DNA of 60,711 bases, the filler included, from Stramenopiles sp. TOSAG23-6 (lineage: Eukaryota): the NCBI GenBank assembly GCA_900128565.1. It is 12 parts of 12 records of this genome, joined end to end, with 100 filler letters (N's around TTAATTAATTAA, not from the genome) between each part and the next. Parts side by side here need not be neighbours in the genome. Positions count along the whole stretch, not along the records: positions 1 to 4,987 come from LT636995.1; positions 5,088 to 10,069 come from LT636996.1; 10 more parts are not named here. One strand, given 5' to 3'. Positions 1-60,711 of the stretch are shown here, piece by piece (position 1 is the first letter of the stretch; the number at the start of each line of letters is the position of its first letter). Below the pieces are notes generated by a model, which did no database searches, was not told the origin of the DNA, and saw only the letters and a list, made by a program, of their open reading frames with translations. A program made the position numbers and the translations under genes.

Positions 1-288
1 TACGTTTTCATCATGAATTTCAAATTTAATTTTTTTTCCGTACCAAATTTTGTACCTAAACAAAAAAGATTTTTTTTATATTTTTTACAATACATGTACG
101 TTGTCCACTTAAATTTTAAAGTTTTGTTGTGCACCAAATTTAATAGCTGACTTATTTCAAGTTTATAAATATGTTTTCACAATATATGCGACTCGTAGAA
201 TTGATGGGGCATGTAGGTTTTCATTTTTTTTTGTCTACATTTTTTTCGTACGAAATTTTGTACCTAACATTTTTTTTTAATTATTCAG

Positions 289-3200
289 CGTTTGCAGTCA
301 GAATTTAATATTTTTGTTCCTCCTACAGCACTAAAAGATCCAGATTGGAAACGTCGTCTTCTGCGCCCGGCACTTTTTAATGTTATAATGAAAAATAGTT
401 CTGTAGACGAGCCATCGAATAATCTTGGTACGCATAGTGCCGATGAAGATGCATACTTTCATCTTGGTAGTATGCTAGGATTCTCGCCTAACGTATTAAG
501 AGGTGAACTTGCTTTAGAATGTGCTCTGGTGGGTAATGCATCTTCTGCACTTCGATGGGGTGAAGAATTGTGTATTTGTTGTGATCCGGATGATAATGAT
601 TCTGATGCTGTCAGTGTGACGCTGAGGGAAGCTGCTACAGCATTACTTCATTATGCATCAGAACATAAGGAAGTGTTCCTTCCCCAGCAACAACAGAAGC
701 TATCATATTGTCCAATTGCAGCAGCTTCACTAGTTGCACATAGTTTATTGCTGTGTCCAAATGATGAAATAGGTAATGTAACGATGCAGTGGCAGAAAGC
801 AGCTGTTGTTTCTGATGTTTTTGTGCTCAGCGAACTTGGTGATTATAATCAGCTATGGGCACCTTCGTCTGCGTTTTCAGGTCACATTGCGTCGGATTAT
901 ACTCATAGTGATATTGGAGGAGTTTCAGATGAAGTTGATATTTCCCTTGATTTATCAATGAGTGAACTCGATCGAAATGAAGTACATGAAAGTAATACAG
1001 GGCTAAACATTTATACCGAGTGGCAGAGAGATGAATGTTTTATTTTTTTTCAAATTCCAATTTTGTTTTCATACGAAATTTCGTACCTAACAATTTGTTT
1101 TTAGATTTTTGAAATATTTTTCCAAAATACATGAATGTGTCGTTTTACCTACTTTGAGTGCGATGAAATTTGCACTTGCAGCATATGTAGAAGACGACGA
1201 AATTAGTGGATTTCAACTTGCACAATGGCTATCTGAACAAAACGCGGATCAGTTGGCATTTCGATCTCTCATGTTAACAAGTAGATTTGCATGGGGAAAA
1301 TTGACGAAATGTCTTGATGATCATTCTCCGTATGGACTTGATAGTTCTACTCTTTCTGATGTGTCAGGTGGAGCATTGCGCGTCCGAATGACATCTGAGG
1401 AAGATGAAGGCGCCCGCGTAATGTCTTCTATTGAAAGGCTTCTAGGGAAAGGATTGCTTTCATTGCATATCGATGTTCCACTTAGTATAGCTTATATGTT
1501 GGCATTACCCCCCAAAGCAGCTTTCCATGGTTTCAGTGATACGCTACAGTCTTCACATGATGATTTTTCACGATTATTACAATTATCCCGTGTAGGTAAG
1601 GCTGCAGCTTCTGCATGGGGAGAAACTTCTTTTCTACTGGAATGCCGAGCTCTTGAAACTAATGCATATTGGTGGACAAGACTTGCACAATTAGGTGTGG
1701 ATTTTGAGAGTAGAAGGTTTCCTACTCCGACGCAGGGCTCTTCATCACAAGTAGCTGTATATTTACGATCGCTTTTACCGCTGTTATTAAAGCAGACAAA
1801 TTATGACATTGAAGAAGTTCTCCGGTTTTCTCAACAATATGGACTTGGAGATGAATTTGTCCTATGCAAATATGTACAACTTTTACTAATCAAAACTGAA
1901 ACATTATTGCCTAACCAAAAACATCGGCATCGTGATTCCTTGTCATCTTTTTGTTACAATAAAGATCTAAAAAATAAATTGGTTGAAGCTACATCCAAAA
2001 TAAGACCATCCAAACTCCAATCTTTGCTTGCTTCTGTTGTGAGCGAAATTAATGGAACTGAATATGAACGACTTCGTTTGGTGATAGGCTTGCAACTTGA
2101 AGCAGCCGACGAAGATGATAGAAAAACAAAAGAGTTACTGAATCTTCGATTACATATTATTGAAGTATTGTTACACTTTGACTCGTACTATAATAACAGC
2201 ATTGCTATACGAAACGGAGAGAAAAAAATACTAGATACCCAGGATACACCCCCAGTTTGCTTAGCCGCAATGAATGCCGCATTAGTCGGGGGGAAATCTT
2301 TAAAAAATGCGAAAAAGTTATCTCAAAATGACTTTGTATCTATAAACGTACCACAAAATAACATCGATAATGGTAATTTAGAATTTAAATTTCCATCAAA
2401 ACCAAATTATCACATACTCTTAACTAAACCCTGGGACACGATACTTCCTCTACTAGAGCCCAATACTTTGAAACATCTCATAGCTTTCAGTGCACCGTTG
2501 GGTCTTGAGGCTGATGAATTTGTTCATCGACTCATTCGGAAAATGTTCAATTTTGATGATACGAATAATTCTAACAAAAATAAAACTACAGCTATAAATA
2601 ATGAAGAACAAAATACGGTACAAAATATGACACCTGCATCTCAACAGAATCATTCCTCCATTCGTATTCCTAGTGTCAATCAACTAGAAGCACAATTACG
2701 TCGTATTCAAAGCCTCGAAAAGAAAATATTTGTCGCTGAGTGTACGTTTTATTTTTTTAAAATTTTGATTTTTTTTCGTACGAAATTTTGTACCTAACAG
2801 ATTTTACAAAAAAAATATTTTTTCACAATACGTGGGCTTCAGATCAATATCCTATGAGTCAAGCTCGTATTGACGTTCTCAACATTGCTATATCTGCTGC
2901 TGAACTTAGGTGCACATCAACTGATAAAGATACACAAAAGGTCAACTCTGATGCTAAAAATAATTTGTCAAGGCTTATTGCTAAAATGAATGCGAGTCGT
3001 ACACACTTGTCTTTGATGTCACTAGGTTTAGATATTGCTGAATTTAGTTTATATTTTGGAAATCCAAAAGAGCTAATTTGCCGATTATATCATGAACTTG
3101 CACCAGCTGCTGCTGTACAACAAGAACAAATTGAACAATCAAGTACAGGATTACTACAAAGTTTTATGGGTTTTTCAAATTCAAAAATTTTCCCACAGAA

Positions 3201-4909
3201 ATACAGCGAAAAAAAATTGCATGTAGAATGGCAATCTCAAATTGGAGTTGATGCATCTTCAGTAAATGTCACTGTCACACAATCAAGGGCTGCTATTAAT
3301 GTTCATTCGGTAGTTGCGGATATTGCTGCTCAATACGATCTTAATGCTGATAGAGTAAGAAGGTATCTCGTCCAACATTGGCTGTCTCATGGAGCTCAAG
3401 CACCATGCGTCGGTAATGACTCGGAACAGCCTTCATCAATTCATCATAGTACCACTCATGTTGCTTCTATACATGAGGGAAGTAGTAGATCTGTAGAACT
3501 AAATAGTGAAAATAAAAACGTATCACCGTTAACAATTAATAATAACCATATTAATGCCAATAAAAACAAGTCTGATAATAGAAATTTAAATGGAGCATTT
3601 CAAGTTGCTCCAACATTGGGATTATTCAATAGCAATGGAAAAGCAAAAGACAAAAATGTTATGTTTTCTATATCAAAGGATGAAAAAGAGGCAGCTGAAG
3701 AAATCGCTACAGCAACACGAATTTGCTATGTGTTGAGATGCCCGGAGAGTTCCGCAAGTAATCGACAATGTTACAAGTATCTATTAAAATTTGCTTTCTC
3801 GAAACCAAAAGGCAATAATATCGGCGTTTCACACCGTGCAAGAGCTCGAGCAATGCAAGCAGCATTAGGTCTTGCAACTGCTGTTTCAGAACGTGATATA
3901 TTGGAAGAAGTATATCAAACTGCTGCAGGTCCTTTCCGCACTGGTGGGGGCACTCTTAAAGAACTAGAGTCTCGATGGCGAGTTGAGTTATATTTACATA
4001 AGTTGGCATCATTGAGAGTCCCACTGACATCTACACAATTTCAAGCGTGTGACAAGTTAGGGCTTGTCCGAGGCCTTTGGAAGAATAAAGAACGTCGGAG
4101 AGATCCAGTGATCGTATCGTTATTGTCACAAATAATGCTTGATTATGAACTACAAGATGTACAATTATGGACTGCTCTATTATGGGAAATGCATCATTGT
4201 GGCATGCATCGCAGACTTTTAAGTTTATTGGGCCCTTTATCAACATTTAATTGTATTCAGACGGGCTGGTCAAAAAATGCTTCGAGAACAGATTTACAAA
4301 AAGTTTGGGTTGCAATTTTAATGGAACCAATCCGCCAGATCGAATCAAGTGTGTCAAAGTTTGTTGGTGTGAACGGCNNNNNNNNNNNNNNNNNNNNNNN
4401 NNNNNNNNNNNNNNNNNNNNNNNNNNNNNNNNNNNNNNNNNNNNNNNNNNNNNNNNNNNNNNNNNNNNNNNNNNNNNNNNNNNNNNNNNNNNNNNNNNNN
4501 NNNNATTTTTTTTTAATTTCGAATTTAATTTTTTTTCATACGAAATTTTGTACCTAAAAAATTCTGAATGTTTTTTTTGAAATATTTTTCCAAAATACAT
4601 GTACCACTGGCCAAATTCGTAGAGCTATCGTTGAAGCTTGGATTCAATCGAGCTGCTATAATGTGTGCATCTGCGGCATCTACAAAAGAACAACGACATG
4701 ACTGCGCAACTGCTGTGGTCAAAGCAGATGATAGTTTACATCTGACAGAATCTTTATTACAATATTTATGCCCAAGTCAAGGTAGCTGTATTGGTACTGG
4801 CCACGCCATGGTAAGGACACTGCTTGGTGTAATCAAAGTGAAACATCAAAGTATTCCTGAAAGTCTTGAGAAATATTTTGATGAAGATTATTTTGCAAAG
4901 AAAAATTGA
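289..4909 (+). CDS. KNTC1: Kinetochore-associated protein 1 / Rough deal (ROD), 5'-partial, multi-exon (introns ~1033-1132, 2742-2833, gap-4600)
   Basis: C-terminal region SHRARARAMQAALGL...LRVPLTSTQFQACDKLGLVRGLWKN...LDYELQDVQLWTALL and WWTRLAQLGVDF resemble KNTC1 (Rod_C) motifs as recalled. ORFs join in frame when the repeat introns are removed (...QRD|ECV..., ...VAE-W-ASD...). Confidence 0.8.
1033..1132 (+). other. Repeat-family intron, GA...AT (or GT...AT if slid 4 nt to 1037-1136)
   Basis: Contains TACCTAAC and ends CCAAAATACAT; flanked by the 8-nt direct repeat ATGAATGT; removal joins ORFs 292 and 1109. Confidence 0.8.
2742..2833 (+). other. Repeat-family intron, GT...GT
   Basis: GAGT|GTACGTTTT...CACAATACGT|GG; removal joins ORFs 1109 and 2788 in frame. 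Confidence 0.8.
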
Positions 4910-4987
4910 AAACTTGATGATGGTTTGTAAAAATATTTTTTTTTTAGTATTTTTTTGTTAGGTGCAAAATTTAATACAAAAAAAAAA

Positions 4988-5087
4988 NNNNNNNNNNNNN
5001 NNNNNNNNNNNNNNNNNNNNNNNNNNNNNNNTTAATTAATTAANNNNNNNNNNNNNNNNNNNNNNNNNNNNNNNNNNNNNNNNNNNN
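4988..5087. other. Artificial contig spacer (N-run + TTAATTAATTAA + N-run). Also at ~10070, 15145, 20219, 25288, 30356, 35424, 40488, 45546, 50603, 55658.
   Basis: Identical ~100-nt linker with stops in all six frames recurring every ~5.06 kb; contigs sorted by decreasing length. Confidence 0.97.
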
Positions 5088-5156
5088 AAAAAAAATCGTT
5101 AGGTACAAAATTTCGTACGAAAAAAAAATCGAAATTGAAAAAAAAATAAAACAAAC

Positions 5157-5894
5157 ATGATGTGTCGTATCACTGAAAAAGTCTTCAGAATCTCTAAAGT
5201 AAGTCGAGAGTTCGGTCTCCAAAATGTCTACTACAGACATTAGTTTCTTATGTTTCTTTTGTAATCTTTCTTTCGCATTATTTAAAAGTTCAACTTTTTG
5301 GTTGTCTCGGCTCTTGGCTTGTATTTGTTTGATTTGGTTAGAAATCACTGTTTTACTTTTTTTCAAAGTGGTTACATCTTGCAAATATTTCAGAAGTTCA
5401 CTCTTTTTGGTATCAAAGTTGGGAAAACTGACTTTATGGGGGATTTCATCATAACTATGTAAACATTCTTTCAACTCCCTGAGTCGAGTTTCCAAAGGTA
5501 ATAATTTCTGCTCAATTTTGAACAGTTCCTCTTGTTTTGTTTCAATATTTACTCGAATATCTTCCGCTTTATTTGCAGCGTGGTGTTCTCGAAGACGAGC
5601 GTCTTCAATGCGCGCAATGACATTATCGTCATCATCTTTTATTTCTTCAGATACGCAGTCGACATTTTTCAAAGGGTTCCAGTTATCCGTACTTTTATCA
5701 ATTCGTAGGAAGGCAATTTCATGCTCCAGTGAAGATAATTTAGCGTTGCTTTCTGCCCACTGACTTGATGTTTGCTCTAAAAGTTGAGTTTTGGCAGCAA
5801 GCGCTTTTCGAAGTTGTAAGTTTTCAGTTTCTATTTTAGAGTGATAATCTTGTTTTTCGACGGAAGAAGTGGCATCGTCAACAGCCCAGGTCAT
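5157..5894 (-). CDS. Coiled-coil protein, first exon only (3' end lost at contig edge inside a repeat intron)
   Basis: Heptad-rich ORF; donor AT|GTTTGTTTT at 5156 followed by the branch motif. Confidence 0.6.
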
Positions 5895-6273
5895 TTGGGA
5901 GATGACTAAGAGAACCTTGTATTCCTTTAACCCAAATAACTTATTTTTGAGTTGATAGTGGTGATAGATTTCGAGATCTGAGATTTAGACTATATATCAT
6001 CAAAAAAAATCACAAAATCAATCAACTTTAATCAACTTTAATGATTTTTTTCAAACAAAAAAGGTTCTTAGAGATGTGAAACATGAGATTTTTTTTTTGA
6101 TGTCGGCGTTTTTATCCCCGTTTGAAATGAAATCACGAAATCCGGAAATCACGAAATATAACACTATATATACCAGTTCCTCATGAAAAAGTATTCAGCA
6201 GCTTCTTCTTGTGATCTATCCTTCTTACTTGTTTGAAGTTCAACATAATTGAATTATTGACGAAAGTCTTGGA

Positions 6274-9200
6274 ATGCCAATGACATCTACAAATGGAGGT
6301 TCCCAGGACAATTCACAGGTATGGAATATTACTTGTCCTCCCAATGCATTGCCCGGAATGAGCGTCCAATTCAAAGTTGACGGTGAAACATTCCTAGCCA
6401 CGGTGCCTCAAGATTCAAAGCCAGGCGATGTTATCAGCGTAGTTCTAAATAGAGGTCTTACCAATGTGAAATTCGAAGGTCTACTAGAGAAGCAGTCGTC
6501 TGATTTAAGACGGCGTTGGCAACGCCGTTGGTTTGAAATATCAAATGGAAAATTGAAATACTTTGAGTCGCAGTCACGGCTACACCTAAAGGGGCGTTTC
6601 ACAATACGACATTTTTCTGCTCAACCTGTCAAGTCTCGGAGAACCATATTTAAACGGGCCAGTGAAGACTTTGACTTTACTGTATTCATAACATCATACA
6701 AAACATCAAAGGAAGTTAAAATCAGATTGCCATCGAGTGATCTCAAGAAACGACGGGAGTTGGAACTTGCATTGCAGTCTGCCGTGCACTTCACCAATTC
6801 TGCTCAAAATAATTTTGAGTCTCAAACTGATTACAATGCTGTAGTTGAGAAAGCGACTTTATCGCGTAAAGCCGATCTTACGTGGTGGAGATATTTAGGT
6901 GGTGAATTTACACCTTCCCTGGAGTCTATAATTTCTAATTGTATGGATCCAACATCGGTAGTTCAAGTAGATGCTACTCTTTTACTTCTCGATTTTGCAC
7001 TACGCAAATCTGCCGTAGATGATGTCAATAAAGCTTTTAGTACAATACAAAAAAATGATATTATCACCAAAAGTCTGTTCCAAGTTGGTTGGATTCAGCG
7101 TTATGTACAAGTGATTTTATCTAATCCACTTTTAGCGGAAAGTAATCGTACAAAAAAGGTTTTCAAAGAACTACGTGAATTTTTACCGTTTTTCTTGCCA
7201 AGGTTTAAAGCGGCAACAAAGTTAGATCTTTGCGAATTATTTATTGCAAATGCGAGTGCATCTGTATCTGCATCGACGAAGTCTTTACTTCGTGGATCAC
7301 TTCGTAATAATCAACGAAAAGATTTGAATGACTTTAAGAAATTGTCTATCGACGATGAAGACAGTTGTAATAGTGATGATACGAATGGTACATTAGATAC
7401 CAAACTTATGGAAGAATTCATCCGAGCAACAGAAGCTCTTACTGTTGCAGCTGTTGAATTACAACTCTGGGTACTTCCTAAGGACCCTTCTGATGATGGA
7501 GGTAGGAGACTTGCACATGATTTACGCACGACTCCTCAGCTTCGAATTCGTTTAGATCCACACCACCCATTTCGTATATGTACGTTTTCATCATTCATTT
7601 CAAATTTAGTTTTTTTTTCATACGAAATTTTGTACCTAAACAAAAACGGGTTTTTTTTGAGTTTTTATTTGATACGTTTTCATTTTTCATTTCAACTTTT
7701 TTTTTCTCCAAAATATTTTGTACCTAATGAATTTTTTTTAGGAATAAAGAATACTTTTCACTTTACATGGCTTGACTCGTTAGAAAAATTACTTGAACTG
7801 CATTTAATTATAATGGAAACTCAACCTTCGGGGGAGGAAACTCTTCAAAAATTTTCAAAAAGTTTCAATGCAATACCTAGAAAATTAATTCTTAGTATGT
7901 TATCGTTCTCATTTGCTGGTAAACTCACAAGCTCTCTAGTCAACTTATTAATGGTAAAAAAAATTTCATTTGGTCAGACTGTCCTTCAACGAATTATGTG
8001 GATTTTACTGGATGGTTCAAGTTTCGCTACACGTCGAGATGAGCAATTTGAACGCATTCCTAAAGGCCCAAGAAAGCGACTCAAAGATCAGCTCAAAAAT
8101 GTGGAGAAGGTTTTTAAAGATATGAAAAATATGGACCCATCGAGTGATGTGAACAGTTTTTACATTGCTGCTGTTGAAAATGTCGTTCCTATGTGGAAAG
8201 CCACGGATAAGGAAAAGATACTATTGACAGAAAATGTTATTCGATCAGCTCATGCTGCAATAAATGAACAAAAGAATTTAATCAATTTAAAAAGTCTCAT
8301 CGAAATGGCTGGTTGTGCTCCGGTGACTAATATGATTAAAGTTATATTCCCACTGATATATAACCCTGTTTTTGCTTCATTGACCACAAAAGGTGTAAAG
8401 TTGAAACAGTCACTTTCAGCAATTTTTAACCATATTGAAAAACTTATAAAAATGGTAGGAACTAATAGAGATGCTCATGCTGACGCTGCTGATAATGGTA
8501 CTAATCACATTGATAATAGTGATATAATTGCTCGCCATCGTGTACGTTTTTTTTTCGTACGAAATTTTGTACCTAACAAATTTAAGTTTTTTTTTTTTGA
8601 TTAATCATTCATTTTTTACCTACATGTTTTTCATAGACAATTTTGTACCTAACGATTTTTTTACTAAAAAACAACTATTTTTTCACAGTACATATAGCAT
8701 ATCGAAAAATTATTCAGCAAATTATTGAAGAAGGAACATGTCTGCTTCAGCGAATGCTAACTGTTGAATATGAGAAAAGAGCCTGTAAAAATACAGAAAT
8801 ATACAAATCCCAAGCAAAAAATTGTGACGAAAATAGTACACAAAAATCGTTCAAGGATTCAAATAACGATATGCTTTGGCATAGAATCATTTCATATGTA
8901 TGTTTTATTTTTTTTTCAAATTCGATTTTTTTTTTCGTACGACATTTTGTACCTAACAAATTTTAGTTTTTTTTTTTAAATATTTTTCCAAAATACATGC
9001 ATCTTCATTTGTTTCTCGGGTTGGTGTAGATCCAAATTACGTTTTGGATAAGGTGAATGGTACGTTTTCAACCCTAACCCTTATTTCATTTTTTTTTCCT
9101 AGAAAATTCCGTACTTATCGAATTTCGAATTTGATATATTTTTTCGAATACATGTTTGCCAAAAGAGAAGCAATCCATCATTTGGTCTGAAGTTGCAACA

Positions 9201-9498
9201 TTGATGCCAATGTGTTGTAAAACAACTTTATCTCCCAATGAAAATCGTTTTCTGAAAAAGAATGAGAGTTACATCCCTGGTTTACTTCAAAAACTTCCAA
9301 AAAAGGCTCAACCAGCAATGTATGTTTTATTTTTTTTTTTTTTGTATAAATTTTTTTTTCGTACGAAATTTTGTACCTAACGTTTTTTTTTGTTTTTGAA
9401 ATATTTTTCCAAAATACATGTCTTCAATTTTAAAAGGATTTGACCCGCCAAAATGTGAAGGTAATTGTGAATCATTTTTCAGAGCAGAAGCAAAATAA
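6274..9498 (+). CDS. PH-domain protein with a possible PX-associated DUF3818/Lec1(Ypr097w)-like C-terminal region; introns 7580-7768, 8542-8693, 8898-8998, 9060-9153, 9320-9419
   Basis: PH signature FEGLLEKQSSDLRRRWQRRWFEISNGKLKYFES. All five GT...AT removals give one continuous frame to TAA at 9498. The DUF3818 likeness (LLMVKKISFGQTVLQRIMWILL) is from memory and weak. Confidence 0.7.
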
Positions 9499-9679
9499 GA
9501 TTTTATTAAATTTTATTCAAAGTAATGTTTGGTATTGAAAAGATTATTATGTATATGTACAGAATAAAAAATATTAATATTTTGTATTTTGAGAAGTATT
9601 TTTATATGATAATTTTATAGCAAATATTATTAAAATGTACCTCTCTAATCAAAGGGTACCGTAAGAAATACTATTGAAA

Positions 9680-10017
9680 TTAACCTTTCGAATCTAATGT
9701 ACATAATGAAATCGCCATTTGAATCTTTTTAGTCCAATCAAGTCTCTCCAGAGATGTATTTTGGAAAAATATTTCAAAAACAAATTGTTAGGTACAAAAT
9801 TGCGTACGAAAAAAAAACTTGGAATTTGAAAAAAAATAAAACGAACATGATTCCACAGACATATACAACACAGATGCTCCAGTGACTACAGAAAATAAAT
9901 AGCGAGACGTGCTAGCATTGAACGTTTTTTCTTTGTCGTGTTTATTATTGATATCAACAGTGGAATCTTTGTTCAAGATAAATTCTCCTCTAGTAGAGTT
10001 ATTACCAGAAGTTTCAC
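9680..10017 (-). CDS. 3' end of a PH-domain protein (intron 9754-9846)
   Basis: Spliced product YLFSVVTGASVLYMSVESSLERLDWTKKIQMAI is a typical PH C-terminal strand and helix with the conserved W. Confidence 0.65.
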
Positions 10018-10729
10018 ATATATTGTAAAAAAAATTAAATTCGAAATTTGTTAGGTACAAAATTTCGTANNNNNNNNNNNNNNNNNNNNNNNNNNNNNNN
10101 NNNNNNNNNNNNNTTAATTAATTAANNNNNNNNNNNNNNNNNNNNNNNNNNNNNNNNNNNNNNNNNNNNAAACGCAAAGAAAGAAATTATTTCTAAATCT
10201 TGAAATATACCAAGACACAAAATAACAAGATAAAATACTTTCACTACACATAGACTATACCAAAGAAGAGCAAATATTTTTTTGACCTTTGTATAGAAAA
10301 AAATCAATAAACGAAAAAAAATGAAAAAGGTAAAAAAATACAAAAACAAAGAAGAAGAAGAAGAAACTTTAAAGTTGGATGAGTTGTTTTTATACAAATT
10401 ATGTTTTTTATTACGTTTTATTTTAATAAATTATTTAGTTTTAATTTTGATACTTTGATTTTATTATTATTTCGATGAATTATTTTGTCTTAATTTTGAT
10501 ACTTTGATCTTTGATTTTATACGTTTGTTGTTTGATTACAATCAATACCCGACGGTTGTTTTTTTTGCGTTTTTTTTCAACGTACGGTTAAAATTCAACG
10601 GTTACACTCCCTTTTTTCTTCTTCTTCTCATCAAGCTAGAGTTCTCATTGGGAGAGTTTCCAGAATGGCTTCAATTTTTTTCTTTAAAGAGTTCAAATGA
10701 TACAAATTAGATTTTATATGCACTAAATA

Positions 10730-13700
10730 ATGAGTAAGGCATTTCAATCTGATGATGATAGCTCAGTTGAAATTGCAGAAGTACTCACAGGAGAAAGTTT
10801 GGACAAATTATCAATTTCGTTGAATTCATCAGTGACACTTCAAAGACATGGCCTTGAAGCGAGTACAGCACGGAAATATGAGTCATCAGTGTCATTGGTT
10901 CTTCGAGATATCAAACAGCTCAAGGCTTTATGGAATGAAGCACTTCAGNTTTCTCATCATGNTTCTCCTAAAAAAGAAAAAAAGGAAACTTTTCATTGTT
11001 ACGCGACATTGACAGCTGTACAAAACGTTNTACGAGAGAAATTCTCATTTTTGAATAATACAAAAGCCTTACAGGTCGCATACAACCGCACGTGTTCTAA
11101 TAAAAAGCACAATCGTGTTTTATCATCTGAATTTCCAGTTTTGATACAAAATTGTTTATATTTAACAATCTTATGGAAAGATTCNTTCATTAATTCCGGT
11201 GTAAATTTGGAAAACTTTAGTGAATGCGTTAGCCTCTTAGGTATAGATATTAGCGTAATTGAAACCAGGAATATATTTAATAGTATTTCAACTGAATCAA
11301 AAATAAGAAATCAAGAAAAAATAGCTAATTTTTATACTGTATGCGATTGGCTTCGAGATCATCAAACGGTGAAAGTGACGTCATCTTGGTCAAACTTTGT
11401 TCAAAATACAGCTCTATTGGCACGACAGGCAGCGGAAGCAGATGCTACCGAAGTCGATGATGAAGAGTATTTACTAGCTAAACGACATAATACCTTTGTA
11501 CATAATGAGGAATTGTCAATTGATGAAGATTCTTTTCTTTCGAGATCTAATTGNGAAGAAGATTCTTTTCTTTTGAAATCTAATTGTTTTTTGAAATCTA
11601 ATGGTGAAGAAGATACTCCTTTTGAAAGTTTTACTGAGATGAATGAACAAAAAAGTAAACGNCAAATAAAAAATAGTAGTAATAGTAGTATAGTAACTAA
11701 AGCTCTGATGCATACGAGTAATACAGATATAGATGTTGAAAATAAAGAGGATTTGTCGTATGGCAATGAATCATTCTACGATGATGACGATGATGAATTT
11801 TTAAGTGATCATCCAGAAAGTGACGGTGAAACGACAGATACAATAGCAAAACATAAACAAAATTCTGCGAATTTTAAAGCCTGTGAAGAAAATGTAGATA
11901 CAACACAAATGTACAAGGTAAAAACAACATGCAAAGAAAAGGATGAACGAAATAAAGAAACGATTGATAAAAACGTATTTATGTCTACGACTATAGAAAA
12001 AGAGCAAAATAAAGAAACGATTGATAAAAACGTAGTTATGTCTACGACTATAGAAAAAGAAATNATCTCTACTTTTATNATGGATAGCGAAATTCCCTCC
12101 GATGATAAAAAAATACAAAACCATTCTAGTCCTAAACAAAATGTAGAAATAAAGGTTTTACAACGAGCCAACCACAATGAAGATACTATTGAATATAATG
12201 ACGCTGATGTAGATACATTATTATTAGCAATATATTCCGAACTTTGTGGACGTTACGAAGGATCACACACAGTAACCTCCCGTTTGAGACTTTTGATGAA
12301 ATCATGTAAGCGTCATGATACAAAAGCTGCAGTCGATCATAATATCAAACCATCATTTATCATTACAAAAACTAGTTTTATTCGTGTCTTAGCTTTACTT
12401 GGTATTGTTTTAAATGATATACAACTTAAAGTNCTTTCTAGTGTGACACAAAAACACAATGATACAAATAGTATAAGCTTAAATTATAAGAATCTTATCA
12501 ATAGGATGGAAGGATTAATTGAATCATCGCCAATAGTTGTAATGCATTCTGAGGACAAAGAGATACAAAAAAGTCATGATTATAAATTACAACCACATGT
12601 TTACAGTTTGGAAGAACAAAAACTAAAAAAACTAAAAATGAATCTAAAAATGAATCTAGTACAACCTGAAATCAATGATGTAGGAAACAAAGTAATTGTT
12701 AATAATTTAAATTATAATTTAAATTATCCAGAGAAAGTCAAATCAAGATTGAAATCAAGATTGAAATCAAGATTGAAATCAAGATTGAAATCAAGATTGT
12801 TCAATCATACAAAAGATTTGGAACATAATTCTATTCTAAAACTTCAAGCAACATTTCGAAAATATCTTGTTCAAAAAAATATGTTTCAACCAAATAATTT
12901 TCAATTAGGGCCAATAAAAATTACTGGGTTTGAGAAAGGAAGCTTTGATGAAAATCTTTTCATGAAGCTTTGTTTTGCNATCGCACGTAGAAGAAATGGG
13001 TCATTTTCATTCCGGGAGAGTGTTGAAGAGTTGACAAACCAATTAGAAATAAGAGATTTATACGAAAACACAGAGAGAGGTGGATGGATAACTAAAATGG
13101 ATTTTTTAGAATGTCTTTCACTTCTTGACATTGGTTGGGAGAGATGGGAACTTAGCGGGTGTTTATTGTTAATGGAAAAACGCACAGGTGATGGAAATAT
13201 TAGTTATCGTCCCTTTGTAGAAAGCTTGAGGGAAGTTTCGAAGAATCAGACGTTGGAAGAAGAGTTTCGAAAAGCAACTGTCACTGCTATGATTGAGTGT
13301 CGTAAAAGAAAAAACATCTTGAATGCAAAAGGTGTAACTCGAATACAAATGGAGAATAAACAATGTCATAATAGTAAGAACAATGATAGTAAATCGCCAA
13401 ATAAAACTGAAATAAAATACAATGACAATTTAACTTTGTCTGAACAAGCAAGTAAGATCTTAAATGAAGCAGGTTCATTTTCATTTTCCCCAACAAACNG
13501 GACACANAAGAGAAAAACATCAAAAGTTAAGTATTTTTCAACGAAATCTCCGGAACAAGCTGTAGTTCGAACATTATGCGCTGCAATTCGTTCCAAGCGG
13601 ATACTATTTGGGATTAAAATGGCTGGAACTATGGAAGCATTCCAAGTATTAGATCAACCTAGAGAAGGATTTACAAATGTACCTAAAATGTACAAAGCAC

Positions 13701-15144
13701 TAAAACGATTAGGTCTTGGGCTTAATTTAGCTCAAGTAAAAAAACTTGTTGAATGGTTTGCTTTTACCAATACGGATAAAAATATTAAAAAAAGAGAATC
13801 AAAAGTTATTGTTACTTATGAACAATTTGAGATGAAAATGCGAGACTTTGACCCAGATATTCCAAGACAGGGCGATTTGAGTAGTTATAATATGTCATGG
13901 ACAATAAATAAGCGTCAAGCAATGCTAGCAGAAAAAATGAGTCGAGGTATAGGTGTACTACAACAGGACAATTCAAAACATCTAGTGAANTATGCACCTT
14001 TAGAGAAAAATACTTTACGCGATTTTTTCCTCGGTTTGAAGGCAACACATGGAGCAGGCAAGTCTGGTAGTCTTCCTANATCAATCCTTGGAGATCTTTT
14101 GGATGAATTTGAGCAACATGACCATCGACGTGATGGAATTGTTGATATCGATCATTTTCGAGGTGTTTTATTACGNTTTCGTACTGGGCTTCGTCCACAG
14201 CAAATTGATGAACAAATCGCAGTGTGGAGTCGTCGAGGAACTGTGAATTATTTTGAATTCATAGCAAAGCTCAGGGGATTTGATCAAGCACTTTTGAATG
14301 GAAAAATTAGACTATATACACCAAAAGAATACTCTCATAAAATTGGGACGAGACGGCCAAAGAAACCAAAGATATCTAGTAGTAGTAAAACACTTACAAA
14401 ATCTCAAAAATCTCAAAAATCTTTCAATGAGTCAAACAATCAGAATGATCAAAATAAAAGTAAATCATTGCTAACGAAAGATTCAACCGTTCAAAATCAT
14501 AGAAAAGGAAACAAAACTAAAGAAATTCAATTACAAAAACAACATCATTTAAAGAAATCTAAAAATAAAGAAATTCGAGGAAAACAGAAAGTAAAATATG
14601 ACCCCGCTCGATGGAAAGCACCAAAACCTCGAAAAAGAAAGAAAACTGAAATATTAAAAGAAAAGAAAAAATTGAAGCGCTTTTTATGGAAAAAATTTCT
14701 CTACGATGAAAAATTTGGGAGGTCAATCAGACAATCTAAACGATCTAAACAAGTAAAGAGAAGAAGACGAGGCAATCTAAAAGTACAAACTTCAAAACCA
14801 GAATGTTACCCAAATACAAAAAATACAAAAAATACAAAAAATACAAAAAATACAAAAAATACAAAAAATACAACAACTTTACGTCTTCAAAACAATAATG
14901 TATATTCTCGTTTATATAAATCTGGGGTAGAACATACAAAAATGCATAATAATACTTGGCCTGATGGCACGCGTAAATTATGTGACACCCAGTCAATCCA
15001 AAATTCATTGGGTACAAATTTACCTATAAAGAAGACGTCTATCGCATTACCTAAGATACGAAATCGAGGACGTACACGTACTACTGTTGAAACAAATGGA
15101 AAAGAAAAGTGTTTTCATTCTCAAAATATTTTGAAAGGAAATAC
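10730..15144 (+). CDS. Large intronless protein with an IQ motif and degenerate EF-hands, 3'-partial
   Basis: IQ-like LQATFRKYLVQK; EF-like FEQHDHRRDGIVDIDHFRGVL and FQVLDQPREGFTN; K-rich tail. Confidence 0.65.
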
Positions 15145-15244
15145 NNNNNNNNNNNNNNNNNNNNNNNNNNNNNNNNNNNNNNNNNNNNTTAATTAATTAA
15201 NNNNNNNNNNNNNNNNNNNNNNNNNNNNNNNNNNNNNNNNNNNN

Positions 15245-15739
15245 TTGGAAGTATTGAAATGGTTAAGAAGTCAAAATCCACCTTGTCCGTGGGATGAAGA
15301 AACGTGTCAATATGCAGCTAGGAATGGTCACTTGGAAGTATTGAACTGGGTAAGGAGTCAAAATCCACCTTGTCCGTGGGATGAAGATACGTGTTCTTTC
15401 GCAGCTGAAGATGGTCAATTAGAAGTATTGAAATGGGTAAGAAGTCAAAATCCACCTTGTCCGTGGGATGAATGGACGTTTCAATTTGCTGCTCAATATG
15501 GTCAGTTGGAAGTATTGAAATGGTTAAGAAGTCAAAATCCACCTTGTCCGTGGGATGAAGTTACGTGTAATATGGCAGCTGCAAGTGGTCGCTTAGAAGT
15601 ATTGAAATGGATGAGAAGTCAAAATCCACCTTGTCCTTGGGATGAAGGAACGTGTCGTAATGCAGCTAATAATGGTCAATTAGAAGTATTACAATGGTTA
15701 ATAGAGGTAAAAGCACCAGGCTATGAACGACATTTGTGA
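15245..15739 (+). CDS. Ankyrin-repeat protein (LEVLKWxRSQNPPCPWD type), 5'-partial
   Basis: Tandem 29-aa repeats AAxxGHLEVLKWVRSQNPPCPWDExTC. Confidence 0.85.
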   Translation: MEVLKWLRSQNPPCPWDEETCQYAARNGHLEVLNWVRSQNPPCPWDEDTCSFAAEDGQLEVLKWVRSQNPPCPWDEWTFQFAAQYGQLEVLKWLRSQNPPCPWDEVTCNMAAASGRLEVLKWMRSQNPPCPWDEGTCRNAANNGQLEVLQWLIEVKAPGYERHL

Positions 15740-15815
15740 ATAAAAATGTACTAATTTAATATTCTTTTTAATTTATGATTAAACTTATCTTAAAAGTTAA
15801 AAGTATTTTTTTGTA

Positions 15816-18800
15816 TCAAATTAAAGATGTCACCTTACATGCATATGATTTCAACGTATCATTGGCCTGTTTAGCTGCATCTTCTGAACATAATGAAACA
15901 ATATTTCCAGAAGAAACAATAGAGTCCAATGCAGTTGCAAATGATGCTACATCTTCTAAAGTTGTACCCAATATTTCTTCACGTCGTTGTTGACGAGTTT
16001 CAATTGATTCTTTTAAAATATATCGCAGAGTTTCAGTGTGACCTTTGGAATCTGGCAATTGATATGCGTCGACATCTCCAATAGTAGCAATGATTGCTTT
16101 ATTTAATGCATCCGTAGCACCTGGACTTTCAATAAATTCTCTTCTTAAAAATTCTGGAGTACCATCATATGTTGATATAGTCTCATTTAAATTTGGATCA
16201 CGATATGAAAGATATTTAAAATCACCACTACGCCAATTAAATGAACAGAAACCACCATGTATTTTGGAAAAATATTTCAAAAAATCTAAAAAAAAATGTT
16301 AGGTACAACATTTCGTACGAAAAAAATAAATTCGATTTTTTTGTAAAAAAAAAAAAATAAAACATACATATGCACCACCAACGACTCGTACACGATCCCA
16401 TAACCATGTTGTTCCTAATAATTTGGAAACAACTGCAGAACTTCCATGGGATGTAAAGTCACTATTCTCATAGAGATTTCCACCCTTTGCAACATAATTG
16501 ACTTGAGTAGGTATTGTAAATAATTCATTTGTTTTTGTTTCTGTTGTAATCCAACCATTTTGACTTAATAATGATATATTATTTGTACTAGGAGATGGTA
16601 ATGCATCTATAGCCCTATATAAAACTTCACCAACATGATTCATATCATTTGTATCTGCTGTAACACCCATTACAATGTTATCTTTAGTTATAATCGTGTC
16701 TCGAATTCTATTCAATTGGTTTTGGATGATTTTCCATTCAGAATCAACTGCCAGTTTTTGATTTAATTCACGTAAATGATCTAAATAAGAAATTCCAGAT
16801 ATTTCTTCAGAAAACCAACCAGATGATCCATTATGCATACTTAGACGAGTAGAACAAATACCATGTCCACTAGAAACGACAGAATTTTCTTTATGAGCTA
16901 AAGCTTCTTTTGCAAATAATTGAAATTTTTCACGATTAGAAAAATCAGCATATAACAAAATATCTTTCATGATATTTGATAAAGCTGTAGCTTCATTTGA
17001 CATGGCTTTACCACGTACCATTAAATTACATTGTGCATTATTAGGTTCACCAAAACGAGCACCACTTGAAAGTGAAAGACCAATCCCTCCTGTATATTTA
17101 CCAATTCTTTGAGATAATTTAACAGCATCTTCGCCAGTTGTTAATCCAATATCTTTCAAAGAACGAGCAAACAATGGTAATAAGTACACATCTTCTTTTT
17201 GAACAGATGATAAATCAAATGCCATATCTACATATGTTATTCCATTTGTATACATGTTATGATGAAGTATTATTGAATTATCATTGTGACTATCTTGAAA
17301 CGACCAAGGATTTGAATCTATTGTTGTTGAATATAATGGCATATCACTCACAGATAATGATGGTACCATTGCAAGAACTTCCGCAGAATCTGTAGTTTCC
17401 TGTAATTTACGAAGTTCTAATGTCTTTTTCACTGCATCTTCAATATCATAACTGTTCATAGTACTTTTGACTTTTGCAAGTGTTTCCTTTTCAGCTACAT
17501 CTTGGGCTTGTTCAACATTTGAATCGGGTACCATTTCTAAAGTTAATCGATGAGAATTTTCTAGTAAATATTCTTGAATTATATTTTGTAAATCGGAACT
17601 TTTTGGATGTAAAAGTTTTGTTTTAATGCGCTCAAATGGTTCAGATATTTTTAATGCTTCTATTGGATCTTCATTATATATCCACTGTTGTGTACTTCGA
17701 AGTAGATGCATCAATCCTCTTGGATATGAACCAGAATTATTTTCTTTCAACGCAAACTCAATTGTATTAATTGAAGCATCAAGTGCATCGCGTTTAAAGC
17801 CTTTTGAAGCACATGTTTCCAATGTTTTCAAAACAAGTGCTTCGACATCATTTGTATTATCACTTGAAACTCCTTTCAGACCAATTGAAAATGTTGGTTG
17901 AAGTAACTCACTACCAAGTCCACTTCCAATTACAGCTGATCCAATACCAGAATCTGTCAATGCTTTGTGTAAAGGTGCTGATGTTGAACCTAATAGCAAA
18001 TGATCAAGAATTCCTAGCATAATCATTGTTTCAGTTGTTGGTCTTTTACCTCCACCTAAAACCCAATTTACACTTAACATATGACGNCCAGTTTCTTTTA
18101 GTTTACTTTTATCATTTTCATCCATTGTAGTTCCATCTTCAGACATCATATACAATTGCTGATGATACTTGGGTTCTTTCCAAGAAGGTTGTAAAGTAGT
18201 GTGTGGTATTTTCCCACAATTTGTAAATGATTCATGTGACAAATACTCATCTAGTATATGTAATCGTTTCTCTGGACAGTCATCTCCATAAAACCAAATT
18301 CGTGAGTTAGACGGTTGATAATGTCTTTTATGAAAATTTTGAAATTGCTGAAATTGTAGAGATGGAATTTCAGTTGGTTGACCACCATAATCATATTTAT
18401 AACAATTATCTGGAAATAAATTTTGTGAAACAGCAGTGTGGTGAACAGCATCTGGGTCAGAGTAAACGCCCTTCATTTCATTAAATACAACACCTTTATA
18501 CTCTAAGTTACTATTTGATTCAGTAATATCATAATGCCATCCTTCTTGTGCTAAAACATTAGAGTCATGCACAGCCCGAGGAAAAAATACTGCATCTAAG
18601 TACACATCTACTAAATTATAATAATCTTGTAAATTACAACTTGCGACAGGATAACATGTTCGATCAGGGTAAGTAAACGCGTTCAGGAAAGTTTGTTGGG
18701 AACTTTTGAGAAGTTCGACAAATGGTTCTTTCAAAGGATATTTCCGACTTCCACAAAGAACCGAGTGTTCCATAATATGTGCAATACCTGTACTATCTTC

Positions 18801-19064
18801 GGATGGAGTACTAAACACTGCAGCAAATGTTTTATTTTCATCATTATTACAGAGAGATACAACTTCGGCACCAGTCTTCGAATGACGATAAAAGAATGCG
18901 TCACTGTCGCATTCCTTAACGTATGAACGACTCACAAGTTCAAACGATGGATGCTCAGGAATTGAGGTTTGCACTGTTGCTCCTGATGACAAATACCTCG
19001 AGCATACTGAACGTGACAAGTATTCACTTGGTAATACATTTCGCACTCGTAACATAGTACACAA
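15816..19064 (-). CDS. PITRM1: Presequence protease (M16C metallopeptidase); one intron 16257-16367
   Basis: HIMEH zinc motif, GSRKYPLKEPFVELLK, FLNAFTYPDRTCYPVAS; removing the intron restores WDRVRVVGGAY|GGFC. Confidence 0.93.
16257..16367 (-). other. Repeat-family GT...AT intron in PreP
   Basis: TAT|GTATGTTTT...TACCTAAC...CCAAAATACAT|GGT; restores the conserved GGAYGG. Confidence 0.9.
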
Positions 19065-19251
19065 TGTAATGCGTAATACTTAGTAGTACCTTGTGTGTGT
19101 GTGTGTGTATGCAGCATGCAAGTCGCAAAGTCAACACGTGTCAGTCAACAATACACGAAATCGGACAAAATCGAAAATCGGAGAAAAGAATCGAAAAAGA
19201 GAAAAATTCTTATTAAATAAACTACAATTTTACTACAGAGATATTAAAAAT

Positions 19252-20088
19252 TCACTTTGCTATATCTATTTCCTTTTGAGACTTTTGCATCAGTACACGA
19301 GCTTCAGCTGATTTTACTAGGCAAGTCACCATTTGTGTATGTACCGACGCACAACCATCAATGCATTGTTCTAATGCATTTATGCTTTCCGAAGGTAGCA
19401 TTTGTCCACTTTGTGAAAGATGTGTGACGTTTTGCAGGGATGGCATCATCGCAACGGACATTATAGATGTGGCTGTATGTTTTTCAGAAAGATTGAGATC
19501 TAAGAGTATTTCATTATTCACTAAACCAGACGAGCAACCAGATACTAAATCACACAGCTCAATACCAGAATCTCCTAAAGCCAGGGACGCAGCGGTAACA
19601 GCTGTGGGAATGATTGCACCACCTTCTTGTATAATAACGATATAAATATCTATGACAGATTTTGGATACTTTTCTAAACGAATGGCAGCTTCAAGTGAAG
19701 TTTTTAACTCTTTAGATAACTGCTCTTCATCTTGTCCTCGAAATTTACCACGGTGGTTCTCCCCTGCAAATGGAGCAAACTTTACATCAACTTGAAGCGT
19801 TCCTTTAGCACTAAAATCAACAATACCCTTTGTACTAGCACGAGGTCCGTATACTCCACATAATACTTTGCATTTTCCAGATTCAACATAACCAGAACCC
19901 GTAGCTTGAGTTACTATACCAGTTTTCATATTCCATTTCTGCAGCTCATCGCTTCCGCGGCCTATTCGTATTTTTGTTCCTGCTTCAGCTGCGACCGAAT
20001 ACTTTTCACTTGTAGACGTAGCTATTTTACCCGTTGTTGCTTCGGTGGGCTTTAATAATGGTCGGTATGATTCTCTTGGGCGCGACAT
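19252..20088 (-). CDS. EXOSC6: Exosome RNase PH-like subunit MTR3/EXOSC6
   Basis: GIVTQATGSGYVESGKCKVLCGVYGPR, KFAPFA, LEAAIRLEKYPKSVIDI, AASLALGDSGIELCDLV. Confidence 0.8.
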   Translation of the reverse strand: MSRPRESYRPLLKPTEATTGKIATSTSEKYSVAAEAGTKIRIGRGSDELQKWNMKTGIVTQATGSGYVESGKCKVLCGVYGPRASTKGIVDFSAKGTLQVDVKFAPFAGENHRGKFRGQDEEQLSKELKTSLEAAIRLEKYPKSVIDIYIVIIQEGGAIIPTAVTAASLALGDSGIELCDLVSGCSSGLVNNEILLDLNLSEKHTATSIMSVAMMPSLQNVTHLSQSGQMLPSESINALEQCIDGCASVHTQMVTCLVKSAEARVLMQKSQKEIDIAK

Positions 20089-20383
20089 CGTCCAGAAGTT
20101 AATGAAGACAAAGTAGAGAAAAACACAGGGTGTAAAGGTTTACACTGAACCCAAGTTGGCCATCATGATCGATGGCCAAAATATGATGACACAAACCTGC
20201 TGTTTCACAAAATTTATTNNNNNNNNNNNNNNNNNNNNNNNNNNNNNNNNNNNNNNNNNNNNTTAATTAATTAANNNNNNNNNNNNNNNNNNNNNNNNNN
20301 NNNNNNNNNNNNNNNNNNGTTTTATATTCTATATTTTTCAATGACTCAATATTAGAATGTTTTTTATATCACTTCAAATATAG

Positions 20384-20795
20384 ATGGCTCACTCATAATG
20401 AAATTACAAGCTTTGACGGATTACCAGTACTTTCTCAACTAAAATTCTTGTACGTGATACTACTACCAATCTCTACTATAATTAACTATGTTTTATATTC
20501 TATATTTTTCAATGACTCAATATTAGAATGTTATTTATATCACTTCAAATATAGGAGTCTCGACAATAATCAAATTACAAGCTTTCACGGATTACCATTA
20601 CTTCCTCAACTGACAAATTTGTACTTGATAATTGTACCATTCCCTACTATAATCAACAATGTTTTATATTTAATATTTTTGAATGACTCAATATTACAAT
20701 GTTTTTTATATCACTACAAATATAGGTTTCTCAGAGAGACTCACATTACAAGCGATGATATACCCGAGGAATATCGTGACATTTTTTTCATTTAG
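20384..20795 (+). CDS. LRR protein 3' end; 66-nt one-repeat exons (20384-20449, 20555-20620) and last exon 20726-20795, separated by canonical GT-AG introns
   Basis: Exons encode 22-aa LRRs (LxxNxITSFxGLPxLxQLxxL); 105-nt introns 20450-20554 and 20621-20725 run GTAC...AAATATAG; 171-nt tandem unit. Confidence 0.8.
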
Positions 20796-21361
20796 ATCGT
20801 TTCCAGAAGAAGTGTGGATTCGGCTGACGACATCATGAATGTATTATACTTCTTAAAGCTCGTAGATGTAAGGCATTTGACTACTATATATTATTATGCA
20901 AGAACTACAGGTAATACTTTTTTTTTTTATAATTTAATGTTGTACATATTTTTATTAAATTATAAAATAATAATACAAAGATATGACATTTTATTCATTT
21001 GTGATTGTTGTTTTAATTTTACAAAATTTAAATATANGNAACNCAACTATAATTTTGAGTCATTGTCGATGGTAATTTTTAAAATTATTTTTGTTTTTGG
21101 TAGGAAATTTAGTACCTAACAAATTTTGAATTTTTTTTTTGAAATATTTTTCCAAAATGGGTACAGTTTTGAATATACATACCCATTGGAATATATCTTG
21201 ACAAGTTTTACTTACAATTAAATATTTGCGACACGAAATCATGAAAACAAATTCAAAAGATTTCGATTTCGTGCACATCAAAAATCAAGAGCTGTTCTTC
21301 TTCTTTTCCTCAAACTTTTTTTTTGAAAGAGAAGCAACTTTTGATCTTTTCATCAGACTCA

Positions 21362-24300
21362 ATGTTGTCTCGACGGGCACAACTAGAGGCGTTTAAGCAG
21401 CGTCGGGCAAATGCAAGACCCCGACGGCGATCTGCTAGCAGTTTACATGAGCGATATGCGGAGGTTTCAAAAAATCACAGAGCACCTCCCCTTAGGACTC
21501 GAGATTTAAACTCATTGAGTCACGAGAGTCGCAGAAGTATGTCCACCCCCTCGTCTCCTGAGCATAAACGAAATCACGATACTCAACTACAAAATATGTT
21601 CCCACCATCTACCCCTTCTTCTTCAAAGTCGAATATGAATAGGGTACACCAAACACCAGTGCGCTCCAGTGTATCACGACGACAACATCAGCTATCTCAG
21701 CAACAGTGCATTCCAACCCCCTCAAGAGCAGCAGCTGCTGCAGCTGCCGCAAAAAGACGTAAAATGTCATCTCATGTACACCAAACACCAAAGCGCAGTA
21801 GTTTTACTTCTGTAAACTCTAATATTCTTTTATCCAAAGAATTCCAAATGTCAGATTTGGGTCAATTTTGTAGAGAATCGAGTGACATTGACGAAGATAA
21901 TTTACGGACATCTGAACAAGTCGAACTAGAAAGTCTTCGTATTACAAACGAGTTATTACGCGACGAACATACTGACTTGGTAGAAGCCAAAGAGCATGCT
22001 TTGAAAGAAAATGAAGAATTAAAAATAAAATTAAACGAATTTTCTTTACAATTGAAAAAGAATGCAACAAATATTGATGATGATCATAATGTTGGCAATG
22101 ACTTCAAGAGCGAGAAAACATTGAATGATCTAAGGGAACAACTCAAAGATTCAGAATGCCTTCGTGAAGAACTTCAAAACAAAATATCTGAAACACAAAA
22201 GACGAGCTTTGCGTTGGTGAATGACATCAACGCTCTCAAAGCAACAACAGAAAAACAACTTTTACAAGTACAACAAAAACACGAAAAACAACTTTTACAT
22301 GTACAACAAAAACATGAAAAACTAGAAAATTCGTACAATGGTCTACATGAGGAGCGTACCAAATTATTATTAACAGATAAATCCAATGCAACACTTGTTG
22401 AAGAATTGAAAAAAGAAATTAAACAATCAAAAATAACAGAAGAAGAAATACAAAATAAATTGGAATTAATCAAAAATGAGAAATTAAATGTCCAACGAAA
22501 TCTTGAAAAAAAAATTAATGATTGTCAACGTCTAAAAGGAAATCTTGAAAAAAAAATTAATGATTGTCAACGTCTAGAAGGAAATCTTGAAAAAAAAATT
22601 AATGATTGTCAACGTCTAGAAGACAAAATAAAGACAAAAGATAAAAACATTGAATTAATGGAAAATTCTACAAAATCATTAAAAACTGAATTGAAACATT
22701 CCAAAAGGATATTTCTTGAAGAATCTGCTGGTTTTTCTGAGAAATGTATGTTTTAATTTTTTTTTAACTATGAAATTTTGTACCAAACCAAAAAAACCAA
22801 AAAAAATCTAAAAATCTAAAATTTTTTTTTTTTTTAATTTTCGTATATAATTTTATACCTAACAAAAGAAAATGAAATGTTTGAAATATAAATCAACAAA
22901 ATATATGAATATGCCTCTCAGCTACAAGAACAGGCGGAAGCCGAACTAAATGAACAAATACATCTCACAAACGAATCAAAAACAGATGCTGAAATGCAAC
23001 GCGCTTATATTTTAGGCTTGGAAGAAGAGTTGGACTGTAACGACAAAAAATTATGTAATTTTTTTTTCATACGAAATTTTGTACCTAACAAAAATTCTAT
23101 ATGTAATTTTTTTTTTTTTTACATTTTTAAACTTTTTTTAATATTTTTATATTTTTTCAAATACATCTAAAGCAAAGATTGAAATTGAATCTCAATTTCA
23201 ATGTATTCAAACTTTAAAAAATGAAATTGAATGTATGAATATGTATGTTTATTTTTTTTTCAATTTCGATTTTTATTTTTTTTTATAAAAATTTTGTACC
23301 TAACAAACTTTAATTTTTTTTTTTTGAAATATTTTTCCAAAATACATGAATTTTGTGCCTATTGATCTCTTAACATCTATTCAAGATCAATTAACTAATC
23401 TTGAATCATTATCAGAAGGAAAGGAAATTCTTATGGATGATGTACAAAATACGAATCAACAGCTTGAATTATTGATTGGTCAACAAAAGGATGAAAATGT
23501 AAAGATAAATACTGAATGTACGTTTTTTCTAAAAATGTAGAAAATATTTTCTAAAAATATTGTTTTATACGAAATTTTGTACCTAACAATAAAAAAAAAA
23601 TAAAAAAAAAAATTGCACAATGTAGTGGAAAAAGTGAAAATACTTGCAAAGAATGCAGATTCAGATAAATGTATTTTATATCGTAAATTATCGTCTTTAC
23701 AAAATAAGCATGATGAAGAAATGAATAAATTAAACATTGTTGTACGCGATATTTCACAAAAAGCGATTATTTCTTCAATTAAAAACAAAACACTTGTTGA
23801 GAAAACCAATCAATTACAAAGTAATAACAAAACACTTGTCGAGAAAACCAATCAATTACAAAGTAAAAACAAAACACTTGTTGAGAAAACCAATCAATTA
23901 CAATCCATGTATATTTTATTTTTTTCAATTTTTTATCTATATTTTTTTTTGTTTTTTTATAAAAATTTCGTACCTAACAAATTGTACAAACCTAAAAAAA
24001 AAAATATTTTTCACAATCCATGCTAGACAACGTACAATCGATTAGGGTTAGGGGTAAAGATGACGTCATTGATGCAAGTACAAATACTGATTCTACAACT
24101 ATTATTCAAACAATGGATGTAGCTGTTAATACAGATATGGATCTTTCTACTACTACTACTATTACTACAAAGGAATCAGAAAAAGAAATCATTGAAAGAC
24201 AAAATCGGTCGTTACAACAAGCTAAAAATATATCAAAATTAGAGACAAAAGTCTCAGAAAGCAAAACAAAATTAGAATGTTTACAAGTATGTTTTTTTTT

Positions 24301-25190
24301 TTTTAAATTTGAAATTGAAATTGAAATTGAATTTATTTTATTTTTTTATGTTTTTTTTTTATAGGAAACAAAAAATTTGTACCTAACATAACAAATGTAA
24401 AAAAAAAAAATTTGAAATATTTTTCCAAAATATACTCTGTACTCAAAGCAGCAAAACAAAATCAAGAAGATTTAGAAGATTTTGCAAATGCAGAAAGACA
24501 AACTTTCCTTGAAGAAAAAAAAGTCATGAAACAAAGAATCGAAGAACTCGAATTAATCCAAACAAATTCAATTCAAAACAAAAAAAACAACATGGAAAAT
24601 ATTGAAAAAATGGAAAAAATGGAAAAGTCTCTCGCTGCCTTGACAGCAGAATTAATGGAAACTTCAGAATCTTTAGATTTAGCACAACTTCAAGCACAAG
24701 AAGCGACTGTAGTTGCTAGAGATGCCACTGCACAATGCGAGAAAACGGCGAAGATTAAAGTGAAAAATGAAGAAATGATTTTGCGTATACAACAAATGGA
24801 GGACAAAGTAATGAACACTGAAGTGACTGTAGATTTTCATGATGAATTTCAATTTTTTTTATAGACAATTTTGTACCTAACAAATTTTTTTTTCAATTTT
24901 TTTTTTCAAATTTTTTTTTCAAATTTTTTTTTCAAATTTTTTTTTCAAATTTTTAAATTTTTTTTTTAACTTTTTATTCTTGGACATATCATAACAAAAA
25001 CATGCTGTAATTCATTCAATTGTGGATTTTGCTATATCAGAAAATGAAAAGCAATGTATTTCGGATAAAATTAACCATACAAATAAAACTTTAAAAAATA
25101 CAGAAAAAGAATATCAATCAATTATTTCTGTTATGAAAAAAGAATTGGATGAAGTAAAAATGAGAGTCAATGTGGTGTATAGTTTAAGTA
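21362..25190 (+). CDS. Long coiled-coil protein with a basic/Ser-Pro-rich N-terminus, about 8 repeat-family introns, 3'-partial
   Basis: Heptad-rich exons join in frame across introns starting 22746, ~23054, ~23243, ~23518, ~23909, ~24287; later junctions uncertain. Confidence 0.6.
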
Positions 25191-25387
25191 TGAATTTTTA
25201 GTATGAATTTCAACTTTTTTTTTTTTTTTTTTTATTTTTTTTTTTTTTTTTTTTTCAATGAACCATCTAAAAATTTTTTTTTTTGTTNNNNNNNNNNNNN
25301 NNNNNNNNNNNNNNNNNNNNNNNNNNNNNNNTTAATTAATTAANNNNNNNNNNNNNNNNNNNNNNNNNNNNNNNNNNNNNNNNNNNN

Positions 25388-27060
25388 AAAAATATTTCAA
25401 AAAAAAAAACTTAAATTTGTTAGGTACAAAATTTCGTACGAAAACAATTTCGAATTTGAAAAAAAATAACACATACCTGATTCTCACACGCCCCCTGGTC
25501 ATGTACATAATCGTAATCGGGCATCATATTATCAACGAGGTTTTCCCACTTAAATCCTGTCACATTTGTGGGTAATGTATAATTATACTTTTTTTCATAG
25601 AGTAAGCAATCTTCATGAGCATGATACCACTCTGAGCCTGTTTGATGGATGCTAGCGTTGACACAATGTGGTAGTGGAACATTTTGAAGTTCTCGTTGGC
25701 CTCCAAACGCGACGCAACATGCTCCGATAAGAATAGTCCCCATTTGAATAACAAAGAAAACAGTATTGAAACGCGCAAACACACCAGCTCCTATATATGA
25801 AATAGAAAATACAAAAAATAGGCCTACACTACCAATAATAATTTCAGGAGATGAGCTATTTTCATATCCTGTTCCGAAAATTTCGCGTCCAAAGTCACCT
25901 GAGCCATCCGTTAAGGTTTTAAATACTGCTAGAGAGAAACCTGAAACATAAAAAGCAACTCCTATCGCATATGCTAAATAAAATAAAGTCCCAATTGCGC
26001 CACCAAATTCAGGACCTAGAGACCGAGAAATCATAAAATATGAACCACCACCCTTCATGTGTCCGTTTGTTACGATAGCAGAGAAGGAGAACACTGTTAA
26101 TATAGCCATTGTTTCTGCCAATGCAAAAATAGATATAGTTCCCAAAACGCCAGCTTGACCCACAGCCCACGACAAGCGTTGAAAGAGAATAATACCTAAA
26201 ATATTCAAACAACAAGGCACATAACAACCGTTGAATGTGGAAAGTGCATTTTTATGATTCTCGACTGCGTCAACTTTATGGACACTTGATCGACGACGGG
26301 GAAGGTTTACCCCAGTCAGCAATGGTGCCAATGCCGCTTCTGAGCGTGCTTGAGGCCGCATTATACAATTCTATATTTTAATTTTCTACACCTTGTACTA
26401 CGACTATGTTTTTTTTTCCGTATTATTTTTTCAATCAAAATCTCGGCTTTTTGGATTTTTGCATTTGAATTATTCTGAAAATTGAAATTTTCTTATTTTT
26501 GATATTTCGTGTGTTGACAATGACATGTACTTTGCCTTGTTTTGACACGTTTTAGTCTTAGGGTTAGGGTTCGATGATCAATTTCCTTGATCGATTCGTA
26601 GTTAGCGACGTCGCTTCGCAATCTATCTATCACACGCCTCGAAAAATTTCCATTTTTCCATTTTTCGTTTCTCAAATAGACAATGACGAACACAAAGTTC
26701 GATAAAAGTGTCAAGCTTTTGCTGATTGGTGATAGTGGTAAGTTTTATTTGTAGCTCTGTGATGTATATCATTTTTAGTTTTGTATTCAAAAGAGCTGAG
26801 TTTTCCCGCTTTTCCATGTCTCATCGTCTGTCTCCCGCACTCTTCACGTATTGCAGAAACGCTGAAACTTGTTGGTCAGTACATCTGGTAGCGATGTTCA
26901 CGTGAGAATATGTAACCATGTTTATTCCTCTAAGAATATATTTCCCGTTGATATTACTCGATTGATTACCTCCGAGTAGTTTAAGGAAGCATGTCGATGC
27001 AACGTTCTGTTCTGGTAGTAAATTTTTGCGACTTCCCCTTTGTTTTTTCTAAATTTTTAA
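25388..27060. repeat. Left arm of a ~1.67 kb perfect inverted repeat (right arm ~28683-30355)
   Basis: Identical ORFs on opposite strands (25420-26361 vs 29382-30323 and others). Confidence 0.92.
25477..26361 (-). CDS. Inverted duplicate of SLC12 transporter exon 1
   Basis: Exact reverse complement of 29382-30266. Confidence 0.75.
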
Positions 27061-44038: not shown

Positions 44039-44576
44039 AGAATAGTATCAATAGTATACAACGTAAAATGGATTATTGTTCTTTCTTTGCTTTCTTTGGC
44101 TTTTCAATATTGAGTTTTTTACTTTATGACACTTTGTGTGAAAGAGATCAAATGTTTTTGATGTTTGATGTTCCTCCACGATGTTTTTTGGCGCCCAAAT
44201 TTTATGTGCTCCTCTATGCTCCTCTATTTCGAAAAAAATTCAAAAAAACGCAACAAAATTTTGAAAAGAAAACATCCGATATTCAAAGCCGGACAGGAAT
44301 GTTCCAATTTCGTCTTTCATCAAAAAGTGTTAAAAAAGTCATACAAAAAAAATGATTTAAATGACTCGTTTTTATGAATTTCTGTTGATTTTTATTTCAT
44401 ACGATTATATATAAAATACATTTTGATGATAAAAATTTACAATGGCATTTTTTTGGCAACATTGTACTAAAATTTACTACCTAAACAAAAAAGCTTTGTT
44501 GCTTAGAATTGAATTGAATGTATACTACTGTAAAAAATTTTATGCTGCTAAAAATCATCAATATTGTTTTATATTT

Positions 44577-45464
44577 TCAATACTTTTTACTAATATACTG
44601 TTCTATAGCTTTTTCAATACCATCTAAAAGTTGTGAAGTCGATTCTTTTGATGTTACATTTTTTGATTCTTTTGATTTTACATTTTTTGATTCTTTTGAT
44701 TTTACATTTTTTTGTGCTTCGATCTTATGTTTCGGTTTAATATTACTATTAGTAGTACTAATAGTATTAGTACTATTCATACTACTATCAATACCGTTAG
44801 TATTAGTACTACTATTAGTAGCAGTAATACTACTATCAATACCATTAGTATCAATACCATTAATAATAGTACCATTAATACTACTACTATTAATACCATC
44901 ATTAATACTACCATTAGTATCAATACCATTAGTATGAATACCATCATTAATACTACTATTAATACCATCATTAGTATCAATACCATTAGTATCAATACCA
45001 TTAATAAGAGTACTATTAGTACTATTAGTATTAATAATAGTACTAATTGTGTTATTATAGTAATGAATAGGTTCTGAAATAGGTTCAAGTTCCCCAGGTG
45101 CAATATTTTTGTCTTGATTCTTAGAATTATTAATTTTGTTGTTGTATTCAATTTCAGCAACGATTACATCCAAATCAGCTTTAGCTTGAGCATGTATTGT
45201 TTAAAAAAATATATATTTTAATCGTTAGGTACAAAATTTCATATAAAAAAATCAAAAAAAAATGCAAGAAAAAAGTTACATCATCCCCTTCATCTATAAT
45301 TGATTTTTCAACAACTTTTACTGATGTTTCGATATTTTTCATTGTTTTTTTGAACTCTTTTGCCATTGTTTTGGCTTCATCTGCCATGTTTTTTGCATCA
45401 TTCTTTGCAAGCAATGCAGCAGCAACAGTGACTATATTTACTTTTTTATTGTTTTGGTCTTTTA
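44577..45464 (-). CDS. 3' part of a protein with INGIDT-type low-complexity repeats; intron 45192-45279
   Basis: Exons join in frame (...EGDD|AQAKADLDV...). Confidence 0.55.
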
Positions 45465-45645
45465 ATGTATTTTGAAAAAATATTTCAAAAAAAAAATCTA
45501 AAAAAATTTGTTAGGTACAAAATTTCGTACGAAAAAAAAAATCAANNNNNNNNNNNNNNNNNNNNNNNNNNNNNNNNNNNNNNNNNNNNTTAATTAATTA
45601 ANNNNNNNNNNNNNNNNNNNNNNNNNNNNNNNNNNNNNNNNNNNN

Positions 45646-45830
45646 TAACAAATCTTGATTCGTTGTACTTGTATAGCAACAAACTATCTGGTCCAATTCC
45701 CCAAAGGAAATTGGTCAACTAACAAATCTCGATTGGTTGTACTTGAATGATAACAACCTAACTGGTTCAATTCCAACAGAAATTGGTCAACTAACAAATC
45801 TTGATGTTTTGAACTTGAATCACAACCACT
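45646..45830 (+). pseudogene. Frameshifted, truncated LRR fragment
   Basis: Extra base in GPIP(C)KEIG at ~45700; runs into three tandem CACAACCACTCTTTGTTATATAT repeats. Confidence 0.55.
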
Positions 45831-45930
45831 CTTTGTTATATATATACTTCTCACACACAACCACTCTTTGTTATATATATACTTCATTTTATATACACAC
45901 AACCACTCTTTGTTATATATATATTTCATT

Positions 45931-48294
45931 TTATATACGAACTCCATTGGCTTCAATAATAGCATTTTCTCCAGCATTCAAAACATTTGCTGGTGTTGGA
46001 GCAGGTGTTTGTTTCTGTTCATCTGCAGCAAGTTGGTTAAAGGCTCCTGCAAGATTGACATTCTCTCCATATGTGAAAGGAACTGGATCATGGTTGTCGC
46101 CACTTGCATCTGTGTCACTCTCACTTGCATCTGTCTCACTCTCACTTGCATCTGTCTGACTCTCACTTGCATCTGTGTCACTCTCACTTGCATCTGTGTC
46201 ACTTTCATCTGCGACTTCTTCTTCCAATTTTCTTCGATCATCCCAGTTTGCATTAGTAAAATACGATTCAGCCTCTGCAGAAAAATTGATACTCGGTGAT
46301 TCACCATTAGAAATGGCATTAGCATTCGCATCAACAAAAGTGTTCTCATTAACATCAGTCGCATCAGTGGCATCACCATCAATGGATTCCGCAAAGCCAC
46401 TATTATCCATGGACTCAGATTCTGCAAAACTATTATCATCAGCATTTCCTTCATCAAGTGCAATGTCACCAGCATTTTCTCCATCAAATGTAGTGTCATT
46501 CGCATTTTCTTCACCAAGTGTATCATCATTAATGTTTGTTTCAGCAGGATTGCCCATGATATCAAAACCATCAGCCCCACTGAAGGATTCACCACCAAAA
46601 TCATCAAAATCATCAAAATCATCATCAGCAAAGTCATCAAGATCATCATTCAAGAAGTAATCATCAACTGTATCATCGATATTATTTTCTATATCAATGG
46701 AATCCAAAGTATCATTACTGGACTGTAAAGCATTTTTCATATCTTGAAGCACGTCGGCTTCCAAAGAATCTACTANAGATGTACCAGGGGCTGAAGTAGT
46801 ATTCTGGCTATTACTTTCGGGGGTTGCTTCCAATCTCCTTTCTTCGCCGTTTTCNAATGCACTATTGATTGCAGTATTAGCCTTGTCAACATTTGCTTGT
46901 GTGCATATACACNTTATTTCATCGTTATCCTCGAAGACCTGACCTTCATAAGAACATCCATATAGGAGCTCTCCAACACAGTCATAATTTCCAGATTCTT
47001 CACCAGAATAGTCATCAGATTCATCATCAGATTCACTTTTGCCACCATCTCCAGATTCTTCACCAGAATAGTCATTTATGAGATCATCATACATGTCTAA
47101 TCTTCTTTTGCCATTGTTACCACCATCATCAGCACCACCGGTACCATCATCACTACCACCACCATCGCCAACACCAGNGGCAGCACCACCACTATCACCA
47201 GTATCACTACCACCAGTATCACTACCACCAGTATCACTACCACCTGTATCACCACCGGTACCATCCTCATTGTTACCATCATCACCTGCAGCATCACCAC
47301 CACCACCATAAATGCCACTATTGGCACGCTCAACTTCTTCCTCGGTGCATCCTTCGCTACAAGGAATCCCATTAGCATCTTTAAGGACTTGATCTTTAAT
47401 CAAACAAGTATCTACAAGACTTTCTCTGTTTTGGCATTCTAAAGAAACACCATCATCATTGTTACCACCATCATCAATTGCATCATCACCATAATTATCA
47501 CCATCATCAATTACATCATCACCTGCATCATCACCTGAATCATCACCTGCATCACCATAATTATCACCATCATCACCATAATTATCACCATCATCACCAT
47601 AATTATCACCATCATCAATTGCATCATCATCTGCATCATCAACTGCATCACCATCGTAATCATCACCATCATAATCATCACTATCATAAACACCACCATC
47701 ATCACTTACATCATCACCATCATCATCAACTGCATCACCATCGTAATCAGCACCTAAATCATCACTTGAATCATCACAATCATCACCACCATCATCATCA
47801 ATCGCATCAATCATTCTTTCAATTTTTTGAGCGTTGTCTATAAGAGCTTGTGTACATTTGCACAACTCATTACCCTCGACATCTGTGAGTGGTTGACCTA
47901 CAGATTCACATGTGATACACTTGGCGAATTCCACGTTTTCCTTGGAGCATACACACACATTGCCACAGGTATCTTCGACTTCCAGATCAACAGAGTCACA
48001 GCTATATAGGACGATTCCTATAGCGCAATCACTCTCAGAAGGCTCAGAAGTATAGTTATTACCGTTGTTATCAGCATCTTCACCCTCACTAACTTCAATA
48101 ACAGGAGTACTTTGATCGTTTTCCGTTTTATCCTCAAGTACCCTCAATTTTCTTAAAACGTTTGTGCTTCCTGTGCTTCTTATTCTTGATTGAGTTTCAT
48201 ATGCGATGATAGTGAAAGCAAATAATGTTACAATCAAAACCCCTTTCGCAAATGGTTTATGTTGAGCATAAGATTTTTGCTTCGCTTTTGTCAT
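45931..48294 (-). CDS. Very acidic Asp/Gly-rich protein with an N-terminal TM segment, small Cys modules and RxL motifs
   Basis: 787-aa intronless ORF; TM GVLIVTLFAFTIIAY. Confidence 0.7.
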   Translation of the reverse strand: MTKAKQKSYAQHKPFAKGVLIVTLFAFTIIAYETQSRIRSTGSTNVLRKLRVLEDKTENDQSTPVIEVSEGEDADNNGNNYTSEPSESDCAIGIVLYSCDSVDLEVEDTCGNVCVCSKENVEFAKCITCESVGQPLTDVEGNELCKCTQALIDNAQKIERMIDAIDDDGGDDCDDSSDDLGADYDGDAVDDDGDDVSDDGGVYDSDDYDGDDYDGDAVDDADDDAIDDGDNYGDDGDNYGDDGDNYGDAGDDSGDDAGDDVIDDGDNYGDDAIDDGGNNDDGVSLECQNRESLVDTCLIKDQVLKDANGIPCSEGCTEEEVERANSGIYGGGGDAAGDDGNNEDGTGGDTGGSDTGGSDTGGSDTGDSGGAAXGVGDGGGSDDGTGGADDGGNNGKRRLDMYDDLINDYSGEESGDGGKSESDDESDDYSGEESGNYDCVGELLYGCSYEGQVFEDNDEIXCICTQANVDKANTAINSAXENGEERRLEATPESNSQNTTSAPGTSXVDSLEADVLQDMKNALQSSNDTLDSIDIENNIDDTVDDYFLNDDLDDFADDDFDDFDDFGGESFSGADGFDIMGNPAETNINDDTLGEENANDTTFDGENAGDIALDEGNADDNSFAESESMDNSGFAESIDGDATDATDVNENTFVDANANAISNGESPSINFSAEAESYFTNANWDDRRKLEEEVADESDTDASESDTDASESQTDASESETDASESDTDASGDNHDPVPFTYGENVNLAGAFNQLAADEQKQTPAPTPANVLNAGENAIIEANGVRI

Positions 48295-48594
48295 TGTCTT
48301 TTTCTTTGTCTCGTAAAGGTTCGCTTTCCTTAGAGTACTAAGTTGTCTACAGAACGCCGACCGTTAAAATAACACAAAAACAAGGAAACAAGAACAGAAT
48401 GTAACGTCAATTTTTTGCGCATTTGTTACCCGGTACTTTATATTTTAAAATGAAAAAATTGACAGCTATTTTGAGCCACACACGAATCTATCATCAACAC
48501 TGTTAACTTTGACTACGTAATCCAGTAAGTAGGTACAAGTGTCAAGTGCTCAGCATACAATAATTCTTCTTTTTCTCTATAAAGGTGGTCTACA

Positions 48595-50544
48595 ATGACG
48601 GACTACATGGCAGAACTGATTACAGAGACAGGGTTGGCTGTGCCTGCACCGAATACTATGCGAGGGCATCGTACTCCTATTTCTGTAAACGCTAAAGATG
48701 GGGACACGTTTGCATACGGCGCAAAAAAGATGACAGTCATCCGTAGTTTACGTACGCCGTCTACTTCTTTGGTTGACACGAATCATCAAGAAACAGTCCG
48801 TGTTGCTCGATTTGATAAAAGTGGTTCTTGGGTAGCAAGTGCAGACGTAACAGGAGTACTCCGCGTGTGGGCTTGGAAACGGGAGGATCATTTATTGAAA
48901 AAGGAAAGTCGACCAATTGCAGGAGAGGTTACAGATTTGGCTTGGGATTCCGACTCAAAGCGCATCGCTGTAGTTGGAAAAGCCCGGGGATGCAAAGGCA
49001 AAGTTGTTGGATGGGACACAGGATCGGCGATGGGTGAGCTTACGCAACACACTAAAAATATCAATTGTTGTTCTTTCCGTCAATCTCGTCCGTTTCGTGT
49101 GTGTACTGGAGGAGAAGATAGAAATGTCATTTTGCATCAAGGACCTCCGTTCAAAGTGCTTTTGCGTAATAAGGCCGGACATAAAAATTATGTAAATGCT
49201 ATGGCATACAGTCCTGATGATTCTGTATTTGCTACGGGATCATCAGATACTCGTATTCGCATATGGGACGGGAAAACTGGAGAAAAACTAAAGCAAATGG
49301 CCTGTACGTTTTTCAACCAAATGTCTACTTTTTTTTGTTACGAAATTTCATACCTAACATTTTTTTTTTCCCTTTTCAAATGAATGACTAGAATGTATCG
49401 TTCAATTTGAAGTTTATTTTTATACCACATTCTCTGTATCTAAACATATTTTCGAATTGTGCATATTTCTTTACTGTACACGGAAAGGTGAAAATCCTGG
49501 ACACGTAGGTTCCGTGATGGATTTGTGCTGGTCAGAGGATGGAAAAACAGTAATTTCCTGTGGTAGTGACAAAAAACTTTGCTGGTATGATCTTGAAACA
49601 CGAGCGTGTTTGAATGAGTGTATTGTCCGTGATAAAGTTACCGTGACTTCGTTTCCAGATCTAAAACCGCAAGTCCATCATCAGCTGGTTAGTGTTTCTC
49701 GGTGCGTTTTCATTTCAATTTCGAATTTGGTTTTTTTTTCGTACGAAATTTTGTACCTAACGATTTTTTTTGAAATATTTTTTCATAATCCATGTGCGGC
49801 GATAAATTATTAGTAGGCTCTCTTGCTGGAGATATCAATGTCATTGAAGCTACAGATGGCACATTTGTCGACACTATATATAGTCATACATCTATGGTAT
49901 CTAAAAATAGTCTTGTACTCGCATCCGATGGGAAAACAGTTTATTCAGGAGATCTTGGTGGTATGATTTTCTGTTGGGATGTTACTGCTGATTACCTTCA
50001 GCTTTCACGATTACCTGGTTATGCTGTGCCTGACGATAACCGAATGGCACATGATGGTTGTGTGCAAGGTATCGCAGCTCTTACTAACAATTGTCTTTTG
50101 TCTGTTGGTAATGATGACACGTGTCGTGTTTGGATGAATGGAGTCTCAGCAGGTGTTGGGGATAAACTTGGAGGCCAACCACGTTCTATGGTGTCTGTTG
50201 GTCCTTCTGATAAGGCTACTATGGCCATTATTGTGACTTCGAAAAATAAAGTTCTTACGGTCAATGGGTCAGGGAAAATTATTTCATCATTCGATTTACC
50301 TTATTCTGCTAGTAATGCTCTTGCTGTGTCTGTAACTGGAACTGAAATTGCTATTGGTTCATCTCAAAGAGGTAGAGGTGTAATGCATAGATATGAACTT
50401 GTTGATGGCGTAATTGGCAATGAGCTTCAAAAAGTCTGTGGTAATGCAGAATATTATGAGAATGCTGAAGACGCAGAGTATTCTCCGGATGGCACGATGT
50501 TGGCTGTTGGCTGGGGAAAAGGAGAAGTTTCGCTATATGAAAGT
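48595..50544 (+). CDS. WDR1: Actin-interacting protein 1 / WDR1 (WD40), 3'-partial; introns ~49304-49475 and 49702-49793, donor at 50545
   Basis: PAPNTMRG...VARFDKSGSWVASADVTGVLRVW, FRQSRPFRVCTGGED, HQGPPFK. Confidence 0.88.
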
Positions 50545-51065
50545 GTATGTTTTATTTTTTTTCAAATTCGAATTTTTTTTTCGTACGAAATTTTGTACCT
50601 AANNNNNNNNNNNNNNNNNNNNNNNNNNNNNNNNNNNNNNNNNNNNTTAATTAATTAANNNNNNNNNNNNNNNNNNNNNNNNNNNNNNNNNNNNNNNNNN
50701 NNTTTTTTTTTGTTTTTTTTTTTTTTTTTTTTAGGTACAAAATTTACTAAGAAAAAAAAAAAAAAAAATGTAGTATTTTTTGTAACTCTATTTTTAAAAA
50801 TATACACTTATTTTTCATATATATTTTTGAAAATGATTAACCCTAACCTTACTAATAAATATTTGAATATACATACATTACAGTGAGTTGGAATCATCCG
50901 AGGTATACGTTTTCAATTGTAAAAAACAAAAACAAAAAAAAAAATCGTAGTAAATTTCGTACCTAACAGAAATTTTCAATTGTAAAAAAAAAAAAAAAAA
51001 AAATCGTAGTAAATTTCGTACCTAACACAAAAAAAATTATTTCTCTATATTTCCCTCAATATACT

Positions 51066-51479
51066 TTTATCTATGTTGATAAAGCATGTGAAGAAGAAAT
51101 TGAAAATGATCCAAAGAAAACACGAAATAGTTGGTTTCATAATTTTGAAGTGTGTGCCACGTGTCAAAATGATGTTTCTGTTGGTACAAAAGAAAAGCTT
51201 TTAACGCTTAGTTTACTAAGTAATAACAGTAACCCTCCACCAAATGAAACAAAAAAAAATGCAAAAGTACTAAAATTTTCCCACGCACTGACTCTATTAT
51301 TACTTGCATCAATTTTGGATATTTCAGAAAAAAAAATGAAATACAAAAAAAACATGAAAAATACAAATTATGTATTGAATAGTTGTAATAATTTGTTATT
51401 TACGCAAAATGATAAAAAATATTTAAAACTTGAGGTACAAAATATTAGAAAACAATTATCTCTTATGAAATGTTGCTAA
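51066..51479 (+). CDS. Last exon of an unknown protein
   Basis: Open frame following a repeat intron (~50903-51065) with a duplicated branch motif. Confidence 0.4.
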   Translation, partial: FIYVDKACEEEIENDPKKTRNSWFHNFEVCATCQNDVSVGTKEKLLTLSLLSNNSNPPPNETKKNAKVLKFSHALTLLLLASILDISEKKMKYKKNMKNTNYVLNSCNNLLFTQNDKKYLKLEVQNIRKQLSLMKCC

Positions 51480-51889
51480 AAATAAAAAATAAGTAAAAAA
51501 ATATTTCAAGTTTGAATTTTAACTTGCCTAAATCCTAACCAGTATCAAAAGTACAATCCTTCTCAACACCAAAACATCATTTGGATACTACTGTACTTTA
51601 TTTTATGTGTTTATAGACAATGTTTGAAACCCTAACCAGTATCATCACATGCATGCATGCAATCGCAGTTACCCGGAAACTCGTCTGATGAAACTCGTGG
51701 CCTGGGCGCAGTTGCAGTTCAGCTGATAAAAAATTAAATGTGTTTTTGTGTTTATACGGTAGCAAATAAAAATTGAAATGTGTTTTTGTGTTTATACGGT
51801 AGCAAATCGAAAGCTCTATTTTATACACTCTCTCTGTTGAAACACTGTACAAAAAAAAACAAGTTTATAAAACTCTTCTCTTTGCAAAA

Positions 51890-52132
51890 ATGAAAAATGT
51901 ATTGAAAATTGGAATGTTGGTTGCAGTTGGCTTATCAGCAGTTGGTAACGTTAATGCTTCTACATATACATACGAGAGCACAGATTCCAATGGAACTGAA
52001 CATTTTCGAGGATCCGACGGTAGTAAAGCTACATGGTCAGCATCGCATGAGACTCCCGTACCAGATTATGGCTCAACGCCGGCACCTACACCGTCTCTAG
52101 ATCAGAGCAAACCTCATACAATGAACGACTAG
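51890..52132 (+). CDS. Small secreted peptide (80 aa)
   Basis: AAAAATG start and clear signal peptide MKNVLKIGMLVAVGLSAVGNVNA. Confidence 0.6.
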   Translation: MKNVLKIGMLVAVGLSAVGNVNASTYTYESTDSNGTEHFRGSDGSKATWSASHETPVPDYGSTPAPTPSLDQSKPHTMND

Positions 52133-52518
52133 ATGTGTAACGAGTTTATGTGGGATCTACCACATGAACTTGAAAGCTAAAATTGATAACTAGTATTTAT
52201 GTTTATTTATGTTTACTTCGAATAAAAAAACACTTCGATACGATTACTTGGTACTGTCGCACATTTTATTATATTACTTTGTTTTATTTGCTCATAGACA
52301 ATGTCTTAAATCCTAATCAGTATCAAAAGTACCATTCTCCTGAATATCAAAATATCATTTGGATACTACATGGATCATTCTAGTTAGTTTTGTCCCAGTG
52401 GTCAAATCACTGTTTTTATGTTATATCTGGAGAATGAAACTAACTGTTGGTACATTAAAAAAGGAAAAAAAAGTATTTTAATAATTTCATTGAATACTTT
52501 TTATTGTTCATAAATGCA

Positions 52519-54753
52519 TCACTTACGGCATTGATACTTTTTATTGTTCATAAATGCATCACTTACAGCATTGATACAAGATTTCTTATCATCTAAAATA
52601 AATGATATTTTGCTTTTTTTTTTTTTCATAGGAAATAATGTACCTACATCACCTACTGGGCGTATTGGATGTGTCGTTGGAGTACCAAAACGACTGGAAA
52701 GCTCCATAAAAACGCTTCGTTTCATATCATGTTTATCATATTTTATATGAAAAACAAGTAATTTTGGTATAGATCGTCGAGATGTGATTTTATCCAAACT
52801 CTCTACACGAAATCCTGTCAAATATGCCAAATGAGTAGATTCCAAAATATTTACATTATTTTGGTCGACAACAATATCAACATGGTTTTTGTCAAGTACA
52901 AACTTTGGTGATTTTGATAATGTAGTGTTAGGGTTACGTGATTTTGTTGATGTAGGATTTGGTGATTTTGATAATGTAGGGTTAGGGTTAGGTGATTTTG
53001 TTGATTTTGGTACGGGAAGTAAAGCAACAATAAATTCATTTGTTATATATAAGAAACAATGTTTTTGTTTACCTTGAGATACACTTTTACATAAAAATAT
53101 TTGTAATCCATTGATATCTGGGTATAAAATTTCCTTCCAGATCTTTTTTTTTTGCACATGTAAAATTTTTTGTTCATCCGAAATTTCAAATTTATTTTTT
53201 TCATACTCATTTTTTTCTTTTTTTGACCAAAAATCAAATTGCAAAGCTTTTTTTACAGAATTCCAACTATTCAAACTATTTTTATTTTTATTGTTATTTG
53301 ATGGTAATGGGGTAGTAATCACATCTGCAGTATTTGATTTATTTTTTTGTGTATTTTTTCTGTCACTACAAAATATTTAAAATAAAAAAAAAGCTTAGGT
53401 ACAAATTTTCGTATGAAAAAAAAAAAAAAAAATTAATTTTATAAAACTTTTTATACAAATCTTTTGGTACGTTTTGAAATTTTAAATTAAAAAAAAATCT
53501 CATCATAACACTACACAAAGTAACACAAAGAAAAACAAAGAAACACAAAGAAACACAAAGAAACACAAAGAAACACAAAGTATGGAAATGTTACTTTGTA
53601 CAAAAACAANTTTTTTTTTTTTTTTNTTTTTTTTGTTTAGGTACAAAATTTCGTATGAAAAAAAAAATTATGATTTAAAAAAAAAACATACATTTTCAAT
53701 TCATCTGTATCAATAAATTGTTTCAGTTGTGTCATCATATTAAAAGATATATTATTAAATGCCTTTTTCATTGTTGATGATGCTGATAAAGTGACATTTT
53801 TTAAAGATTTGAAATTATTCTGTAGGGTTAGGGTTTTTTGTGTTTGTTGTTCAGAAATGAAAAGAAAATTTTGAAGAGTTTCAGAATTTTCAGAATTTTC
53901 AGAATGTTTTCCATTTTGTTGAGATTTTGTATTATTAATTTCTTCATTTGCAGCAATACAAGCATTAAAACCACCATGAAGCATACTCACTAATTCAACT
54001 CCATTTTGTATAAAAATATCTACAAATTGTTGTCCAATGGATGTTTCATCATGTATTGATTTCGTGTTTTGTCCAATGGATGTTTCATCATGTATTGATT
54101 TCGTGTTTTCTTGACGTAAATCATCAATAAATACAAAAGAAATATTTTTTCGTTTTAATTGGGAAAATTGACTAATAATTTGATTCAATTTCGAATTTGT
54201 TTTGTTATAATTTTGTAATAAACTTTTATCCAAATGAACGCTAAAGGGTAAATGTAATGTGTGTTCTTTGAAAAAATATTTCAAAATTTTTTTTTGAAAA
54301 ATTGTTAGGNAAAAAANTTNACTATGAAAAAAAAAAAAAAATTTCAATTTCAAATTTAAAAAAAAAATAAAACATACATTATATGAAATTTCAGATCGAC
54401 AATCACAAAGAATGATTTTTATTTTGGGTATTTTGGATATTTTGGATATATTTGAACAATCATGTGTTATACACAAATCATTTTCAATTTTTTGTTTTTT
54501 TTGTTTTTTTTGAAAAATAGTTGTTTTATTGTTTTTATTATTTGTACTACAAAATTCTGTACCTAATGAATGAATTATAGGAGAAAATGTAGAAATTATT
54601 GGTGTTAACACAGAAGGATGAACAAATAAACCATGTAAATAATCACATGTAAAATAAGTTTTCCCTTCTACTGTGCCATTATTTTTTCCTAACTTTTTTG
54701 TACAAATATATTACATTTAAAAAAAAAATTGAATAATAATTTTTTTTTTAATG

Positions 54754-54784
<31 letters not shown>

Positions 54785-55545
54785 GAGTCATAAAAGTAAT
54801 AAAAAAAAACATGATTATTATTGTGTAGAAAATCTAAATTACAGGTTCTTGTATTGTCGGAAAACATGTCAAATTATCAAAATAAATTGTTAGGTACAAA
54901 CATGTACTATAAAAAAATAAAAAAAATCAAAAAAAATCAAAAAAAATCAAAAAAAATCAAAAAAATCAAAAAATTAAAAAATCAAAAAAATCAAAAAAAT
55001 CAAAAAAAATCAAAAAAATCAAAAATACGTCTAAAACCAAACCGATCCAAATTCCACTTGCAAACTCAGTTGTACCTATAAAGGAGACTCGACCAATAAA
55101 TAGTTTTTGTAGTGGAAGTTTAACTATACAAAATTCATCAATTGTTGGAACCCAATTTGTATATTTTGATATTTCGTGTTTTTTTGTATGAAATGTGTCC
55201 AACATTTGAATTTGTAATTTAGGAATAATTTCAAAAGGTGACATGAAAATACAATTCATTTTTTGTATGTTTTGTAATAGTTGTTGTGTTGGTGGTTGTT
55301 CGGTATAACAACATTGGTACAATAAAGTATAAAAACTATTTGGTGTTGAACTCTGTAAGAGCAATGATGTCATCATTAGATTTTGGATTTCGTGTTTTGT
55401 TCTTTTTCGTTGTTTACAAAGTGAAAATTGAATTTTGATACGTGTCAGTAACAATGGCAAAGCATCGGAGGATGTTTGTAATAAAACATCATTTTCATCA
55501 AGTAATAATGCCAAGCAAAAGAATATATGAATAAATGGTGAATCA
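52519..55545 (-). CDS. TBC1D23: TBC1D23-like protein (end of TBC, CAP-Gly insert, rhodanese-like, C-terminal PH-like), 5'-partial, multi-exon with a 6-nt microexon at 54843-54848
   Basis: SPFIHIFFCLALLL; LCDCRSEISYN|TLHLPFSVHLD; VSMLHGGF; LDKITSRRSIPKLLVF match TBC1D23 motifs as recalled. CAP-Gly [40 protein letters not shown]...GLFV. Confidence 0.75.
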
Positions 55546-55623
55546 TATATTTTTGAAAAATATTTCAAATTTAAAAAAAAAAAATGTTAGGTACAAAATG
55601 TCGTATAAAATTTAAAAAAAGAA

Positions 55624-55657
<34 letters not shown>

Positions 55658-55757
55658 NNNNNNNNNNNNNNNNNNNNNNNNNNNNNNNNNNNNNNNNNNN
55701 NTTAATTAATTAANNNNNNNNNNNNNNNNNNNNNNNNNNNNNNNNNNNNNNNNNNNN

Positions 55758-55827
55758 GATTTGAACCCACGCCTCTGACGAGACCACGACCTTAACGTGG
55801 CGCCTTAGACCACTCGGCCATGACTGA
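55758..55827 (-). tRNA. tRNA-Leu (AAG), 3' end truncated by contig edge
   Basis: TGGCCGAGTGGTCTAAGGCG D-arm, CCACG-TTAAGGT-CGTGG anticodon arm, long variable arm, GGTTCAAATC T-loop. Confidence 0.9.
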
Positions 55828-56002
55828 TATATTCGAGTTGGCAGTGTAGAATTTTATAAAGAAAGTAGATAAAAATTGACTGAATATAGAATTTACTTTT
55901 TTAAAAATTTTTTTTTTAAAATAATGTATTTGAAAAACAAAAACAAAAAAATTGAGATTCAATTTCAATGGTTTATTTAAAAAATTCTGTGATATAGTAT
56001 GA

Positions 56003-56481
56003 TTATTCTGTGATTTCAGTGGATTTTGATCCAGCAGCAAGTTGTTGATCTTCCATTTTTGTATTTACTGGAACTTCTGTGCCTGTGCCTACTTGGCACT
56101 TGCTCAGTTTACAATTATCATTAATAACAACATTATGACAAATGATAGATTTTTGTAAGACACATCCTTCAGCAATTTTTACATTATCCATTATAATACA
56201 ATTTAGTATTTGACACTTTGATCCAACTATAATATTTTTCCCTGCAACACTATCCTTTAAAACAGATTTCTGTCCCAGATGAATATTTTCACCAACAAAT
56301 GAAGCACGAACATTTTTACTCCGACTCTGGTCATTCTCTTGATATTTTTTGGGTAATAAGTGAAACCATGAACATTCATGACTCTCCATAGGTGGAGTGA
56401 AATCAACAAATCCAAAATTTAAATCAGAGTAATGCTCAATACTATCAGCACGAGCACAGAAATACTTGGACGATGGCATTA
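56003..56481 (-). CDS. EIF2B3: eIF2B gamma-like C-terminal exon (hexapeptide left-handed beta-helix)
   Basis: FCARADS..YSDLN followed by VGEN...GKNIIVGSKCQILNCIIMDNVKIAEGCVLQKSIIC...LSKCQVG. Confidence 0.6.
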
Positions 56482-56575
56482 ATGTATTGTGAAAAAATAT
56501 TTCAAAAAAAAAAAATCGTTAGGTACAAAATTTCGTATGAAAAAAATATTAAATTAGAAATTCATATAAACATAC

Positions 56576-56812
56576 ATGAATACAAGAGATTTTGCATGTT
56601 TCTTGATTAATTCCTGTTCAACAATGTCCCTTAGTTTTGATTCACTTGACGAATCTAAGTAGTGAACCACACGATCAATTTCTTCTTTTAACCTAATCTT
56701 TGCCTTTTTTAAATAATCAGGACAACTATTTTCTATTAAGTACGCCTGGGATTCACCCTGATAAAATAATCGAGTTTGTTCGAAAAATGGAATTTCAAAG
56801 TCGATTTCATAA
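56576..56812 (-). CDS. CUL3: Cullin-3-like exon (absent from the ORF track)
   Basis: Hand translation YEIDFEIPFFEQTRLFYQGESQAYLIENSCPDYLKKAKIRLKEEIDRVVHYLDSSSESKLRDIVEQELIKKHAKSLVF resembles the cullin-3 repeat region. Confidence 0.8.
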
Positions 56813-57076
56813 ATGTATTTTGGAAAAATATTTCAAGAAAAAAAACTTAAATTTGTTAGGTACAAAATTTCGTACGAAAAAAAATTTCGAATTTGAAAAA
56901 AAGTAAAACNNNNNNNNNNNNNNNNNNNNNNNNNNNNNNNNNNNNNNNNNNNNNNNNNNNNNNNNNNNNNNNNNNNNNNNNNNNNNNNNNNNNNNNNNNN
57001 NNNNNNNNNNNNNNNNNGTTAGGTACAAAATTTCGTACGAAAAAAAATTTCGAATTTGAAAAAAAGTAAAACATAT

Positions 57077-58320
57077 ATCTTTCCATTTGGATGTAACAAC
57101 CCAAAATACCATGAGCGAACTTTTTTCTGTTCTAATAATTTTTCTCTTTGACCAGATAAATTGGCAACTACTGAATTTCGCCATTTACTCCTAGCAAGAG
57201 ATATATACAGTGAAAAATATTTCAAAAATTTGATTTTTTTTGTTAGGTATGAAATTTTCTATGAAAAAAAAGAAAATATTACATTCATAATGAAAATATA
57301 CATGGAATGCACAAAATCAGATCGACTTCGTTCATTTTGGAAGCAAAGATCATACTCACGATTCACTGTCCAATGTAATTGCTTCATAAGAGGCAGATTT
57401 GTCGGTGCTTGAAAAGTCAATTTAAGTTTTTTTACACAATCTTTGTCTTTTAAACACCGGAAGATTTCACCAATTTTAAATACTTTCTTTACAAGTCCAG
57501 TTGTTTCAGAGACTGTTAATAAATTACTATCTGGTTTTATATCAATAAGTCTTTCTTGAGATACACCCCACTTATTAATTTTTGTCGTCAAAAAGGTCAA
57601 ACGAACGCAATTTAAATTAGTCTCATTCAAACTAACTCTTCGTCCAATCGTTGATTTTCTTGCTTTGCTACCTCGTGCCTCTCGTCTTCTACCTACGTCT
57701 TGGGTTACTGCAAGGGCAACAATAAATCGATTCAACTCAGCGGGGCTTTTGAGAGTGAGTAAGTATGGTCTATGGCCTTTCGCACTCTCCATGTCATCTA
57801 CGCTTGCGTCAGCAGGTAATCCGAAAACAACTTTGCAGTCCACATCTGACAACGGTTCCGCACATTTTACAAATGTTATTTTATGAACTTTCTTTACTAC
57901 ACTTTTTTTGAAAATAGTCAATGTTGATTCATGTATATCAAGTTCAAGAGTGCGCTCCTTGCGAAAGCCAATTTTATCGGCTTTCCAGCATTGAAAAGTT
58001 GCTATACCATTCTTTTCGAATCCTGGATTTTGATATTTTACTTTTCCAGCCTCATATGCTTCTTTCTCCATTATTTGACCAATAACTTCAAAAGAATCTT
58101 TGATTTTTAAAAACTTTTCATCAATAGACATTCCTCGACGAAAAACAATAGGTTCATTTAGAAGTTCACTTGCAAGTTCCATAGGTCCACCAGGGTATGC
58201 GGTCTCTTCTTCAGCGCTCAGATCTGAGTCTCTGTACGATGTTGGAAAATCTACCGCAGCTCCTTCAGTTTCGCTTTCTGTTAAATTTCCCTGAGATGAA
58301 CATGAATCTGAAGTACTCAT
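57077..58320 (-). CDS. Unknown protein with two PH-like repeats; intron 57203-57301, next donor at 57076
   Basis: Repeats KADKIGFRKERTLELD and KINKWGVSQERLIDIK. Confidence 0.55.
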
Positions 58321-58578
58321 ACTGTTGCTTATCTTAAGTATACGATGCAGAGATTCTCTACAATAATAAAATAAAAGAATACTGGAAGAAAATTCAACAC
58401 AAAAAAAGAGAAAAAGCGATATAATATGACAGTTTTTTCCCAATCGTAAAACCCTAACCCTACCAGGAATTACCAGGTCCTAATGATAAAATTCAAATCG
58501 ATTTGAATCGAAGAAGACGGGAAGGACGAAAACATTAGATTAATTATATAGTGTCTTTTCTTACAAAGAAAGTGATAA

Positions 58579-60385
58579 ATGAATGCACAAAAATGTACAA
58601 ATCATGAAGAAGAGGTTATTCAAAGGGTTTTTAGCGGGTTAGGTCCTGCTACTGTAATCACCAGTTATCTTTGCTTGAAAGATCGACTCTCAGGGAGAGT
58701 TGTGTCAAATGATAAGCATAGACCTTGGATGGTTGGTGTTGATTGGGGTGGTGTGACGTGTACTGAAACAGTGAAGCACAATGGGTTTGAGTTTTTACGG
58801 TGGTTGAGAAGTCAAAAACCACCTTGTCCTTGGGATAAAAAAACGTGTAGTGAAGCAGCTCGTAAAGGTCACTTGGAAGTATTGAAATGGGTGAGAAGTC
58901 AAAAACCACCTTGTCCATGGGATGAATGGACGTGTTCTTATGCAGCTGAATATGGTCATTTAGAAGTATTGAAATGGGTAAGAAGTCAAAATCCACCTTG
59001 TCCTTGGAATGAATCAACGTGTTATATGGCAGCTGAAAATGGTCACTTAGAAGTATTGAAATGGGTAAGTAGTCAAAATCCACCTTGTCCATGGGATAAA
59101 GTAACGTGTTGGAGAGCAGCTAAAAATGGTCACTTAGAAGTATTGAAATGGGTAAGAAGTCAAAATCCACCTTGTCCTTGGGATGGAGCGTGTTCTTTTG
59201 CAGCTAGATATGGCCATTTAGAGGTATTAAAATGGGTAAGAAGTCAAACTCCACCTTGTCCATGGGATGACAATACATGCGCTGATGCAGCTAAAAATGG
59301 TCATTTAGAAGTACTAAAATGGGTAAGAAGTCAAAATCCACCTTGTCCGTGGAATAGACAAATGTGTTGGAAAGCAGCTGAAAGTGGTCATTTGGAAGTA
59401 TTGAAATGGGCAAGAAGTCAAGATCCACCTTGTCCATGGGGTGCCGATGTATGTTATGGAGCAGCTGCAAATGGTCATTTAGAAGTATTGAAATGGGTTA
59501 GAAGTCAAAATCCACCTTGTCCTTGGGATGAAGATACGTGTTATGGTGCAGCTAGAAATGGTCACTTAGAAGTATTGAAGTGGGTAAGAAGTCAGTCAAT
59601 ATCCACCTTGTCCATGGAATGACTCATGGAATAGATTTACATGTTCCAGTGCAGCTAGAAATGGTCACTTGGAAGTATTGAAATGGCTAAGAAGTCAAAA
59701 TCCACCTTGTCCGTGGGATGAATATACGTGTGAAGTAGCAGCTGCAACTGGTCATTTAGAAGTATTGAAATGGGTAAGAAGTCAAAAACCACCTTGTCCT
59801 TGGAATGAAGAGGCATGTTCTTTTGCAGCTCGAAGAGGTCACTTGGAAATGTTGAAATGGTTAAGAAATCAAAATCCACCTTGTCCATGGGATGAAGAGG
59901 TGTGTAGGTTTACAGCTTTACATTGTCATTTAGAAGTATTGAAATGGGTAAGAAGTCAAAATCCACCTTGTCCATGGGATGAAAAGACATGTATATGGGC
60001 AGCTGAAAGAGGCCACTTGGAAGTATTGAAATGGGTACGAAGTCAAAATCCACCTTGTCCTTGGGATGAAGATACGTGTTTTACTGCAGCTAAATGGGGT
60101 CAGTTACAAGTATTGAAATGGGTAAGAAGTCAAAATCCACCTTGTCCGTGGGATACAAGGACATGTTCTTTTGCAGCTCAAAGTGGTCATTTAGAAATAT
60201 TAAAGTGGGTAAGAAATCAAAATCCACCCTGTCCATGGGATGATGGAACGTGTCTTGCTGCAGAGGCTTACGGTCACTATGAAGTATTGAAATGGTTGAT
60301 AGAGATGGGATGTCCAGAGTGGTCAGAGAATGATTCAGTTTCGTCTGATGAATTTTCATCAGATCCATCTTCTGAAGAAGAATAA
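58579..60385 (+). pseudogene. Ankyrin-repeat gene with a single +4 frameshift near 59592 (pseudogene or assembly error)
   Basis: About 17 repeats; AGTCAGTCAATATCCACC replaces AGTCAAAATCCACC and the frame continues as ORF 59669. Confidence 0.7.
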
Positions 60386-60711
60386 TAAAATCACATTCAT
60401 TTCAAATGTATGCTATATTTTGAAATAATGAAACAAAAAGATGCATTTTGTGTACATAATAAAAATAGTAGTCAAAATAAATTATATTTTGAAAGCAATA
60501 TTTCTACATTTTGCATTAAATTATACAATAATTTTGTCAGATTTCCTGTTGCTATTTTTTTTTACTACTACGTATACTCAAGGGAATACTAATTAACGTA
60601 ATTTGAAATATTGTTATAATTATTAATTTCCACGTCATTGAATAAAAAAAAAATAAAAAAAATGTTTTTGACACGAAATCCAAAATCATCAATATTTTTT
60701 TTTTACAAACG

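What the first reader, a model, noticed from the sequence alone, without database searches (positions are those of the whole stretch)
1..57301. Genome-wide class of non-AG introns (mostly GT...AT): apparent rewiring of 3' splice-site choice
Seen: roughly 50 copies of a ~90-110 nt sequence (GTAYGTTTT...TTTCGTACGAAATTTTGTACCTAAC...GAAATATTTTTCCAAAATACAT) interrupt unrelated genes on most contigs, almost always in the sense orientation of the host gene. Conserved motifs are restored only by removing them with a non-AG end: PreP GGAY|GGF (16257-16367), aminotransferase SCA-M-ANAV (40014-40107), Rab AF|EHLA (28087-28182), and five successive junctions in 6274-9498. Inferred 3' dinucleotides are mostly AT, plus GT (2833), TT (28087), AA (54849) and AC (54261), always at the same offset from AATAC. 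Established: U2 introns are almost invariably GT/GC-AG, and U12 introns have RTATCCT donors and TCCTTAAC branch sites, which do not match here. Inference: this lineage splices most introns using a strict extended branch motif about 35-50 nt upstream plus an AATACAT box rather than YAG. The usual exon context AG|G is mirrored here as AT|G.
Basis: partly seen in the sequence, partly recalled or inferred. Interest (0 to 1): 0.97.

Follow-up and report, generated by a model that had tools for sequence, protein, structure and literature searches.

The report
Repeated introns ending AT, not AG
An AT-rich marine microbial eukaryote carries about one copy per kilobase of a roughly 100-base repeated element that works as an intron and appears to be cut out after AT instead of the near-universal AG, so its splicing machinery must pick the intron's end in an unusual way.

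Summary
The window is 12 short contigs of an unidentified AT-rich eukaryote. A ~100-nt family (GTAYGTTTT...TTTCGTACGAAATTTTGTACCTAAC...AATACAT) occurs at 49 loci: 37 sense to the flanking ORFs, 4 antisense, 8 unclear.

- **Exact removal:** taking out the element through the two bases after AATAC gives gap-free alignments to homologues in PreP, an aminotransferase, a WD40 protein and five successive junctions of a PH-domain gene. It also restores a Rab C-terminus ending in CC.
- **RNA evidence:** one polyA metatranscriptome contig joins 9753 to 9847, skipping exactly the 93-nt element. A second stops matching at a predicted acceptor.
- **Termini:** of 22 ORF-supported introns, 21 start GT. They end AT (16), AG (2), AC (2), GT (1), TT (1). 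Position -3 is always a pyrimidine and -2 is A in 20.
- **Nearby AG ignored:** a CAG five bases upstream is not used in two cases.
- **Boundary ambiguity:** a 2-nt flanking repeat makes many junctions readable as AT...AC. Two repeat-free junctions both favour GT...AT.

Best reading: an introner-type intron family, probably spliceosomal, with a YAT 3' splice site. Not shown: which spliceosome acts, how the element spreads, and whether non-family introns behave alike. Interest is high; this is a new variant of a known kind.

The parts
9754..9846 (-). Family intron GTTCG...AATACAT, 93 nt
   Evidence: A polyA metatranscriptome contig (X8 record 30, 217 nt, 1 mismatch) joins 9847 to 9753, with 100 and 117 letters on the two sides.
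10018..10069 (-). 3' part of a family intron cut by the contig end (...ACAATATAT)
   Evidence: X8 record 31 (151 nt) matches 9937-10017 and then runs on for 70 nt that do not fit the intron. 10017 is the predicted first exon base.
16257..16367 (-). Family intron in the presequence protease (PreP) gene, GT...AT, 111 nt
   Evidence: The flanking exons align to 2fge_A up to residue 854 and from residue 855. Pfam PreP_C is split across it.
40014..40107 (+). Family intron in a class III aminotransferase (ETNPPL-like) gene, GT...AT, 94 nt, phase 2
   Evidence: Exons align to 6tor_A up to 318 and from 320. The split codon AT|G supplies residue 319.
28087..28182 (-). Family intron in a Rab GTPase gene, GT...TT, 96 nt; exon also ends TT
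   Evidence: The upstream exon aligns to Rab8A through ...AF. The downstream frame gives EHLARKVLE...KGGCC* and all read-through frames hit stops.
2742..2833 (+). Family intron in the KNTC1/Rod gene, GT...GT, 92 nt; exon also ends GT
   Evidence: After removal, 550 codons are open upstream and 300+ downstream. Unspliced, a stop comes after 18 codons. Pfam ARM_KNTC1_3rd and Rod_C lie on the flanking ORFs.
1033..1132 (+). Family intron with a GA 5' end (GAATGT...ACAT), 100 nt
   Evidence: Open 255/300 codons after removal; closed when unspliced.
213..328 (+). Intron with the family's 5' half and branch box but a canonical ...CCTCCTACAG end
   Evidence: nhmmer hit to model positions 2-66. In frame after GT...AG removal, 33/258 codons.
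7580..7768 (+). Double (nested or tandem) family intron, GT...AT, 189 nt, PH-domain gene
   Evidence: The alignment to P0002 has no gap across the junction (HPFRIWLDSLEKLL against HPLRVCLEALERLL).
8542..8693 (+). Composite family intron, GT...AT, 152 nt; exon ends GT, so no flanking repeat
   Evidence: The GT...AT reading gives ARHR, matching RHR in P0002. The shifted reading gives H. Use of the CAG at 8686-8688 breaks the frame, 6/92 codons.
8898..8998 (+). Family intron GT...AT, 101 nt
   Evidence: Gap-free alignment to P0002 across the junction. ORF 87/63 codons.
9060..9153 (+). Diverged family intron GT...AT, 94 nt; exon ends TG
   Evidence: Gap-free alignment to P0002 across the junction. 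nhmmer E=9e-6.
9320..9419 (+). Family intron GT...AT, 100 nt
   Evidence: Gap-free alignment to P0002 across the junction (QPAMSSILKGFDP against QPFMALMLSDFDP).
49702..49793 (+). Family intron GTGCG...AATCCAT, 92 nt, WD40 gene; exon ends CG, so no flanking repeat
   Evidence: Homologue P0001 reads QVHHQLVSIARCGDKLLVGSL. The GT...AT reading gives R and the shifted reading gives M. No gap at the junction.
23518..23625 (+). Family intron ending ...CACAATGTAG, with AG at the usual offset
   Evidence: In frame after removal, 63/133 codons; closed when unspliced.
43524..43618 (-). Family intron ...CACAGTACAT, 95 nt
   Evidence: Removal through AT leaves 143/300 codons open. Use of the CAG five bases upstream leaves only 15.
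37952..38052 (+). Family intron GT...AT, 101 nt
   Evidence: 238/106 codons open after removal; closed when unspliced.
38308..38407 (+). Family intron GT...AATCCAT, 100 nt; exon ends TT
   Evidence: 179/300 codons open after removal; closed when unspliced.
23243..23347 (+). Family intron GT...AT, 105 nt
   Evidence: 33/64 codons.
23909..24021 (+). Family intron GTATAT...AATCCAT, 113 nt
   Evidence: 101/114 codons.
24287..24435 (+). Family intron ending ...AAAATATAC, 149 nt
   Evidence: 97/142 codons; closed when unspliced.
42642..42749 (-). Family intron GT...AAATCAT, 108 nt
   Evidence: 291/148 codons, but the frame is also open when unspliced.
45192..45279 (-). Family intron GTAACT...ACAT, 88 nt
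   Evidence: 77/204 codons; closed when unspliced.
54261..54377 (-). Family intron GT...GAACAC, 117 nt
   Evidence: 111/207 codons, but the frame is also open when unspliced.
57203..57301 (-). Family intron GTATAT...TGTATAT, 99 nt
   Evidence: 299/61 codons; closed when unspliced.

Best explanation
The copies belong to one family of short (~90-110 nt) intron-forming repeats, an 'introner' in the broad sense. The family has colonised the protein-coding genes of an AT-rich marine microbial eukaryote at roughly one copy per kilobase.

Each copy carries a yeast-like 5' splice site (G|GTAYGT) and a branch box (TACCTAAC, holding CTAAC) a median 39.5 nt from its 3' end. It ends in ...AATAC-AT.

Shown: the pre-mRNA is cut before GT and after the T of AT, so the 3' splice site reads Y-A-T instead of Y-A-G. 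The last base is relaxed (T 18, G 2, C 2 of 22). Positions -2 (A) and -3 (Y) are kept.

Inferred: the major-type spliceosome performs the removal, because the 5' and branch signals are conventional. The 3' cut is placed by position relative to the element's 3' box and branch rather than by an AG.

Inferred and weak: new copies arrive with a 2-bp duplication of the target, usually AT. Removing the element plus one copy of that duplication then restores the original reading frame exactly.
For: - **Repeat family:** 45 motif matches against 0.35 expected. 56 nhmmer hits in 49 loci. Similarity runs along the whole length, median 0.68 against 0.44 for shuffles.
- **Sense bias:** 37 sense against 4 antisense, 8 unclear.
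- **RNA:** a polyA metatranscriptome contig joins 9847|9753 and skips the 93-nt element. A second contig stops matching at the predicted acceptor 10017. X8 covers nothing else unique on this contig, which argues against DNA carry-over.
- **Exact junctions by homology:** PreP, aminotransferase, WD40, five junctions of the PH-domain gene, and the Rab CC tail.
- **Frames:** 17 of 28 curated introns need exactly this removal to keep both flanking frames open for at least 30 codons.
- **Termini of 22 ORF-supported introns:** GT 21, GA 1. Ends AT 16, AG 2, AC 2, GT 1, TT 1. Position -3 is Y in 22/22 and -2 is A in 20/22.
- **Upstream CAG unused:** 2 of 2 cases.
- **GT...AT over AT...AC:** 2 of 2 informative junctions without a flanking repeat.
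- **Flanking 2-nt repeat:** 14 of 22, shuffle mean 11.1, P=0.025, including GT/GT and TT/TT pairs.
- **Abundance:** element bins reach depths in the thousands in seawater DNA and RNA runs, against about 6 for the unique flanks.
Against: - Only one RNA contig bridges a junction, and it comes from a metatranscriptome, not from the organism's own RNA. Whether the joined form also stands in DNA runs could not be seen, since only 15 of 258 joints were listed.
- No snRNA or splicing-factor gene is in the window and no genome is held. The acting machinery is therefore not shown.
- Transposon hallmarks are weak. The terminal inverted repeat is only GTAT/ATAC, 4-8 bp counting the AT. The 2-nt repeat is absent in 8 of 22, several of them two changes away from a match.
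- RNA folds are no more stable than shuffles, z from -1.8 to +0.1.
- 6 of 28 curated introns have weak ORF support, and 6 of 28 stay open when unspliced.
- Element depth is also very high in the RNA runs. That could mean retention, stable excised introns or DNA carry-over.
- Conservation due to descent cannot be separated from conservation due to function.
Confidence: 0.7

Rival explanations
1. The introns are removed by a minor (U12-type) spliceosome whose snRNAs have co-evolved with this family. U12-type splicing is known to tolerate GT-AT and AT-AN termini and to place the 3' cut by distance from the branch.
For: - GT-AT is listed among non-canonical U12-type termini (7 in human and mouse) and was reported as competent for U12 splicing (PMC1557818, passages read).
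- The 5' end is conserved through +9 (T at +7, +8, +9 in 22, 22 and 21 of 22). By my recalled consensus it shares 7 of 9 positions with GTATCCTTT.
- There is no polypyrimidine-AG end.
Against: - Positions +5 and +6 are G,T, not C,C.
- The branch box is TACCTAAC, not TCCTTAAC.
- The branch A lies 26-76 nt (median 39.5) from the 3' end. By recall, known U12 introns need about 10-26 nt.
- Conservation to +9 is expected anyway in copies of one repeat.
- No U11, U12 or U6atac gene could be looked for.
Confidence: 0.1
2. The true termini are shifted two bases to the left. The intron would start with the two bases before GT (mostly AT) and end ...AATAC, giving an AT-AC class whose first and last bases form the known compatible A-C pair.
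For: - In 14 of 22 introns the 2-nt flanking repeat makes both readings give the same mRNA.
- Under this reading 15 of 22 start AT and 15 of 22 end AC.
- RNA contigs cannot tell the two readings apart.
Against: - At the two informative junctions without a repeat, the homologue residue fits GT...AT (R, not M, at 49702-49793; R, not H, at 8542-8693).
- GT is present in 21 of 22, against AT in 15 of 22 at the shifted start.
- Terminal AT is kept in 5 of the 7 copies whose AC is mutated.
- The cut would lie two bases upstream of a perfect GTAYGT.
Confidence: 0.08
3. The elements are removed without the spliceosome, like the nonconventional introns of euglenids and hemistasiid diplonemids. Pairing of the two ends would present the junctions to an endonuclease and a ligase.
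For: - The ends can pair: (AU)GUAU with AUAC(AU) forms the outer stem in 3 of 6 minimum-energy folds.
- Short flanking direct repeats are a feature of nonconventional introns (PMC12621601, introduction read).
- Non-AG ends.
Against: - The folds are not more stable than shuffles, z from -1.8 to +0.1 in 6 of 6.
- The 5' end is a perfect U1/U6-type site and a CTAAC branch box is conserved. Nonconventional introns lack both (PMC6221363 abstract; PMC12621601 sections 3, 5, 11).
- The borders here are regular, not variable.
Confidence: 0.07
4. The joined form exists at the DNA level, either through programmed excision as in ciliates or through an insertion polymorphism between strains. The RNA contig would merely reflect a DNA version without the insert.
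For: - The RNA runs are metatranscriptomes of mixed communities and may hold DNA (tool note).
- Strain differences from the window are visible in the DNA runs (table 3).
Against: - The strong sense bias (37:4) and the conserved 5' splice-site and branch motifs are not expected for DNA excision.
- X8 covers only the 3' end of one gene on this contig, as polyA RNA would, and not the rest of the contig.
- The gene models need removal in 17 of 28 cases although the single-cell DNA carries the inserts.
Confidence: 0.04

Closest known systems
Introners / introner-like elements (Micromonas, Aureococcus, dinoflagellates, fungi; surveys PMC9860276, PMC12130899)
   Same: Many similar copies form introns in unrelated genes and are removed exactly. 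Some described families carry the 5' splice site and take the 3' site from the target-site duplication (PMC9860276, passages read).
   Different: Described families use GY-AG. The 2025 survey treated unfamiliar splice sites as suspect and listed only AG and AC as 3' ends (PMC12130899, passages). Here the 3' end is YAT, the candidate duplication is only 2 bp, the inverted terminal repeat is minimal, and no autonomous partner was seen.
Non-canonical introns of the larvacean Fritillaria borealis (PMC13326754)
   Same: A genome in which most introns break the GT/AG rule and are thought to be removed by a U2-type spliceosome. Non-AG 3' ends are tolerated (abstract and introduction read).
   Different: In Fritillaria both ends are diverse and fewer than 10% of introns are GT/AG. 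Here the 5' end is canonical (GT in 21 of 22) and only the last base of the 3' site differs. Whether U2AF is duplicated here cannot be tested.
Amoebophrya non-canonical introns / introner elements (PMC7789003)
   Same: Repeated introns with short direct repeats overlapping the exon-intron borders, inverted repeats at the ends and non-GT-AG borders (passages read).
   Different: Amoebophrya elements have 8-20 nt inverted repeats, 3-5 nt direct repeats and no clear terminal dinucleotide signature. Here the termini are regular and a standard 5' site and branch box are present.
Rare GT-AT introns of animals (U12-type, and U2-type DGCR2; PMC1557818)
   Same: The same terminal dinucleotides, which shows that GT-AT can be spliced (passages read).
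   Different: Those are a handful per genome. Here 16 of 22 supported introns in 55 kb are GT-AT, and the motifs do not fit the U12 consensus.
Nonconventional introns of euglenids and hemistasiid diplonemids (PMC6221363, PMC12621601)
   Same: Non-AG ends, short flanking repeats, end-to-end pairing and a suspected MITE origin.
   Different: Those lack conserved borders and U1 complementarity, and they form stable structures. None of that holds here.

Membership tests
Introner (intron-forming repeat family) | Many sequence-similar copies that each make up an intron in unrelated genes | tested here: met
   49 loci in the PreP, Rab, KNTC1, aminotransferase, WD40, PH-domain and other genes. Median identity 0.68 against 0.44 for shuffles.
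Introner (intron-forming repeat family) | Exact removal from mRNA | tested here: met
   One bridging RNA contig and one contig that ends at an acceptor. Eight junctions are gap-free against homologues, and the Rab junction restores the frame to a C-terminal CC.
Introner (intron-forming repeat family) | Transposon hallmarks (target-site duplication, terminal inverted repeats) or another sign of mobility | tested here: inconclusive
   A 2-nt flanking repeat in 14 of 22, P=0.025. The terminal inverted repeat is only GTAT/ATAC. No empty site and no autonomous element were seen.
Introner (intron-forming repeat family) | Canonical GY-AG splice sites, as in described families | tested here: not met
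   3' ends are AT 16, AG 2, AC 2, GT 1, TT 1 of 22.
U12-type (minor) intron | 5' splice site RTATCCTT | tested here: not met
   Consensus GTAYGTTTT, with +5 G in 19 of 22 and +6 T in 21 of 22. The U12 consensus is taken from recall and from the finding text.
U12-type (minor) intron | Branch site TCCTTAAC close to the 3' end (about 10-26 nt) | tested here: not met
   The box is TACCTAAC. Distance from branch A to the 3' end is 26-76 nt, median 39.5. The distance rule is recalled.
U12-type (minor) intron | U11, U12, U4atac and U6atac snRNAs in the genome | not testable with these tools
   No genome is held. No Rfam match in the window, even at E up to 0.5.
U2-type (major) spliceosomal intron | 5' site able to pair with U1/U6 (GTRNGT), and a branch box CTRAY | tested here: met
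   GTAYGT in most copies and CTAAC inside TACCTAAC.
U2-type (major) spliceosomal intron | YAG at the 3' end | tested here: not met
   Y at -3 in 22 of 22 and A at -2 in 20 of 22, but -1 is T in 18, G in 2 and C in 2.
Euglenozoan nonconventional intron | Variable borders, no U1-type 5' site, and a stable structure joining the ends | tested here: not met
   The borders are regular. Fold z-scores range from -1.8 to +0.1.
Ciliate-type internal eliminated sequence (DNA excision) | Removed from DNA, with no strand bias relative to genes | tested here: not met
   Sense 37 against antisense 4. The joined form was seen in a polyA RNA run. Absence of the joined form from DNA was not shown.
Group II intron (ends GUGYG...AY) | Six-domain ribozyme of several hundred nucleotides | tested here: not met
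   Length 88-189 nt. No Rfam match. Only the termini look alike.

The most novel reading that the evidence does not exclude
In this lineage the spliceosome itself has changed its rule for the last intron base. The normal 3' splice site would be YAT (more loosely YAN), placed by distance from the branch or by a 3' box, with AG merely tolerated. The family then spreads as an RNA by reverse splicing into AT|G sites of transcripts. That would explain why the copies are almost only genic, sense-oriented and exactly intron-sized. It would be a natural, genome-scale replacement of the terminal G that pairs with the first intron base in every spliceosome studied so far.
Probability: 0.3. Interest if true: 0.95.

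Novelty: new variant of a known kind. Interest (0 to 1): 0.82.

Why it matters
The AG at the intron's 3' end is among the most constant signals in eukaryotic genes. Known large-scale departures are Fritillaria, Amoebophrya and the euglenozoans, and in those both ends and the internal signals are blurred as well.

Here everything else looks conventional: GTAYGT, CTAAC and Y-A at positions -3 and -2. Only the last base differs, in dozens of introns within 55 kb.

That makes a clean natural experiment on two questions. First, how the second step of splicing recognises the 3' site, including the role of the G+1/G-1 contact and of U2AF1, Prp8, Slu7 and Prp18. Second, how an intron-forming repeat can supply or borrow its own 3' end.

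It also matters in practice. Gene finders and splice-aware aligners that assume AG would mis-annotate nearly every gene of such an organism, and surveys of introners based on annotated introns would miss the family.

Tried and rejected
- **Rfam on the window:** nothing at gathering thresholds or at E up to 0.5. No tRNA found.
- **Laying reads on 20 kb:** Only contig 2 could be laid.
- **Uncovered parts:** X7 and X8 leave most exons of contig 2 uncovered, and X3 has almost no cover at 9430-9596. These say nothing either way.
- **Many 'joints' between elements, table 5:** these have short sides and stand in DNA runs too. I take them as cross-matches between copies of the repeat, not as splicing.
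- **Metagenome contigs:** the exact 22-mer gave 0 hits. A gapped pattern gave 1 locus (L001), which has no nhmmer match to the element at E up to 1 and no BLAST match to the window. It is a chance hit.
- **Protein Atlas for lineage:** only bacterial and arthropod M16 clusters, uninformative.
- **PreP homologues:** the best named hits are land plants and green algae at 38-42% identity. The lineage stays unresolved, and no euglenozoan name appears among the 120 listed.
- **PH-domain exon:** the word-based search among longer proteins found nothing. The exhaustive HMMER search then found P0002.
- **Junction 9060-9153:** N-G against K-C opposite R-S in P0002 does not decide between the two readings.
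- **CAG five bases upstream as the acceptor:** rejected by frame in 2 of 2 cases.
- **Covariation between +4 and -6 to support a terminal helix:** looked at by eye, no consistent pattern.
- **Introns outside the family:** scanned for with GTRNGT...CTAAY and by ORF gaps. None was established. One candidate GTAAGT...AACAG at about 52526(-) was not followed up.
- **Literature:** searches found no paper describing a GT-AT intron class or the TACCTAAC box. The 2016 single-cell paper on marine diplonemids, which others cite for predicted non-canonical introns, is not held, so I could not compare. Supplements were not opened.
- **Complex prediction and structure prediction:** not used, as nothing here turns on them.

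Full report
**What the window is.** The 60,711 bases are 12 contigs of 4954-4987 nt joined by N44-TTAATTAATTAA-N44 spacers. GC content is 26-39% per contig.
- No genome is held for the window.
- The contigs carry ordinary eukaryotic genes in long open frames: presequence protease (PreP), KNTC1/Rod, a class III aminotransferase, a Rab, a PH-domain protein, WD40, CAP-Gly and an amino-acid permease.
- About 74-81% of bases lie in ORFs of at least 100-150 aa.
- The standard genetic code suffices.
- The lineage is unresolved. The best named PreP relatives are land plants and green algae at only 38-42% identity.
- Coded public runs that hold contig 2 include a small 2015 data set of 'organism A', which may be the source. 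They also include seawater metagenomes of one study, where long pieces fit with few differences (X3 record 2: 2478 nt with 9 other letters).

**The repeat is real.**
- TTTGTACCTAAC with up to 1 mismatch occurs 45 times against 0.35 expected.
- A profile of 12 clean copies finds 56 hits, which merge into 49 loci.
- Similarity covers the whole element: 5' GTAYGTTTT, a T-rich stretch, the palindrome TTTCGTACGAAA, TTTTGTACCTAAC, an A/T stretch, and then (GAAATATTTTTCC or TTTTTCAC)AAAATAC-AT.
- Among 22 full-length copies the median pairwise identity is 0.68 (range 0.52-0.93), against 0.44 for shuffled controls.
- Nine of the 24 contig ends run into a copy, so the family is what breaks this assembly.
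- In seawater DNA and RNA runs the element bins reach summed depths in the thousands, against about 6 for the unique flanks. The tool warns that these sums are not copy numbers.

**Orientation.** Against the flanking ORFs, 37 loci are sense, 4 antisense and 8 unclear. Two of the four antisense calls are weak partial hits (E of 1e-3 and 8e-3), and one sits at a contig end.

**They are removed, exactly, and not at an AG.** I curated 28 introns with both ends present.
- Removing the stretch from the G of GT through the second base after AATAC leaves at least 30 open codons on both sides in 22 of them.
- In 17 of 28 the unspliced reading is closed, so removal of this length is required.
- Six of 28 stay open when unspliced and are uninformative on that test.
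- Homology fixes the junctions to the residue:
  - PreP exons abut at 2fge_A 854|855.
  - The aminotransferase exons abut at 6tor_A 318 | split codon | 320.
  - The WD40 junction lies in a gap-free, highly conserved block of P0001.
  - All five junctions of the PH-domain gene lie in gap-free stretches of the alignment to P0002.
  - The Rab junction gives ...DEAF|EHLARKVLE... and a C-terminal GGCC*.
- Most copies have no AG within the last 29 nt.
- Where a CAG lies five bases upstream (8542-8693 and 43618-43524), using it breaks the frame.

**RNA evidence.** Only contig 2 could be laid.
- In a polyA metatranscriptome (X8), one contig of 217 nt matches 9946-9847 and then 9753-9637 with one mismatch. 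It skips exactly the 93-nt element on the minus strand.
- A second contig matches 9937-10017 and then continues for 70 nt that do not fit the intron. 10017 is the predicted first exon base after ...AATATAT.
- X8 covers no other unique part of the contig. That fits polyA RNA from the 3' end of one gene better than DNA carry-over.
- Limits: there is one bridging contig, it comes from a mixed community, and I could not see whether the joined form also stands in DNA runs because only 15 of 258 joints were listed.

**Which termini?** In 14 of 22 supported introns the two exon bases before GT equal the last two intron bases. These are mostly AT/AT, but also GT/GT at 2742-2833 and TT/TT at 28182-28087. 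The shuffle mean is 11.1 and P=0.025.

For those copies the mRNA is the same whether the intron is read GT...AT or, shifted by two, AT...AC. Three things favour GT...AT.
- GT is present in 21 of 22, whereas the shifted start is AT in only 15 of 22.
- Terminal AT survives in 5 of the 7 copies whose AATAC box is mutated to AATCC, AATAT or AAATC.
- At the two informative junctions without a repeat, the homologue carries the residue that GT...AT predicts: R, not M, in QVHHQLVS-x-x-R-CGDKLLVGSL, and R, not H, in D-I-x-x-R-H-R.

A third junction without a repeat (9060) is undecided. I put the shifted reading at under 10%.

**The 3' signal.** Across the 22 supported introns:

| Position | Bases |
|---|---|
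| -3 | C 19, T 3 |
| -2 | A 20, G 1, T 1 |
| -1 | T 18, G 2, C 2 |

The site is therefore Y-A-T. It differs from Y-A-G only in the last base, and that base is not strict. Two copies end in AG at the same offset (213-328 and 23518-23625). The downstream exon starts with G in 15 of 22. The branch A of CTAAC lies 26-76 nt (median 39.5) from the 3' end.

**How it most likely works.**
- Shown: a repeat family, in the sense strand, exactly removed, with GT at the 5' end and no AG at the 3' end.
- Inferred: removal by a major-type spliceosome, because GTAYGT and CTAAC are textbook U1/U6 and U2 targets. The 3' cut would be placed by position rather than by AG.
- How position is read is open. Candidates are a factor bound to the AATAC box, distance from the branch, or the short helix that (AU)GUAU can form with AUAC(AU).
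- That helix appears in 3 of 6 minimum-energy folds, but the folds are no more stable than shuffles, z from -1.8 to +0.1.

**How it spreads is also open.** The 2-nt repeat could be a target-site duplication, which would make removal of element plus one copy restore the gene. However, 8 of 22 lack it and the inverted terminal repeat is minimal. The near-absence of clearly intergenic or antisense copies would fit spread through RNA (reverse splicing) as well as it fits selection against unspliceable insertions.

**Comparison with what is known.**
- *Introners.* This is the closest kind (PMC9860276 and PMC12130899, passages read). Some described families take their 3' site from the duplication, but described families use GY-AG, and the 2025 survey treated unfamiliar ends as suspect.
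- *Fritillaria* (PMC13326754, abstract and introduction), *Amoebophrya* (PMC7789003, passages) and *hemistasiid diplonemids or euglenids* (PMC12621601 sections 3, 5, 11; PMC6221363 passages). These break the GT/AG rule on a large scale, but with blurred borders at both ends and without a conserved GTAYGT or CTAAC.
- *GT-AT in animals.* It exists as a rarity there, mostly in U12-type introns (PMC1557818, passages). The U12 motifs and branch distance do not fit here.
- *Literature searches.* My five searches found no description of a GT-AT class or of this box.
- *A paper I could not read.* A 2016 single-cell study of marine diplonemids is cited by others for predicted non-canonical introns, and it is not held. 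The PreP result gives no hint that this organism is a euglenozoan, but that is weak evidence.

**Verdict.** This is a new variant of a known kind (introner) with an unusual 3' splice site, and the interest is high.

Noticed in passing
10170-15144 and 30456-35423: Two contigs look like the same sequence twice. They have the same first and last 20 bases, the same 1489-aa ORF with no Pfam match, and the same pattern of single Ns offset by 7 bases. This is probably assembly redundancy or two alleles.
   Followed up: partly
25388-30355: The first 1674 bases of this contig are the exact reverse complement of its last 1674, so the amino-acid permease ORF and an element appear at both ends. It looks like an inverted chimera of the kind whole-genome amplification produces.
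   Followed up: partly
45931-48363 (-): An 810-aa ORF with no Pfam match sits in a stretch of higher GC (about 0.40) and strong negative GC skew (-0.38). Many overlapping ORFs lie on both strands, unlike the rest of the window.
   Followed up: no
58579-60385 (+): Two long ORFs overlap in different frames around 59588-59622, inside a run of near-identical repeats whose DNA reads ...GCAGCTAGAAATGGTCACTTAGAAGTATTGAAGTGG.... This is either a frameshift or an assembly slip. No element lies there.
   Followed up: no
57015-57077 (-): A family copy whose 5' end reads ATATGTTTT instead of GTATGTTTT (first base A). Its 3' end is lost in an N gap, so its termini cannot be paired.
   Followed up: no
about 52420-52526 (-): A possible intron outside the family: GTAAGTGATG...TTTTTTTTCCTTTTTTAATGTACCAACAG, directly after a duplicated 40-nt segment at the end of a 285-aa ORF. 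It would be a conventional GT-AG intron with a GTACCAAC box next to the AG.
   Followed up: no
1-188 (+): Two family copies stand back to back with no exon between them: ...ACAATACAT directly followed by GTACGTTGTCC...CACAATATAT. Nested or tandem copies also occur at 7580-7768, 8542-8693, 22746-22906 and 50930-51070.
   Followed up: partly
element interior, e.g. 8941-8952: The centre of the element is a 12-nt perfect palindrome, TTTCGTACGAAA. GTAC occurs three times in the element: in the 5' site, the palindrome and the branch box. No function is known for this. It might be a relic of internal duplication or a protein-binding site.
   Followed up: no
24300-24345 and 54920-54990: Short tandem arrays (GAAATT-type and TTGATTTTTT-type) lie just inside or beside diverged family copies.
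   Followed up: no

What the first reader, a model, noticed from the sequence alone, without database searches (positions are those of the whole stretch)
1031..9419. Introner/MITE signature: short terminal inverted repeats and target-site-like duplications supply the acceptor
Seen: the element core runs GTAY...RTAC (GTATGTTTT vs AAAATAC, an imperfect inverted repeat). The last two intron bases often copy the last two bases of the upstream exon: AT/AT in most cases, GT/GT at 2740/2832, TT/TT in Rab intron 2. Longer junction repeats occur: ATGAATGT (1031/1131), ACAATCCATG (~23900/24014), GTGCG (49702/49794). Established: introners are non-autonomous DNA transposons that co-opt target-site duplications as splice sites. 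Inference: a mass intron-gain event by an element targeting NT(G), tolerated because or as AG dependence was lost. No transposase is visible in this window.
Basis: partly seen in the sequence, partly recalled or inferred. Interest (0 to 1): 0.85.

Follow-up and report, generated by a model that had tools for sequence, protein, structure and literature searches.

The report
Repeated intron family with non-AG ends
Nearly every intron in these contigs from an AT-rich marine microbe is a copy of one ~100-base repeated element that starts with GT but mostly ends with AT instead of AG; it looks like a mobile intron-making element, but the claim that a target-site duplication supplies the splice acceptor holds only in part.

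Summary
The repeat is real. A 21-base core occurs 37 times against 0 expected, and 48 profile hits cover 5.6% of the window. The copies interrupt ORFs in the sense orientation. Removing GTAYG…(TAC/TCC/TAT) plus 2 bases restores the frame in 25 of 27 curated introns. One of the two misses is an assembly chimera. Ten junctions align to homologues: eight without a gap, one with no gap inside a long alignment listed only by its coordinates, and one (49304) with its 3' end left uncertain.

These are therefore GT…AT introns without an AG acceptor. This rests on reading frame and homology, not RNA, because the one RNA run showed no spliced joint.

The exon-end and intron-end dinucleotides are identical in 19 of 26 introns (shuffle mean 14.7, p=0.001). 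That drops to p=0.035 once 5'-end subfamilies are separated (n=27). Four homologue-checked introns break the rule. At two of them the conserved residue shows that the exon keeps its own bases and the terminal AT is cut out. The inverted repeat is only about 4 bases and gives no RNA pairing beyond shuffles.

Verdict: an introner-like intron family with AT acceptors that the element mostly carries itself. The 2-base flank repeat is suggestive. The insertion mechanism is unresolved. New variant of a known kind.

The parts
1033..1132 (+). Intron in the KNTC1-like gene. Its 5' end reads GAATGT rather than GT. An 8-base repeat, ATGAATGT, spans both junctions (1031-1038 and 1131-1138).
   Evidence: in frame, with 255 open codons upstream and 554 downstream.
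2742..2833 (+). Intron in the KNTC1-like gene of the GTACG type. The exon ends in GT and the intron ends in GT.
   Evidence: Both flanks lie in one colinear alignment to KNTC1 homologue P0121.
4505..4600 (+). 3' part of an intron copy, ending ...AAAATAC+AT. Its 5' part is lost in an assembly gap.
4918..4988 (-). Diverged copy lying antisense, 10 bases after the stop codon of the KNTC1-like gene, so probably not an intron. Its 5' part runs into the contig end.
   Evidence: the minus-strand frames downstream carry stops or low-complexity sequence.
5093..5156 (-). 5' part of an intron copy (AT|GTTTG...) that runs into the contig end.
7580..7768 (+). Composite intron made of two copies head to tail, removed as one 189-base unit. 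Flanks AT/AT.
   Evidence: gap-free alignment to P0124 across the junction.
8542..8693 (+). Composite intron with two branch-point cores. The exon ends in GT and the intron ends in AT.
   Evidence: the homologue has RHR, which matches keeping the exon GT.
8898..8998 (+). Consensus-type copy, flanks AT/AT.
9060..9153 (+). Diverged copy. The exon ends in TG and the intron ends in AT.
9320..9419 (+). Consensus-type copy, flanks AT/AT. There is no AG between the branch point and the 3' end.
9754..9846 (-). Copy in a minus-strand gene, flanks AT/AT.
16257..16367 (-). The only intron seen in the presequence protease gene. It splits the conserved GGAY|GGF motif. Flanks AT/AT.
   Evidence: gap-free alignment to plant PreP P0002. 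The nearest AGs are out of frame.
23909..24021 (+). Intron whose last 9 bases plus the next exon base repeat the last 9 exon bases plus the first intron base.
   Evidence: k=9, m=1.
28087..28182 (-). Intron in the Ras/Rab-family GTPase gene, flanks TT/TT.
40014..40107 (+). Intron in a class-III aminotransferase gene, flanks AT/AT.
   Evidence: exon 1 ends at residue 318 of PDB chain 6tor_A and exon 2 residue 3 aligns to 322, which is exact once the split codon is counted.
49702..49793 (+). Intron in a WD40 gene. It starts GTGCG, as does the next exon. The exon ends in CG and the intron ends in AT.
   Evidence: the conserved Arg in homologue P0123 requires the exon CG to be kept and the AT to be removed.
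56482..56575 (-). Apparent intron that is really an assembly mis-join inside the repeat. A Cullin-3-like exon lies upstream and an eIF2B-gamma-like exon lies downstream.
   Evidence: It was one of the two frame exceptions.

Best explanation
These are spliceosomal introns belonging to one propagated sequence family, an introner-like, non-autonomous intron-generating element.

Each copy is about 90-110 bases and carries its own signals. These are a strong donor (GTAYGTTTT), a long conserved branch-point block (...AAATTTTGTACCTAAC) that ends 32-48 bases before the 3' end in most copies (69 and 77 in two), a T-rich tract, and a conserved 3' terminus (CAMAATAC followed by two bases, AT in most). 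Splicing removes everything from the G of GT through those two bases. The acceptor is therefore usually AT. AG, GT, TT and AC occur once each, and a few introns that have lost the family 3' end appear to use AG.

Shown: the copies exist, they form a family, the excised length is exact, and the exon-side dinucleotide is retained in two informative cases.

Inferred: the spliceosome removes them, and they spread by insertion. New copies landed preferentially after an exonic AT, usually followed by G. That leaves AT on both sides, either as a 2-base duplication or as microhomology with the element's own terminal AT. I do not think the flank repeat generally creates the acceptor. The element mostly brings it.
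For: Family and copy number:
- The core occurs 37 times against 0 expected. 48 profile hits cover 3365 of 59611 bases.
- The best pairs, from different genes and contigs, are 85-88% identical. Mean identity is 0.69 against 0.60 for shuffled copies.
- The 3' variant CAAAATA[CT] occurs in 9 of 18 non-GTRCG introns and in 0 of 9 GTRCG introns (my count from the table).
- 9 of 24 contig ends lie within 30 bases of a copy, against 10% of all positions (p=3e-4). One contig is mis-joined inside a copy.
- In RNA run X1, 1266 contigs laid on one 5-kb contig. Summed depth reached the thousands over the copies and was near zero over the exons.

Precise removal:
- The family rule is in frame in 25 of 27 introns, while a frame-compatible AG exists for only 13 of 27.
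- Junctions are gap-free against PDB 6tor_A, PreP P0002, P0124 for five introns and P0123 for intron 49702. The flanks of 2742 lie inside one 931-residue alignment to P0121, of which only the coordinates were printed.

The exon keeps its own bases: Arg is conserved at 49702 and at 8542.

Insertion bias:
- The exon ends in AT in 20 of 28 introns against a background of 0.10 (p=2e-14).
- It is 17 of 18 in the GTATG group but 2 of 9 in the GTRCG group, so this is not a general splicing requirement.
- The dinucleotides are identical in 19 of 26 (p=0.00125).
- At 93-96 two copies are joined head to tail by a single AT. An antisense copy lies just past a stop codon.
Against: - There is no RNA proof. 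The one available run showed no spliced joint over the contig that was laid, so splice sites rest on reading frame and homology.
- Only about 50 copies from 60 kb could be studied. No genome is held, and two metagenome scans found no copy.
- Copies are moderately diverged (nearest neighbours 64-88% identical). The most conserved blocks are exactly the presumed splice signals, so selection explains part of the similarity.
- The flank covariation is weak after stratification (p=0.035).
- No empty site, polymorphism or autonomous element was seen.
- One intron (22746) remains out of frame under the rule.
Confidence: 0.6

Rival explanations
1. The element is a MITE-type DNA transposon with terminal inverted repeats that makes a 2-base target-site duplication. 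The 3' copy of that duplication is the acceptor dinucleotide in every copy.
For: GT/GT (2742) and TT/TT (28182) sit in two introns that are each other's closest relatives. AT/AT is found in 17 of 26. The overall shuffle test gives p=0.00125. GTAT…ATAC together with the AT flanks gives a 6-base perfect inverted end in the main subfamily. Two copies are joined head to tail by one AT at 93-96. Published introners and Fritillaria introns do co-opt duplications as 3' splice sites (PMC11282704, passages read).
Against: Seven of 26 introns break the rule. At 49702 and 8542 the homologues show the terminal AT is not a copy of the exon end. In the GTRCG group the exon ends in AT in only 2 of 9 while the intron ends in AT in 5 of 9, so AT travels with the element. 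The stratified p is 0.035. The inverted repeat is absent in the ...AATCC subfamily and gives no folding signal. Repeat blocks of 5, 8 and 10 bases do not fit a fixed 2-base duplication. No transposase was seen in 27 ORFs scanned.
Confidence: 0.2
2. The family spreads without a transposase. Either an excised intron (RNA or DNA copy, possibly circular) or filler DNA is inserted at breaks or exon junctions, guided by microhomology to its joined ends (...ATAC-AT-GTAT..., a perfect palindrome). This would give flank repeats of variable length.
For: The repeat blocks vary: 2-3 bases in most introns, and 5, 8 and 10 bases in three. Blocks of 8 or more occur in 2 introns against about 0.08 expected from mismatched pairs. 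In those three introns the exon flank mimics the opposite end of the element, and the intron end deviates from the family consensus toward the exon sequence (GAATGT, GTGCG). Almost all copies are sense-oriented within genes. A paper proposing intron circles as transposition intermediates exists (PMC10996645, search listing and start of abstract only).
Against: An antisense copy outside coding sequence does not fit a purely RNA-level, sense-only route. Once the three long-repeat introns are left out there is no extended flank similarity (p=0.39). No circle junction was observed.
Confidence: 0.13
3. These are old, unrelated introns that look alike because this lineage demands long, strict splice signals. 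The similarity is convergent or maintained by selection, and the AT flanks are splice-site consensus.
For: The best conserved blocks are the donor, the branch-point region and the 3' terminus. Mean pairwise identity is only 0.69 against 0.60 for shuffles. Exon-end AT and intron-end AT parallel the canonical exon-AG and intron-AG pattern.
Against: Similarity extends through the spacers in the best pairs (85-88%). The 5' and 3' variants are linked into subfamilies. Composite introns carry two cores and internal end remnants (7580, 8542, 22746, 50903). Copies break and mis-join the assembly. An antisense copy lies outside coding sequence. Exon-end AT is specific to one subfamily (17 of 18 against 2 of 9). 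Large genes have very few introns: PreP has one.
Confidence: 0.06
4. The elements are removed from DNA, like the internal eliminated sequences of ciliates, rather than spliced from RNA.
For: They are short, AT-rich and interrupt coding sequence. They are flanked by a 2-base repeat of which one copy is kept, and have short inverted ends.
Against: They have strong donor and branch-point motifs. The element is abundant in an RNA library. The standard genetic code fits the long ORFs. Excision at the internal TA pair would leave two extra codons in the gap-free PreP and aminotransferase junctions.
Confidence: 0.01

Closest known systems
Introner elements of Micromonas pusilla, Aureococcus and others (reviewed in PMC11282704; surveys PMC9860276 and PMC12130899)
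   Same: Many introns in unrelated genes share one sequence. The elements are short and non-autonomous. They bring or co-opt splice signals and are found in marine protists. Short flank repeats and short inverted ends are reported for some families.
   Different: Published families are described with canonical GT/GC-AG ends and 3-base or longer duplications (passages read). Here the acceptor is mostly AT, the flank repeat is 2 bases and not universal, and the inverted repeat is about 4 bases. Supplements listing all introner-bearing species could not be opened, so I cannot say whether this organism is among them.
Non-canonical MITE-derived introns of the tunicate Fritillaria borealis (Henriet et al. 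2019, as described in PMC11282704; original not read)
   Same: A duplicated exonic motif is said to form a non-AG 3' splice site, and AC and AT acceptors occur. Splicing is by a U2-type machinery that tolerates them.
   Different: In Fritillaria the donor is also non-canonical (AG-AC, AG-AT). Here the donor is a strong GT site (27 of 28) and only the acceptor is aberrant. The organism here is not an animal: the best PreP hits are plants and the best named KNTC1 hit is a diatom.
Amoebophrya introner elements (PMC7789003, passages read) and euglenid/diplonemid nonconventional introns (PMC6221363, start of abstract in a search listing; PMC12621601, abstract)
   Same: Repeated introns with non-canonical ends and direct repeats of a few bases overlapping the junctions. 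A transposon-like origin is proposed although no transposase is linked.
   Different: Those introns have 8-20-base inverted repeats or extensive end pairing that brings the ends together, and no fixed terminal dinucleotides. Here eight copies fold no better than shuffles, and both the donor and the branch point are conventional.
U12-type and U2-type AT-AC introns
   Same: If both boundaries are slid 2 bases upstream, most copies would read AT…AC.
   Different: Homologues favour the GT…AT reading. The donor consensus is not of the U12 type. The branch-point block lies 32-48 bases from the 3' end in most copies, much farther than I recall for U12 introns.

Membership tests
Introner (intron-generating mobile element) | Introns at unrelated positions and genes share sequence along their whole length | tested here: met
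   The copies lie in KNTC1-like, PH-domain, PreP, Rab, aminotransferase, WD40 and other genes. The best pairs are 85-88% identical.
Introner (intron-generating mobile element) | Removal restores an intact, homologous coding sequence | tested here: met
   25 of 27 are in frame. Ten junctions were compared with homologues: eight are gap-free, one lies inside an alignment listed only by its coordinates, and one (49304) has an uncertain 3' end. This rests on frame and homology, not RNA.
Introner (intron-generating mobile element) | Recent gain: lineage-specific positions or presence/absence polymorphism | not testable with these tools
   No genome is held, no related assemblies are available, and metagenome scans found no copy.
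TIR DNA transposon / MITE | Target-site duplication of fixed length flanking every copy | tested here: inconclusive
   The dinucleotide is identical in 19 of 26 (p=0.00125), with stratified p=0.035. Seven introns are exceptions, four of them with both flanks aligned to one homologue. Three introns carry 5-10-base repeats.
TIR DNA transposon / MITE | Terminal inverted repeats characteristic of the family | tested here: inconclusive
   GTAT/ATAC plus T/A runs are seen in the main subfamily only. The 5' half coincides with the splice donor. No end pairing beyond shuffles was found.
TIR DNA transposon / MITE | A cognate autonomous element encoding a transposase | tested here: not met
   No transposase family was found in 27 ORFs scanned with Pfam. 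Only 60 kb were searched.
Hairpin-type non-canonical introns (Amoebophrya IEs, euglenid nonconventional introns) | Stable base pairing between the intron ends | tested here: not met
   Eight copies were folded, with z-scores from -1.73 to +1.18. Only a 3-4 bp end helix appears, and only in some of them.
U12-type introns | U12-type donor consensus and a branch point close to the 3' end | tested here: not met
   The donor is GTAYGTTTT. The branch-point block lies 32-48 bases from the 3' end in most copies. The U12 criteria are recalled, not looked up.
Conserved internal hairpin (GTACGAAATTTTGTAC) | Covariation that keeps the pairs | tested here: not met
   23 distinct sequences, 76.8% of cells paired against 77.2% in shuffles, and 1 compensatory cell. 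The 3' half is simply more conserved, which fits an extended branch-point signal.

The most novel reading that the evidence does not exclude
A protist lineage in which the spliceosome has moved genome-wide from AG to AU acceptors while keeping strong GT donors, in step with a burst of an element that inserts after exonic AT. Exon-end AT and intron-end AT would then mirror the canonical pattern of AG at the exon end and AG at the intron end. That would be a natural experiment on whether invading elements and their flank duplications set the identity of the proto-splice site and the acceptor.
Probability: 0.25. Interest if true: 0.85.

Novelty: new variant of a known kind. Interest (0 to 1): 0.6.

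Why it matters
Introners are the leading explanation for bursts of intron gain. How far the spliceosome bends to accommodate them is an open question.

Known large-scale departures from GT-AG (Fritillaria, Amoebophrya, euglenids) lose both ends or rely on end pairing. Here the donor and branch point are textbook-strong and only the acceptor has changed, mostly to AT, across what appears to be the whole intron complement of these contigs.

If RNA data confirm this, the organism offers a clean system for asking how a 3' splice site is chosen without AG. It would also allow testing whether the flank repeat comes from insertion, because subfamilies with strict and with loose exon-end AT coexist.

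In practice, standard gene finders would mis-annotate nearly every gene in this genome. The repeat also breaks and mis-joins assemblies.

Tried and rejected
- Whole genome: none is held.
- RNA evidence: the only run found (X1, a seawater metatranscriptome, 0.11 of the words) gave two exon pieces and no intron-spanning joint. The ten listed joints link different copies of the repeat. Absence of cover is not used as evidence.
- More copies from public metagenomes: the 21-mer gave 0 matches. A 15-mer gave 115 stretches, of which 80 became loci. None contained the element when searched with nhmmer at E<=1e-3.
- AG acceptors: only 13 of 27 introns have any frame-compatible AG, so AG was rejected as the general acceptor.
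- RNA end pairing and an internal hairpin were both rejected.
- Rfam gave no family in the window.
- An 8-base duplication covering the donor was rejected: there is no extended exon/intron similarity once the three long-repeat introns are left out (p=0.39).
- My first 3' end for intron 49304 (49427) was rejected after homologue P0123 showed a 14-residue excess. I re-set it to 49481, which is still uncertain.
- Introns 56575-56482 and 57076-56813 were dropped from the flank test. The first joins Cullin-3-like and eIF2B-gamma-like exons. The second spans a 108-N gap.
- Also left out of the flank counts: copies cut by gaps or contig ends (4505, 5156, 10039, 25476/30267, 45545, 50545), and copies without clear coding sequence on both sides (1-185, 213, 21072, 42452, 50903, 53456, 53691, 54952, 55627).
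- Looking for transcript-derived proteins of the same organism that cross a junction found only relatives at 38-48% identity.
- Taxon: not resolved. PreP is nearest to plants at 46-47%. The best named KNTC1 hit is a diatom at 29%.
- Literature: searches for the core motif with 'intron', for introner, non-canonical, TIR and TSD terms, for diplonemid single-cell genomes and for MAST-4 turned up no description of this family. Subscription papers and supplements are not covered.

Full report
**What the window is**

The 60,711 bases are not one locus. They are twelve contigs of 4,954-4,987 bases, sorted by falling length and joined by N44-TTAATTAATTAA-N44 linkers. The finding's span, 1031-9419, therefore crosses two unlinked contigs.

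- Contig 3 and contig 7 are 99.76% identical over 4,976 bases. Contig 6 carries a perfect 1,674-base inverted duplication at its ends. This looks like an amplified single-cell or binned assembly.
- GC content is 22-41%, and the standard genetic code gives long ORFs.
- Recognisable genes include a KNTC1-like protein, a PH-domain protein, presequence protease, a Ras/Rab GTPase, a class-III aminotransferase, RNase PH, and WD40, LRR, ankyrin, DnaJ, Cullin-3-like and eIF2B-gamma-like pieces.
- The nearest PreP relatives are plants at 46-47% identity. The best named KNTC1 relative is a diatom at 29%.
- The one public run sharing sequence is a seawater metatranscriptome.
- I take the source to be an AT-rich marine protist and leave its identity open.

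**The repeat is real**

- The 21-base core GTACGAAATTTTGTACCTAAC occurs 37 times at up to 3 mismatches, against 0.00 expected in 100 shuffles. It occurs 44 times at up to 4 substitutions.
- A profile built from 14 full copies finds 48 hits at E<=1e-3, covering 3,365 of 59,611 non-linker bases.
- The consensus over the 28 introns tabulated is exon …A21 T25 | G27 T27 A26 Y26 G24 T27 T28 T28 T26 … C22 A26 M25 A25 A22 T27 A23 C24 A26 T25 | G18 …exon.

**They are introns, and the acceptor is not AG**

I curated 27 copies that have coding sequence on both sides.

- Removing the stretch from the G of GT through two bases past the TAC/TCC/TAT motif joins the long upstream and downstream frames in 25 of 27, where chance would give one in three.
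- A frame-compatible AG anywhere between the branch-point block and 30 bases past the 3' end exists for only 13 of 27.
- One of the two exceptions, 56575-56482, is not an intron. Its upstream exon aligns to Cullin-3 residues 189-265 and its downstream ORF to eIF2B-gamma residues 356-445. The assembler joined two loci inside the repeat.
- The other exception, 22746, is unexplained.

Homologues pin the junctions:

- **Aminotransferase:** exon 1 ends at residue 318 of PDB chain 6tor_A, and residue 3 of exon 2 aligns to 322. This is exact once the split codon is counted.
- **PreP:** the intron splits GGAY|GGF, which aligns without a gap to plant GGAYGGF.
- **PH-domain gene:** five introns give gap-free alignments to relative P0124.
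- **WD40 gene:** intron 49702 gives a gap-free junction against P0123.
- **KNTC1:** the two flanks of intron 2742 lie inside one 931-residue alignment to P0121. Only its coordinates were printed, so I cannot say that it is gap-free at the junction.

One intron (23518) ends in AG where the family motif has mutated. A few introns that have lost the family 3' half have in-frame AGs (213, 53456). AG is thus still usable but is not required. All of this rests on frame and homology. The RNA run showed two exon pieces and no spliced joint.

**Which two bases are removed**

Because the exon end and the intron end are usually both AT, the intron could be read as GT…AT or, slid two bases upstream, as AT…AC. 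Two introns where the dinucleotides differ sit in conserved sequence and can decide.

- At 49702, keeping the exon CG gives Arg in QVHHQLVSVSRCGDKLLVGSL, and the homologue has Arg. Keeping AT would give Met.
- At 8542, keeping the exon GT gives RHR, as in the homologue. Keeping AT gives RHH.

The exon therefore keeps its own bases, and the intron is GT…AT.

**The flank repeat**

- After dropping the chimera and a copy spanning a 108-N gap, the exon-end and intron-end dinucleotides are identical in 19 of 26 introns: AT/AT 17, GT/GT 1, TT/TT 1.
- Re-pairing 5' and 3' junctions at random gives a mean of 14.68 (p=0.00125).
- The signal is partly a subfamily effect. In introns with GTATG-like donors the exon ends in AT in 17 of 18. 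In GTRCG introns it does so in 2 of 9, while the intron ends in AT in 5 of 9.
- Stratified by donor type, p=0.035 (n=27). In the ten introns whose two flanks are tied together by a homologue, the match is 6 of 10 (p=0.089).
- Four homologue-checked introns break the rule: GT/AT, TG/AT, CG/AT and CT/AC. At two of them the conserved residue shows the terminal AT is not a copy of the exon end.
- The exon-end AT in the main subfamily (20 of 28 overall against a background of 0.10, p=2e-14) is not a general splicing need, because the other subfamily lacks it. It looks like an insertion-site property.

**The longer repeats**

- Blocks of 8 or more occur in 2 introns, against about 0.08 expected from mismatched pairs.
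- In each case the exon flank imitates the opposite end of the element, and the intron end departs from the family consensus toward the exon sequence.
- Outside these three introns there is no extended similarity (p=0.39).
- Variable repeat length argues against a single transposase with a fixed duplication. It fits repair- or microhomology-guided insertion better.

**Inverted repeat and structure**

- GTAT/ATAC is 4 bases (6 if the AT flanks are included), followed by T and A runs.
- Its 5' half is the splice donor, and the ...AATCC subfamily lacks it.
- Eight copies fold no better than shuffles, with z-scores from -1.73 to +1.18.
- The near-palindrome in the core shows no compensatory change: 76.8% of cells are paired, against 77.2% in shuffles. 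Its 3' half is simply more conserved, as expected for an extended branch-point signal.

**Mobile family or convergent signals**

Evidence for common descent and spread:

- The best pairs, from different genes and contigs, are 85-88% identical along their whole length.
- The 5' and 3' variants are linked. CAAAATA[CT] is found in 9 of 18 non-GTRCG introns and in 0 of 9 GTRCG introns (my count from the table).
- Composite introns carry two cores (7580, 8542, 22746, 50903). Two copies are joined head to tail by a single AT at 93-96.
- An antisense copy lies 10 bases past a stop codon.
- 9 of 24 contig ends fall in a copy (p=3e-4), and there is the mis-join already described.
- 1,266 RNA-library contigs pile onto the copies of one 5-kb contig.
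- Large genes have very few introns.

Evidence against a very recent burst:

- Mean identity is only 0.69, against 0.60 for shuffles.
- The conserved blocks coincide with the presumed splice signals.

No transposase family appeared in the 27 ORFs scanned.

**Comparison with what is known**

- Introners that bring or co-opt splice signals, including acceptors taken from duplications, are established (PMC11282704 and PMC12130899, passages read).
- Fritillaria has AG-AC and AG-AT introns, with a duplicated exonic motif forming the 3' site (as described in PMC11282704; the original paper was not read).
- Amoebophrya has repeated non-canonical introns with 8-20-base inverted repeats and 3-5-base direct repeats (PMC7789003, passages read).
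- Euglenid and diplonemid introns rely on end pairing (PMC12621601, abstract; PMC6221363, start of the abstract in a search listing).
- This family differs from all of them. It has a conventional strong donor and branch point, no end pairing, and a mostly fixed AT acceptor that the element itself carries.
- My searches found no description of it. Supplements and subscription journals were out of reach.

**Verdict**

The introner reading is the best one. The specific mechanism, in which a duplication supplies the acceptor of a MITE with inverted ends, is only partly supported and is contradicted in four homologue-checked introns, at two of which conserved residues show that the terminal AT is excised.

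Noticed in passing
window 1-60711; linkers at 4988-5087, 10070-10169 and so on: The window is 12 unlinked contigs of about 5 kb each, sorted by falling length and joined by N44-TTAATTAATTAA-N44. Neighbouring genes across a linker are not physically linked.
   Followed up: yes
window 25388-30355: This contig has a perfect 1,674-base inverted duplication at its two ends. That is typical of a hairpin chimera from whole-genome amplification. The amino-acid-permease ORF therefore appears twice.
   Followed up: partly
window 10170-15144 and 30456-35423: These two contigs are 99.76% identical over 4,976 bases, so the same locus was assembled twice. They carry one intron-free 1,489-codon ORF with no Pfam match.
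   Followed up: partly
window 56482-56812, minus strand: A Cullin-3-like exon (aligned to residues 189-265) is joined through a copy of the repeat to an eIF2B-gamma-like C-terminus (aligned to residues 356-445). This is an assembly mis-join inside the repeat. The 108-N gap at 56910-57017 also lies inside a copy.
   Followed up: yes
window 45931-48363, minus strand: An 810-codon ORF encodes a very acidic Asp/Gly-rich repeat protein with no Pfam match. The DNA has a strong GC skew of -0.38.
   Followed up: no
window 58800-60300 and 15245-15700: Tandem repeats with offsets in multiples of 87 bases, about 80-84% identical, encode ankyrin repeats. They are shared between contig 12 and the start of contig 4.
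   Followed up: no
window 53500-53590 (minus strand) and 24880-24960: Short tandem repeats lie inside or next to introns: GTGTTTCTTT units, and T-rich units ending in CAAA.
   Followed up: no
window 50903-51064: This intron contains an internal 59-base tandem duplication that carries two copies of a variant core (TCGTAGTAAATTTCGTACCTAAC). Its ends could not be fixed because the upstream frames are short.
   Followed up: partly
window 213-340: This intron has the family 5' half and core but has lost the family 3' end. In-frame AGs at 297 and 306 could serve as acceptors, so AG sites seem to remain usable.
   Followed up: partly
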